Positions 1 to 64,000 of a stretch of 64,000 bases of DNA are shown piece after piece (the stretch's first letter is position 1; each line of letters starts with the position of its first letter). The translations under genes and the position numbers were made by a program. The notes beneath the pieces were generated by a model. It saw only the letters and a program-made list of their open reading frames with translations. It did no database searches and had not been told where the DNA came from. The stretch spans positions 98,084,001 through 98,148,000 of the forward strand of contig JANJGN010000012.1 in assembly GCA_026770705.1 (NCBI GenBank), in the 5' to 3' direction. Source of the DNA: Isurus oxyrinchus. Its lineage: Eukaryota.

Positions 1-328
1 CTTCCCCATCTCCCTCAAACAAGAATGAAAATTAGCCCTCTCATATGGAAGTTTGGACAGAAAGGCTCTTGCAACACTTAGTGGAAAAAGAGCCCACAGC
101 ATTTTCATCTCGGAATTCTGTATGACATCATGTATGAAATTGTAAAGTATCGTAATTTTACTGCTTGCTACTTTATGCCTGCAGTGTATAGGCACAAGTT
201 TAAGATTATATGAAAAATGGCATATGATTTCAGTGCAATTAGTGATAGAATTGGATGATGTTTAGAAATTTTGGTTAGATGGAGATGGTGGTTGGAATTC
301 TACAGAGGTGGAAACAGTTCCACCGCTG

Positions 329-825
329 GGGCTGAAATTAGGATTCACACCACTTTGGCAAATGGCAGGACCCAGGGTCAATTTTGCTATTAGGGACTAC
401 GGCCCTCTTCACAAGAGTTACTGTCCCAAACAGAGCAGAAGTGCCACGGTTCATCGATGAAGGCACATCAATGGCCACGTGCCCTTAAATGGCAGATAAC
501 TGGGGCCTGGGTCTGGTTTGCTAAGGACAGGTGGTGCTGTTGCCGTGGGGAGGCAATTGTTGCTGTGGAGCTCCTCTGTAGGCCAAAGTGTGCCCAAAAA
601 AGAGTACCAACTTGTGTCTCTCTATGAGGCAGAGGGCCCCGCCAGCTGTTGGAGGCCTCTTAAGTGGCTCAATTGGATTCCGGCAGGCAAGCCATCTGCC
701 ACTTTTCCTGCCGCTGGCAAAATGGCATGGCAGTAGGAAGGCATCAGGCAAGTTGCCTGCTTCCCTCCCCTGCCATTTTGCCATACTTCCCTGCTTGCAG
801 CCCATCCCAAAATGAAAATCAGCCC
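329..825. mobile_element. Harbinger-type MITE (degenerate)
   Basis: Ends GGGCTGAAATT ... AAAATCAGCCC resemble the TIRs of other elements in the window; non-coding; no clean TSD. Confidence 0.5.
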
Positions 826-1139
826 AATATAACTGATTACAAGCCATATAATGTTATGGGATTTGGAAGGTGTTCCAGGTGATCTGTGAGCTTGATTGTT
901 GGACCAAGAAAGGAAATAGTTTGATGATAGTTTTGCAGTCTTATGAACCCTGGGAAAATGACACACAGAAGGAAATTCAGATAGTATATGAAGCCCAGCT
1001 GGTCAGCCAGTGTAGGATACAGAAAGGTGACACCAAGGATATTAATTATTTTAAAGATTACAGCAAGTCATGAATCCAGCAACCACTAATCTTTAGAGTG
1101 TCTGGTGCATGTTCATTAGGCTAAGTGTGGCACTATACA

Positions 1140-2190
1140 ATATAATAGAATCAAATGTCACAGAAGGAGGCCATTTGGCTCATTGTGTCTGTGCTGGCTC
1201 ACTGAAAGAGCCATCCCATCAGTCCCACTTCCCAGCTCCCTCCCCATAGACTTACAATTTTTTTTCTTTTTCAACTGTTTATCCAATTTCCATTTGAAAG
1301 TTACTATTGAATCTGCTTCCACCATCCTTTCAGGCTGTGTGTTCCCAATCACAAACAACTCATTAAGTAAATAAATTCTCCTTAATTCCCCCTGGCATTT
1401 CTTCGCCAAATATTTTAAATTTCAGTCTTCTGGCTAGGAACCCTGTGGCAAGTAACTCACATCCAGACTCCCCAAGGCCTGTCCACAATCTACAAGGCAC
1501 ATATCAGGAGTGTGATGGAATACTCTCCACTTGCAGCTCCCACAACACTCAAGAAGCTTGACACCATCCAGGACAAAGCAGCCCACTTGATTGGCACCAC
1601 ATCCACAAACATTCACTTCCTCCACCACCGACACACAGTGGCAGCAATGTATACAAGGTGCATTGCAGGAACTCACCAAGACTCCTTAGACAGCACCTTC
1701 CAAGCGCATGACCACTACCTTCTAGAAAGACGAGGGCAGCAGATACATGAGAATACCACCACCTGGAAGTTCCCCTCCAAGCCACTCACCATTAGGACTT
1801 GGAAATTCCTTCACTATCGCTGGGTCAAAATCCTGGAACTCCCTCCCTAGCAGCACTGTGGGTGTACCTACTCTACATGGACTGCAGCAGCTCAAGAAGG
1901 CAGCTATCACCACCTTCTCAAGAGCAATTAGAGATGGACAATAAATGCTGGCCCAGATAGCAAAGCCCACATCCCTTGAATGAATAATAAAAAAAGAACA
2001 GTTTCTCCCTATCTGCTCTAAACAAACCTCTCATAATTTTGAACACCTCTACCAAATCTCTCCTTAGCCTTCTCAACTGTAGGAAAACAATCCTAGATTC
2101 ATTCTACATCACTGAGGTGTCACATCCTTAGGACCATTCTGGTAAATCTCCTCTGGTCCCTCTCCAAGCCCTTAACACCCTTCCCAAACT
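1140..2190 (-). mobile_element. CR1-type LINE 3' fragment, split by a LINE insert at 1434-1995
   Basis: Similar to the CR1 3' ends at 22810 and 54425; the sequence resumes at ACAGTTTCTCCCTATC after the insert. Confidence 0.7.
1434..1995 (+). mobile_element. 5'-truncated LINE (CR1/L2 group) RT C-terminus and 3' tail
   Basis: ORF 1512-1850 MEYSPLAAPTTLKKLDTIQDKAAHLIG; tail GCAATTAGAGATGGACAATAAATGCTGGCCC ending A-rich; related fragments at about 24695-24860 (-), 53800-53970 and 58605-58925. Confidence 0.75.
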
Positions 2191-4334
2191 CTTGGTTTGA
2201 GGCTTTTTTGCAGAAATGTCTAACATTAAGGAAGTCCAGTGGACAGCATGTAGCTTGATTCCAAGGGAGTGCTTTATGAGGGTCAGCACAGACTACTATT
2301 GGAGAAAGTGAATTAGGTAATAATAGAAACGACTGGGAATTGGTTGCAATGGCTTAAACAGAAAATGTTCCTCATCAGGTTGGATGGATTTAGTCTTAGG
2401 TTCAGTGGGAGCATTCTTGCTTCTGTCCCAGAAATGCAGGATTCGAACTTCCCTGTTGATGAGTGGAGGCCAGAATACCAACTCGGAACTCTGGGACGAC
2501 ATCCAGTGGGATTTTCACATCCAGTGGGCGTGGTGGCCCCTCTCCACCATTGTATGCATCGCGGAAGCTCATAGAACCCTTCTCCACGTAGGACTAAAAC
2601 CATCACACTTTCCATCAGTTTATATAAACATTGTTAAGGCAATGCAAAGAGTGTTGGTGTCGTAGCCTTTCAGCCCTTTAATCAGCCTGTAAATCCTTCT
2701 ATTGTCCCTCAAAGAAAGTGAAGATATGAAAATGAAGGGCAAAGCTAAAGTTGGGGTCACAAAAATAAGATTAATAGATCCCATAGGGAATTCAGGAGAA
2801 ACATCTTTTCCCAGAGATTAGTTAGAATATGGAATGTGCTACAGTATGGACCAGAATCTTACGCTGTTTGTGCAGGTGGGTGCCTGACCCAGAATTGCAT
2901 GAAATCATCCAACAAGACATTGGGTGCGCATCCCAACGTCACCGCACCCGTGACTTTTTTAAATGGACACAAAAGCAAGGAACTACAGGCCTGCTACAAA
3001 AGAGACTGAATACCTGCAGATTGTAACTATATTGTTTTTTCCTTAATCCGTAACTAATCTTTGTGTGTGTGATAGTATGTGCAAGACATCACATTTAAAC
3101 CTTTGGGGCAAGTGTATGTTAATAACTAATCTTCTTTATTTTTAAATCACAAAGGCTTGCTGTAAGAAAACATACTAACCTCACACGTTAAGAAACTTTA
3201 AACATGGAAAACAATAAAGCAGACAAATTGTCTCCGTGAAACTACTGAAAATTTGCTATATCAGTTGATATGGAAAAGTTTGATGATTCATACAAATAGC
3301 CCCGGCGAATGGGTGATAGAAAAGGGGTTATGTGAAAAATTAGGATTTGTTTTAGCTGTTGGTGGTGGTGTGAAGCACGTGCCAAAAGATGAACCATTTT
3401 ATGGAGTAGACATAAGCTAAATAGCAACTGAGCTGTGACAATCCAGAGGAGTTTGGGTCATGTGAGTAACATTAATCATGTGAGTAACATTAAAGGAGGA
3501 CTCTAGTCAAGGAGGAGAGATCAGATGTTACAGCAAAGTCCGTATTTAAATGTCAGTTTAATTGTGGATTATGCAAAGATCCCAAAACGTTATGCCTACC
3601 ATCGTAAAAGGTTAAAGAAAAGTAGAGAAATTGCTGTTGCTGAATATTCTCGACTGCCTAACGTTACAAGGACATCAATGGTGCAAATCATTAACCAGGC
3701 ACTACTACTAACAAGGTTGTGCAAATAATGCCATTGGAATCAGTGTTTCAAATCATTATGGAGTTGGCCATCCTTGCTAACTTATGGATAGTGAACTGTC
3801 CTTTATCATGCCTTCAGACGTCTGGGACTGACTGCTAATACCTCTGTAGTATCTATTTTACAAAATGCAATCCATATGTTAAATGCAATGTAGTTTGTTG
3901 CAATAAAATAAAATCACACAATATAGATTATAAGTCAAGCATTCTTTCAGGCCACATTTGAAGGGTACTATTAAGAATGTGAACGTAAAGAATAAAAATA
4001 AAATTGTTAAATGTAATTACAAAAATGAGACTACATTCAATGAATGTAAACACCAACAATTTACTTTAACTTAGCAAAATGTCCCAAGAGAAACAGGCTG
4101 TATCCAGAGCCCTAAGAAGCACAATATGTAACTAGCGTTGAGAGCAATCTACAAAAAAATGCCCAGACTTAAATACAAATTATTTACTGCTGCTTTACTA
4201 ATGTTTTGTTCTTTTTTAAGTTTAGATTCCTAAGCCAACTCTACAGAGAAGTGGAAACCAATACAAATTTGGAAAGATTAACAGGACAGATTAAAATTAT
4301 ATTTGAATGTCTCTTCAAAAACACTGTATATTAT

Positions 4335-5036
4335 GGCCTGAATTTTACCCTTGGTGGGTGCACGCAATCGGCAGGCCTGGGAGTGGCCAGGAAATGGACC
4401 ACTGACTGCGATCGGCCCTCAAACGTGATTTCACGCTGTCTGGCCAATTAACGACCAGCCAACGTGAAACGCGCACTGAAAAGCTCAGCGCTGCCAGGAC
4501 AGGGGCAGGGAAAGGGCGGGTGATGACGTCACCGCAGGCATGGGTGAGTGCTGCAAGAGTTCACAGATCTTGCCACAGCTGCCTCAGGGAGCTGCAGACT
4601 TGCAAATAATTAAATAAAGGTATAAAAAGCTGAAAAAAATTGTCCATGCATCACAATCAAACACCTGAAAGCATACCTCATAAAAATGCTGTCCCCAAAT
4701 ATAAATTTTATTTTATTTATGAATGGAGATTTCATCCCGCCTTTGGATGAGGTATGATGAAAAAAGCAAAGGCCGCCTAGCCGAATCACCTGTCCACCAA
4801 CCGTAAAGTTGGACAGGCCACAGAAAATTGCAATTCCACGGGAATTGCTCCGTTAATGGGCTTAATTGCCCTCTTAATTGTTGGCGGGCGCGCTTCCAAT
4901 TTTAATGCACGCCTGCCAAGTGAAATATCGCGCAAGTACGCGATGATATGGGGATACACGCCCGACGTAATCTCGTGCGATTTCTCGCCCTATTGGGTAG
5001 GGGGTGCGCTCGGCCTCGAGGCGTAAAATTCTGCCC
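4335..5036. mobile_element. Harbinger-type MITE family 1
   Basis: 14-bp TIR GGCCTGAATTTTAC / GTAAAATTCTGCCC; flanks TAT/AAT; homologous to 22172, 33140 and 39959. Confidence 0.8.
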
Positions 5037-5187
5037 AATGAGTCTGATGATGCTATATCATCAACACCGATGACCTCACATAGACATCAGAATGATTTTT
5101 GTTAATATGTGTGATTAGAGGCAGTTTCAAATTGAATCCTTGCACTCACAAATTAGGGATATATTAAATGAGATTTAGATTTGAAAC

Positions 5188-5330
5188 AGTAAAATACTGC
5201 GGATGCTGGAAATCTGAAATGAAAACAGAAAATGCTGGAAATACTCAGCAGGTCAAGCAGCATCTGTGGCGAGAAAGACAAAGTTAATGTTTCAGATGTC
5301 ACAGACCTGAAAAGTTAACTTACGTTTGAA
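5188..5330 (-). mobile_element. Penelope-like pseudo-LTR fragment
   Basis: AATACTGCGGATGCTGGAAATCTGAAAT...CTCAGCAGG matches the end of the RT-bearing PLE at 55555. Confidence 0.7.
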
Positions 5331-8300
5331 ACATGTTGTTATTATTTAGGAAAACCTGAAAGCTCCAGTGTATCTTCAGTATTTATAGATTGCAAGGTTG
5401 CATATGCATTTCCGTAGCATTCAGCTGTTGCTGCCAGTGGTGGTGCTGTAGCATAAGAGACTGAATGTGAGGAGTTCTCTCGTTTCTGTGTTTACTTCAT
5501 TCCAATGTCATAGAAACATTACTGAAAACCAATTCACCTAAAATTGCAACATTTACTGTATCAGTGACTTGAATAAGAAGTTCACTAAATACTATTTGCT
5601 GGGTACTTATTTTTGCCAGATTCAAATCTGAAACAAGTCAAAGACCTTGATTTCTAGTAACAAAAGTCACACCAAATTAAGACAGTCATAGAGGAACATT
5701 GTTCAATCTATCTTGCTTGTGCTGGTTCTAGCTCCTCAATTGGAGCCAACTATTTTTCCAGCCTTTCTCCATTGCTTTTTATGTTCTTTTTCAAATACTT
5801 ATCTTATCTCTTATATATGTTATAATCTGTGCTCATTAGCCACATTTTAATAATGAGTGGAAAAGAATTGCTAACCTCTCCCTCCTAAAATGTTGTGATC
5901 GTTGCTTCAAAGAATATTTACAGAATTAAATTCCTTGGTAATTCTTTGTTGATTATTGTTGGAATAAATTTAAAAGAATTGCATTGTAATAATAAAACTT
6001 CAATGTGGATTAACATACATCAACTGATTAGGGTGCTTTGGCTTCTACTGTCTCTCCCAGACAGTGTCAATTCTTGGAAACTTCATTTGTTAGCATGTGA
6101 ACATTTAGAATACTCAGTTAAACATCTTTTGTTGAACCTTGATGATCCTCATCTCCTCATTAAATTATGAGAAATCTGTTACTTAACTCATTGATATCCT
6201 TTTACAGTTTTTCCTAGGATTCCTGTGCTCCTGGCAAACTGCAGTGTTTAATAATGTATTTGTTCTATGATCGTTTGTTCACTACTGTTATACTATTTAT
6301 AACAAAAAAACTGAAGCTGTTGGAGCTATGCATCATTAGAATATCATCTGAATCTCCTCAATGTGTATACTACCTTGTAATCACTGCTCAGTGTTCACAA
6401 ATTGCAATATTGCAAAAGACAGAACATATCTTAAAATCGTTGTTTACATTTCTTCTTGGATATGTGTATATAAGGTAAAACAAGGCAGAGCCAAAGATGA
6501 CTGTACCAAAGTTATTGATTTAACCTTAGAAAAAAAAATGTGTACAGATTTGAATTTTATCTATAACACCAGGAAGCCTCAGGACAACTGTAAGACTGCA
6601 TAGTTTATTTTAGGATGGGCTCCGGGACTATTTACTATTTGAACACAGGGTAACAATTAAATAGTGTTTTTCTTGAGTCTGATTAGGTTCTTGCAGCTTA
6701 ACCTGTGAGGTACAATATATGTATGATGCAGAAATGTGCTGATGTAGTAGCAGTTTCATTTTATGGAATCATAGTCTAACTTTTTCTTGATAAGCCACAC
6801 CCATTTACTATCTAGTTCATTTAATCATGCCCAGGAATATTTGTTCTGTTTTATCAAATAATGTTGGTGAAATCATTGTCGGTGTTAATAGCTAGCAAAG
6901 TAGATGTAAACTGTTGTGTGGAAAATTTTGAGACCACATCACTCAACAGTGTGGCTGTTTTTAACCAGGAGCCTGATTTTACTTTATTCTCCCTAACCCC
7001 TCATCTTAGTACAATAATCCACTTGACTTTCAATATAGCAGAACCAGTATGATGTTTCAGGCACAGCTCATTTTCATGCCCTAGCCTTCACATTGGTGGG
7101 AAACCACCTTTGAAAATGGACGGTTGCCACAAGGAGAGAGCCTCAGTTCTTCTGATCAACTGAAAATCTTGTAGCAAGACACACTCTTTGTCAAAAACAG
7201 CAGCTAGGTGGTCTACAGCCCTTGGGTTATCTTGCTGTCTTAAATGAATGTCAAACTTACCCTGCTGCAGTCCTGAAACTGCAGTTGCTTGCAGCCTATT
7301 TACAGATTCTGTAATCTAATGGGGCTAGCCACAAGTTCCAACGTTCACTTCCTTAGTGAATTTTTTTTATTGGATGTCCATCAGGCAGACTCAGAAAAAT
7401 GATGCAATAATGGTTGATATTGCCATCCAATTTAAGGTCCTCATCTAAAACCGCTAAGAACTTCCTGCCAGCACTGGGAGATGCTCCAATAATTACTCCA
7501 TAGGTGCATATTTGAAAGGAATCTCGTTTCAGAACCAGGTATTCACGGTAGTATTTGGTAGTTATACTGGTTAGGATACTGGATAGCAACACAGATGTTG
7601 GGAGTTCAAATGCCAACAAAACTGGCAAGCTACTTAGTTGTAAAATTGAGATAATTAAGGTTGGACAATAAATGTAATCTGAACTGTCAGGGTTACCCAC
7701 ATCTCAAAAACATTTTTTTTAAAAATGGCCCCCAGAACTCTTTCTCAAGTCCTGAATCCTTCCCTACCGTGTTTTTTATGGTCTATATAGTGGAAGAAAC
7801 AAATTGAATGGATCATACTGGTTTCACCAAACAATTTCCTCATGACTACTACAAAAGTTAGCTTCTGAATTACTTCAATGATGTGAGATTTTGTGCACAA
7901 AGTTATCTGCGACAGCTTATCCTGAGCAAACAATGGAGCTACTTATTGACTTTGGATTATATACAAGTTTTTGACTACCCATCCATGTCACTTCAATAAA
8001 CAGGATCAATATCTGCTATGCTAGTTTATTTTGCAGCAGAATAAACTAGAAAAATAGATTCATCCATAGGTAGAGTTATATATCATAGCAGTAACTAACA
8101 TTTAGTTCTAATAACAGTAGCTTTGAAATTGTTCACAAAAGGGTTAAGTAGACAAATCTGTCAGTTGAATTTCTTCTGACTGTTTATCTTTGCAGATCTT
8201 TCAAACAGAGGATAGCTGAATATCTCCCAGAAGAGGAATAGCAATTTATCCCTGACAGACTACCTTGGAATTACATACAGTAATTTTGTTTGGCCTGTGA

Positions 8301-8424
8301 AGAACTACCTACCTCCGCAATTTTAAAAACAGGTTAACAGCACATTGAAATTTGCAGGCAGAAATTTAAGATAAATTCATTAGTGACTGTGTTAAAACAG
8401 TGCATCGGTGAAATGAAACATCTT

Positions 8425-9225
8425 GAGGAGACTTCTAGGTTTCTCCCCAGATGGATTAAAACAGACCGTGACTTTCTCACCTTCCTATACCTCCTTGGAG
8501 AACGATAATGGCTAATCTTCGACCTCAACTCCACTTTCTTGCCTGGACCCTATATCCCTTTAGTTGCTTAGAGTCCCAAAGATCTATCAATCTCCACCTT
8601 GAATATACCCAACATCAGAGCATCTGCAGTCCTCTGGGTATAGAATTCCAAAGATTTACAACTCTCTGAGTGAAGTTCCTCCTCATCTCAGTCTTAACTT
8701 ATCAACCTCCTCTTCTGAGACAATTTTTCCTACTGCTAGACTCTCCAGTCAGGGAAAGCAACCTCCCAGCATTTACCCTGTCAAGCTCTCTCAGAATCGC
8801 TTATGTTTCAATGAGATCATCTCTCCTAAGATGACAACACTCTCATCCCAGGAATCGATTTTGTGGACTTCATTACACCCCTACTAAGGCAAATATATCC
8901 CTGCTAAGATATGGAGGCCTAAACTGTCCATTGTATTCCAGGTGTGGTCTCAACAGAGCCCTGTACAACTGCAGCAAGACTTCCTTACTCTTGTTTATCC
9001 AATCTCCTTTACAATAAATGCCTTCATACTTTGCCTTCCTAATTGCTTGCTGGAGTTGCATCTAACTTTTTGTGTTTCTTGTACAGGACGATAGTTGATA
9101 ATTTCTCACCATTTAAAAAAAAATTGCTTTTCTATTCTTTCTGCCCTCACATTCCCCCACATTATACTCTATCTGTGCCATTCTTGCCCACTCACTTAAA
9201 CTATATATATCCCTTTGCAGACACT
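8425..9225 (-). mobile_element. CR1 LINE 3' part
   Basis: ORF 8873-9061 KEVLLQLYRALLRPHLEY, a hallmark of the CR1 ORF2 C-terminus. Confidence 0.85.
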
Positions 9226-11811
9226 TTGGCTAAATATAAACTTTCACACCAACTTGCAGTGGGTTGATAGCATGTCAGGAGCCCAAGGTTTCAGCAGTGA
9301 GTTTTTCAGTGACTATTTAACGCAGCTTAGCATTTGCATCTGATTTTCCTGTTTCCCAACCAATCAGATTGAATACGTGTGATGACAGTCTCTTTCCACT
9401 CCAATATTTAAAGAGACCCTGCAAGGATCAGATTTTAAGGATGGAAAAGATATATTGACAGAGTCAATCCATGCAGGAGGCTTCAACATGTTAAGGCTGC
9501 ACCATCACACTTCAGCAATAAGCCTTTCAAGTTGATACTACAGGCTATGCCTGCATGGATTTCTGTTGTCTGCAGATGGGAGGAAGAATACTGCCACCTA
9601 AAACAAGCAGGTGTGGCTGGAAGTGGCAGAGGAGGTCAGCAGCAGGATTGTGATCTTATTCTGATACAGCTCCACAATAGGTTTTTTGACCTGATCAGGC
9701 AAGAACGGTGAGTGGCATGGCACATTCAAGTACAAACCCCTTCACTCTGTCTTCTCCAGCCTTCTCCTGCACATCACTCCCCAGGCTAACAAACCTTCCA
9801 GGTGCACCCATCCCTCTCTATTGAGGCACCTCCTCACATCCCCATCTGATCATAGGAGCGTAGGAAGTAGGAGCAGGAGTAGGCCATTCGGTCCATCGAG
9901 CCTGCTCTGCCATTCAACAGATCATTTACTTTATACACCATTTTCCTCACTATACCCATATCCCTTATGTCATTAGTATCTAAAATCTATCAATTTCAAT
10001 GTTGAAGGTGCTCAATGACTAAGCTTCCACAGCCCTCTGGGATAGAGAATTCCAAAGGTTCACTACTCACTGAATGAAGAAATTCCTCCTCATCTCAGTC
10101 CTAAATGGCCTGCCCCTTATTCTGAGACTATGTCCCTGGTGCTAGACTCACCAGCCAGAGTAAACATCCTATCTACATCTACCTGATCACGCGCTGTAAG
10201 AATTTTGTATGTTTCAATGAGATCATCTTTCATTTTACGAAACTCTGAGAATACAGGCCCAATTTCTGTTCATAAAACAATTCCGCCATCTCAGGGATTA
10301 GCCTGGTGAACTTCCATTGCACTGCCTCTATGGCAAAAACATCCTTCCTTAGATAAGGAGCCAAAAACTGTACATAATACACCAGGTGCAGTCTCACCAA
10401 AGCTTAATACAATTGCAGCAATTTACTCAAATCTCCTTGTGATGAAGGCCAATATACCATTGGCCTTCCTCATTGCCGGCTACACCTACATGTTAGCTTT
10501 CAGTGACTCCTGGACAAGGACACCCAGATCCCTTTGGACATTAACACTTCCCAACCTCTCACCATTTAAATACTCTGCCTTTCTGTTTCTTTTTCTACCA
10601 ATGTGGATGACTTCACATTTATTCACATGATATTCCATCTGCCATGTTCTTGCCCATTCACTTAGCCTGCAAATCCCCTTGAAGCCTCCTTGCATCTTCC
10701 TCAAGGCTCACATTCCCACCTAGTTTTATGTCATCAGCAAATTTGGAAATATTACATTTGGTCCCCACATCCAAATAATTTATATAGATTACAAACAGCT
10801 GTGACCCAAACACTGATCCTTATGGTCCTTACTGGTAACAGCTTGTCATCTTAAGAATAACCTGTTTATTCCTACTCTCAGTTTTCTTTGTTAAGCAATT
10901 CTCAATCCATAGGAGTATATTACCCCCAATCCCATGTGCTCTAATTTTATTTACTAACCTCCTGTGTGGGACCTTATCGAAAGTCTTCTGAAAATCCAAA
11001 TACACCGCATCCACTGGTTCTCCTTTATCAATGCTACTAGTAACATCCTCAAAAAACTCTAATAGGTTTGTCAAAAATTATTTCTCTTTCTTAAATCCAT
11101 GTTGACTCTGCTCAATTATACCATTATTTTCCAAGTGTCCAGTTATCACGTCCTTTACAATAGATTGTAAGATTTTCTCTATTACTGACATCAAACTAAT
11201 AGGTCTATATTTCTCAGTTTTCTCTCTCCCTCTCTTCTTAAATAGTAGGGTTACATTTGCTAGTTTTCAGTCTGCAGGAATCTTTCCAGAATCTATAGAC
11301 TTTAAGAAGAAAGCCACCAATGCAGCCACTATCTCTATAGCCACCTCCTTCAACACCCTGGGATGCAGCTCATCTGGCCCAGAGGATTTATCAACCATTA
11401 ATCCAATTAATATTTTGAGTACTACCTCTTTATTGATAGTAATTTATTTCAGTTCCTCATTTTCACTAGTCCCTTGGCTCCCTAGTATTTCTGGAAGATT
11501 TTCTGTATCTTCCTCCTTGAAGACAGAAGACAGAATCATCCCAGATTTGCACAAAGTGCAGTAGTGGGCTAGAAAAAGGACATTTTACCAACCCGCCGCA
11601 ATGGTGGGTTTTCACACCATATCGTTCTATTCCTGGCGCATACTGCCTCATTAGTAATGCATTCCTGGGAACCATGCTGGACTGCTGGTGGGGCAGCCTC
11701 TGATTCACCCATCCCCCTGTCACCTCACCATCAGTAATCTGGGCGCATATTTAAAGGGTGCCCCTGCACACGGCTAGCACTCTCTAAGGGATCATAAGCT
11801 GCTGCAAAGTC

Positions 11812-13306
11812 ATGGCTACCAAAGGCAGGAAACATGCTGCCCCAAATTTAGTGACGCCTCCCTCAGGCACTTACTGGAAGCAGTGGAGGTCCACTGTGAA
11901 GTCTTTTACCCCTGCTCTTGGCGAAGACCAGCAAGCAAGGTTACCAACCCAGCATGGGAGCTGGTGGCAGCGTGGTCAGCACCAATGCCCTGCAAAAGAG
12001 GAGAGCCACCCAGTGCAGGAAGAGGATAAATTATCTCCATCACTCTCCTTATCACACTCAACTCACAAGCTCATAAACCCATCACATAACCACAGGGATC
12101 TCACTCACTGCCAGGTAAAGGGACGTCACCATTCACTCTTTCACACACACCTTCACCTGCCCTATGATTGTGTCCTCATCCCATCCATGGCACCAATCAT
12201 CACCCATACATGCCAGGCATCCTTATCATTTGGCCTGGCAGATGTCCTGCTTGCAATCTCACCATCTGTAATCATGCAAGACAAGCTGGCACACAACAAA
12301 AGGGAGAGGTCACAGACTGGTGGAGGAATGCCTGACATCAAGGTTCTCAGGGAAGCAGCCGAGGGTGTCCACGTGCAAGTCCTTGACTCAAGCCCCAAAG
12401 ACGCCTCAGAAGAATCTGATGACACCCTTATTGAAGACCCATCATAGTGCTTACCCACACTCCCCACCAGTGCAGAAACACCCATCTTGGTGGGACCTAG
12501 TCCTAGAGTAGCCTTGGGGTCATAATCTGGTGAGCACATCTCACTTGATCCAAAGCAGGCAGCCTCAAGGACTTTGCAGGTTTCCAGCACTCTGAGGATT
12601 GCTGGAGGCTAGAAATCTGCTGAGTCTGAGTCAGAAGATGAGCAGAAGGACTCAGTCATACCTCAGTTGCTGGAACTGCAAAGGCAAGCTCGGAAACATC
12701 AGGAAGGGACGTCTTCTGCACTCCTCAAATTGGAAGGCATGATGGCGATGGAGGAGTCCACCTGCCTTTAGTCTGAGGTGACAGCACCAGCATTGTAATG
12801 CACCGAGGTCAACACTGGTAGGATGGCGGTTGCCATGGAGCCCTTGGTCCAGGACAATGGTCCTGCAATGCTGTATGGGCTAAAGTCCATCACTGACACC
12901 ATAGTTGACCTCCAACGTGAGAGTGGTGCAGGGCAGCTCGATCTCCAGTTACCTCTTTTCCTCAAGGAGTCAGCCAGGAGCCCCTGGGCTCCCATAGGGA
13001 GAAGGATCAGCAGGTGCACACCCCAGGGCCAATACACAGGTGACTCCAGGAGTGCCCAGCCCATCAAAACCCACTCTTCCTGTGACCTCAGCAGCTCCAG
13101 CTCCACAGTCCATGGATGGTGCCACTGCCACAAAGTGGGATCTCAAAAGCAGGCCAGGGCCCTCCAGGCCTTGGCCCTTCAGAGGACGCCCACCAAGGTC
13201 ATCACAGACAGGGCGTAGCAATCAGCAGGCTGCCTCCGCCTCCACTGTGGATGTCGGGGGAGCACCAATATGTAGCAGCAGTCTTAAGAAGGTTAAGAAG
13301 ATGTAA
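11812..13306 (+). pseudogene. Harbinger Myb/SANT-like DNA-binding protein (NAIF1-like), frameshifted
   Basis: Across frames MATKGRKHAAPKFSDASLRHLLEAVE...AWE...QCRKRIN; ends KKVKKM-TAA. Confidence 0.8.
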
Positions 13307-13310
13307 GCAA

Positions 13311-13383
13311 TGTTGCGGCCCGGTTTTGAACCAGGAACCTTACGCGTGTTAGGCAAACGTGATAACCACTACACCACAGAAAC
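13311..13383 (-). tRNA. tRNA-Val(AAC)-derived pseudogene
   Basis: GTTTCTGTGGTGTAGTGGTTATCACGTTTGCCTAACACGCGTAAGGTTCCTGGTTCAAAACCGGGCCGCAACA, 73 nt; close to vertebrate tRNA-Val-AAC; acceptor stem mismatched; no CCA. Confidence 0.85.
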
Positions 13384-14149
13384 AGTGCCAAAGATAGTTT
13401 CAAAATCATAATTTTAATAAAAAGTTGCACAGCCAGGGCATGGGTGGGTTAATCACTTGTACTTAATGTTTACTACTGTCAATAAACTCCCAAGAATGTC
13501 ACCTTGCCTATGGCTCCTTGTTCTGATGAGCAGTGTTCATGTCACTCAGATATGAAACCTTGGTTCCTGCACAAGATAAAGGCAGATGTCTCGGACTAGG
13601 GCCTCTTCTTTGTGTAGTGTGTAACCTTCAGACCAAAGTGATGGTCTGGCTTCACATCATTGGACACATTACTGATGCCTGCACCTGGATGTTGCTCATC
13701 ACTGCTGCCAGAATGTCATGGGCAGATATCACATAGTTCCGTCATTCTCTCTGTGGGCTCTCAGCACCTTTGAGGTGAGACTGGTCCCTCATCTCTTCTG
13801 CACCTGTGACTGGTGACACTGTGCTCCTGAAGGGGTCAGGTGATGAAGGCTGCCAAAGGCCCAGATGTGTTTAAAGTTTCACGGTTGCATCTCCATGATA
13901 TGACCCTGATCACAGAGCACAAGTGAGCTGCCCTCAGCCAGAAAAGAGTCAGGCATTCACAGAGGCAATGTGAAGATCTATGGAGTGTCCTCACTGCATA
14001 TCATCATCATCCTCCTGGAATCGAGTGACTATTATGACCTCCACTATGTCTCCATGACATGAGGTTGAGCACTGAGGGTATGTGCACTGCCATCAACACA
14101 CAGGAGTCAAACATTCACAGCTGCAAGGTGAGGACATCAGGACTGTCCT

Positions 14150-15180
14150 CACTGCATCTCGTCATCATCCTCCATGGATCTTGTATCAATGAGGGCCCAA
14201 GCGTGCCTGCCTCATCTGGCCAATGCAATGGACTCATCGCCAGCATCCTCACCTTCGAGGACCTCATCATCGCCAGCCACTTCGATGTCCTCCTCATTGG
14301 AGGATATGTGCAGATCCTCCATCTCCTCCTCAGCCAGGTCCTCCCCCACTTTGCAGCACCAGGTTGTTGAGCATGCAGCAAGCAACGATGATGTTTGACA
14401 TCCTCTGGTATTGTATTGCAGTGCTCCACCGGACCTGTTGAGGCACCAGAACCTTATTTTCAAAATGCCTATCGTTTGCTCCACCAAGGTCCGGGTTGTG
14501 GCATGAGCCTCGTTGTACTGTCGCTGTGCTGCAGCCTGAGGCCACTGCACGGGTGTCATCAGCCACGTCTTATGTGGGTAGCCCTTGACCCCGAGGAGCC
14601 AATCTTGCAGCGTCCCTGGAACCTGGAAGACATCAGGGATCTGAGACCTGCTAAGGATGCAGGAGTTGTGGATGCTCGCTGGGAATCATGTGAGACCTGC
14701 AGAATGTGTTTGTGGTGGTTTCACACAAGCTGAACATTCAGCGAGCTGAAGCCCTTGCAGTTGACGTAGTTGACTGCTTGTTGCCACAGAGATCTAAGTG
14801 TCACGTGAGTGCAGTCAATGGCATCCTGCACCTGTGGAAAACCTGAGATTTGCGCATATCTCAGCACTCTTGCTTCCTGGCTTTCCTGATCCCAGGCAAA
14901 ATGCACAAAGTTCTGTGCCTTCGCAAAGATGACATCCGTGACCTCCTGGATACACTTGTGCATGGAAGCTTGCAAGATCCAACACAGGTCATCTGTGGAG
15001 CCCTGGAAGGTGCCACTGGCATAAAAATTGAGCATTGTGGTCACTTTCATGGCCACTGGTAGTGGATGCCCTCTATGTCCCTGTGGCACCAAATCCTGCA
15101 GCAGGTGGCATATGTGACCAACCAGTTCCCTAGACATGCAGTCTTTGGTGACACTGGATCTCAGTCATTTGTAAGAATGA
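14150..15180 (-). pseudogene. Harbinger transposase (HARBI1-like, DDE_Tnp_4), frameshifted
   Basis: GFPQVQDAIDCTHV, YVNCKGFSSLNVQLV, YNEAHATTRTLVEQTIGILKIRFWCL, IIVACCMLNNL, acidic tail. Confidence 0.92.
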
Positions 15181-16233
15181 GAGGTGCAAATGTATTAAAA
15201 TGACATTCCTGATGCATGGCGGCGGGAAATGTGGCCCACCATTGACAATTGCTAACTGGTTTCACGATGGCATGGAACTGGCTTATGGCCTTCTCCCCCG
15301 CCCTCCGCCCGCCATGACGTCCGATGCCAACGGGGCTGGAAAATTCTGCCAGACACAAATTGTTTAGTTTCTTATCATTTCCCTATTCTCCATTATAAAT
15401 TCTCTTGTCTTCACCTGTAATAGACCCACATTTGTCCTTGCTAAACTTTTCCTTTTCACATACCTAAAAAAGATTTTACGATCTGCCTTTGTTACTCACT
15501 ATCTTGCATTCATATTCTCTTTTCCATTTCTTTATCAATTTTTTGGTCATTCTTTGCTAGATTCTAAATTGCTCCCAATCCTTGGGCTTACCACTTTTTC
15601 CTGGCAACCTTATAAGCTACTGCCTTTGATGTAATGGAATCTTTAACTTCTTTTGTTATCCACGATTAATTCATCTTTTCTGTTGCAGTTTTTTCTGTCT
15701 TAGAGGAATGTATATTTGCTGTAGACCATGTAATTGTTTTTTAAATACTAACCATGGCTGTCTACTGTCAAATCTTTTGCTGTATTTTCCCAATCCACCA
15801 TAGCCAACTTGCTCCTCAAACCTTCATAATTTCCTTTGTTCAGATTTAGGACCCTGGATTTAGAATGAATTTTATCACTTACAAACTTAACTTAAAACTC
15901 TGTCATGTTATGGTCATTATTTCCTATTGGCCCATTTACAGCAAGGTTATTGATTAGCCCCTCCTCATTAGATAATACTAAATCTAAAACAGCCAGATCC
16001 CTAGTTGGTTCCTCAATGTACTCCTCCAGAAACCTATCTTGTACACACTCTAGAAATTCATCCTGCATAGCATTAGTGCTAATTAGGTTTACCTAAACTA
16101 TATATAAATTGAAGTTGCCCTTTATTACTGTATTATCCTTGTTACATGGAGCTCTAATTTCCTGGTTTATACCAAGACTAACTTTACCACTACAGTTTGA
16201 TGGCCTGTAAACAACTCCCCACCAATGTTTGCT

Positions 16234-16390
16234 TTGGATTCCTCGACAATTCTGTGAAGAAGAGTCAAACAGACTTGAAACATTAACTCTAGTTTTTTTT
16301 CTCCACAGGTGCTATTATATCTGCTGAGTTTTTCAAGCATTTTCTGTTTTTGTTTCAGATTTCCAGTATCCGCAGTATTTTGCTTTTATT
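16234..16390 (+). mobile_element. Short PLE pseudo-LTR insertion
   Basis: 15-bp TSD CCACCAATGTTTGCT at 16219-16233 and 16391-16405. Confidence 0.85.
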
Positions 16391-18549
16391 CCACCAATGT
16401 TTGCTGTTTCTTGGCTCCACCTAAACGGATTCTACATCTTGATCCTTTGATCTAAGGTCCTCTCCCAACCCTGCCCCCGCCCCCACAACTGCCTATCCTT
16501 CCTGAATAATGAATACCCCTGAATATTCCGTTCCCAGTCCTGATCACCCTGTAACTACGTTTCTACAATCGCAATTAAATCATGCTCATTGATCTCTATT
16601 TTTGCTTTCAAGTCATCTCCCTTGTTTTGAAAGCTGCATGCATTTAGATAGAGTACCCTTAAATCCATCTTTTTAACATTATTCCATATTCTGATTCTAT
16701 CACACTACTTATACCCACTCTCATCTTATTGCAATGTCACATCTATCCCTCACAGCTGACCCTCCACAAATCTTGTCCTTTTTCCCTTTGCAAAACATTC
16801 CATAGCTCACACTCATAGGTTTCTTCTTTCTTTCCATGTAGTGGAAGAGAGCAGAGAACACCAGGGTAAGTCAGAGAAGTGGATGTAGCTGTCCAGTCAC
16901 AGCCACTTTGATAGCTGTAGGGGAGGAGGACTAGAGTTAAGCCTGGTGTTGACATGCCTGCAATTGGAGATGGCGAATTGGGGCCTTTCAGCTACCTTGT
17001 GACAGAACTAAATATCACACAGCCACGTGGCATGCTCACTCATGTTGACTTGATTTTAGCAGGCAATGAAAATTTATAATGTGTACAATAATGACTTAGA
17101 AGTCCCTCACCTTGTCAGTTCTAATTCATATCTTTTATCTACCAGAGGTCCTTCAAACAGCCTTCAGGGGATGGTATTGGTGGAGTATGAAGTCTTTCCT
17201 GAGGAGGTTATTCACTCTGAGGAAGCGCTGTCACAGGACTCATGTACATAATACAACATCACAGATATGCCCATTTTGGTGAGGCTGCCAAGACAGGTAG
17301 TTGACTTGTCACATGGTATACCACAAGTGAGCAGGAGCAGATGTTGGAAACAGTGACAGCAATGGTGAGTTCTTGTCAGAGGGCACAGAACGCTGCAAGC
17401 ATCCCCAGCTGGTTGTTGATGCTGAGCCTCAGGGACCATTGATGAAGTGGGCAACTCTGGACAAGTAGCAGAAAATGTGAGTTTCTGTCAGCATTTCTAA
17501 AGGCACTGCGCATCCTTGGAGAGGGATTAGAGGAGTCTGTCTCTAGCGTGAGTACCATGATATCTCAGGTCTTTGCGTTGATGTTCACCTCCATGGAAAG
17601 AGTGGCCATTCGCATGGTGCATCAGATGTAGCAGACAACTGAGTGCATGCAATGACCTGCCACCTTAGGCACGATGGAGGTAAGCCTCACCATGGTCATC
17701 CAGTTCCTTCATGAGGTGTAGCTCTTTGGCTGGCAGGAGGGAAGATAGAGAAAGCAGACATGGAAGTGGGGAGTATGGTCATAGTGCTTTTACTTCTGAT
17801 CCCTTGAACCTGCCCCCACCTCATTGAGTGCCCCTCCTGCTGCCTCCTGTAACAGTGACCGAATTTGCCTCTGAACATTGCATGTGGGACAGTCTTTGGG
17901 AGGCCTTCCCTTTCCCCAAAATCCAGAGAATGTCAGCCAAGAGCATTTGAGCAGTTAGAGCAGGGGAACAAACAGTTTGCCTCTAGCCACGAGGGGTGCA
18001 CCACATAGAAATAGTAGTAAAAAAAGAAGAAAAAGGCTTTGTAGTTGTACAGGAGGATTCACTTGGATGTTCAACACAGTATTATATTGTCGCATTTCTG
18101 TTTCATGTTTATTAACCATAAAATGTATTTGATTGCTTCAATTTTATGTCTTGCTTATTTTTACCTACCATTTGTGGTGACCTTGACAGTCACTGGCTAT
18201 GCCCAGCTAGTCCACTTGGCATGATGTCTTTTTTAAGGGGCTGCAAATGTCAGCACCCACCTGACTGTACCAGTGGCTCCCATACTGACCTGAAGGTTGA
18301 AGGGATGACTAGGTTACAGGCAATCATTCCAAGCTAAAAGTGATGACCTCCAAAGTATTTGCAATCACCTCCAAAACAGTGAGAACACACTGTTAGAGCA
18401 AGCCTTGTCAGCAAAAACCTTTCACTTTGGCAAATCCCATCAATCCCTGCTGTTGTTTCATCTTGTTTTCCCTCACGGGCTCCTAGAAGTTCAGGAAATT
18501 CGTGCTGACAGTTAAATTCAGAACCTTGTGTTAAATGAACAGATAATTA

Positions 18550-18870
18550 GTATTTTACATATTGAAACCATGTTGCTCTGGCTAACATTATTTTCTAAGT
18601 CCCTCGTAACCGCTTCCTTAATAATGGAATCCAGCATTTTCCTGGCGAATATTGTCAGGCTAACTTGCCTGTGGTTCGTTGTTATCTCTCTCCCTCCTTT
18701 CTTGAATAGCAGTGTTACATTTGTTACTTTCCAATCCACTGGGACAGCTTCAGAATATAGGGTGTTTTGAAAGATCACAACTAGTGGATCCACTATCTCG
18801 CAGCCATGTCTTTTAGATTCCTTGGATGTAGGTGATCAGGTCCAGAGGATTTTCAGCATTTAGCCCCTAA
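18550..18870 (-). mobile_element. CR1 LINE RT-upstream fragment
   Basis: ORF 18518-18793 DPLVVIFQN..VPVDWKVTNVTLLFKKGGRE..QVSLT. Confidence 0.85.
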
Positions 18871-21469
18871 AAGATAGGTAACAAATTATAATAAAACATC
18901 TGAGGCAGTGCACCAGGACCTGATACTATACCTGAGTTTTCCTCACATCTTTTGAACATTGTGTGCTATATATTATCTTCAAACAATATCCCTAATGTTC
19001 TGTACTGAGTACCATGCATGGCACTGTTTGTGCCCAATCACTGACCAGTAAGAAAGTATTCCCTAATGGTAGCATGGAGGGGAAGCAATAATCTCAAGAT
19101 TTGAATCAGGTTCCAAGTTTCAAGAATGCTCAAATTTCACAGGGTCTGAGACAACAGCCAACACTGGAAAAATAGACAAAATAGATCATATTAAACTTGA
19201 CTTTAAGTATTTGATCTGTGGTTAGTAAAGGCACTAAGTAACAGATCTGCAATAGAAGATAATTCATTTTTTGCACTATTGTATTACCAACTAAATGTAT
19301 CTACCACAAGTATTCACCTGTGGTCTTCAGGCTTATCTCTTTTGGTCATTGAGATCAATCCAGCCTGCTGAGTAAATGAAAAACGTAAATGATTCAATCT
19401 CATTAGCTATGAAGAGTTTGATCTTCTTTGTATCTCTTGGGTTATTGAAAACCAATTTCATGGATAATATTAGTCTGTATTTTAATGTAGTGTTTGCTAC
19501 CATTGTGGAAACTTTCATGAAGGAAAGAGCATTAAATGGAAGATTGGTTGCTGATTGATTAGCACAACGTAGCAACATGTATGAATTCTTAATACACGTA
19601 TAATTCCTCTCTGCTATTAAGGGGAGGCATAAAGGCATTTTAAAATTCCAGGTGAACACATCTGCATAATTTGCTTTGGCATGATTTCTGTTCCCAACAT
19701 GAAGACTTGTCAGATGGGAGCATGGATTGAAAATAGGACTAAAAAAGTATAGAGCCATTCTGTGAACCATGTCCAAATTTAATTAGATTTCATGGCATGA
19801 GCTGAGCCTTACAAAATGACCCTTTGTATATTGAAATGAATGACGTGGCAGTACAGAATTTCTATGTGTGCCTCAGATCAATAAATCACATGTCTGTTGC
19901 CTGAAGTTTAAATAAGTTGTGCATTGCTCATTCCAGTGCATAATCTCTCCATATAGTCTGAAACTATAATACTTGGAAAGGGCAATAGGGCAAAAAGGTA
20001 CAGAGTCACCTTGGATATCTAATGTGTGTGTGCTTAAATAAGTAAATGGGAAGCTGTTCATGTGTTAGGTTAAAAGGGTTTTTTTTTGTCTTTTGAAGTT
20101 GAAAACTGACCACATTTCATTCAATGCATTTGCAATAAAATGTGTTTCGAAGATGTTTTATTTTTCACATTAAAACTGAAACAATGACAAGTTAAATATT
20201 AAGAATAAAAGCAAAAATAGGAAGTTGCATCCTGAAAATTACTGTATAATTATAGCTCACTGCCAGTAACAAGATAAAAAAGCGCTGGTTTTGCTTTCTG
20301 TACAGATGCTTTCCAGTATATTATGGTCAGTTAAACTTCCTCGTTTCAGAATTTCTCAGTGAAAGTAATGCCAACAAAAATCCAGCATTTATTTTACTAT
20401 TCCATTGCTAAAATACTGTATGAGGCAACAGCTGCAAATGTTAGACATTTTGACCATGTGCTAACTTTATAAGACCTTCGCCAAATATGGGAGAATTATG
20501 TTGTGTACCTCCTTGCATTTTAAACTGCTTTCATTCTCTAACTGACATTTTTCCAACAATATTTTTGGTGAATTAGTTTGAACTTGACAAATGTTCTGAG
20601 AAAATGCTTTCAGCTTTGGAGCTCATTCAGCATTTCAGCCTAGATGTATCTTATAGATGTATCTTATATTGTATTGTCAGGCCTCGGTGTAGTATAAATA
20701 TCACTTTTCTGCACCATCCCCACCCCCCACAACATGGAACCTATCCCCTCCTCCCCCCACCACCTTCAATTTTCCATGATATTTAAATTAGGTCTAGCCT
20801 ACAGATTACCCCCAATGAAACTCCTGTGACTTTCTCCATAACCACAACATGGTGTTGATTTTAACCCTGACTGGTTTTGCCTTGCTGGGGGTGGGGGCGG
20901 TGGCTGCAGAGGCAAGTGTGAAAAGCATCACTGACTTAAGTTTTAGACCTGGAGTATTTGAACTTCCTGGTCACATTAAAATGTTGCTGGTCAGCATTCA
21001 TGGTCTGGTGGGCAGGGATGTTGAGAGAGTCTTCCAGGAGGGATTGGGGAGAGAGCCTAGGGCAGTGGAGGCTGCAGCTTTCCACATGTAAATTAGAGGA
21101 TCTTTTGAGTTTACAAAGAAAAGTTTTGCACTTAACTTCATCTATTCTGTCTTCAGACCAGTTGCATACCTGTTCCAACCTGGCCGGGAAGCAATGGTAC
21201 TTAATTAGGCACAGTATTACCATATTAGGACTGTGATTAGTCAAATTCATGAGGCCCCTCCCTGCCTTTAACCCTGCAGGTTAAAATCAGAAATGGCAGG
21301 ACAGGGTTGAGTTCCGAGCAGGCCTCTTCTTCCTTCTCACCATCTGGTGGCCTGTTTCAGTCTGGAGATAAAGCCACAGAAAATTCCCTGCTCTGGCCTC
21401 AGTTAAAATACAATTGAGATCTTATTAAGGACATAGAACTCCTATTAGTATTCATGCATGAAGCTCCTG

Positions 21470-21880
21470 CCAGGATCTATGGATGTTGTCTACGTGGACT
21501 TCCAGAATGCATTTGATAAGATTTGACACAAGATAATTAAAAAAAAATGTACACAATTGCAGGTAACCTTGTGACAAGGGTTGGCAATTAGTTGGGAGGC
21601 AGGAGATAAATGTATGCAAATCACTAAAAGCAGGTGCATAGGTAAGAAGGGCAATCTAATTGTCTAATGGAATAATGGCCTCTATCTCAATGGGGCTGGA
21701 ATACAAGGAAAAGTTATGCTTTTGTTATACAATGCCTTAATGAAACCCCAGGTGGATTGCTGCATTTCTTTGGGCATTGGTCCACAGGAAGCATATATTG
21801 CGCTCGGAGGGGTACAATGCAGATTCATCAAAATTGTACTGGATTTTAAAGGATTAAATTCAGGATGGATTGCATGACAT
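21470..21880 (+). mobile_element. Old CR1 fragment
   Basis: GATGTTGTCTACGTGGACTTCCAGAATGCATTTGATAAG encodes DVVYVDFQNAFDK. Confidence 0.7.
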
Positions 21881-22171
21881 AGGAATCATAGGCCAAAAAA
21901 TTTATATGGTCCATCTCTTACCTTTGACATTCCTGGTAGCCACTTGACGCAATGATAATTAAGTTGTTGCCGAACCATCTTTGTTGATTAGTCTACAACA
22001 GACCAAGAACTGAGGCAAGGAAAGCCACCAACATTGGAAAGCTTTGGGAACCAGGGGTCCAATGTCACCTGTTCCTCCCAAGCGTGCTACACTTAACATA
22101 TCTCATGTCTCAAATTACTCATACTGCATCCAAAAATATATGCAATCTATGATTGTATTAGTAAAGTAACG

Positions 22172-22807
22172 GGGCAAAATTTTTACTTCATTGGGCAGGC
22201 ATGCACCCGACCTGCTCGAGCATAAAATGACACGCGTTGACATTAGTCAAGTGTCCCGATGTCAACAAGCAATCGCGTGATATTTTGGTCATGGGCACGC
22301 GAGGGAATCAGCAGCGTGTCCACCAACAATTAAAAGACCTGCTAAGGCCATTGAAGTCTCAATTAACTGACATTTTTTGCTGCCCGTCCAACCTTATGGT
22401 TGGTGGGCAGGTGAAGAGGTCAAGCAGCCATTGCACTTTTTTGGAAACCTCATCCACAGGCGGGATGAGGTTCCCTAAAGCAAATAGAAATAAAATTAAA
22501 AATTTAAAATTTAATTAATAACATGTCCTTGCTCAGCCATGTTTTAGAACATTTTTCTTTTTTTTTGGAAACTCTTCATCTCCCTGAGCAGCTCTGTGCC
22601 TGAGGGAGATTCTCAAGCATGCACTCACACACATGTATGAAGTTTGCATTCATCCCACTTGTCCTCCTGCCCGCACAGGCAATGCTGAGTCTTAATTGAC
22701 CCGCCAGTGTGAGATCGCCTTCTCGCCTCGATTGCAGGCGGCATTTGGCTTCCTGACCACCCCTGCCTGCCCAGTTGAGCCTGCCCAACAAGGGCTAAAT
22801 TCTGCCC
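22172..22807. mobile_element. Harbinger-type MITE family 1
   Basis: GGGCAAAATTTT ... TAAATTCTGCCC; reverse-oriented homolog of 4335-5036. Confidence 0.8.
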
Positions 22808-22809
22808 AT

Positions 22810-23610
22810 AGAGTTACTTACGGAAGAGAAGGAGACCATCCAGCCCATCAAGTCCCTCTGGCTCTCTATAGGGTAATTCTGTCAGTCTATTTCCCTGCTA
22901 TATCCCAGCAGCCCTGACACTTTATGACCCTCATGTGCCTATCTAATTTCCTTTTAAAATCTGCTTCCATCACTGTCATTGGCAGGAAGTTCCAGGCCAT
23001 TATCACTCACCGCATTAAAAGATTCTTCACATCTGTCTGCACTTCTTGCCCAAAATATCAAATCTATGTCTCCTAGTCCTAATACCGTAAACTAATGGGA
23101 ATAGTTTTTCTTTTATTACATTCTCTAAATCTATCATAATCTTCTACACCACTATCAAATCTCCCCTCAGTCTCCTTTACTCCAAGGAGAACACCCCAGC
23201 TTCTCCAATCAAACCTTGTAGCTAAAATTCCTCATCTATGGAACCATTCCGGTAAATCTGCTCTACACCCATTTAGGGATCTTCACATCCTTCCTAAAGT
23301 GTGATGACCAGAAATAGAAAGTTGTGGTCTAACCCGAGCTTTATAAAGATTCAGCATAACTGGTCTGCATTTGTATTCAATGTCTTGAGGTAGATCTATT
23401 TATGAAGCCCAAGATCCCATATGCTTTGCTAACCATCTCTCAATATGTCTTGCCACTTTCGAAGATCTATGCATATGAATCTCAGATCCCTTTGTCCCTG
23501 CACACTCTTCAGAACTGTGCCATTTAGTCTATATTGCCACTTTCTATCCCTTCTCCCAAAATGCTTCACCTGCCTCTTCCTGCATTAAATTCCATTTATC
23601 ATTTTGGCCA
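22810..23610 (-). mobile_element. CR1 LINE 3' fragment
   Basis: Collinear with the CR1 pieces at 54425-55350. Confidence 0.75.
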
Positions 23611-23614
23611 CAGG

Positions 23615-24680
23615 AGGGCAAAGGACACATGAGAGACTGGTCGTTACTACCCAAAATTGTGCCACAGGGTCAAGTTCGGGAGCCAGAAGAAAAAGAGGAG
23701 GAAGTCAAAGAGACCAGAGGGAGCACCAGGGACTTCCAGATGAATGATTCATACTTGGCAGGGAGTGATCACTGCCAATCAATTGATGACGCTTTTGAGA
23801 GAGGTCCATTCCTTCCATCAAAAAGTCCACCATCTTCACACATTCCTTTCAAATCATTCCTCATGAAGAACACAAACAACAAGATAACCAATTAATGCAA
23901 TCAGTCTCTATCTACAACAACAATAAACAATGAACATTCTGCCTGTGGCTACAGTATCTGTCATTTCCCACCCAATGATCATCAACACTATCTTGTCAAA
24001 GTTTGAGTCTCATAGCAGTTGTGCTTCCCCTCCAATGGGTAGGTCTTGCTGCTGCCTGTTATGTGCTACCTGGTCCTGGAAGAGAGAGAGTGGTTTACTG
24101 TGAATGAGTGTATTTACAGGTGTGTGTGTTTGCATGTGTAATGCCACACATGGTTGAAGAGCTGTGAGATATGGCTGAGGTGCAAGTAATTGCAAACATT
24201 AAATTCTACCCTTAGTGTCTAATTAGGCGGTGGATGCAATATGTTGGGATTGTAATGCTGGTATTGATGCAGTTATTGAAAATGTGTTTGTGAGATGGGA
24301 TCTTACCTTACCATTCATGTCAAATCATTAACTTTCTTGTAGCATTGGAGCCATGTCCTGGCAGCAGTGCTCCTGGCTGTAACCTCCTCAGTCACATCCA
24401 ATACAGTAGCTGCTTCTGCGGCCTCCTTCCCCACTGTTTCCTTCTCCTTCTCTCTTGGTCCGTCAGTCATCCTTACACATGCCATTATCTCTCAGGCAGT
24501 GCAGTGGAAGTGCATGTGTGGAGGCTACACATACTACCCCACAAAAATTGCACCTAATCAACATTTCAGTGCTAAAGATACAATTTTAGCACCTCCAGGC
24601 ATGTTTAAATTATGGCAATTAGCAATTAGATCCAAAACTGGGGTCAAAATGAGACTTTTAAGCAGAATTTTAAATAGCAC
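23615..24680 (-). mobile_element. Degenerate Harbinger remnant G (Myb exons on -)
   Basis: Minus 24310-24400 reads DVTEEVTARSTAARTWLQCYKKVNDL then GTAAG; FQDQVAHNRQQQ at about 24010-24085. Confidence 0.6.
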
Positions 24681-25253
24681 AGCATCCCCTTTTTTATTAT
24701 TTGATTGAAATGTGGGCAGCGCTGGCAAGACCAGCTCATGCCTAATTTGTCGCTCATCCCTAACTGCCCTGAGATGGTGCCAGTGAACCGCCTTCATGAA
24801 AACTGTAGTCCCTCTCATACGGATACATCCACAGGGCTGTTAGGGAGGGAGTGCCTCTTTTCATTCTTTTCCCAAAATAACCCGAATCTTAAATTAGAAT
24901 TTGGCCATTGAGGAGTGAAAGTACAAAGGATTGGAAATCTGGAATGCCCGCCTCCAAAAGGTTCCGGATGCTGTTTATTGGTCTTAACTGTTATCAAAAC
25001 TCATTTTCATTCACTAAGAATGTGTTGCAAATACTCTAGTTGTTTACATGGGATAAGTATCACATGATGAAGCATTAAATTGTACTGATAAATTTCCAGA
25101 TTTGATTCAGTGCTGAGTCAGCTGATTTCTCCCAGGAAGAGCAATTGGCATAACATTCCTGGTTTACTCATAGAAAAGATAGCCAGAATTCAGCTGGAAC
25201 ATGTGCTTATATCACATGAAAGCAACATCAGGTTTTTCTGATGAAAAGACACA

Positions 25254-28200
25254 GGGTGAAATTGTCCTAGATTTTCACTAAGTGCGGTAGGGAGCGGGTA
25301 AAATGATGTTCTACCACAATGGTGGCTTCTCACTCTGTATCATCCCAAACACACCGCGTTAATTATGCATTCCCGGGAAACATGCCATTTCCATAGTGGG
25401 CAGGCTGTCATTTGCCCGCCACGCCATCACTTCGCCACTTCACGCTAGGCGCCATATTTAAAGTGCAGCCATGCGTACAGTTCTCAGTGCTTCCAGGCCA
25501 GGACTGCTGTGGAAGACAGGATGGCCCCAAAAGGCAAAAAGAATGCAGCCGTCCCCCTGGTTTAGTGATGCGTCTCTTGAGTGCCTTTTGACTGCTGTGG
25601 AGGCTCGCCGTGATGTCTTCTACCCCCACTCTGGCCACAGGATGGCAGCTGAATCACCAATCCAGCATGGGAGGCGGTGGTCAGCACCAATGCCCTACAA
25701 AAGAGGACAGCCACCCAGTGCCACTACAGGATGAATGGTCTTATCCATTCTGCCAGGGTAACTCACTCTTCTCATCACTCTTAACTCACACACTCACAAA
25801 CCCCTTCACACATCCATAGGGATCTCACATCTCAAGGGACAGCACCACTAACTCTCACACACACCCTCACATCTCCATCAGGCTCATATCCTCTAGAGTT
25901 CATATCGTCATTCATGTCCATGGCGCCGCTCACCACACAAACATTCCACGCATTGCCATGTGTCCTGCTCACACTCTGTCCATCAGTTTCCATGGATGAG
26001 AAGTCTGCTCACAACAGCAGGGAGGGGTCCCAGATTGGTCGGGGGTGGGGGGTGTGGTGGGGAGGGTGGAGTGGCCCACATTTGGCTCCTCACTCACTTT
26101 GAGGAGTGTGCCATCGTACTGATTAGCGAGGACATGGACTGTGCCTGAAATGACGGTGAGGTCAGCAGCGAACACACTCGTGAGGATCCTGCACCACATC
26201 ATCCCTCACTCAATTAAAATGTGAGTGCTCTCTCTCCTGCTTGTAACTCTGCAGATATGCACTAATTATCTCTACCTTGGTTCACAGGGAGGCTTTGCCA
26301 AATGACTGACACCCTCAGCCACCCAGTCCCTCAGCTCCATCCAGGTCCTCATCTCCAGCTAAGAGGAAACCTCCCACCACCATTGAAAAGCTGGAAATAA
26401 GCAGCCTGGAAGATCCATCACAGTGCTTATCCACATGCTCCACCATCGCAGAGGCACACACCTCACTGGGACCTAGATCTAGAGAAGGCTCAGGTCCACA
26501 CTCTGTTGTTAACCCGCTGGACAGATATCCGCAGCAGGAGGAGGCAGGTTTGGCCAAGCTCCCCAGCACCTGGAGGACTGCTGGGGATCAGTCACTTGTG
26601 GTGATGAATCTCTGGATTTGGCCTTCCAACTCATCCTGGAGAAGCAGCAGAAGGCGTGGGAACATCATGCAGAGCTGTTGGAAGTCCTCAGCAGAGTGGC
26701 ACATGAGTCAGAGGAGTATTTCCACCTGCCCTCTGATGAAGTGGTGCTCACATGTCCACATGTGGAGGTCACCATGGGGAGGATGGTGGATGCCAATGGA
26801 GACCCTGGTCCAGCAGAACGCGGAGATGTGTGCAGACCTGCACTCCATCACAAGAGCTATGGGTGAGTTCCTGCAGTGGCAGCATGAGAGGGAAATGAGG
26901 CACCTTGACATCCTCCAGGTGCTTCTTCCCCTTAAGAAGTCAGACTATGGCCCCCCCAGCACCTGAATGGAGGAAGAGCGGCAGCCGGACACCTCTGGGT
27001 CATCCACTCAGGAATCTCAGATTGTGTCCTCTCCCTCTGAGTCCCCTTTTCCCCTTTGCCTGTGAGCTCCTCAACCTTGTCCTCTGTCACCGCAGAAGGA
27101 GCAGCTGGCCAACTAGTTATTCTGGAGAGAGAAGTGTGTGTGTGGCAGGGCCTTTCGGAGCCTCATGCAACCACTCTCCCATGCACGCAGATCCTTCACG
27201 TATCATACTCACTGCAATGTCCTGAGCATTTCTAATGCTGCCTGCTAGGGTTGTCCATCTGAGCTGACCTGTAGCATTGTCCAGCCAATGATCACTCTCC
27301 CATGCAGCACTTGATCTCACCCACCATGACTGATGTTTCATTTTCAATTTGGACAGCATGGTCTTGATTCGATTTTTCATATGCTCCCCCATCTTTTCCC
27401 CTCCCCCAGTCACCCATTTCCTCTCCCCCATCATTGTTGATTCCCCCGGCATCACCTTCCAACTCCCCTCCATGACCTACCAGCCACAACCCTTTTCCTT
27501 CAAGGATGTCCAGGTGAATGTGCATGTTCCCTTCCTTCCTGAAAATCCCACTCCCATCTACATTCACCTCCCCGACCTCCTCCTTTCCACTCCCAGGGTC
27601 CACGTCTGCCTCCGAGTCCCCACCAACCACCCTCACCGTCCCTTCTACAGCTACTGTCAAACACTCACCATCACACCCTACCACCTCACTCTGTCCTCAT
27701 CATTCTCACCATTCCCTCGTCCCATGTCCAGCCTCAGTTCGCTCCCAAGAGGTCGTCATGGACTCATCAGAGCCCTCCCTTGCACATTTACCTGGACATC
27801 TCCCCCTTTGGACCCCTTCCCCCATCCCCTGACTCCTCCCCCCCTTGATCCTCCACCACTGCCCCATCCCCCGACTCCACCCCCATTTAGCCCTTTTCCC
27901 TTCCTGACGCCTTCAAGCACCCTTAATTCTTTTGCCACCTTTAGTTCTTTCCCACTCCCAATTCTTTCCTCCAGCCTTACATCTTCGTCCAGCATTACTT
28001 CTTCCCCCTCCCTGACTTCTTCAGACATCCCTGCTTCTTCTTCCAGCCTTACTTTGTCCTCCACCCTTACTCCTTCCCTCTCTGCGACTCCTTTCTCCAA
28101 CTTTACTTCTTCCAGCCTTACTGCCTCCCCTCTCCGCACTCCTTCCTCCCCCGGACCCTCTCCCCTCTCTACACTCCTTCCTCCCCCTGGACTCCCTCCC

Positions 28201-28916
28201 CTCTCCGCACTACTTTCCCCCCTCCAAACTCCTTCCCTTACACCTTCCACTCCCCTTACACTTACCTCCCCAGATGTTGTTTTCTCCCCTGTTAGCCCTC
28301 CTTCCACCACATTCCCTCCCCTCTTCCAACCACCCCCAACACCTTCAATCCCCCACCAACCTTACCCCATCCTGACACCTCTTCCTCTCCCAGCCTATCC
28401 TAAACCTTCCTCTCCACCCACTTGACCATCATCTGTCGTGAGCAGGCCCTCAATGGTGACTTTCCAACTCCCATGAGCTGCTTCGCAGCAGAGCCATGCC
28501 CATGAGAATCCAGCATGCCATAGATATTCCTCCAGTGTTGCTGTCGGGCTCCAGCATCTTCTGCTCTTCCGATGTCCATGATGTGTGCAAGGCCCTGGCG
28601 GTAAGTCCCGACTTCTGCACGTCACACTTGCCAAGACGTGTTTTGCACCAGCATGCAAACATGCTGACGCAGACAGATGATCCAACAGGGGGAGGAGAAA
28701 TGATTTCACGGGCTGGCCTTACAATGATATGCAGATGTATTGCAATGAGGTCCCTGATGTCTGATGGCGGGAAACGTGGCCTGCCATCGACGGGCTGAGC
28801 GGACAATTGCAAACTGGTTTCACAATGTTGTGAAATCTATTTTTGGTCTTTTTACCATATTGTCCACTCACGCTGCTGAGCATGCCCAACCGCAGTGGGC
28901 ACAGACGATTCCACCC
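25254..28916 (+). mobile_element. Non-autonomous Harbinger copy B (Myb gene remnant, no transposase)
   Basis: TIR GGGTGAAATTGTC / GACGATTCCACCC, exact ACA TSD; Myb start MAPKGKKNAAVPWFSDASLECLLTAVEARRDVFYP across frames near 25520. Confidence 0.85.
27750..28430. repeat. C/T-rich low-complexity tract inside Harbinger B
   Basis: Degenerate short CCT/CCCT units; explains the P/S/L-rich 358-aa ORF. Confidence 0.85.
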
Positions 28917-28932
28917 ACAGATTTGAATCGTA

Positions 28933-29712
28933 AGGCCGGATTTTCAAAGTGGGGTCGGGACCCAGTTTGGGTATGATTTCAAAGTCCCTGAGGTTGTCTT
29001 GGGATCCCAATGCCTCCACGAAAATTTTTAAATTTCAATGGGCTGGCTGGAGGGTAGGGAACAGGCAACCTGCTCGCCATCAATTAATGGCCCCTTAAGT
29101 TCCTTAAGGAGCTTGTTAAAGGGCCTTTGCAGTACAGAATGGAAATTTTACACTTTATTTTGGTGAACTTGAAGAGTTTGATGCACAGCTGTCTGGTTTG
29201 CCCAGGGCCAAATAATGTTTATTTGTCTTTCTTTTATAGCTCTTCTTAATGGGCCTATTGCCCAGTGCAAGCTCTGAATCTTCACACGGCCTCTTGCAGC
29301 TCCATCAACACTACTAGCCCTGTAAGGAACTTAAGCAAGCTGCCCCAAAAACAGAAAATGCTAGAAAAGCTCAACAGGTTTCGCAGTATCTGTGGAGAGA
29401 GAAACAGAGTTAATGCTTTGAGTCCATATACTAGACCTGCTAGCTGCTAGGCCTTCTGAGTTTTTCCAGCATCTTCTGTTTTTGTTTCAGATTTCCAGCA
29501 TCCACAGTATTTTGCTTTTATTTTAAGCAAGCCACTGCTTGTCTTTGCAGCTGACGCCAGGCAAGCAGCTCCCACCTTCTGGAGGCACTTCCCGCCAATA
29601 ATTGGACACTGAGCCGGCCTTCTTCACAACCAGGTCATTTGAGTCTAAAAGACACACCTGACGCGCAGGGTCAGGATCCAGAATTCCTGACCCCGCTTTG
29701 AAAATCCAGCCC
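28933..29712. mobile_element. Harbinger-type MITE with long TIR
   Basis: AGGCCGGATTTTCAAAGTGGGGTC / GACCCCGCTTTGAAAATCCAGCCC; flanks GTA/GTT. Confidence 0.8.
29341..29522. mobile_element. PLE pseudo-LTR insertion made of two opposite-oriented halves
   Basis: 10-bp TSD TTAAGCAAGC at 29331-29340 and 29523-29532. Confidence 0.8.
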
Positions 29713-30149
29713 GTTAACCCTGTTTTATTTTCCTCAATGATGCCTGACCTACTGAGTATTTCTGACATTTTCTGTTTTTATTTCAGGCTGTTCTGTGGTA
29801 TCCTTCCTGGTTCATAATCCACTGATGTTCGCTAATTAGGCCACAGAAGGAGAATGACCACTTGGGCAAATTACTGGAGGTCTGTCAGTATCTAACATGT
29901 ATCAGTCTTCAAGAGAGGAAAATGAAACAAAAGGAGAATACTTGAAAATATATGAAAGCTACTCAAAAAAATGGTCAGTATCATGGAATGCAATATGGTA
30001 TAAATCTCTGCACTTTTGAAAGGACCAAAATCCACTTGTACCCTTCAAATTATACGTTATTTGATTGGGAAGATTTTTTTTTGCTGCACTGAGACCCTCT
30101 TTATAATTTTTTTTTATGAATAAGATAATCCAAACTTGTAATGTTCCTG

Positions 30150-30333
30150 AGATAAAAACAAAAAACTGCGGATGCTGGAAATCGAAAACAAAAACAGAAT
30201 TACCTGGAAAAACTCAGCAGGTCTGGCAGCATTGGCGGAGAAGAAAAGAGTTGACGTTTGAAACGTCAACTCTTTTCTTCTCCGCCGATGCTGCCAGACC
30301 TGCTGAGTTTTTCCAGGTAATTCTGTTTTTGTT
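30150..30333. mobile_element. Fold-back PLE pseudo-LTR insertion
   Basis: 14-bp TSD TTGTAATGTTCCTG at 30136-30149 and 30334-30347; arms of about 75 bp with one mismatch. Confidence 0.92.
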
Positions 30334-31276
30334 TTGTAATGTTCCTGTATGTTTCTCGTGCTGAGTTCAGGGCAGCTCACTCTATTCATTAGATAGCTCA
30401 TGAAATGTGAGGATAAACTAAACTTACTGTGAATGAGGCAAAACCCCACACCTGTCACATTTCTTCAACATTCAGTTCCAGCTGGTGTTCTGATACTATG
30501 TCCTGAATGTATTGATCACATGGTCTGATTGCCACGTGTTGGCAATATGTTTATTGAAGGATGTCTTGACTCTTTAAAAATATTTATAATGGAGGCATTT
30601 CTTTGCACTATTTCAAGTTTCTGAAGTTGTATAATGATTATAAGCTGTTATAAGCTAATAATTATAAGCTGCTGTGTAACGATACATTAGTTCATTCACT
30701 TGCTCTGCTTTCCCCATTAATTATTTCTCATGTATATCTGGTTAACATTTGCCATCACAGAAACTGTGCTACCACTAAGCTTATTATATTCCTATGAGCT
30801 ATCATTTAATTCCTAATCTGTGTAACATCTATATACAGGCAATGACTAGGGTGATAGTTTTGTGTCTTTTAACTAGTGTCCTCAAAAGTGACTGTGGCAG
30901 CCAAAATGGTGCATTGGTTAGGTGATACTTATTCATGTGGTCACTTAAAAACAGTATTTTTATTGTATCTTTTATTGTAGAAAACCATACATTCACTCTG
31001 TTGACACACTGATAAAATTGACTGGTTATGTGACTAGTTATGTTGATGCTGTTCGGATGTTTGGCTTACTGTTCTGTGTGTTGTGTGAAAGGAAAGAAGG
31101 TAAGCATTCCCTTTGGATAGGATGGAAGATGCCCTACGAGCCTTACATTACCCACAAATTGTATTGGTTCAAGCTCCATCACACAGTGAAAACTAGGTAT
31201 GTTAGTCCAAAGCTGTCTATTCCTTCATTTAGTACAGATTCAAAGGTTAGGGGTCATTTGTGGTTTTGGTATGTAT

Positions 31277-32100
31277 GGTCAGGATTTAATGCACACCCCT
31301 CCCCCGGCAGTGAGTTTAGAAGTGGGGGGGCATTTACTCAAGCAGGAAGGTGCGGAGTGGAGACCTCAATGCCTTCCCGCCTCCACCCGATTAAGTCCAG
31401 GGCAAGAAGGTTCATGCCTACCAAATTCGGATGGACAGGACTTTTCATTGGGCTGAATATTCACAGGGGTGGGGATGGGGGTATGTGGGTAAGAGATTGG
31501 AAGTTGAGCTGGAAGACCATTCCGCCTCCTTGGCACCAAACTCCTTATTCTGGCAGATCAAAAGGCAGCTCAAGTTATTTAATATTAATTTCCTGACGAA
31601 GTCTTGCATCATAACATTTCCATAGGCTCCAAGGGAGCTCCAAGGGAGGTCCCTCGTTCAAAGCTACTCGGTGCCTGATTGAGAGATTCAGCATTGGGAA
31701 GGGAAAAGTGCCACAGAAAGCCACTCCCTGCTCTTTCTTCTGAACCTCCAAGCCAGCGACCCAATCTGTCCAGCCTCCGTCCTGCCCACACTCACCTGTG
31801 TCTGGGCTCCCTTGGCAATCCTCTGCCTCTGGCAGGTGCATTACCAGCAGCTGCCACTGTTGCCAGTGGCACTGCTGGCACTAATGAGCTATGGAGAGCT
31901 GCTAGTCTCTGATTAGCTGGCAGTTCTCGGGGGTAGGATTTCCACCCCGGGAGTCCTAAATCCCAGGGAAGGCCCACCACTGTACTGTTAAGTGCCTGAT
32001 AAGCACTTAATTCTGGCAGGCCTTCAACAAAGGAGGTGGGGCTCCCGTCCGGACTCCAGCCAGTGGGCGAGCCCCCCGTCACCAACATTAAATTCTGTCC
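31277..32100. mobile_element. Harbinger-type MITE family 2
   Basis: TIR GGTCAGGATTTAATG / CATTAAATTCTGTCC with exact TAT TSD. Confidence 0.85.
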
Positions 32101-33139
32101 TATGTTTCTGCTGATGTGTACAACTGCCTTCTTAGTCTGGGAATAGTTTCAGATTCCAGCAATTGCTTAAGAAATGGGGAATGAAGATCCCCTGCTTAAT
32201 CTCCCATGCAGTGAATTTACCCATAGTTACTTTAACCTTTATGTAGAGTCTGTCATAGCTGTGGAAGAAAAAAATAAGATCAAACAATAAAAAAAAGATT
32301 CTATTTTTTCCCAAGGGTCTACTTTGCTGTTGATGTTCATATTATCACTGCAGGGAAGAACAATTTGCTCACTATGGAAATGTTGTGATGCAAGAATTTG
32401 TCAGGAAATTAATATTAAATAACTTGAGCTGCCTTTTGATCTGCCAGAATAAGGAGTTTGGTGCAAAGGAGGCGGAATGGTCTTCCAGCTCAACTTCCAA
32501 TCTCTTACCCACATACCCCCATCCCCACCCCAGTGAATATTCAGCCCAATGAAAAGTCCTGTCCATCCGAATCTGTGGTTTTAAAAACCAGAAAATCATG
32601 AAATGGATTGTGCTGGCGTCTGTAATGCTGCATTTATACTTTTGTAATCCCCTATAATGCAAAAGCCCTTCACTAATGCAATAGGAAAATCAAACCATTT
32701 CTCATGATTTGTGCACTACTAAATTGCAATACAATGTTGGTCAAACATTACACAGTCATCTTTAATGCTGGAGATGTTCTCCTTTGCCAGTGAAGTATTG
32801 TGTATAGCTGCAGATTCCATAATTAATATATCCTTGTTTTGTTTCATTTAACACCATGCATACAGTAAATTTGGAGATATTTTGTTACCTTGCCTTTTCT
32901 GTACTCTTAATTTTATATTTCATTCTAAAGATCTGTGGTTGCTGGTCAAGACTGGCATTTTTGTGCCAATCCTGGATGCAGCAAAAAGGTGGTCCTGGGC
33001 CAGAGAACAGTTAAGCGTTAGCCACATCGGTGTGCGTCTTGAGTCACTATTTGGCTAGATTGGGTATGGGTAGTAGATTTCCTTCTCCAGAGGATATTAA
33101 TTAACCATTTTTTAAAAATGACAATCCAGTAGCTTCATG

Positions 33140-34094
33140 GGGCAGGATCTTCCCCCTTTGGAGGGGTTGTGTGGGAACGGGTACCAGCGGGAGGGTTCCT
33201 AATTGGCGCCCCCGGTTGAGGGCATGCCGTCATTTTATGTGGGCAGGCTTATTAAGGCCCGCCCAGTGTGACGTCTGCCAGGAAGCCGGGAGTACGCTCT
33301 TCCGTGCATGTGTGCGAAAGAGCCCACAGATCTCCCTAAGGCAAAATGCTGCCTCAGAGAGATCGGCTCAGGTTTGAAACATTGAATAAAGATTAGAAAA
33401 AAAATTACTGACATATCCCCTTTTGTTACCTTGCCTTTTCTGTACTCTTAATTTTATATTTCATTCTAAAGATCTGTGGTTGCTGGTCAAGACTGGCATT
33501 TTTGTGCCAATCCTGGATGCAGCAAAAAGGTGATCCTGGGCCAGAGAACAGTTAAGCGTTAACAAAAGGGTGCCATTATCACCTGTCACATCTAGCCAAA
33601 TAGTGACTCAAGACATACACCAATGTGACTGACTCTTAATTGTCCTCTGGCCCAGGACCACCTTTTTGCTTCAACCAGGATTGGCACAAAAATGCCAGTC
33701 TTGCCCAGCGACAGTACATCTTTGTCACATGTCACATGAGCTGGGACATGTCAATTTCTTTTATTTAGACATTTAATACAAATTTTAATACCCTCATGAA
33801 ACCTCATCCCATCCATGGATGAGCTTTCATGTTTTCTCGGAAGCCCACCTGGGCTCCCGTCCTCCCCTCAACCTTAAGGCTGGACAGGCAGGTCCATTGA
33901 TTACTTTACTGATAGCCTTAAGTGGCCGTTGACAGGTTGGCAGGCGTGCAGCTGACTCGGCTGCGCTCTCGCCAACCTGAAAATATAAATGACATGGGGT
34001 AATGCCAGGACGCCTGCCCGATGTCACCCCGCGTCATTTTACACATCGGCGAGCAGGCCCCGCCCCCCTGCTCTCCGACCGGAAGATGGAGCCC
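33140..34094. mobile_element. Harbinger-type MITE family 1 inserted in a SINE (about 32940-34230, -)
   Basis: GGGCAGGATCTTCC / GGAAGATGGAGCCC, exact ATG TSD; the flanks rejoin into a SINE like 46560-46920. Confidence 0.88.
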
Positions 34095-35017
34095 ATGATC
34101 ACTTTTACTGATGCTGGACTTTAACTTCCAGATTTTTTTTAACTGAATTCAAATTCCTAAACAGCAATGGTGGGGTTTGAAATTGTGTTCTATGCATTAT
34201 TACTATAGACTTCTGAATTTATCATTCAGTGTCAGCAGTCAAAGGTAAGATATACCTTAGATGACATCAGGGAAATCCCAATCCTTCTGGAGCCAGGGAC
34301 TAGGTACACAGTGGGTGTTTCATACAGTGAATAAAACGACTTCTGCCCAAAGCCTTTGTTTCACCCAAGATGACTTCAGTACTCACATGACTATGGCAAG
34401 CCACTGTACACAAAAGGCAGCAGTGCACAAAGGCATTTCTCCAAACAAACACATTACATGCACTAACATTTGCATTTGCAAGTTACCCACATTCATAGTC
34501 TATAAAGAAAGTCATCATGGTGAACAGAAAACGTTCATTCTAGTCTGTTTCACTTTCATCTGTCTCAATACATGCGCTGCACACATATAATCTTTAAAGC
34601 GCTCAGGTCCTCTAATGAACGTGCAGATTGTTGTTCGTTGCTTGTCTGATGTCTGCTGGTTCCTGGGGTCACTATGCCTCTCCAGGGAATCTTATTGACA
34701 TGGTGAGTATGGCTGCTGATTCAATGCATTTGTTGGTGAACAGTAGATCTCTGGAACTGATGGTTGTTCTGTCCCTTGTTCAGTTGGCAAAATCAACTCC
34801 TTCTCACTGGTTGGCAGCTGTGAAGGAGCAACTTCTCCAGTTGCATGTATATGTCTGTGGTTGCAATGATATATCTGGTTGTTCATTTTCACCACCTACG
34901 ATCAAGGTGACAACTGCTTTACGCAGGTTTCAGGTTGCCAAGTGGGCTGACTTTTGTTGAGTGCATTGAATATTTGCACTCTGACCAGCTTTCCAACTCT
35001 CAACTCTAGCAATGATT

Positions 35018-36266
35018 TGTAGGGGGTGGTGGTGTGTGTCAGCTTCACCTCTGACTTCTGAGTGGTCCGAATTGCTCCCACTCCCTGGGTTCTAGACCTT
35101 GGACTTATTTGGGGGTTGTGACAAAGTGCAGCAGACAACTGGTTTTGGTGCAAGGAAAATCAAAACTGGGTTTATTGAAGTCACAAGTGAACTTGTAACA
35201 TTACACTATAAATTAACACTGAGATTATACAGACCTACAAAGTACACTTAGTTAAGATTGGGGAACACATGGCATAACGAGAGAAGATCATGCTACTAAC
35301 TACTTTACCCTTGTCCCACCCCCAAAATGTAGCTAAATTAAACTAGGAGAGGTCAGGGATCATGCTCACTAACCAGGGTTCCTTGACAGTTCGAAATCCA
35401 GCCAGGTAAGCTGGTTGCAGTTTTGGGGTACAGTCTTTGTGTCCTCTGGGGCCTACCATCCCCACGTGGTCCTGGTCTGTGGAATCTGTGAAGGTTCTTC
35501 AGTTGGGTGGAGGGTGCAGTTGTGGGTGGTTGATCTTCGTGGAGGGCTGAGGTTGCATCCTTGTTATCTTCAGTTGAGCCTGCCACCCTGTGCTCTTTGC
35601 CGTGATGTTGCCTGCAGGCCTGCAAACCTCAAGATCTCCTCCCTTCACTTGGCTCAGCTACTCCTCCCTGCTTAAACTCTGCTTCAACCCCTCCAAAACT
35701 GCTCACCCTCCAAAAACTGCTCACCCTTGTAACTGGTGGCCCAGTGATACTGTTTTTTTTTAATTTCTTATCTCAATCCAAATCAAGGTTAGTTCTTTGT
35801 CTGATTTTTGGTGGGCTTCTTCAGGTGATTGTTGTCTCATTGTTTTTTTAATTGGCCCACATGATGTGTATCATTGTCTTCCTGTCCCCGTAACTAGTCT
35901 TGAACTGAAAGCCATTGTATATGTGGAGTATTGATAGGTTCGCATAATTGCATTGATTGTTGCCTTCCTGCCTTAGCAGTTAGTAGCAATTATTTATGCA
36001 AGATTTTGATGGTCTTTAGTTTCATGTTAGATGAAGTTTTTCTTTGGGTTGATTGTTTTAAAGAGAAGAATGTGTATTCTGTCTCCTCTCGTTGTTTGGC
36101 TTCAGGCAACAATCCATACTGTACTCAATAAGCCTGGGCATGTCCAGTCCCAGGCTGTCTGCAGGGTTCTACACTTAACTCAGCAGTTGGGTCTTCTGCC
36201 ATAAAAGTCCAAAAGTCATATCCTTGTTGATAATATGAAAAATGTGGGAATTTTGAGAACCCTTCA
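35018..36266 (-). mobile_element. Solo LTR (1249 bp) inserted in the Gypsy integrase
   Basis: TGTAGGG...CCCTTCA termini, exact 4-bp TSD GATT, AATAAA on - near 35171-35176; its removal rejoins FDKVAK-SLLELRVG. Confidence 0.85.
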
Positions 36267-39200
36267 GATTTGGCCACTTTATCAAAGTGAAATTTGGCTT
36301 TCAGTCGTTGCACTTTGATTTTCACTCTTGTTACTACTTCTGGCTATAGTAGTGTTTTAGCTATTGGAAGAGGAGTCTGAGTGTGGCATGACATTAGTCA
36401 CTGGACTGGACTACTTTCTATGGCTTCAGTAGGTGTATTTCTTCACTCTAAGATTGCCTTGTATACATCATACCGGATCTACACAATTTTTTGATGATCC
36501 CTTTTGCAATTTACACTGCTGCCTTGGCCTTTCCATTTGACTGGCAGTCGTATGGAGATTATGTGGAGTGCTGAATTTCCAATTCTTCATACGTGAAGTG
36601 CCTGAATTCTTCATTCTTGGACTGAGGGCCATTGTTGCTTATCACAATTTCAGGAATGCCATGATAACAGAAGTACGCTTTCAGGCACTCAGTGATCTCA
36701 CTGGCAATCATTGACGTCAGCTTGTCCAATTCCCTGTAGTCTGAATAGTAGTCAACAGTGACGAGATATTCAGTGTCAAAGAGAGTGAAGCGGTTTCTCC
36801 AAGCTTCACCCATGGTCCGTGTAGGAGGTCATGAGTCATAAGCGGCTCTTTAGCTTGCTTAGCTTAATGTTCATTGCAAGCACTGCACTAGCTGATATGG
36901 TCCTTAATCTCATTGCTTTTGTTTGGCCTGTAGAGAGCTTCTCTTGCCTTCCTCAGACTAGACTCGATTCCTTAATGGCTTGCATGGATGTGCATCAACA
37001 TCTCTTTTCTCATCTCCTTTGGGATGATGGCTCTAGTTCCTTTGTACAAAATGCCGTTTTGGGCAGTCATTTCATCTCTGTGTGTACAATACTTTCTTAT
37101 AACAACAGGTGATCCTTGATGGTTTCAGGCGATCTTGTCAGCGCTACTTCCTGTAGCACTTGGAGGGAGGCATCTCGTTGTGTAGTTTGCTTGATCTGAG
37201 CAAGAGGCTTATCTGTTGGATTCAGTGCTTCTACTGGGTGGATGAATTCCAGATCATGTCGTGCCATTGCTTCATGTTGAATCTAGAAGATTTCATACTT
37301 TTTACCAGCATCATCAACTTCCTTCAAAGGGAATGCAGTTCTTGATAGCATGTTGGTGATGTACATCGGCTTCTCTTGCTTCTACTTCACTTTCAGATAT
37401 TATCTCTGCAAACAAGGTAACATCCTTTGCAGATGCTTTGGAGCAGAGAGAAGCTGTTTGAGAAAGATGCCTTTAAGTGGCTTGTGGTCAGACTCTACTG
37501 CCACTTTGTATCTCCAAAACAATAGCCAGATACTCTTTCTCAAATTGGGCATAAGGTCGTTCAATTTGTATTAACGCTCTGGATGCAAACGCAACTGGTT
37601 GTCCTTGGTGCATTAGGGTTGCTCCAAGTCCTGTTTCATTGGTCTCACACTGCAGGATGACTTTGTCATTGACATCATAGCACCTCAGCACTGGGCATTG
37701 TCATCACTAGTTGTTTGATGTGAGTGAAAGCTACTTCTTGATCTGTGCCCCAGAACCTCTGAATATCCTTTGCAGTGAGCTTGTATAGAGGTCACACTCT
37801 GATGACAAATTGGGCAAAATCTTTGCTAGATAGTTCACAAACCCTACAAGTCGTTGAACTGCCTTCACACCTGTTGGTTGTTGCATCTCTGCTAGAGCTC
37901 TCACATTATAAGGATCAAGGCAAAACCTTTTTGCTGTCAGCACATAACCTATGTACTTGACTTCAGCCATCTTCAGTTGTAGTATATTCTTGTTCAGCTT
38001 CAGGTTTATCTGGTGAGCTGTATCCAGCAGTCTCACTGGATTCTGATCATGGTCTGCGATGGCTTCTTCCATTGTATCTCCACATCCATAGATTAACAGA
38101 TAATCCATGAACACTTCCATTCCTGGAAGATCGTTGACTTTCTCATGCTGTTGGTCTTGATAGTCTTACAGAGCAGTAGAAATGTCAAATGGCATGTGCA
38201 ACCATCTGTACCTCCCAAATTGCATCCAGAATGTAGCCAGGAAACTCCTGCTTTTATCCAATTTCACTTACCAGTATCCATCCTTCACATCTATGGTGTT
38301 AAAGACTTTTGCATTGACAAGTTGAGGAAATATTTCTTTAATGGTTGGCATGGGGTAGTAAGACGTTCCAAAGTTTTCTTTTGATCCTTTACAATCCATG
38401 CACACTTTCATGTTTCCAGTTTTTCTTTCATTGTTACAATGCTGCTAATCCAGCCTGTAGGAGTTGTCACTTTCTCAATTACCCTCATCTTTTCAAGCTC
38501 CTCTGTCTTGTCTTTCAGGCTGGACCTGAGGGCAGCTGGAACTCTCTTTGGAAGATCTGTGAAAGCAATTTTGTAATTTGCCAGGATCTGTTCAGTGGTC
38601 AATGACTATTGGTGCCATGCAAAACATGATAAATCTCTTCTGGTACATGAAGGTTACTAGTCCAAGATTTTGAATTATTTCTTTAGTGTCTACTATCTGG
38701 AACTGAGATCTTCTTTCTTCCCATTTCATTGAGCTCTTAGCTTAGTTTGCCCTCTTGGAGTGAGCATCATTCCATCATATAGCCTCAACTTTACCTTCAA
38801 TGGCTTCATTTTCAGATCACATTCTTGAGAAACTTCACACAGGTCTGAGAAGCTCATGATGTTGCATGTAGCAGCAGTGTCTAACTGACACTTCACATTA
38901 ACTCTCCTTCTGCGGCCATCATTCCAATATTCACAAACCATTTTTTAACTTGAAACTTAGTGCCAACCTGTTCTAGGGTATAGAGTGGTTCCTCAGAATC
39001 ATTCCCCAACACCCCTCCAGCAACCATCTTTATAGGCTTGCTTTTCTTCTTTCCAGCTAAACATTTGCATGCAAAGTGATTCAGCTTCTTGCAGTTAGAG
39101 CACTGCTTTCCTCAAATTGGACATATTTCCTTTCCTTTTTGTGTAAGGTGTCCCCTGCAATATTTACATTCAGTACTCTGGCCATGACCTTCTGCTGGCC

Positions 39201-39943
39201 CTTCTGCAAATAATTTTTTTCTCTTTTCCATTGTCTAGTGCTTGGAAGGCCCGAATTTCCTCTCAGCATACTGCAAAGCTTCATCAGTTCTCACATCAAT
39301 ACTTTTCAGATGATGATTAATTACTCAGTGCTTCGACACATGTCAATCGCTTTCTTGAGAGTACGTTTCTTTTCTCTCAGCAGATGTGTTCTCATGGCAG
39401 GATCTGTTGTTTGGGAAAATCCAATCTGAGATCAGTTCTTCAGTTTTTCAAACTCATAAGATTTAGCTAGACATCTCAGTGCAGCAACATACAGATCAAT
39501 ATTCTCCCCCTTTTCTTGAGTTCTGGTATTGAACACATAGCATTCATAAATAACATTAGTAGAGGGTTCAGAGTGGGTCTTCAAGGCCTCCAAAATTTCA
39601 CCAAACTGGCTTTTCTGTTCCTCTATGAGGTCTGGGATGAAATACGGCTTGCAGCACTCATTCCTCTGCACTGATAACAGAGTTGCGACTCTTCTTGGTT
39701 CAAATTTCTTTTTTAAACTCTGACAATTTCATAGTTCTGCAATTGAGACTGGAAAAATTTTCAATTCAGTCTCCAATGTGATTTCTTCTCCATAGGAGCT
39801 GGTTCTGGAAGATTCAAAACTTTACTGATTCACCCAGCAGGCAATGTCCTGTACAAAGTTGCAGACTGAATTTTTATTCTCTGCTGTTTCCTACAGTAGC
39901 TAGTTCTCTTTCAGCTATCAAAATCCACTCAAATTCAATTCCA

Positions 39944-39957
39944 CACTCCTGACACCA
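39944..39957 (-). promoter_or_regulatory. Primer-binding site complementary to tRNA-Leu 3' end
   Basis: TGGTGTCAGGAGTG just upstream of gag. Confidence 0.75.
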
Positions 39958-39958
39958 T

Positions 39959-40400
39959 GGGCAGGATTTTTCAGTTGGTGTGCAGGGGCGGGCCCGACAT
40001 GCCGACGCGTAAAATGACGCGCGATGACGTCAGGCTTGCATCTGCACAGTCCAATGACATTTCATTCGGTGGTCGTGTGCCAAAGTCGGCTGCTCAGCTG
40101 CTGATATGTAAATGGCCTATTAAGGCCATTAAGGCAGTCATTGATTAATTTGATAATGCTGCCTGTCCAACCTAGAGGCCAAGCAGCCTTTGCATTTTTT
40201 AGGAAACCTCATCCACAAGCGGGATGAGGTTTCCTAAAGCTTTTATTAAATAAGTAAATAAGTTTTCCGCAAAATCAAAACATGTCCCATCTCATGTGAC
40301 ACAGCCACATGAGGAGACATGTTTAATTGAATTTTACATCCATTTATTTGATAATTACAATAGCCCTTCAATTTCCCTGAGGCAGCTCAGTGCACGCATT
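39959..40400. mobile_element. Truncated family-1 MITE
   Basis: Starts GGGCAGGATTTT; collinear with 22172; the other end is missing. Confidence 0.75.
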
Positions 40401-43400
40401 TCCAGCTCAATATTTTGGCCACACACCAGGATCACTGCCACCACACCCCTATGTCAAATTTAAATGCCAGGTCAGAATGAATGGAGAATGGCGTGATTCA
40501 CAACTGCTTTTGAAAGTCGTGCAACTGGTCACCTTAACTTTGAGGGGAACTCGGAGGTGAGTTCACACATCTCAGCATAGCGTTGGCGAGGATCCCTGAT
40601 AGGAATGCAAAGTAGTGGTACCATAGATTCCGAGGGGGCAGTCACAGGCAAGTCTCCAAAGCAGTTTCTTTCTAGCTGGCTCTTAGTGTGGGGTTTTGGG
40701 GCAAGGGGGGTGCTAGGCAGCACTGACTGTAAGAAGGGAACCTCGGGGCAAGAGCTCCAATGTGTACGAAGAGTGTGGAAGGTTGCACAACAAACACATG
40801 ACTATGGGGGTTAGAAGTGTTGGCGGAGGGCGGGGGGGGAAAGAAAATAGCCACGCAAATGGAAAAACGGTTCAAAAATGCGGACTCTGCTGCAGCTGAG
40901 ACCGGTTAGCATCAGCTCAATTGACATGCTTGGAGTCAGTCTAGTGAAGCAATTATGTCTACTCAAGCCACACTAATTCCTGAAAGTGCCAATGATTGTT
41001 CCTCTAGTTTTAACACCTCGGGCGGAGACTTCAAAATCAACTGAATGGTATGGAGCAGCAGAACCATTGGACAACTGGATAAACTTGAGGATCCCCTTGA
41101 GAGAAGTGGACAGCACTCCCTGAGGGTATTATGTAGGTTATTGTTATGTAGGCATTGAACGTTCATCCTCCTGGTCCAACAAAACTGCGCAGCCCTTGAG
41201 TGCAGGTTAGGACAATGCTGGCATCTGAGAAGAGACCTCAGGATGCAGTCGAGTGGGTGAAGCTGTCATCACTCCGTCATCTGGGGCAGAATATTTCACT
41301 TGTCGGGCAGATGTGTACCCGACCCGAATGAGCATAAAATGATGCGCGATGACACCAGGCGGGCACCCCGACGTTATCTGCCCACCGGAAAATCCTAGCT
41401 GTGGTGTGGGGCAGAGGTGAGTGGGGTTGTGGTGAACCTTCATGCGCAGCAAACACTGGACAGACATTTGAGGGGGTCTTGAGACGCAGACGCGGGCGAT
41501 GACTTGAGCAAGAGTGGCGCTTAGGAGACAAATGCTGACGCTCATGTCTCTCTCTTTGATACTGCAGTGAAGAGACTATCAGGAAGGTGAAGCCCGGTGA
41601 TTTTGCTGTCCACGTCATTGCCGATAGGCAGTAGATAAAAAGGAGAAGAATGTGACAGAGACGTCTGCTCTCCAAAGGGAGGAGCAGAACCCTCAAAACA
41701 GTTGGGTGGCAAAGGCCTCCTCCGCACACAGCGGATGATCCCCACAGAGCCGTTGTTCGTAGGCACTGTGATGGTGCAAGTGCTACCTGCAGATTAGCGA
41801 GAACCAGTGTTGCCAATGCCTGTGCCTGTCAAGGTAACTGGTCACTCACATATGCCACCTTCTGCAGGATTTGGTGCCATGGGGACTTGGAGGGCATCCA
41901 CTGCCAAGGGCAGTGAAAGTTACCACCATGCTTAATTTCTACAGCAGTGGCTCCTCCCAGGGCTCCACTGGGTACCTATGTGGGATTTTGCAAGTCTCCA
42001 CAAATCTATCCAGGAGGTCACGACACCACTTTTGTCAAAGTACACAACTTTGACAGAGACCAGGTGAGCCAGTAAGCAAGGGTGCTGGGATTTGTTGAGA
42101 TTTCCAGTCTCCCACAGGTGCTGGGTGCCATTGACTGTACTCATGTGGCTCTAAAATCACCCTAGCACCAAGCAGTCCAGTATGTGAACCAAAGGCTTCC
42201 ATTTGTCCAATGTTCAGCTGGTCTGCGGCCATAATAAACGGATCATGCAGGTGTGTGCAAAATACCATGGAAGCATCCACAACTCGTACATTCTCAGCAG
42301 GCCTCAGATCTCTGACATCTTCCAGGGCCACACTGGCTGCAAGGTTGGCTTCTCGGGGACAAGGGATATAAAGGGATATGGCTGATGATGCCCGTGCGGC
42401 GGCCTCAGACATCTGCTGAGGGAATGTAAACGCGGCTCATACCATAACCTGGAGTTTGGTTGAGCACACTACTGGTACCCTGAAAGTGAGGTTCCAGTGC
42501 CTCAGTAGATCTGGCGGAGCACTGCAGTGCACTCCCCAGAGGGTGTCACGCATCATCGGGGCTTGCTGCGTGCTACACATCCTGGCGATGCAAAGTGGGT
42601 AGGACATGGATGATGGGAAGATGGATGTGCTGCACCTTCCCTCTGATGAGGAGGAAGTCAAAGAGGATGAGGGTGATGAGGTCCTGGAAGGTGAGGGTGC
42701 AGGTGATGAGGCCATTGCAGTGGCCAGATGAGGCAGGCGTGCTCGTGAGGCTCTCAATGCCACAAGATTCCAGAAGGATGACGATGAGCTGCAGTGAGGA
42801 CACTCCTGAGATCTTCACATTGCATCTGGGAACGTCTGCCACATGTTCGGCTGAGGGCAGCCCTTGTGAAGAGACTTATATCATGGAAATGTTGCTGAGA
42901 AACAGTGGCCACATGGACTTTAACAGCACTTGATCCTTTGACAGGCTTCATCACCTGTTCTTTTTAGCAGCAGACCTTCACCTGTCAGGAATGGTCTCGA
43001 GATGGGGGTGCAGTCCTGCCTCTAAGGTGCTGTGAGCACACAGAGAACATCGCGGATTCCTGTATGAGATTCTTGCAGCAAATGCAAGCCACACTGAGGC
43101 ACAGGCATCACTGATCTGGGGAGTGACTTTAAAGCCAGATAATTGCTGTGGTCAGGAGGTTACACACTGCACAGGGGAGAGGCCCTGGACTGTGACACTT
43201 GCCTTCATTTTGTGCTGGAACCAAGGTTTCACTTTTGATTGACACGAACATTGCTCATCATAACAAGGAGCCATAGACAAGGAGACATTCTTGGGAGTGT
43301 ATTTACAATTGTGAACATTAAGTACAAGTGATTAACACTCATGGCCACTTTGTATAATTACATTGTCTTGAAGTGGTTATGGTACTGGGTTTGTAACCCC

Positions 43401-44960
43401 AAGATCAAGAGTTCAAATCTCACAATGGCGAACTATGAAACAATGTAACTTCATCTGAGACAGGTGGAAATGGGTTTGTACTCGAAAGAAATCAAGAGTT
43501 CAAATCTCACAATGGCAATCTATGAAATAATGTAACTTCATCTGAATAGCAACAGATGGAAATATGTTTGTACTCAAAAGAGATACAAATTAGGAACACT
43601 TTAGAGGCCTTCCGTGCTCGGTGGGCACCGCGGGGACTGGGGTGTTTTGTTGACCCCTTTAATCACATTTTGATTTAAAGTTTGTAAGTTTCCTTTAAAC
43701 TTTGTTCTTGGTTTTACAGCTGACCTGAATTAGGGGCTGTGCCTGATTTGTCCCGATTTTGTTGATTTGGTTTTCATTTAAAAGATTATCAAGAGTTCAA
43801 ATCTCACAATGGCAAAACTATGAAACAATGTAACTTCATCTGAAACAGATGGAAATGGGTTTGTACTCGAAAGAGTATCAAGAGTTCAAATCTCACAATG
43901 GCAAACTATGAAACAATGTAACTTCATCTGAATAAACAGATGGAAATGGGTTTGTACTCGAAAAGTTACATTGTCTTGACCTTTCTATCCCTGCTGCTAC
44001 TTCTTGGTGCATCCCTGACATCCACAGCAGAGGTGGAAGCAGTCTGTTGACTGCTATGCCCTGTTGTCTGTGATGTCATTGGTGGGTATCCCCTAGAGGG
44101 CCGAGACCTGGAGGGGCCCGGCCTGCTTTCACTGTCCTGCTATGTGGCAGCGCTGGAGCTGCTGGTGTCACAGGAAAAGGGGTTTGGGATTGGCCAGTCA
44201 CTCCTTGAGATACCTGGGTGGATGACCCCGGGGTGTGCACCTGCTGATTCTCCTTCCTACGGGTGCTTGAGGGCCCCTGGCTGACTCCATGAGAGGAAGG
44301 GGCAGCTGGAGGGAGCTCAAGGTGTCCCCACACACTCTTGCATAGACACTGATGGATGCCAGCAAGTGCCCTACTGATGGAGTGTAGCTTCTGCACTAAT
44401 GCAGGACCAATGTCCTGGACCAAGGTCTCCACGGCAGCAGCCACCCTACCAGTGTTGACATCGGTGTGTTGGTATGCCGGCGCTATCACTTTGGTCTGAA
44501 GCCAGACAGACTCTTCCATTGTGCCTTGCAATTTGAAGTGTGCAGCAGACATCCCTTCCTAATGTTCCCGAGCTTGTCTTTGCAGCTCCAGCAACTGAGA
44601 TATCACTGAGTCCAGAGGCTCCTTATCTGAACCGGACTCAGCAGATTCCTGGCCTCCAGCAATTTTCCAAGTGCCGGCACTCTGGGTTGACCCTGCTTCC
44701 TCCAGCTGTGGATCAGACATGGTGATTTGCTCACCAGATTGTGACCCTGAGACTACTCTAGAACTGGGTCCAACTGAGGCATGTCTCTGTGCTGGTGGGG
44801 TGTGGGTGAACGCTGTGACAGGTCTTCAATGTTGGTGTCTTCCTTTGGAGAGTGCTAGCCCTGTGTAGGGGTAGCCTTTAAATATGGGACCCAGATTATT
44901 GAAACTCTGAGGTCATGGTGGGGCAGCAAAATCCGAGTCTGCCCCTCCAGCGATCCAATG
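40400..44960. mobile_element. PIF/Harbinger copy D (transposase + at about 41590-42800; Myb remnant - at about 43360-44860)
   Basis: GAIDCTHV near 42125, NVQLVCGHNKRIMQVCAKYHGSIHNSYIL, GDKG, VEHTTGTLKVRFQC; 41200-41270 matches copy E 50010-50090; a mini-MITE sits at 41284-41400. Confidence 0.85.
43372..43965 (+). mobile_element. tRNA-derived tandem SINE / Tx1-like LINE tail chimera
   Basis: 14-bp TSD TTACATTGTCTTGA at 43358-43371 and 43966-43979; A-box-like AGTGGTTATGG, B-box GAGTTCAAATC; four 87-100-bp units; central NTLEAFRARWAPRGLGCFVDPFNHILI* at 43595-43678. Confidence 0.8.
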
Positions 44961-45486
44961 TAAAACCTGTGCCTCTGATTTTTTTTCACAATGTTCCACA
45001 CGATATGGCGTGAAATTCCATCAGTGATGTCAGCAGATCCAGTGCCGATTTCTCCACCTGATATAGGACTTTGCCAATTTAAGGGAAGATCTGGCCATCG
45101 AAATTCAATGTGCATTAGGCGAATGTGAAAGGGTTCCATCGACTTTCCATTGTATTATGATGGTCCCTCACCAAAACTAGACTTGGTGAATTTCAAGATG
45201 TCAAATAACAACACAAGATGTGTAATCAACACACCAAATTTTTTGGTAAAAGGACTTTGAACTTATAAATGTCACATGGTGAGGAAGCCATTTTGTTATC
45301 TGCTTTTAAGAAGCTGTACCATCAAAAAACCATCAGATCATCTGCGAGTCATCTAAGCAGCCAAGATAATAAAGACCAACGCCTTTAAAATGAGAGAAGG
45401 GCTCCCCACCCTCCAACTAATACTTTGTAATAACATTCCCATCTATTTCTGGCCTCTGACGTCAATCCAACCAGAGTGCACACTGT

Positions 45487-46227
45487 GATCATGATTTTAC
45501 AGGACTCCAGGGAGTTTTCTGGGAGGCAGGTTGGATGAGAAAGATGGGTGGTAAAATCTGGTTGGACGGCAGGGGTGGAGTGTCTATCGCCTTCCTGCTG
45601 CAGCTGGAATTTTACCAGTAGCAGGGAAGGCAGCAGACCACCCAACCATCTTTAGGCTAATTTACGGCCTTAAGTTAAGGAACGCTTAAGGGTCTCTTTC
45701 TGCTGTTGCTGGTATATTACCAGTGGCAATGGGCTCAGACATGTGGGAAGTCACCAGGTATGCCCTGGAAGCCTCCCTGCAGGCTCAGGAATGCTCTCCT
45801 TTTCAGACACGCTGTGGCCCATGGAGGGTCCCTGCAGTGGCAACGGCAAATCCCACCCCCCTGCCCTAGTGACCTGTTCCCCTCCCAACCAGCAAGGCTT
45901 GCTTGATTTGAATGTTGCTTGCCATGGCCACTTGTCTGCACTTAGGGCATCCATCATGGGGGCTGTTCAGGACTGGCTGCAGTTCCAGCAGTGGCCACCA
46001 CTGTCAGTGGTACTGATGGGACTGAAGAGCTGCCAGTCCTCCTTTTGACCAGAAGCACTTGGGGACTGGGAAAACCTATATTAGAAGAGTGTAAGCCATG
46101 ACTGCAGGCAATTAGCTGCCTGATCAACGTAAAGTTCAGTAAGGACTTTGTGACTGATCAAGGCAGCATTGCCCTAGATGTAACAGCTGGTGGATGAGGC
46201 CACCATCGCCCTGTAAAATGCCAACTT
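45487..46227. mobile_element. Harbinger-type MITE (family 2-like)
   Basis: ATTTTACAGG ... CCTGTAAAAT inverted ends; internal similarity to 31277-32100. Confidence 0.55.
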
Positions 46228-46559
46228 GTAGGCTTTATTACCATTAAATATTGTGAGGATTATTCAGATTGTCCTCCATATTTTATACAGAAGATCAACA
46301 GAAACCTCCAAGAAATTATATAAACAGTGTTTACTCACCATCTTTTTAAAAAATTGTGTTAACAATATTCCTGCAAGTATTTAAGAGTGTTAGCATGGTT
46401 TAGTTTGATTGATATGCCTGAATATAGGTTTACCACAAATATAGGCATTTAAATTAGAATGTCCAAATCATCACCTATGAGTAACCCAATTTTAAATAAC
46501 TGAAAATAGCTTTAAAACGTTATACAGAAGTATTCACTGGCTTCATTCGTGTTTTTTTT

Positions 46560-46920
46560 AATGCGTTCAAGGGATGTGGGCATCACTGGATGGCCATCAT
46601 TTATTGCCCATCCCTAATTGCTCTTGTTCAGATGGCGTTTAAGAGTCAACTACATTGCTGTGGGTCTGGAGTCACATGTAGGCCAGACCAGGTAAGGTCA
46701 GCTGATTTTCTCCCCTAAAGGACATTAGTGAACCAGGTGGGTTTTTACAACAATGTTCAATGGTTTTGTGATCATCATCAGACCTTTAATTCCAGATTTT
46801 TATTGAATTCAAATTTTGCCAAATGCCATGGTGGGATTCCAACCCAGGTCCTCAGAGTATTACCCTGGGTCTCTGAAATACCAGTCCAGTGGCAATAGCG
46901 CTATGCTACCACCTCCCCCA
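46560..46920 (-). mobile_element. tRNA-derived SINE with LINE-derived tail
   Basis: Minus-strand head GGGAGGTGGTAGCATAGCG..GGGTTGGAATCCC; tail GCAATTAGGGATGGGCAATAAATG shared with the LINE at 1434-1995. Confidence 0.8.
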
Positions 46921-47429
46921 AACAGTACAGTGTACAGTAATCAGTTTCTTAGTAAACTGTAAAGGAAAATAATGCTTCTTAGTGTCCTTGCACCTAAAAA
47001 AAGCTTAATTTTTAAGATCAATCCTGACGACCAACATAACTAGCAGCAACTCATAATAGTGATCAATTCACCCTCTGGCTCTGGCCAATTTAACATAATG
47101 TTCCTTAAATTAGCACAAAGGATCACCAAAACACAATTTGTGCTGGTTGCAATTTGCATTTGAAATTCATCAATATTGCATGCTGGTTTGACCAATTTTG
47201 CTGAAAAAAATAGTGCAACCTAGCAGAAACTCAATATCACGATCTTTTCCATGTCTATTCAATAGTTTTGTAGATAGGGGGAAGTAGCCAAAGAGTATTA
47301 CTATTCAAAATAATAAATATAAATTAAGGCCCTTGTTATCAATTGAGGAATAATTTACTGACAGTCAAACAATGGTTCTTATAATCTTATCTGACTAGTA
47401 TTTGTTTGTATTCTGTCTTGCTTTAAGCA

Positions 47430-48368
47430 CCATCTGAGGTGCTGTTCCTCCAGTTTGCGTTGAGCTTCACTGGAACAATGCAGCAGGCCAAGGACGGACA
47501 TGTGGGCATGAGAGCAGGGTGGAGTGTTAACATGGCAAGCGACAGGGAGGTCTGGGTAATGCTTGCGGACAGACTGAAGGTGTTCTGCAAAGCGGTCGCC
47601 CAGTCTGTGTTTGGTCTCTCCAGTGTAGAGGAAACCGCATTGGGAGCAACGAATGCAGTAGACTAAATTGAGGGAAGTGCAAGTGAAATGCTGCTTTACT
47701 TGAAAGGAGTGTTTGGGCCCTTGGACGGTGAGGAGAGGGGAAGTAAAGGGGCAGGTGTTGCACCTTCTGCGGTTGCATGGGAAGGTGCCTGCTGCTTTGT
47801 TCCAGTGAAGGTCAACACAAACTGGAGGAACAGCACCTCATCTTCCGACTACGAACTTTACAGCCTTCTGGATTGAATATTTTCAACAATTTTAGATCAT
47901 GAACTCTCTCCTCCATTCCCACCCCCTTTCCGATACCTCTCCTTTTTTTCCCAATAATTTATATAGATTTTTCTTTTCCCACCTATTTCCATTATTTTTA
48001 AAAGTATTTCCATCCATTGTTTTATCTCTACCTTTTAGCCTTTTTTGATTCCTTCACCCCACCCCATCCCCACTAAGGCTATCTGTACCTTGCTTGTCCT
48101 GCTTTCTACCCTTAATTAGCACATTCCTTGCATAATATCGCCACCTTCAACACCTCTTTGTCCTTTTGTCTATGACATCTTTAGGCTATCTCCACCTATC
48201 ACTGGCCCTCTATCCAGCTCTACTTGTCCCGTCCCCCCTTAAACCAGCTTATATTTCACCTCTCTTCTACTTTTGCTTGGTTTGTTGAAGAGTCATATGG
48301 ACTCGAAACGTTAACTATGTTCCTCTTCGCAGATGCTGCCAGACCTGCTGAGTTTTTCCAGGTATTTT
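47430..48368. mobile_element. PLE 3' fragment with inverted GIY-YIG segment
   Basis: 47430-47790 (-) matches 56140-56480; 47790-48368 (+) matches the PLE 3' end and pseudo-LTR. Confidence 0.85.
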
Positions 48369-51300
48369 TAAGAAGATGTAATTGCACAGTTGGGCACTTG
48401 TACAGAATGTTGATGATTGTAAATACAAATCATGTCTTCATGTCTATAGCTCCTTGTTATGATGAGCAGTGTTTGTGGAAATCAAATGTAAAACCTTGGT
48501 TCCTGCACAAACTGAAGGCAAGTGTTGCAGTCCAGGGACACTCCCCTGTGCAGTGCGTAACCTCCTGACCACAGTGATTGGCCCATTTCAGAGTCACTCT
48601 CCAGATCAGTGATGCTTGCACCTTGATGTGGATTGCTGTAAGAATCTCATACCCAAGCGTCACAGGGTTCCGTGATATTCTCTGTGAGGTCTCAGCATCT
48701 TAGAGGTGGGACTGCCCCCCCCGCCATCTCGACACCATTCCTGACAGGTGCAGGTGTGGTGCTGAAGGGAACATGGAGCCACGATGATGTGTGACACCCT
48801 CTGGGGAGTGTACTGCAGTTCTCCACCAGATCTGATGAGGAACCTCATTTTTCAGGATCCCAATGGTGTGCTCCACCAAAGTCTGGGTTGCAGCATGAGC
48901 CTCGTTGTACCTTCTCTCAGCAGGAGTCTGAGGCCGCCACACGGGCGTAATCAGCCACATCCGATGTAGGTATCTTTTGTCCACGAAGAGCCAACCCTGC
49001 AGCCTGTGTTTTCCCTGGAAGATGTCAGGGATCTGAGACCTGCTGAGGATGTAAGAGTCATGGACGCTTCCATGGTATCTTGCACACACCTACATGATCT
49101 TTTTGTTGTGGTCGCAGACAGCTGAACATTGAGAGTGTGGAAGACTTTGCGGTTCACATACTGGGCTGCTTGTTGTCAGGGAGATTTAAGAGCCACGTAA
49201 GTCCAGTCAATGGCACCCTGCGGGAATCCGTAATCCTGTGGTAATCTCAGCAAATCCCAGCGCTCTTGTTTCCTGGCTCACCTGATCCCTGTCAAAACTG
49301 ACAAAGTTGTGTACCTTGGCAAAAGTAGCATCCATGACCTCTTTGATGCATTTGTGGGTGGATGCTTGTGAGATCCTGCACAGGTTCCCAGTGGATCCCT
49401 GGAAGGAACCACTGCCATAGAAATTGAGCACGGCAGTAAGTTTCACTGCCACTGGCAGTGGATGTCCTCCGAGTCCCCATGGCGCCAAATCCTGCAGAAG
49501 GTGGCATATGTGAGTGACCAGATCCCTTGACATGTGCAATTGTCGGTGACACTGGTTATTACTCATCTGCAGGTAGCACATGCACTATCTATAGACCCTG
49601 CGTTTAGTGAGGCACCTGTGAATAACAGCTGTCGGGGGTTTAACCTCTGTGTGTGGAGGATGCCATGCCACCCCTTGAACTTGAGAGTTCTGCTCCTGCC
49701 TTTGGTGAGCTAGGTGCCCTTGTCGCATTCTTCTCCTTCTTCTTTCCTGCCTATAGCAATTAGGCGAGATCACCAGACTCCATCTTCCTGATAGCCTCCT
49801 TATTGCAGTATAAAAGAGAGAGACACAAGGGTCAGCAATTGTCTCCTAAGGACCACTCTTGGTCAGGATATCACCTGCGGTTGCCTCTCAAGGCCCCTTA
49901 ATGCATGCCAGAGAGTCCAGTCCACACATCGACGCTCAGTGTTTTGTGTGCATGATGGCTCAACATGCCCACACCCAGCACTGGCCCACACCACATGACT
50001 GAGTGTTGACAGCTTTGGCCACTCGACTGCATTCTGAACTTTCACATTAGGCAAAGCCATTGTCCTAACCTGCATTCTAAGGCTTCAAGGTTTGCTAGTG
50101 CCAAGAGGGTGACTCTTCAATGTCAACATAAACATAATGCAAGAGATTAGGAGCTCATCCCTCCGTCAGTGTTCCATGGCCACCTTTCCCAAAGGGAACC
50201 TCAAGCTTGGCCAGTTGCCCAATAGTTCTGTAGCACCATAGCTCTCATTCGATTTTGAAGTGTATGCAGGATGGGGTTAAAAGTAGAGGAGCAGCATTGG
50301 CACTCTCAGGAATTAGTGCTGCTTGAGTGGGTACTGTTGTTTGACTATCCTCACTCTAGGCATGTCAATGGAGTCAAGCTAGATGGTCTCAGCTGCAGAA
50401 GAGTGTTCAACTTCGACATGTTTTTCCATTTGCCTGGCTGTTTTCTTACCCCCATACCCTGACATGTCTTAGTGTGCAACCTTCATTCTGTGCTGCCATC
50501 ACCCCCCCACCCCCCCCCCACCCCCCCATGCACTGTTGCCCTAGCCCTGAGGCCCCATCTCTCCAGCACTGTTGCCCTAGCCCTGAGGTCCCCTTCTCTC
50601 CGGCACTTTTACCCTAGCCCTGAGTCCCCATCTCTCTGGCACTGTTGCCCGAGCCCTGAGGTTCCATTCTCTCTGGCACTGTTGCCCTAGCCCTGAGACC
50701 CCATCTCTCCGGCACTGTTGCTCTAGCCTTGAGTCCCCGTCTCTCCGACACTGTTGCCTTAGCCCTGAGTCCCCATCTCTCTGGCACTGTTGCCCAAGCC
50801 CTAAGGTCCCCTTCTCTCCAGCACTGTTGCCCTAGCTCTGAGTCCCCATCTCTCCGGCACTGTTGCCCTAGCCCTGAGGCTCCCTTCTCTCCATCATTGT
50901 TGCCTGAGCCCTGAGGTTCCAATCTCCCTGGCACTATTGCCCGAGGCCTGAGGCTCCCTTCTCTCTGGCACTGTTGCCCTATCCCTGAGGTCCCCTTCTC
51001 TCTAGCACTGTTGGCTGAGCCCTGGCACTACAAGCTAGCCATAAAGAAGCTGCTGTGGTGACTTGCCTGTGAAATCCCTGAATCCACTTCCTTGCATTGA
51101 GATCCTCGTGAGCACTGTGCTAAATTGTGTGCATTCAGTAAAGGCAGTTGTAAATCATACTGTTTAAAATCATGCCAATGTGGGATTAAAATTTGATGTG
51201 GGGGGTGATTCCAGAGTGTGGAAACAAGAATGAATTGCAAATGTATTTAAATTAAATTCCTGATGCCCGATGACGGGAAATGTGGTTCTCCATTTATCAG

Positions 51301-51422
51301 GGGAGGGGACAATTGCCTCCCGGATCTACATCACTGGGAAATGCACCTAGGCCCTTCTCGCCAGATTTTCTGATTTTGCCACCAAACACGCCGGTCTCAA
51401 CTGGGCGCAGAAAATCTTGGCC
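48368..51422 (-). mobile_element. PIF/Harbinger copy E (transposase - at about 48760-49783; Myb side lost)
   Basis: CARYHGSVHDSYIL..DKRY..RYNEAHAATQTLVEHTIGILK; GGHPLPVAVKLTAVLNFYGSGSFQ; terminal AAAATCTTGGCC. Confidence 0.88.
50530..51025. repeat. Minisatellite, unit of about 37-38 bp (GGCACTGTTGCCCTAGCCCTGAGGTCCCCTTCTCTCT), about 13 copies
   Basis: Directly visible tandem units inside Harbinger E. Confidence 0.9.
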
Positions 51423-51689
51423 AATGTTTCTTTTGTCCACGGTGAAACAGAAAAATGAACCGGCTGGAATGCTATCATTGTTTTCCTGATTGTCCATCTT
51501 TAAAGGGATGTGTGAATCCCCCTGATGATTATGAATGTCCATTTTTATTGAGGCATTTGCTTGAGACTTAGGACTGTCTGGAGATCAAAATGACAAAGAT
51601 CACATAATTTGCAGTGGCCATTTTAATAGTCTGCTTGTGTTCAAAATTTTAAAGTATTGACTGAAAATACATAATATGCTGGAACATGA

Positions 51690-51800
51690 CGTGACTAGTC
51701 CAATGCACTCCTGGTCAGCCTCCCATATTCTAGCCTCTGTAAACTTGAGGTCATTCAAACCTTGCTACTTATGTGCTTGCTCACACCAAGTCCCAAGTTA
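51690..51800 (+). mobile_element. L2-like LINE fragment
   Basis: TCCAATGCACTCCTGGTCAGCCTCCCA..AAACTTGAGGTCATTCAAA, reading SNALLVSLP..KLEVIQ. Confidence 0.5.
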
Positions 51801-53184
51801 AACACAATTTGCCTTTAACAAAACGGTGCTGGCTTTCCTTAATTAACCAAACTTGTCCAAGTGATTGTTAATTTTGTTGTGGATTATTATTTCTAAAAGC
51901 TTTCTCACCACTGAGGTAAAACGTTCTGACCTGTTCTTGCTGGGCTTATCATTACACCCTTTTTTGAACAACGTAAAGGACTTATTTTGAGGGATAGTGT
52001 TTGTCATGATATTAGTTCATTGTGGTAGTGGACTCTAGTATTAGATACTACGCAGCACTCTGTAATAGAGGTAGGGTCACCTGACCTGAGATTGAAGGTC
52101 AGATAGCACATGTGGAGCCTGTTTTTATAGAATTCAGTTACTGCAGAGATATGTGTTTATGTTAGGAAAATATGTTATCAATAAAGTTAGCTCAGCTACA
52201 ATGTCGACAGTCTGTGTGCATCATTCAAGTAAAAAACAAGACAGTGTTCACATAGGCTACGATTCTTTGGGACCGAGTTGTGCCGCATGTCGTAAACTGT
52301 TCGGTGGCCGAACTCCAGTGCCGATGGTTGGTAAGATCATCACAGCACCCAACCTGTACCTCAGGCTCATTCCAGGTTACCACACGGGATAGCAGACAAT
52401 TTATACTACACAGGTATATAAAGAAGGTGACTGATGTGTTGTTTACCACAATTAACAACTTCATGAGTTTCGCCATGGACAACTGAAAAGGACACTATTT
52501 ATTTCAAATGACAGGATCTTCCAAAGTATAGGACATCACTGTTTGCTCTGGCATATAACTCCAAATTCATGAACTGCAAAGGCTATTTCATATATCGTGT
52601 AGCTCTTCAGTGAAAGAAAAGTTAAGGGCAATTTCTTAGAATGGTTGGGAGTGTATTTTGTTCTGATACTGCTTTTGATTCAATGATTTGGATAGAGTGA
52701 ACAGTCCAAATTTGCGGAATATACTAAAATAAGAGACATAATTCTAAAAACAAAAGGAAGCTCCAGGGACATATTTATTAGTAAGGTGGACAAAAAAGTA
52801 GAAGATGAAATTTAATATCTAATTGCGAGGTGTTACATTTTGGCTTTTAAAAAGTATCATAACTATATTTTAATTGGGGAAACCTGCATCAACACTCTCC
52901 AAATATAAGTGGTGGATACCTCCACATTACCTGTCATCTGTAAAACATTGCTTGGCACAGTTTGTTTAACAGAAGAAAAAGCACGGTGAGCAGCAGATCT
53001 TAGCTCCTGATGCTGTGCGTATGTATCTTGTCTCCAATGCACTTGCTGCAATTATTTGCCTTATTTTGTTATGTTCCTGATACTACAGTGTCAACAAAAT
53101 CATAACAAAATGCTTTTCTTCTTAAGTGTTGGACATTTATCCCCAATCGTGAAATATTCCTGCTGAGGTAGTTGAATATGTCTT

Positions 53185-53302
53185 TCTGTGTGTGTGCGCA
53201 CGTGAGTGTTTGTGTGTGTATGTGACTGTGTGTTCATATGTGTGTGTGCATGTGTACGTGGGTATGTGCATGTGTATATGTGTGTGCCTCTGTGTGTGTG
53301 CA
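53185..53302. repeat. Degenerate (TG)n microsatellite
   Basis: Visible; a second one lies at about 59075-59125. Confidence 0.9.
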
Positions 53303-54294
53303 CAATCATTGTAGTTTGAATGATGATGAAATTCTGGAGTTTGCCCTGTTGACCTAGACTAGATAGCTGGTACTGACAAGAGCTCTTCACTGTCCTTGAC
53401 AGCTTGCCTTTATCAACAATGACATACTTTTATAATCAACATTTTTCCTCTTTGAAGCAAGGACTGGAAACGTTTTGATTCTGTCTTTGTCTTGAAAGAC
53501 TTTCTCTCAGGTTCTTTTATAGCACAAATTATGTGTATCATTCCTTGAGAGAAATGAAATATTAGCACTGGAGCCTTGTTTAGAAAACATTTGTGACTGT
53601 GCAAACTCATATATCTCCCAGCCAGAGAATATTTACTCATCACTGCGTAACTCCTTAATATATCATTTAATGATATGACCAACTAAATTTTAAATAATGT
53701 ATACAGAATGGTGAGTTCACCACCATGAAGTGTTGCCCTGCCACAGCTAACATAATTGTGTATGACCTGACCAGATTCTGGCGGTGTATTTTTTGCCCAG
53801 AATTCACAGTCGATGGATCAAAATCCTGGAACTCCCTGTGTACCTGCACCAGATGGACTGCAGCAGTTCAAGAAAGCACCTCACTACTAATTTCTCAACA
53901 GCAATTATGATTAGGCAACAAATGGTCTTTCCAGTGATGCCCACTTCCCATTAAAGAATAATAAAAATAAAATCAGAAGTATTGCATTTGAAGCACTTTA
54001 AATCATTTCCAAGAGGCGTGATGTTGTTATTGCATCTGACCGTCTTTAATTTTGTCTTTGGATCCAGTTATTTGTTCACGGTTGTATTCTATGAATGAAG
54101 CCCTTGACTCTGCCTGTGGGATATTTCTTAGTTATCCCACAAATTTTGGGTTTCATTGGGCCTAAATTTGCTGAAAACTCGTCATAGTAATGGCAAATCT
54201 ATGGCATTCAACATTACTTTGGCATTAATTTGAGGCACGGTAGGATAGTAGTGATAATGTTACTGGCTTAGAAATCCAAAGGCTCAGAATAATC

Positions 54295-55350
54295 AGAATT
54301 ATAGAATCATTACAACACTGAAGAAGTTTATTTGGCCCTTCATGTCTGTGCTGGCTCTCCTAAGGAGCAATCCATGTACTGTCACTCCCCTCACATCCCT
54401 GTACATTTCTCCTTTTCAGATATTTAGAAAATGTAGAAAACATTTTGACACAGGAGGCCACTGTGTCCATTGTGCCTGCACTGACTGAAAAATGAGCCAC
54501 CCAGCCTAATCCCATTTTCCAGCACTTGGTCAGTAGCCCTGGAGGCTATGGGACTTCAGGTGCATATACAGGCACCTTTGAAGTGAGTTGAGGGTTTCTG
54601 CCTCTACTATCCTTTCAGGCAGTGAGTTCCAGACCCACACAATTCTCTGGGTGACACATTTTCCTCATCTCCCCTCTAATCCTTTTATTAATACATTAAA
54701 CCTGTGCCCCCCAGTCACTGACATCTCTGCTGAGGAAAATAGGTCCATCCCATCCATTCTATCTAGCCATCTAACAATCTTGTACACCTTAATAAAATCG
54801 CCCTCAGCCTCCTCTGTTCCAAGGAAAACAACTCCAGCCTATCTAATCTTTCCTCATGGTTGCAATTTTCCACACCTGGTAATATCCTCGTAAATCTCCT
54901 CTTTACTTTCTCCAGTACAATTACATTCTTTCTGTAATGAGGTGATAATAACACCATTCGGTACTCAAGCTGTGGCCTAACTAGTGTTTTATGTAGTTCC
55001 GGCATAACTTCCCTGGTCTTATTTTCTATGCCTTGGCTAATAAAGGAATGTATTCCATCTGCCTTCTTAACCACCCTATTGTCCTGTCCTGCTACTTTCA
55101 GGGATCTAGCTATGGACCTGCAATCCAAGGCCTCTCAATTCCTCTACACCTCCCAGTACCCTCCCATTTATTGTGCACTCCTTTGCCTTGTTTGACCTCC
55201 CCAAATCCATGACCTCACTCTTCTCTGTATTGAATTCTATTTGCCACATTTCTGGCCAGTACATTGATATCTTTCTGCCACCTACAGGTACCCTCCTCAT
55301 GATCAACCATGTGGCCAATGTTTGTATAGACTGCAAACTTCTTGATCTGT
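54295..55350 (-). mobile_element. CR1 LINE 3' fragments
   Basis: ORF 54763-55128 LHKTLVRPQLEY..ERLDRLELFSLEQRRLR. Confidence 0.88.
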
Positions 55351-55650
55351 AAGTAATAAAAAGAAATAAACAAGAAAGACTTACATGTTGTGTAGTGCTT
55401 TCCAGGAGCACTGGACATCTCATAGCACTTTACAGCCAATGCAGTACTTTTGAAGTGCAGTCAATGTTATAATGTAGGAAATACCACGGCCAATTTGTGC
55501 ACAGCAAACTGCCACAAACGGCAATGTGATAATGACCAGATAGTCTTTTGTGATAAAAACAAAAAAACTGCAGATGCTGGAAATCCAAAACAAAAATAGA
55601 ATTACCTGGAAAAACTCAGCAGGTCTGGCAGCATCGGCGGAGAAGAAAAG

Positions 55651-55689
55651 AGTTGATGTTTCGAGTCCTCATGACCCTTCGACAGAACT
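55651..55689 (-). ncRNA. Minimal hammerhead-ribozyme-like motif in PLE pseudo-LTR
   Basis: AGTT-CTGTCGA-A-GGGTC-ATGAG-GACTC-GAAAC-ATC-AACT: stems I and II pair; core is variant. Confidence 0.55.
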
Positions 55690-56074
55690 TGAGTTCGAGT
55701 CCAAGAAAGAGTTGAAATATAAGTTGGTTTAAGGTGTGTGTGTGGGGGGCGGTGAGATAGAGAGAGAGAGAGGTGGGGGGGTGGGGGGGGGTGGGGTGTG
55801 GTTGTATGGACAAACAAGCAGTGATAGAAGCAGATCATCAAAAGATGTCAACGACAATGGTACAATAGAACACATAGATGTTAAAGTTAAAGTTGGTGAT
55901 ATTATCTAAACGAATGTGCTAATTAAGAATGGATGGTAGGGCACTCAAGGTATAGCTCTAGTGGGGGTGTTTTTTTTATATAATGGAAATAGGTGGGAAA
56001 AGAAAAATCTTTATAATTTATAGGAAAAAAAAGGAAGGGGGAAACAGAAAGGGGGTGGGGATGGGGGAGGGAGC

Positions 56075-57871
56075 TCACGACCTAAAGTTGTTGAATTCAA
56101 TATTCAGTCCGGAAGGCTGTAAGGTGCCTAGTCGGAAGATGAGGTGTTGTTCCTCCAGTTTGCGTTGGGCTTCACTGGAACAATGCAGCAAGCCAAGGAC
56201 AGACATGTGGGCAAGAGAGCAGGGTGGAGTGTTAAAATGGCAAGCGACAGGGAGGTTTGGGTCATTCTTGCGGACAGACCGCAGGTGTTCTGCAAAGCGG
56301 TCGCCCAGTTTACGTTTGGTCTCTCCAATGTAGAGGAGACCACATTGGGAGCAACGAATGCAGTAGACTAAGTTGGGGGAAATGCAAGTGAAATGCTGTT
56401 TCATTTGAAAGGAGTGTTTGGGCCCTTGGACGGTGAGGAGAGAGGAAGTGAAGGGGCAGGTGTAACATCTTTTGCGTGGGCATGGGTTGGTGCCATAGGA
56501 GGGGGTGATGGAGTAGGGGGTGATGGAGGAGTGGACCAGGGTGTCCCGGAGGGAGCGATCCCTACGGAATGCCGATAAGGGGGGTGAAGGGAAGATGTGT
56601 TTGGTGGTGGCATCATGCTGGAGTTGGCGGAAATGGCGGAGGATGATCCTTTGAATGCGGAGGCTGGTGGGGTGATAAGTGAGGACAAGGGGGACCCTAT
56701 CATGTTTCTGGGAGAGAAGAGAAGGCGTGAGGGCGGATGCTCGGGAGATGGGCCAGACACGGTTGCGGGCCCTGTCAATGACCCTGGGTGGAAAACTTCG
56801 GCTAAGGAAGAAGGAGGACATGTCAGAGGAACTGTTTTTGAAGGTAGCATCATCGGAACAGATGCGACGAAGGCGAAGGAACTGAGAGAATGGGATGGAG
56901 TCTTTACAGGAAGCGGGGTGTGAGGAGCTGTAGTCGAGGTAGCTGTGGGAGGTGGTGGGTTTGTAATGGATATTGGTGGACAGTCTATCACCAGAGATTG
57001 AGACAGAGAGGTCAAGGAAGGGAAGGGAAGTGTCAGAGATGGACCACGTGAAAATGATGGAGGTGTGGGGATTGGAAGCAAAATTAATACATTTTTCCAA
57101 GTCCCGACAAGAGCATGAAGCGGCACCGAAGTAATCATCGATGTACCGGAGAAAAAGTTGAGGAAGGGGGCCGGAGTAGGACTGCAACAAGGAATGTTCC
57201 ACATACCCCATAAAGAGACAGGCATAGCTGGGGCCCATGAGGGTACCCATAGCCACACCTTTTATTTGGAGGAAGTGAGAGGAGTTGAAGGAGAAATTGT
57301 TCAGCGTGAGAACAAGTTCAGCCAGACGGAGGAGAGTAGTAGTGGATGGGGATTGTTTGGGCCTCTGTTCGAGGAAGAAGCTAAGGGCCCTCAGACCATC
57401 TTGGTGGGGGATGGAGGTGTAGAGGGATTGGACGTCCATGGTGAAGAGGAAGTGGTTGGGGCCAGGGAACTGGAAATTGTTGATGTGATGTAAGGTGTCA
57501 GAGGAATCACGGATGTAGGTGGGAAGGGACTGGACAAGGGGAGAGAGAAGGGAGTCAAGATAACGAGAAATGAGTTCTGTGGGGCAGGAGCAAGCTGAGA
57601 CGATCGGTCTACTGGGGCAGTTCTGTTTGTGGATTTTGGGTAGGAGATAGAAGCGGGCCGTCCGAGGTTGGGCGACTATCAGGTTGGAAGCTGTGGGAGG
57701 GAGATCCCCAGAGGAGATGAGGTCAGTGACAGTCCTGGAAACAATGGCTTGATGTTCAGTGGTGGGGTCATGGTCCAGGGAGAGGTAGGAGGAAGTGTAT
57801 GCGAGTTGACGCTCAGCCTCCGCGAGGTAGAGGTCAGTGCGCCAGACAACAACAGCACCACCCTTGTCAGC
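56075..57871 (-). CDS. PLE reverse transcriptase + GIY-YIG endonuclease (5'-truncated open frame)
   Basis: ADKGGAVVV, FYLLPKIHK, RPIVS, MDVQSLYTSIP, QIKGVAMG, RYIDD, PFLDL, VYCIRCSQCGLLYIGETKR; by manual reading the frame stays open upstream of the listed ATG. Confidence 0.9.
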   Translation of the reverse strand, partial: ADKGGAVVVWRTDLYLAEAERQLAYTSSYLSLDHDPTTEHQAIVSRTVTDLISSGDLPPTASNLIVAQPRTARFYLLPKIHKQNCPSRPIVSACSCPTELISRYLDSLLSPLVQSLPTYIRDSSDTLHHINNFQFPGPNHFLFTMDVQSLYTSIPHQDGLRALSFFLEQRPKQSPSTTTLLRLAELVLTLNNFSFNSSHFLQIKGVAMGTLMGPSYACLFMGYVEHSLLQSYSGPLPQLFLRYIDDYFGAASCSCRDLEKCINFASNPHTSIIFTWSISDTSLPFLDLSVSISGDRLSTNIHYKPTTSHSYLDYSSSHPASCKDSIPFSQFLRLRRICSDDATFKNSSSDMSSFFLSRSFPPRVIDRARNRVWPISRASALTPSLLSQKHDRVPLVLTYHPTSLRIQRIILRHFRQLQHDATTKHIFPSPPLSAFRRDRSLRDTLVHSSITPYSITPSYGTNPCPRKRCYTCPFTSSLLTVQGPKHSFQMKQHFTCISPNLVYCIRCSQCGLLYIGETKRKLGDRFAEHLRSVRKNDPNLPVACHFNTPPCSLAHMSVLGLLHCSSEAQRKLEEQHLIFRLGTLQPSGLNIEFNNFRS

Positions 57872-59199
57872 GCGTCTGTTCCGATGATGCTACCTTCAAA
57901 AACGGTTCCTCTGACATGTCCTCCTTCTTCCTTAACCGAGGTTTTCCACCCACGGTCGTTGACAGGGCCCTCAACCGTATCCGGCCCATCTCCCGCGCAT
58001 CCACCCTCACGCCTTCTCCTCCCTCCCAGAAACATGATAGGGTCCCCTTTGTCCTCACTTATCACCCCACCAGCCTCCGCATTCAAAGGATCATCCTCCG
58101 CCATTTCCGCCAACTCCAGCATGATGCCACCACCAAACACATCTTCCCTTCACCCCCCTTATCGGCATTCCGTAGGGATCGGTCCCTCCGGGACACCCTG
58201 GTCCACTCCTCCATCACCCCCTACTCCTCAACCCCCTCCTATGGCACCACCCCATGCCCACGCAAAAGGTGTAACACCTGCCCCTTCACTTCCTCTCTCC
58301 TCACCGTCCAAGGGCCCAAACACTCCTTTCAAGTGAAGCAGCATTTCACTTGCATTTCCCCCAACTTAGTCTTTTGTGATGTTGACTGAGAGACAAATAT
58401 TAGCCAGGACACCATGGATAGCTCCCCTGCTCTTCTTTGAAACAGTCTCAAGGGATCTTTTACATCCACCCAAGCAGGCAGATGTGGTTTTGGTTTAATA
58501 CCTCACCTGAAAGACAACATCTCTGACAGTGCAGCACTCCCTCATTACTGCACTGTAGTGTCTGCATTGAGTTTTGTTCTCAAGCCCTAGAGTAGAACTA
58601 GAGCCAGGTGGGGTTGGAAGGTGCTGTCCTTCAACAGTACCTTCCAAACCCACAACTATTACTTTCTAGAAGGACACGGGCAACAGATAGATGGAAATAT
58701 CACCACCTGGAAGTTCCCCTCCAATTAACTCACCATGACTTGGAAATATATCACAGTTCCTTCATTGTCGCTGGGTCAACATCCTGGAACTCCCTTCCCA
58801 ATAGCACTGTGGGCGTACCTACACCACATGAACTGCAGCAGTTCAAGTAGATAGCTCACCACAATCTTCTCAAGCGCAACTAGGGATGGGCAATAACTGC
58901 TGGCCCAGCCAGCGAAGCCCACATCATCTTGACCTCTTGACTCAGAGATAAGAATTCTTAACCATGACTGACACTCAAAATTGTTTTCTTTTCTTCTACA
59001 AGTATAGACAAGGTTAAATTGGGGCGAGGGGAGATGGTGGGGGTGGGGGCTGCTGGGGTGGTGGACAGAGAAGTGTATGTGTGCATGTGCATATGAGCAT
59101 GTATGTGTGTGTGTATGGATGTGTGAAGCTAGGTGAGAAGGTACCTTTCAGAGCAGACTCGATGGGCCGAATGGCCTAATTTCTGCTCCTATGTCTTAT

Positions 59200-62100
59200 G
59201 GTCTTACTCTCAAATGCTAGTGGGTATCCCATGCTGGGAAGGTATGGGTGTGGGTTTGGTGTGTCTGCACTGGAAGCTTTGAAAATGGACGTATAGTGGC
59301 GTCAAACTACTTTTCTGGCTACACTATACATGTTCAGTTGATGCTGAACATGTGTTCAGCTGCATCAGGCTCTCCCCCACTAGTGTTATTTAAAGGGGCA
59401 GCCATCCAAAGTACTGCTGAAGTGCATTTGATTTTATTTTGCTCTTGCAATGTTTGTGGAAGTATTGTGGTGTTTTCTTGGACATTCTAGTAACTTGCAT
59501 GTTTTATTAGGGATGTTGCTGCATCCTGCCAAGGAGGTCAGAGGAGCTAGTGACATTAAAACAGAAAGGATAGGGGCTATGGAGGCTGTAAGTTGCAGTT
59601 CCTACTAGTCAGCAACATGACAGGAAAATGGAGTTGAGGTTGCAATCAGAGGAAGCTGTATGCAAGAGAAGCCCATATCACTAATGGCCATTCAGGAACT
59701 ATTCTACCCACACCTCAGGCAAGAACTATGTCTGAGATGCCTGTGATTCACCCAGGAGTTGGTGACTGAACTGTGCAACCTTCTTCAACAGGACTTTCAG
59801 ACTCACAGCAAGGTGAGGGCAGCATTGCAGTGGCCGCTGAAGTCTCACCATCACAATCAGTTTTTTATGGAAATGAATCCTTCCGGGTGGGATCAGGCGG
59901 CACTGCCAGCACCTCCCAGTTGCCATCCTTCCCTGCATCTGAGAAGTGAGAGATACCCTGTATACCAGGAGAGAAGATGTCATTATCTTTTCTCTGACCA
60001 AATAGTAGTAAGAAGAGCAGGCATATGGCTTTGCAGGCTAGGGAGATCCCCAGTGAAGCAGGGTGCCCTTGATGCATGCACGTGGATCTGTGGGTCCCCA
60101 CATGTCAATGGGCAGAGATATAGGAACCACAAAGAGTTCCATTTTATTAATGTGCATTTGGTGTGCGACCTTGACCAGAACATCATTTGGTGAATGCCCT
60201 CTAACCTGGCAGCAGCCATGCCACTTTCATCCTGATCAGGAGGCAGTCTGCCATTCCAACCCACTTGAGAAAACAGAGGGTGGCTGCTTAGGGATAACCA
60301 CTAAAACCATGGCTGATGACTTCCCTCTGGCCCAAATATGCAAAGATAATGTGCCTATAGTGAGAGCAATGCTTCCACCAGGAACATCAAGAAGCAGGCC
60401 ATTGGTATTCACGAGCAACAGTTCCGCTGACTTGACTGCAATGCTCGCTGGAGCATGTATTCAAATTTGTGATGTTCTGTTGCATCCTCCTCAATCTCGC
60501 CATAATGAGAATACAGATCTTGCCACCAGGTGTAGGAGGAGGAAGTGCAGGGAACAATTGGGATTCCTGCACTCCAGACAGGCTGTTCATATACACCGAA
60601 TGAGACTCAGTTTTCCTTAGGGTGTCATCTTATCCCCACCATTGCTTTGCAATGTCCCACCTTTCAATCCACCTGTTACGCCCCGTTACAACATTCTTGT
60701 AGCCAAAACCCCTGCAATAAAAGCCGCCAACAAAAAACCTTTATTATATTATTCGTAAAGAGCTAGGAATTAATTGTTATGTGGATGTACACCCAGGGTG
60801 ACACATTTTACTGCTTCATTGCAGTCAAGTGCCAGGCAACGATGTATCAGTCCACCAGCTACATGGAGAATAGTGAGAAATACATTGATGAAGCTCCAGA
60901 ATTTCCAGTCTAAAAGTGTGATTATTTCAAATTTTTGGGAACCGGAAGACATAACACCTTTGCATTACAACTTCATCCAACAACACAGCCAGTATTAAAT
61001 TCTTGTGTGTGCCTTTGCCCCTCCTAGTGTTTCTGTACAGTGCTACCCCAATGGCTGCAGAATGGCTGGTGGAATGTAACTGACTTTCACTGAGGGAAAT
61101 TGCAGATGGCCTCACAGGGCAACCTCAATCAGCTCTGGGCCATGAAGATATGGCTTCGGACTCCACCATCTCAGCATGGGAGACAGCAGCCTGGGCTGAC
61201 AGGCAACAGCAAGGCCACAGGTGGAGTGACTGTGTTGGGGGTCATCCTGAGAGAGAAAAGCAGGTTTTTGCACCACAATGCCCACTGCCACTCCCCCATG
61301 GCAACACCTCAGCAACCTGAGCAACCTGTTGGAAGACTGATTGCTGAACAGCTGTGAGAACCAGCATTCCTTTGAGCACTGAGATTTGCAGCCATAATGT
61401 CAGCAGTCTGAGCCTGCATGATAGGAAATACGCAACTCATGACCTCCACCTGATTTTCCACTGCAGCACTCAGGCGTCTGATGGCACTTGCCTGTGCTGC
61501 TAACACCAGACACTGGCAAGTCCACAAGTGCTGACAGAGAATTGGTCACCACTTTCACACGGCTCCAAACCTCTGCGTAAAGCCCTGTGTCAAGTTGAAG
61601 GCAAACTTCTCCTCCATGCTCGTTGATAGTGACAACAGGCTGTTTAACAAACCTGCCAATGCACCATGCATCTTGGTATGTATGCTCATAAGCATAGTTC
61701 TGTAGACTGTCTGATTGAAGTCTTCATCTGAGCCCTTACAGTGGAACTCGTCCCTGACCTCATCCTATGGGGAGCTGGCAAACAGACTGCCCTTTCCTCT
61801 CAGCCTGCCTACAATTCAGTGGTGCCAAGTGATTTACCAAGTCCAGACCCGGACTCCATAGCAGCCTCTAGGATATATGCAGTGCCTGTATCACAGGTGG
61901 AAGCTGTGAGTGTCATAACAAGTAACGGGGCCTTTTCATTGGAGGTGTGGTGCAGCTCTTGCCCTTTCTTCTGAGGCTGCACCTGTTGGCCAGCTAATTC
62001 TTGTGTATCCGAAAGCAGAACATCAGTAGGGGAAGGGAGAATGATGGAAGGGGTGGGGAGTGGTTTGGCGATGGGATGCAAAACAAGAGGTCCATGGCCA

Positions 62101-63935
62101 CAGGATTTGCAGCTTGCACTTCATGCCAGCTAACAGGATATGGGTAAGGTGGGATTTGAAAGGGGCATATGACAGGAAAATACCACCATCTCCAATGCTC
62201 TCAAAGGCTCCAGATGCAATGGCCTCTTTCACAGCCATCCCATCGCTGCTGAGGACCATCTCCTCCAATGGGTTTAGGCGATACAGGAGCACTTGTTAAA
62301 TAGCTTGGAGGAACATAGAAGCTGTGAGAGGTGAGTGTGAGGCTATCATCATTAATGGATATATGAGGGTGACGTGGAGCATCTGAATGTTAGACATGGA
62401 AATAATGATTTGAAACAGAAATTGAATAGGCACTTGAAGGAAAAAAACTTGCAGGGCTATGGCAAAGAGCAGGGGAATGACATGGGGCTGGATTTCGCAC
62501 AGAGCACTGGCATGGCTTTGATGGACAGAATATCCTTCCCCTGTGCTGTATTAACCCTATGGGGAGAACCTAATGCTGCTCCCTTGAATGGGAAATGAGG
62601 CGTGCAGAAGGCGAAAAGTGAGCTTCCTGAAGGTGGGATTAAAGGTGAGTATTGAGTTTGCGGTAGAATGCAGGTGGATCGGCAAGTGGAGGAAACTTAT
62701 TTGTAATATATTAGCACGTCCTGCATACAGTACTCATTAAAACATATGCTCGCCAGGTTAAATGCTATCTCTGCAATTAGCGGCAGTGAAGGAGAAACGT
62801 ATGACTTCATGTTCACACCTGGGTTAATGGTGTGTGCAGCAAGCGGATTATCTTCCTGGTGGATTTTGAGTGAGTAGGAGCAACTTTACTTGTATGGGTA
62901 ACTTTGTTGGACTAGGGAAGAGGAGGTTGAGCTGTTGCTTTGAGCTCGGGTATCAGCTTTCCAGGCAGGTCAGACACAAGAAGGTCGTGGGCAACAGATG
63001 GAGAGAGCTGGATGACACAGGGAAGGTTAATATTGACTGACAGCAAATCAAGTATGATAAGGTGTGATCAAGGGTGGTTGAGGGCAAATCAATGGTGAGG
63101 CTGGAAGAGTCAGGGGTAACCAAGGGCAGGTCAAGGATGATAGAGGGAGGGTTCAGGATGACATCTGGCAGGGCAAGAGTGACAGGGTGTGGGTCCAGGA
63201 TGCCAGAGGCAGCTTGATGTTGATAGGGAGCAGCTCTAGGCTGACAAACAGTTGATCAAGGGTAATAGTGGGATGGCTCGAGGGTCAACGAAGGTAGGGC
63301 AAGGGTGATGGAGGGAGGGTTGAGGGTGATGGAGGGGTCAAAGGTGACTGACTGAGAGTGCAGGGTGATGGCTTGCAGTTCAGTGTCAGAGTGGGAGCAT
63401 TCAGAGACATAGCTATGCTGGTAGAATGAGATGACAGGAGACCAGGTCAAGAAGACAGTTGGCCATAGTAGGGTGGGTGGAGACCAGGATATGGTCAATG
63501 CACAGTAGTAGGCTACCCATTGTTCCACGGTCCTCAAGTCATGGAGGAGGGTCAAATACACGATGCCAACCAAATCTTTGCTGGTCCTCTGTCTGCAGTT
63601 CACTTCAGGCAGATAGGATGGCTCTCATGCACCCAGTGTTTTTTGATGTTGTGTTCGAGAAGGAGAGGAACTGCAGAGGATGGTCCAGGGACAGATGTAG
63701 CAATGGCCAGCAGGACAAAAAAAGACAGCATCAGAGGGTCAGGAAGCTCAGTTGCTGGCAACCAGGAGCCAGTGCACAAGGAGAAACTACCTGCAAATGT
63801 TAGAGACGTAATGTCAGAGAGGGCTAAGGATGTCAAGGCAGTCAATCACTGTCCTATGTCAATTCCTGCAGGAAGACCTTCAGCCCTGCGGAATGGGATG
63901 TAATCCTTTGCCGGTAGCCTTAAAAGTTACAGCAG
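59200..63935. mobile_element. Old Harbinger copy F (transposase remnant + at about 59600-60600; Myb remnant -)
   Basis: KQGALDAC..YRNHKEFHFINVHLVCD; LNPLEEMVL-type Myb exon near 62270; ends uncertain; CR1 scrap at about 62400-62560. Confidence 0.6.
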
Positions 63936-64000
63936 CCTTGAATTTCTACGCCACCCAGTTATTCCATGGCTACATGGGTGAGTCAGCCCCACACAAATGC

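Follow-up and report, generated by a model that had tools for sequence, protein, structure and literature searches.

A Tx1 LINE, its partner SINE and a few cellular RNAs insert at one base of the Myb stop codon in a shark Harbinger transposon

Targeting of one mobile element by another is a known habit of frog and crocodilian Tx1 families. Tx1L (YTX2) of Xenopus laevis inserts into Tx1D, a non-autonomous piggyBac DNA transposon, with AGTT just past the cut (PMC1950540, PMC4494074), and the Xenopus Tx1 endonuclease nicks 5′ of 5′-AGTT (PMC1950540). The crocodilian pair Tx1-Mar and SINEU (Kojima 2015, PMC4494074) consists of a LINE and a trans-mobilised SINE that share one DNA-transposon target in Mariner-N4_AMi, with tandem insertions sandwiching the duplication, a SINE preference that ranges from weak to strong, and small-RNA heads at 5′ ends. 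The alligator family Tx1-9_AMi is reported to favour Harbinger elements, sitting roughly 300 bp in from the 5′ end in three families of them. The system described here, from the shark Isurus oxyrinchus, is a further case and resembles each of these. Like Tx1L it has a DNA-transposon target with AGTT past the cut, the empty Harbinger site reading GATGT-AGTT; unlike Tx1L, its target is the Myb stop of a two-gene Harbinger, a partner SINE and cellular RNAs share the site, and young families are looser. In contrast to the crocodilian system, the shark SINE has a tRNA-like head and only a 12-nt 3′ hairpin in common with its LINE, Harbinger is the element hit, some young ORF2 copies are intact, and the youngest LINE carries a SINE 3′ half. 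Compared by description only, the shark site is some 2 kb in from the left terminus of its Harbinger, at a different place from that of Tx1-9_AMi. Since Tx1 families of frogs and crocodilians already behave in this way, the surprise is limited; new here are the choice of a stop codon as target and the existence of a youngest, intact family that has a SINE 3′ half and a second junction type. We found no report of this Tx1/Harbinger system in the literature searched, a scope that lay outside Repbase, Dfam and most subscription papers.

The window analyzed is a stretch of 64,000 nucleotides (GCA_026770705.1, contig JANJGN010000012.1, positions 98,084,001 to 98,148,000) that contains three Harbinger copies, A, D and E, interrupted at or beside the site (table 1). 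The family has the PIF/Harbinger gene set in a convergent layout, with a DDE_Tnp_4 transposase (PF13359: copy A, L127) and a Myb/SANT-like gene (PF13873: L124). The empty target is TTAAGAAGATGTA|G, in which the bar marks an insertion point within the TAG stop; inserts are antisense to Myb (every labelled insert at the site has minus-strand orientation), and their first base restores a TAA stop. The native Myb stop is mostly TAG, with G in 81/95 aligned letters, and in a Myb-side frame composed of the column-commonest codons of other copies the sole stop from −1479 to the site is the site triplet. The Myb domain exon is on the upstream side and an AATAAA lies 55 bp 3′ of the site; the long last exon of the Myb gene has no protein relative at near lengths, and a splice connection would join the Myb exon to the hit stop. 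The site is the Myb stop proper and not mid-spacer, the likely transposase stop being about 980 bp away. The 14-mers named in the original prediction are exact, TTAAGAAGATGTAA at 13293-13306 and 48368-48381 and TCAAGACAATGTAA twice on the minus strand at 43358-43371 and 43966-43979. That prediction took them as a 14-bp site ending in the Myb stop; the triplet is indeed the Myb-frame stop, but the target is a 13-mer cut within it. The tRNA-Val insert of copy A does adjoin the 14-mer, whose last A (13306) is already the first base of the insert, and the duplication flanking the insert of copy D is exact on both sides but 13 bp long. Target duplications are mostly 8-14 bp, or zero.

Table 1. Positions of Harbinger copies, target sites and inserts in the window
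Feature	Position	Strand	Basis
Harbinger copy A, degraded	11533..15187	+ (Myb +, transposase −)	blastn to natural copy
Myb-domain exon of copy A	11826-12037		tblastn
DDE_Tnp_4 in copy A	14212-14685	−	PF13359 match
13-bp Tx1 target of copy A; insertion after 13305, within Myb stop	13293..13305	+	frame test
118-bp tRNA-Val insert of copy A	13306..13423	−	ARAGORN, Rfam tRNA
Myb-side Harbinger fragment, unhit; stops ~230 bp short of site	25254..27050	+	
Harbinger copy D	40829..44955	−	
Copy D target-site duplication, transposase side	43359..43371	−	13 bp exact
Copy D target-site duplication, Myb side	43967..43979	−	13 bp exact
595-bp SINE/Tx1 array in copy D	43372..43966	+	
Array: tRNA-like SINE minus first ~23 nt	43372-43489		
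Array: SINE 3′ half	43490-43583		
Array: 3′ end of youngest Tx1 family	43597-43787		
Array: two additional SINE 3′ halves	43788-43876, 43877-43966		
Penelope-like fragment, internally inverted, broken within T-rich end, adjoining copy E	47435..48369	+	self-blast to 55597-56494
Harbinger copy E, without Myb side; begins at left edge of target	48368..50527	+	

Breakpoints in 104 other site-spanning copies of the Harbinger family are distributed non-uniformly, which bears out the cleavage/insertion hotspot that had been proposed from the three window copies. Within 15 bp of the site there are 24 breakpoints against 0.93 expected from the rate in the rest of the element (26-fold enrichment, Poisson P ~1e-25), and the second-busiest 31-bp window of the same scan has 5. 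Tx1 LINE or partner-SINE sequence is present in 21/24 of the at-site events, and 21 of the 25 breakpoints that contain such sequence fall at the site. Two further at-site events, an H2B copy and RPS15 fused to Tx1, are compatible with Tx1 machinery, and a 244-bp insert at −4 in L016 has no relation to the Tx1/SINE system. Across 112 Harbinger copies, none of 14 Penelope breakpoints is at the site. Given the 21/24 Tx1/SINE events and the absence of Penelope, the cause is most likely one sequence-preferring Tx1 system and not an open site. Exact matches across the genome number 667 for filled junctions and 597 for the empty form, with 0 for reversed controls. The hotspot is genome-wide, yet the window does not hold three unrelated inserts as had been claimed: those of copies A and D start at the same base and in the same orientation as Tx1/SINE 3′ ends elsewhere. 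Two other peaks were set aside: the peak near +797 in the first scan was treated as a deletion in the reference copy and masked (52/53 events at 760-830 match copy A sequence), and the +1892 peak was masked as a reference-copy deletion solely on its constant size of ~60-70 bp.

The ORF2 sequence places the LINE in the Tx1 clade, with 49% identity to Xenopus Tx1 ORF2 over 99% of its length (E=0). In 20/20 fetched copies an ORF2 of 1303 aa is preceded by a 537-749-aa open frame; ORF2 contains an APE endonuclease (Exo_endo_phos), RVT_1 and a weak zf-RVT match, and its frame is intact in 25/114 scored matches. The LINE shows the marks of target-primed reverse transcription, namely a fixed 3′ end, 5′ truncation and target duplication. 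Site preference is strict among old copies and looser among young ones. Old long copies, chosen by endonuclease-region DNA, lie where Harbinger is broken at the site in 11/12 cases. Loci chosen by a Harbinger-type 3′ end are at the site in 16/29 cases, and 82/272 exact ends of this type are preceded by a perfect 11-mer of the site; the remaining 13/29 are off-site, with pre-junction likeness limited to (T)GTA. By the Kojima measure (>20% of flanks in one repeat), old copies and Harbinger-type ends are above the threshold, whereas the young SINE (3/29 loci ending at the Harbinger site) and the youngest LINE family (2/29) are below it with respect to Harbinger. Among young Harbinger-type LINEs, we found no copy that was both full-length and intact in its endonuclease. 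The head of the SINE has A/B-box-like motifs by eye, and Rfam gives no tRNA match for L005 at E≤0.01. SINE and LINE have the same target and the same duplication, and both 3′ ends have the form ACTC-loop-GAGT, a predicted hairpin of variable loop with the ~12 nt in common.

Filled sites have a fixed 3′ junction after ...GATGTA, a single orientation, variable duplications, 5′ truncation and tandem arrays whose units are separated by the duplication. We consider it very probable that the Tx1 LINE, the tRNA-like SINE and a few cellular RNAs insert at this one base by means of a LINE endonuclease nick and reverse transcription, insertion recurring at the Myb stop likely because the endonuclease of Tx1 itself cuts there. 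The endonuclease would nick the Myb strand at TA|G or T|AG (the position is uncertain by one base), and target-primed reverse transcription from the nick would copy whatever RNA the enzyme carries, with a second nick no more than about 13 bp from the first. Insertion would regenerate the site, allowing arrays to grow. The SINE, the pre-tRNA-Val of copy A and H2B mRNA would use the machinery in trans, and template switching could account for the U6 and RPS15 fusions. Three cellular RNAs share this base and strand: an H2B copy in L205, U6 placed 5′ of a SINE in L033, and RPS15 placed 5′ of a truncated Tx1 in L034, the RPS15 frame being recognised by a PDB search and missed by Pfam. U6 chimeras are reportedly made by L1 as well. 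The shark copies resemble these chimeras and processed pseudogenes in the fusion of U6 or an mRNA 5′ of a LINE or SINE 3′ part and in the retrocopying of housekeeping RNAs; unlike L1 retrocopies, they cluster at a single sequence-defined site. A preprint (bioRxiv 10.64898/2026.06.26.734816) lists Tx1 as a source of retrocopies outside mammals.

The insert of copy A has a tRNA-Val body (13311-13383), a short T-ending 3′ trailer without CCA and a 41-nt 5′ leader without a match. It has no duplication, a state also seen for at-site SINEs (e.g., L056, L198, and L067), and its junction is unique in the genome. Comparison with genomic tRNA-Val genes, the best of which are 89% alike, revealed no source for the tRNA or its leader. 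The insert is probably a pre-tRNA-Val retrocopy made by Tx1 machinery; it is assigned by position and strand, because it lacks a LINE/SINE tail, a duplication and a source tRNA gene.

An unlikely variant retains the same machinery with a loose endonuclease and has the site set mainly by pairing of an RNA 3′ extension (UAC..., or AUCA... in the youngest family) with the nicked primer, the extension stemming from read-through into each element's own duplication. Consistent with such pairing, TAC follows 47/49 Harbinger-type LINE ends and ATC follows 71/71 youngest-family ends, both on and off target, and the SINE is followed by one or the other (TA- in 217/307, ATC in 78/307). Two TAC-tailed copies sit within the youngest clade, and the endonuclease beta-hairpin loop is mostly the same in old and youngest copies; however, 13 endonuclease columns differ between them, several close to DNA-facing loops. 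Pairing of 3-4 bases is, moreover, insufficient for 30-90% occupancy of a single 11-13-mer in 5 Gb, and RNAs without such a tail (tRNA-Val, H2B) reach the same base. Off-target pre-insertion sites, judged by eye, favour G/T past the cut, as in the AGTT of Tx1L. We prefer cleavage by a sequence-preferring Tx1 endonuclease.

The youngest LINE family has 2,734 exact 3′ ends, followed by the SINE half in 1,679. It uses a second junction, TGAT|; the families with the two junction types are siblings whose 3′ ends are 95-97% alike. The 5′ start of the youngest family retains an 11-nt piece of the earlier Harbinger duplication, and its RNA appears to bear ATCA... directly past its own end. We tentatively suggest, with considerable doubt, that a Tx1 lineage changed hosts: after long, strict use of the Myb stop, one of its copies may have inserted into the B-box of the partner SINE, taken the SINE 3′ half as a tail and given rise to the dominant intact family. 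A search at ≤2 mismatches for the predicted intermediate, a Harbinger flank joined to the youngest-family 5′ start, found none. The simpler proposal that the youngest LINE merely targets the SINE is weakened by 41 5′-truncated copies that precede the SINE half. By script, six have a match of at least 7 bases to the TAC-type duplication directly upstream, which reads as LINE body and tail moved as one unit, four have the SINE 5′ half upstream, and 31 are undecided; by eye, about 19 of these youngest copies come after a SINE end and TAC-type spacer. If target choice tracks the RNA 3′ extension, the intact copies would be a natural test of whether RNA can steer an APE-type LINE to a new target. 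What began as a three-copy coincidence is a defined, genome-wide, target-specific retrotransposon system, and its intact ORF2 copies, dated strict-to-loose series, partner SINE and two junction types make the gain, relaxation or switch of APE-type LINE specificity (endonuclease loops versus RNA-primer pairing) directly testable.

That the spot is generically fragile or tolerant of insertions, and open to any element or break, is largely refuted and very improbable. Such a view would fit the break of copy E at the target's left edge, the unrelated insert of L016, and the rebuilding of the stop by any insert that starts with A, which would make insertions neutral; but insertions are precise to a single base and in one orientation, dead old Harbinger copies offer no selection to filter tolerated sites, and Penelope is rejected as a member of the hotspot by its breakpoint count and by the junction of copy E. 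Copy E does start directly past a Penelope end, as first described, and this real junction has a single match genome-wide; both T's of TTAAG are common to the Penelope T-run, and nothing left of a Tx1 or SINE lies upstream in the window. Copy E likely reflects an independent Penelope insertion or deletion whose ends met at a TT microhomology. In the stretch that the Penelope-like fragment matches (55597-56494), an ORF at 56075-57889 has RVT_1 and weak GIY-YIG matches. The alternative first reading, a tolerated cargo site, is apt only insofar as the stop is rebuilt, and a cut within a stop codon that the insert restores is a neat choice of safe haven; Harbinger does not carry the inserts as cargo, because filled copies hold different inserts and the SINEs are much younger than their flanks. 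Spread of a few early insertions by Harbinger transposition or segmental duplication is scarcely credible: duplicate loci exist (L047-L049; L228 and L271, which share a single insertion), but from copy to copy the inserts vary in what they contain, in size (12 to >2,700 bp) and in how long their duplications are, SINE inserts are on average 96% alike against 82% for Harbinger flanks (21 pairs, 7 filled copies), and Harbinger copies 95-97% alike are in mixed states (L214, L220, L221, and L233 empty; L228 with a LINE; L229 with a SINE; L230 with SINE and LINE).

Among the joints listed from contigs of four public runs, none skips the copy D insert, a result uninformative on polymorphism; SINE and LINE pieces are present in these contigs (two coded organisms, four studies). 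The left ends of many Harbinger copies start with GGG, and one copy, L293, has an inverted match of the end.

Across the Harbinger family, breakpoints are concentrated at the cut point inside the Myb-gene stop codon (the site, from which signed positions are counted). Own-genome searches of the 4.98 Gb source assembly with four different element parts as queries gave 116 loci beyond the window's own; removing 4 that repeated another copy or were tandem duplicates left 112, and 104 of these span the site. With breakpoints mapped against a natural reference copy, two peaks attributed to reference deletions masked, and inserts below 40 bp (L054, L058, L195) left out, the 15 bp to either side of the site contain 24 breakpoints against 0.93 expected from 76 background events, and the busiest 31-bp window elsewhere in Harbinger holds 5. 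The original prediction, drawn from copies A, D, and E in the window, had proposed a cleavage/insertion hotspot or a tolerated cargo site, to be checked by such an enrichment test. At-site breakpoints number 9 of 29, 5 of 27, 5 of 23, and 5 of 25 copies by query; the first query contained the filled-type (insert-bearing) copy A, and the other three were clear of the site. About one quarter of copies are hit, and at that rate two hits among the three copies of one window are no surprise. Some kept copies, possibly segmental duplicates, are 95-97% alike yet differ in filled or empty state. Exact filled junctions number 667 across the genome and exact empty-form sites 597, with right-hand target-site duplications counted among the empty forms; reversed controls gave 0.

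Assignment to Harbinger is based on DDE_Tnp_4 and Myb_DNA-bind_5 domain matches; besides the three tabulated copies, one further Myb-side fragment in the window ends short of the site. The 14-mers lie exactly where they had been placed, and their final triplet is a stop, the sole one in its frame from -1479 to the site when judged by the per-column commonest letter across the other Harbinger copies; by the same letters, the other two frames hold 8 and 15 stops within 900 bp. AATAAA occurs at +55, and upstream on the same strand as the stop is the Myb domain exon, presumably spliced to the stop codon at the site. The distance from the site to the probable transposase stop is some 980 bp. Most native Myb stops are TAG, and the empty site accordingly reads TTAAGAAGATGTA to the left of the cut and GTTGCAC to its right; the last A of the 14-mer in copy A is an insert base that remakes the stop. 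At Harbinger left ends, a frequent pattern is AGAC or ACAC followed by three variable bases and then GGG (L035, L126, L127, L197, L218, and others), which suggests that Harbinger itself has a target preference; the pattern may resemble the zebrafish Harbinger3_DR target.

Features in the window and in loci (L numbers) and a contig (G000:C26) of the same genome
Feature	Location	Strand	Remarks
Harbinger copy A	window 11533-15187	+	degraded, reaches site
Harbinger copy D	window 40829-44955	-	degraded, reaches site
Harbinger copy E	window 48368-50527	+	degraded, reaches site
Tandem repeat	window 50530-51024		period ~73 bp, directly at copy E right end
U6atac-like sequence	window 31078-31165	+	50.5 bits, exceeds Rfam gathering score
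Penelope-like element	window 55597-58372		604-aa open frame, RVT_1, weak GIY-YIG
RPS15 mRNA copy	L034:1-1492		at site, fused 5' to truncated Tx1
H2B mRNA copy	L205:2686-3115		at site, oriented as LINE/SINE inserts
Full U6	L033:1722-1828		at site, 5' of SINE
244-bp insert	L016:1656-1907		at -4, CT-repeat end, unrelated to Tx1/SINE system
tRNA-Val gene array (L262-L266)	G000:C26 ~30.40-30.55 Mb		long tandem array, period near 5 kb

LINE or SINE sequence is contained in 21 of the 24 at-site events, the remaining three being L034, L205, and L016, and all labelled LINE/SINE inserts share one junction and one strand, starting with ACTC right after GATGTA and lying antisense to Myb. Duplications range from 0-2 bp up to 16 bp, many being 8-14 bp (31 loci, a few rows of which are mis-anchored). 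Arrays of several elements with the duplication between members are common, and the element adjacent to the Myb side is usually the most diverged, which would be expected if insertion restores an intact site beyond the new element. The copy D insert consists of a SINE, a LINE 3' end, and SINE 3' halves flanked by 13-bp duplications. In copy A the insert is a tRNA-Val body (best genomic genes 89% alike) with no CCA, a T-ending trailer, a leader without match, and no duplication; despite this last point, its position and strand make it quite probably a Tx1-made copy of a pre-tRNA. U6 copies also adjoin SINE/LINE arrays in L078 and L165. Arrays of tandem 5'-truncated LINE copies, at the site or off target, share a truncation point and duplication variant (L109, L112, L108, L117, L244, L251), yet their copies are ~3-20% divergent over their length; L112 and L251 show a near-identical first 100 bp and a diverged remainder, which suggests that new LINE copies make their 5' junction via homology to the neighboring old copy.

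The LINE has two ORFs, ORF1 of 714 aa and ORF2 of 1303 aa, the latter with APE endonuclease and RT and 49% identical to Xenopus Tx1 ORF2. Its nearest partial protein matches are shark proteins (65-68% identity), which together with the repeat content make a cartilaginous fish the likely source. The SINE is ~140 bp with A- and B-box-like motifs recognized by eye, and both elements end in ACTC-loop-GAGT, a predicted hairpin of variable loop. Directly observed are the fixed junction and strand, the duplications, 5' truncation, arrays, the remade stop, and which elements are involved. Following established TPRT of APE-type LINEs, the Myb strand would be nicked inside TAG, priming would occur on the 3' hairpin of the RNA, the second nick would fall no more than about 13 bp from the first, and the SINE and cellular RNAs would use the LINE machinery in trans. 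The Tx1L cut is reported to have 5'-AGTT downstream (PMC1950540); the Harbinger site reads GATGT-AGTT. Known cases are Tx1L in Tx1D, Tx1-Mar with SINEU in Mariner-N4_AMi, and Tx1-9_AMi, which is inserted in the 5' regions of Harbinger (PMC4494074, whose supplements may bear on the last comparison); among the papers searched, none reports this site or lineage. This is a target-specific Tx1 system of a type already known; its target is new, and its LINE and SINE are unusually entangled.

From the element side, the endonuclease-region DNA of an old copy, itself taken from the site, gave 39 non-self matches, of which 16 (the best 14 and two others) were fetched. Twelve of these are old-type, and 11 of the 12 sit where Harbinger breaks off at the site to one or both sides; between the old LINE and the break, L297 has 1.5 kb of DNA of no assigned identity, and in L283 the LINE is in Harbinger at another place. 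The younger Harbinger-type 3' end (mostly followed by TAC) is at the site in 16 of 29 loci (two being one array), the young SINE in 3 of 29, and the youngest LINE family in 2 of 29. Genome-wide, 82 of 272 exact Harbinger-type ends directly follow a perfect 11-mer of the site; at off-target insertions, all that remains of it ahead of the junction is (T)GTA. The preference was thus formerly strict and has since loosened.

Many copies of the youngest family are intact (25 of 114 scored matches, 20 of 20 fetched). Its 3' end is 95-97% like that of the young Harbinger-type family; its own end is AAAAGATT, and in all 71 cases the next bases are ATC: the SINE 3' (B-box) half in 52, its own 5' end in 4, and other DNA in 15. 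Genome-wide, the SINE half follows 1,679 of 2,734 exact ends. The 5' start contains ATCAAGAGTT together with CATCTTCTTAA, an 11-nt piece of the Harbinger duplication; the predicted intermediate junction, Harbinger flank to this start, was not found in the genome with up to 2 mismatches allowed. In a midpoint-rooted tree built from 58 3' segments (overlapping loci enter some copies more than once; no clade test), TAC-type copies occupy long basal branches and ATC-type copies short nested ones, with two TAC-tailed copies within the ATC group. A new nick preference and RNA-primer pairing are both candidate origins of the second junction. Old copies differ from the youngest at 13 endonuclease columns, among them positions 18, 22, 157, 164, and 168, near loops aligning with DNA-facing parts of the L1 endonuclease; the endonuclease hairpin loop is mostly alike. 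A role of R155 is described (PMC1950540). The differences may be drift, as the old copies are decayed and distant. A clean switch to the SINE target is weakened by the missing intermediate junction and by many truncated copies with the SINE half behind a TAC-type duplication, so that LINE body and SINE half were often mobilized together in a single RNA. The SINE 5' half, with one common variant base, lies upstream of three full-length young copies (L161, L178, L275), as if a SINE-half/LINE/SINE-half composite were spreading. The youngest 3' end is also joined three times (L150, L175, L250) to one ORF2-internal place reading ATCATCCAC, near position 4787 of the reference copy, either a self-insertion or a junction that recurs.

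Copy E, counted as a third insertion, drops out: its junction occurs once in the genome, and 0 of 14 Penelope breakpoints among the 112 Harbinger copies lie at the site. The Penelope-like piece ends inside its T-run, sharing TT with the target's first two bases. Conceivably, copy E was once a filled site from which everything left of the right-hand duplication was later lost; upstream in the window there is no remnant of a LINE or SINE. The tabulated Penelope-like element carries an inverted segment of ~500 bp at 95% identity.

Follow-up and report, generated by a model that had tools for sequence, protein, structure and literature searches.

A composite SINE/LINE insertion in Isurus oxyrinchus and the target sites of its Tx1-clade LINE

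How does one insertion, closed by a single TSD, come to hold a tRNA-derived head, four copies of the same SINE segment and a piece of a LINE? The question is raised by a 594-bp element in the genome of Isurus oxyrinchus (GCA_026770705.1, contig JANJGN010000012.1), within a stretch of 64,000 nucleotides (positions 98,084,001 to 98,148,000) that is called the window here. A first-pass annotation had proposed that a Tx1 LINE targets the SINE and mobilises it into its own copies, building arrays that move as a unit. The element is one copy of an abundant SINE/LINE family. The account that we consider probable is that a young Tx1 LINE mostly ends at one site in the SINE and likely mobilises it, and that the 594-bp element would be a re-targeted SINE filled by template switching.

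Parts of the insertion

The TSD encloses a SINE head of tRNA origin, clipped on its 5' side, together with four units that lack a head and 191 bp from the 3' end of a LINE. These parts and their surroundings are:

42185..42578, + strand: remnant of a broken transposase of Harbinger type (DDE_Tnp_4), ~0.8 kb upstream of the insertion
43358..43371, + strand: left TSD (14 bp), a TACA-class site within a repeat that also flanks other copies
43372..43403, + strand: tRNA-derived SINE head, 5'-truncated by about 18 nt when set against full 137-bp copies
43374-43383, + strand: A-box-like stretch of the head
43390-43396, + strand: anticodon-loop equivalent of the head, TGT by position
43404..43490, + strand: unit 1 (SINE positions 51-137), beginning at the ATCA target site
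43409-43419, + strand: B-box of unit 1
43491..43582, + strand: unit 2, with rare variants common to G000:C30:23687294
43583..43604, + strand: foreign spacer, equal to the 3' flank of the contig-30 copy with one mismatch; likely read-through RNA
43597-43604, + strand: imperfect microhomology between spacer and LINE
43597..43787, + strand: Tx1-clade LINE 3' end (LINE-B, young ATCA class), comprising the ORF2 C-terminus and 3' UTR
43676-43678, + strand: LINE ORF2 stop codon
43788..43876, + strand: unit 3, joined at the ATCA site to the LINE 3' end
43877..43965, + strand: unit 4, terminal; over its final ~18 nt it matches LINE-A, the older subfamily, at that LINE's 3' end
43966..43979, + strand: right TSD (14 bp)
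43980..44300, no strand assigned: right flank repeat, also flanking insertions at L004, L005, L135 and L244

Much of the outline drawn in the first pass held on re-examination. The 14-bp TSD is exact, the same 20-mer opens all four units without a mismatch (0.01 expected by chance), the frame from 43583 reads ...TLEAFRARWAPRGLGCFVDPFNHILI* up to the stop, and AAAGA precedes ATCAAGAG with a gap of 1 nt at unit 1 and of 2 nt at the LINE tail and unit 3. From the LINE tail of about 195 bp that had been described, the peptide and its stop survive, but homology to the LINE begins near 43597-43604, with the spacer in front of it, and spans 191 bp (97.4% against a full-length copy); the 'N' of NTLEAF is G in full-length LINE copies. 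The tRNA-like nature of the head likewise stands through full-length heads elsewhere, which score as tRNA, whereas the clipped head itself receives no tRNA call from Rfam or ARAGORN within the window, where Rfam returned chance hits only.

A different picture emerged for the relationships among the units, which had been read as a dimer of dimers with 1/3 and 2/4 as pairs. Counted by substitutions, the nearest pair is 3/4, with 0 mismatches, while 1/3 and 2/4 each show 4; the proposed pairs agree only in the absence or presence of an insertion, and the insertions in units 2 and 4 are different genome-wide subtypes. A dimer duplication was rejected on these grounds. Units 1 and 2 together with the spacer match the contig-30 locus with 5 mismatches over ~172 nt, from which we infer that the array was likely assembled in place by template switching. 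Since no head or TSD was found within 20 kb upstream of it, the contig-30 copy may be a sibling and not the source. The insertion's flanks, judging from proximity, are probably part of the same Harbinger-type element as the transposase remnant, and at L004, L005, L135 and L244 both flanks are 68-83% identical to them.

The SINE, its LINE partners and their sites

Full SINE copies measure 137 bp and have a tRNA-related head with A and B boxes, as in SINE2; the head matches tRNA and not the U1 or U2 from which SINEU heads derive. At L007 the head scores 22.6 bits with the tRNA model, below the gathering value of 29, and a further 24 tRNA matches, of 29-37 bits, come from array loci; those that were checked coincide with SINE heads. 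The L007 anticodon reads TGT by model position, and the head probably resembles tRNA-Thr. A tRNA-Thr(TGT) parent gene was not found: of the 70 matches to a search pattern, almost all were variants of the SINE, and in five others ARAGORN called no tRNA.

The SINE is dispersed, with at least 18,543 exact 3'-end matches, and its TSDs vary among clusters, measuring 13-18 bp in 55 of 100 closed clusters while none was found in the other 45; the family is therefore no static satellite. At least 4,292 SINE-into-SINE junctions at the ATCAAGAGTTCA site agree with the earlier claim that the SINE lands in its own copies. Two features had gone unnoticed in the first pass. Most exact SINE 3' ends (14,251) lie at TACA sites, the main landing site and often the Harbinger-flank site, and the last ~18 nt of the SINE give an end-anchored match to the older LINE-A and a weaker one to the window's LINE-B. 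Parts of both SINE and LINE are present in contigs of public runs, which we guess to be RNA and whose contigs show no starts or ends; no piece among them spans the window locus.

The LINE is 7.1 kb long, with two ORFs and RVT_1 and Exo_endo_phos domains. ORF2 carries PF03372 followed by PF00078, both above curated cut-offs, corresponding to an APE endonuclease and a reverse transcriptase. It is 54% identical over 90% of the query to the UniRef Xenopus Tx1 149 kDa protein, most other top matches being unnamed turtle proteins, and the value for the C-terminal part is 42%. By domain content and protein similarity the LINE thus qualifies as a member of the Tx1 clade, as had been suggested. Two subfamilies, ~90% alike in DNA, use different sites. 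The older LINE-A lies at TACA sites, often at one site in a Harbinger-associated repeat: 40 of 40 ends fall at TTA(C/T/A) and none of the 40 at ATCA, and a loose rule places 28 of the 40 at the Harbinger-site motif. The younger LINE-B lies at ATCA sites, mostly at SINE position 51.

The SINE site lies a short way upstream of the B-box, and the claim that LINE 3' ends fall there was confirmed by the sequence that follows them: genome-wide, 1,852 of 2,671 exact LINE-B ends (69%) run into the ATCAAGAGTTCA site. The first 100 LINE ends on contig 1, which fall into 63 merged regions with tandem duplicates among them and so are not independent, include 87 at the 12-mer ATCAAGAGTTCA site (up to 2 substitutions) and 97 at ATCA. 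Both values (69% and 87/100), and likewise the 28 of 40 for LINE-A, exceed the >20% of flanks of one type that the available portion of PMC4494074 takes as target preference in Tx1. Eight of the 100 ends run past the 12-mer into another LINE and not a unit, and in nine listed ATCA-class TSD pairs the site bordering the LINE end is not in a SINE, the TSD measuring 13-16 bp. Each insertion at SINE position 51 leaves the site intact on its 3' side. Units after LINE-B belong to six subtypes (n=78), as do those after a G-variant SINE (n=59). SINE sequence lies within 70 nt upstream of 53 of 78 truncated LINE copies, and L047 consists of head, duplicated site and truncated LINE. The 12-mer also precedes 17 of 18 full-length LINEs, where it may be part of the 5' end of the LINE RNA and not a TSD; two cases follow a partial unit.

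Composite arrays and rival explanations

Under one TSD, a SINE head and a LINE end occur together in 20 of 55 TSD-bounded clusters of a LINE-enriched sample. Composites reach 19 pieces, some from re-insertion or later duplication. Arrays also contain U6 and four tRNA types with flanks, and a stretch from a SINE-free C37 locus is found in three of them; U4 precedes a full LINE-A. Before internal heads a T-run (Pol III terminator) is weakly enriched (64/204 versus 9/51, p=0.058), short of being established. The units flanking a truncated LINE show at least three differences in 24 of 31 cases, and the idea that the extra unit comes from a long TSD was accordingly rejected as a general rule.

Such structures might arise without any targeting of the SINE, if LINE-B had once landed in a SINE and the unit were its transduced 3' tail, with priming at TACA and a 5' SINE picked up in the same event. 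In most composites the last piece is indeed a unit, with a TACA-class TSD after it, the SINE has no T4 run to halt read-through, and several master LINEs in different SINEs could also yield mixed unit subtypes. L051, a LINE with ~32 nt of a unit under its own TSD, shows LINE RNA reading into the unit, so that some LINE-unit junctions are inherited. Yet the 55 TSD-bounded clusters include no case of LINE-B plus an entire unit in which a TACA TSD directly adjoins the 5' break of the LINE, while at ATCA sites bare LINE-B ends do show direct TSDs. The contig-1 ends that enter another LINE argue in the same direction, as does the SINE sequence upstream of truncated copies, which is expected for a resident-SINE target, and we regard a transduced tail as unlikely, if still worth weighing. 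A variant that keeps the same system has the RNA pieces ligated (RtcB-type) before reverse transcription, in place of template jumps. Ligation of this type has reportedly been proposed for human U6-L1 chimeras, and the arrays contain complete U6 and trailer-bearing pre-tRNAs, fused end to end with SINE heads. Moreover, of 16 SINE pieces that precede a LINE and are clipped on the 3' side, 9 break off at the two TTT runs of the SINE (by eye and post hoc, two sharing one junction). The imperfect microhomology at the window's spacer-LINE junction and the extra G or A bases before many SINE heads nevertheless fit jumps at the cDNA level, and ligation seems to us rather improbable.

Much harder to sustain is the strong form of the first-pass proposal, in which the array was made once elsewhere and the whole 594-bp block retrotransposes. 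It would explain the single outer TSD, and blocks do recur: the same SINE-spacer-LINE junction is present at two C1 loci 2.6 Mb apart, and the window and C30 have a two-unit block in common. Genome-wide searches with the spacer junction motif and a diagnostic 36-mer of unit 2, however, found no second copy of the whole array. The motif has four matches and is joined to a SINE end only in the window and on contig 30, there without a LINE, while the 36-mer occurs in three places, none other with the window structure. T4 runs act as Pol III terminators, and the five inside the window's LINE tail would stop Pol III. Multi-unit pieces do travel as RNA, though movement of the whole array as a unit is unsupported. 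We give least credence of all to a SINE-derived satellite that grew by DNA-level duplication (unequal exchange or slippage) around a chance LINE fragment. SINE-derived satellites are known in squamates (PMC10702118, available portion), long arrays elsewhere have higher-order periods (~2 kb in L003, 504 bp in L009), and of 31 unit pairs that flank a LINE, 7 are near-identical, where the baseline is 2%. But in place of long homogeneous arrays we find heterogeneous units, foreign spacers, and LINE and small-RNA pieces; the window units differ in subtype and origin, and the units meet at an insertion site that is used outside SINEs as well, there with TSDs. At the window locus a satellite origin is largely refuted by the contig-30 match, and duplication would be a secondary process in multi-kb arrays.

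Proposed mechanism, precedents and target choice

The reading that we prefer is that LINE-B likely mobilises the SINE whose copies hold its site. A SINE would have landed at a TACA site with a 14-bp TSD, after which SINE RNA and LINE-B RNA would have primed at position 51 of this resident copy, whose body is likely unit 4. The LINE cDNA would have halted after ~190 nt and jumped to a two-unit SINE read-through RNA of the contig-30 lineage, before being joined to the resident head via the common ATCAAGAGTTCA. Because the incoming unit has its own B-box, a putative Pol III promoter would persist together with the resident A-box, and arrays would keep supplying RNA. Dispersed SINEs could in this way become tandem arrays through retrotransposition itself.

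The closest precedent is the crocodilian SINEU with Tx1-Mar and Tx1-9_AMi (Kojima 2015, PMC4494074). In the available portion of that paper, as here, a DNA transposon holds a site preferred by both Tx1 LINEs and the SINE, a TSD lies between SINE copies in tandem, template switching attaches small-RNA sequence on the 5' side, and Tx1-9_AMi prefers Harbinger elements. SINEU heads are U1/U2-derived, in contrast to the tRNA-derived head here, and no LINE with the same 3' end was found for SINEU-1, whereas here the tail is shared with a LINE; the same portion describes no Tx1 family targeting its SINE and no SINE inserting at a fixed site in itself. Xenopus Tx1L, with the ORF2 likeness given above, also inserts sequence-specifically into another mobile element, Tx1D. 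Its target is a DNA transposon and its specificity is shown for the endonuclease (PMC4494074 and PMC1950540, available portions), unlike the two target classes with near-identical endonucleases found here. Keno (U2 snRNA), Kibi and Koshi (microsatellites) display the same preference of the Tx1 clade for multicopy sequence, but their targets are host genes or simple repeats and not an element multiplied by the LINE itself (PMC4494074, same portion). Several RNAs under one TSD are likewise seen in Magnaporthe WEIRD/Mg-SINE/MGL (PMC2104539, in its available part) and mammalian snRNA-L1 chimeras (PMC4494074, same portion), the former as one tripartite case in the genome, whereas composites here are routine. 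In our literature searches, with Repbase, Dfam and subscription journals outside their reach, we met no Tx1 LINE described as targeting its partner SINE, and the two families may already be named. The separate ingredients (Tx1 targeting, TSD-sandwiched SINE tandems, template-switch chimeras) have precedent; their combination, a parasite of its own parasite, is absent from the literature searched. A LINE targeting the SINE that it multiplies has an expanding target, unlike fixed rDNA, snRNA or DNA-transposon targets.

For APE-type LINEs, the endonuclease is usually held responsible for the choice of target (PMC4494074, available portion). Between LINE-A and LINE-B no clear endonuclease difference was found among the three LINE-A-type copies that reached the domain, one of them distant; one of the three differs at two residues of a presumed hairpin loop. 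As the endonucleases are near-identical in this comparison, the switch from LINE-A to LINE-B targets may have been RNA-guided. The target class would likely come from a loosely specific endonuclease together with an RNA read-through tail that pairs with the nicked strand. For SART1Bm, a similar proposal has target-like bases in the 3' part of the RNA annealing to the nicked strand and defining where internal priming starts, at a telomeric target that was assayed (PMC7265360, available portion), whereas our reading is drawn from genomic junctions. Five clusters that end in a 3'-truncated SINE, its last bases overlapping the TSD start, lend support to such pairing; a search for RNA overwrite of the TSD start showed no bias among TSD mismatches (5 versus 6).

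More tentatively, and at present with less than even confidence, we suggest that the Tx1 LINE switched target with its endonuclease unchanged, through a copy inside its partner SINE, and that the read-through tail of its RNA, which would then find its best pairing partner in SINE copies, passes on target choice. Since the SINE would regenerate site and promoter with each self-insertion, LINE and SINE would then form a feedback loop, in which the LINE parasite makes its own safe landing sites. LINE-A and LINE-B, with TACA versus ATCA sites, are a natural pair for gauging the contribution of the RNA tail, a matter of relevance for targeted insertion by means of retrotransposons. The sublineages of the SINE, too, each keep to one target class, the G variant having inserted into a unit in 94 cases and at TACA in 2.

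The targeting pattern of LINE-B at the SINE

The insertion in the window belongs to a SINE/Tx1 system that is real, young and genome-wide. At full length its LINE measures 7.1 kb and carries ORF1 and an ORF2 with APE and RT. ORF2 is 54% identical to the Xenopus Tx1 149 kDa protein over 90% of the query, and its C-terminal part, ending in the peptide found in the window, is 42% identical; these values support the Tx1 assignment of the first-pass annotation.

The young subfamily to which the window's LINE belongs, LINE-B, shows a targeting pattern at one SINE site. A genome-wide tabulation of what follows LINE 3' ends, as proposed in that annotation, gave 2,671 exact occurrences of the last 22 bases, with TCAAGAGTTCA within the next 6 nt in 1,852. 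We sampled the first 100 LINE ends listed for contig 1; they lie in 63 merged regions, and tandem duplicates are among them. The 12-mer target at SINE position 51 (up to 2 substitutions) was present at 87 of the 100 ends and ATCA at 97; a unit, that is, the SINE piece without its head, followed in 77, and the 5' end of another LINE in 8. In the same sample the 12-mer lay directly 5' of 17 of the 18 full-length copies, and SINE sequence lay within 70 nt upstream in 53 of 78 truncated ones, four copies with an alignment broken in the 5' repeats being excluded. Bare LINE ends at non-SINE sites had their own 13-16 bp TSDs, starting at ATCA.

The units 3' of the LINE fall into six subtypes (n=37, 15, 12, 7, 4 and 3), which fits insertion into many different resident SINEs. 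Several master LINEs could produce the same mixture, and at one locus (L051) the LINE and ~32 nt of unit moved together, which counts against pure targeting. The 12-mer at LINE 5' ends may likewise be part of the LINE RNA, and in two cases it stands after a partial unit. We infer that LINE-B mobilises the SINE, and its target choice may be RNA-guided.

The SINE and an older sister LINE

A search with the head and unit 1 returned 1,167 first-look candidates, 40 of which were scored. The full SINE is 137 bp long and extends ~18 nt further 5' than the head in the window; the unit spans positions 51-137 and hence begins just 5' of the B-box. Regarding the proposed TGT/Thr-like head, the tRNA character stands, with TGT at the anticodon position and a match to the Rfam tRNA model (22.6 bits at locus L007; in array loci, 24 matches at 29-37 bits). 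A search of the genome for a parent tRNA-Thr gene found none. The SINE sequence holds no T4 run, so a Pol III transcript would be expected to run on into the flank. SINE and LINE parts also occur in contigs of public runs, and Pol III transcription of the family is a prediction. Pairwise identity among SINEs is 0.94 (tails, 13 SINEs).

Exact SINE 3' ends are followed by GTTACA in at least 14,251 cases and by the ATCAAGAGTTCA site in at least 4,292, both lower bounds. Among 656 SINE ends from the array-enriched loci chosen for study, 200 were followed by the site, 27 by other ATCA, 411 by GTTAC and 18 by other sequence. One SINE variant is almost restricted to the site (94 unit, 2 TACA, 7 other), and the units after it again fall into six subtypes; other variants are almost restricted to TACA (115 vs 2; 60 vs 2). 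At locus L004, full SINEs were inserted with a duplicated site.

The older sister, LINE-A, uses TACA sites. Its 3' end has 38 exact matches (931 with a looser pattern), and the last ~18 nt of the SINE are closer to it than to the window's LINE. Forty copies were taken from the contig-1 list with tandem neighbours skipped: TTA(C/T/A) came next in all 40 and ATCA in none, and 28 fit the flank-site motif under a loose rule. Compared pairwise, tails have an identity of 0.89 among 15 copies of A and 0.965 among 54 copies of B (400 pairs); between A and B it is 0.905. Ten bases of the older target persist at the LINE-B 5' end, which suggests that B descends from an A-type copy that had landed in a SINE. 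The endonuclease domains of B and three A-type copies are nearly alike; the presumed hairpin loop, placed by analogy to PMC1950540, is the same as B in two of the three and differs at two residues in the other. Tandems occur in both subfamilies: LINE-A 3' ends repeat every ~431 bp at C1:28.19-28.21 Mb (L260-L276; 17 among the pattern matches listed), and full-length LINE-B copies lie head-to-tail at C1:97.19-97.21 Mb and 46.21-46.23 Mb, up to 99.8% identical between neighbours, with the 12-bp site as sole separator.

The insertion in the window

In the 4.98-Gb assembly the window falls on contig 12, and its repeats are presumably shark-like. Inspection confirmed the architecture first described there.

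Features of the insertion
43358-43979: whole insertion including TSDs, with an exact 14-bp direct repeat, head, four units and LINE-like insert
43577-43596: spacer motif, 4 genomic matches

The first 20 bases are the same in all four units (chance expectation 0.01). The proposed dimer of dimers fails because the closest pair is units 3 and 4, with 0 mismatches; units 1/3 and 2/4 differ at 4 positions each. Among its 4 genomic matches, the spacer motif is joined to a SINE end only in the window and at C30:23687357. Over units 1-2 and the spacer (~172 nt) the two copies show 5 mismatches, and the shared stretch includes a 36-mer present at only 3 genomic places. The contig-30 copy has no LINE after the SINE, and neither head nor TSD was found within 20 kb upstream, making it a source or sibling of the window's piece. 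Separate insertions at the outer site do not account for the spacer, since it differs from the local TSD. The order of events here is inferred, its simplest form being a jump from LINE RNA onto SINE read-through RNA.

The repeat surrounding the insertion also borders L004, L005, L135 and L244, and is probably linked to a Harbinger element; 0.8 kb upstream of the insertion stands a disrupted DDE_Tnp_4 transposase. A second such Harbinger-type remnant occupies 48700-49584 (-).

Composite arrays and known systems

A multi-piece build as in the window is common. TSDs (13-18 bp) were detectable in 55 of 100 closed clusters; among these 55, 20 combine a LINE end with a SINE head. For 24 of 31 truncated LINEs, the units on the two sides differ by at least 3 changes. 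SINE arrays also include U6 and tRNA-Lys, -Asp, -Val and -Ser together with their leaders and trailers, and U4 occurs upstream of a full-length LINE-A (U4/LINE-A, U6 and tRNA pieces at L244:1464-1623; L025:2633-2739; L019, L025, L171, L216). The trailer of an array tRNA-Val ends in TTTT just 5' of the SINE head. Arrays also grow by re-insertion at a regenerated TSD and by DNA duplication. A terminator signature at internal junctions tested not positive in the array-enriched loci examined (p=0.058), as did RNA overwrite of the TSD in TSD-bounded clusters (5 vs 6 mismatches).

A stretch of a SINE-free locus (C37:14311177, L215) occurs in three arrays (L212, L213, L214). Its 67 nt are bordered by a TACA-class site on one side and an ATCA-class site on the other, stand between SINE units in two of the arrays and are shortened in the third; they may point to a source insertion that is polymorphic or has been lost, or to captured host RNA. 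Multi-kb SINE arrays at L003, L009/L010, L019/L020 and L030 have higher-order periods (~2 kb, 504 bp, others), i.e. later DNA-level duplication. C1:96245503 and 98879858, 2.6 Mb apart, share a SINE-spacer-LINE junction with different downstream sequence, possibly a composite that spread.

Related systems are known. Kojima 2015 (PMC4494074) describes crocodilian SINEU and Tx1 families that use a common site within a DNA transposon and include tandems sandwiching a TSD; template switching adds sequence on the 5' side, and one Tx1 family targets Harbinger. Chimeras of several RNAs under one TSD (PMC2104539) and annealing of RNA to the target (PMC7265360) have also been described. In a SINE-LINE survey (PMC3747384), the text on Tx1 names no Tx1-partnered SINE; the literature searched, which Repbase and Dfam lie outside, gave no report of a Tx1 LINE targeting its own SINE.

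Elsewhere in the window, ARAGORN predicts a tRNA-Val(AAC) at 13310-13384 (-), a gene or a SINE head, and a minisatellite of 37-bp period (13.5 copies) spans 50530-51024. Broken reading frames at 37731-39728 (-) presumably resemble LTR-retroelement gag/RT. Fragments at 47379-47837 and at L114:1-1350 presumably resemble Penelope-type GIY-YIG elements; one of them adjoins the contig-30 SINE copy where its 5' end is clipped.
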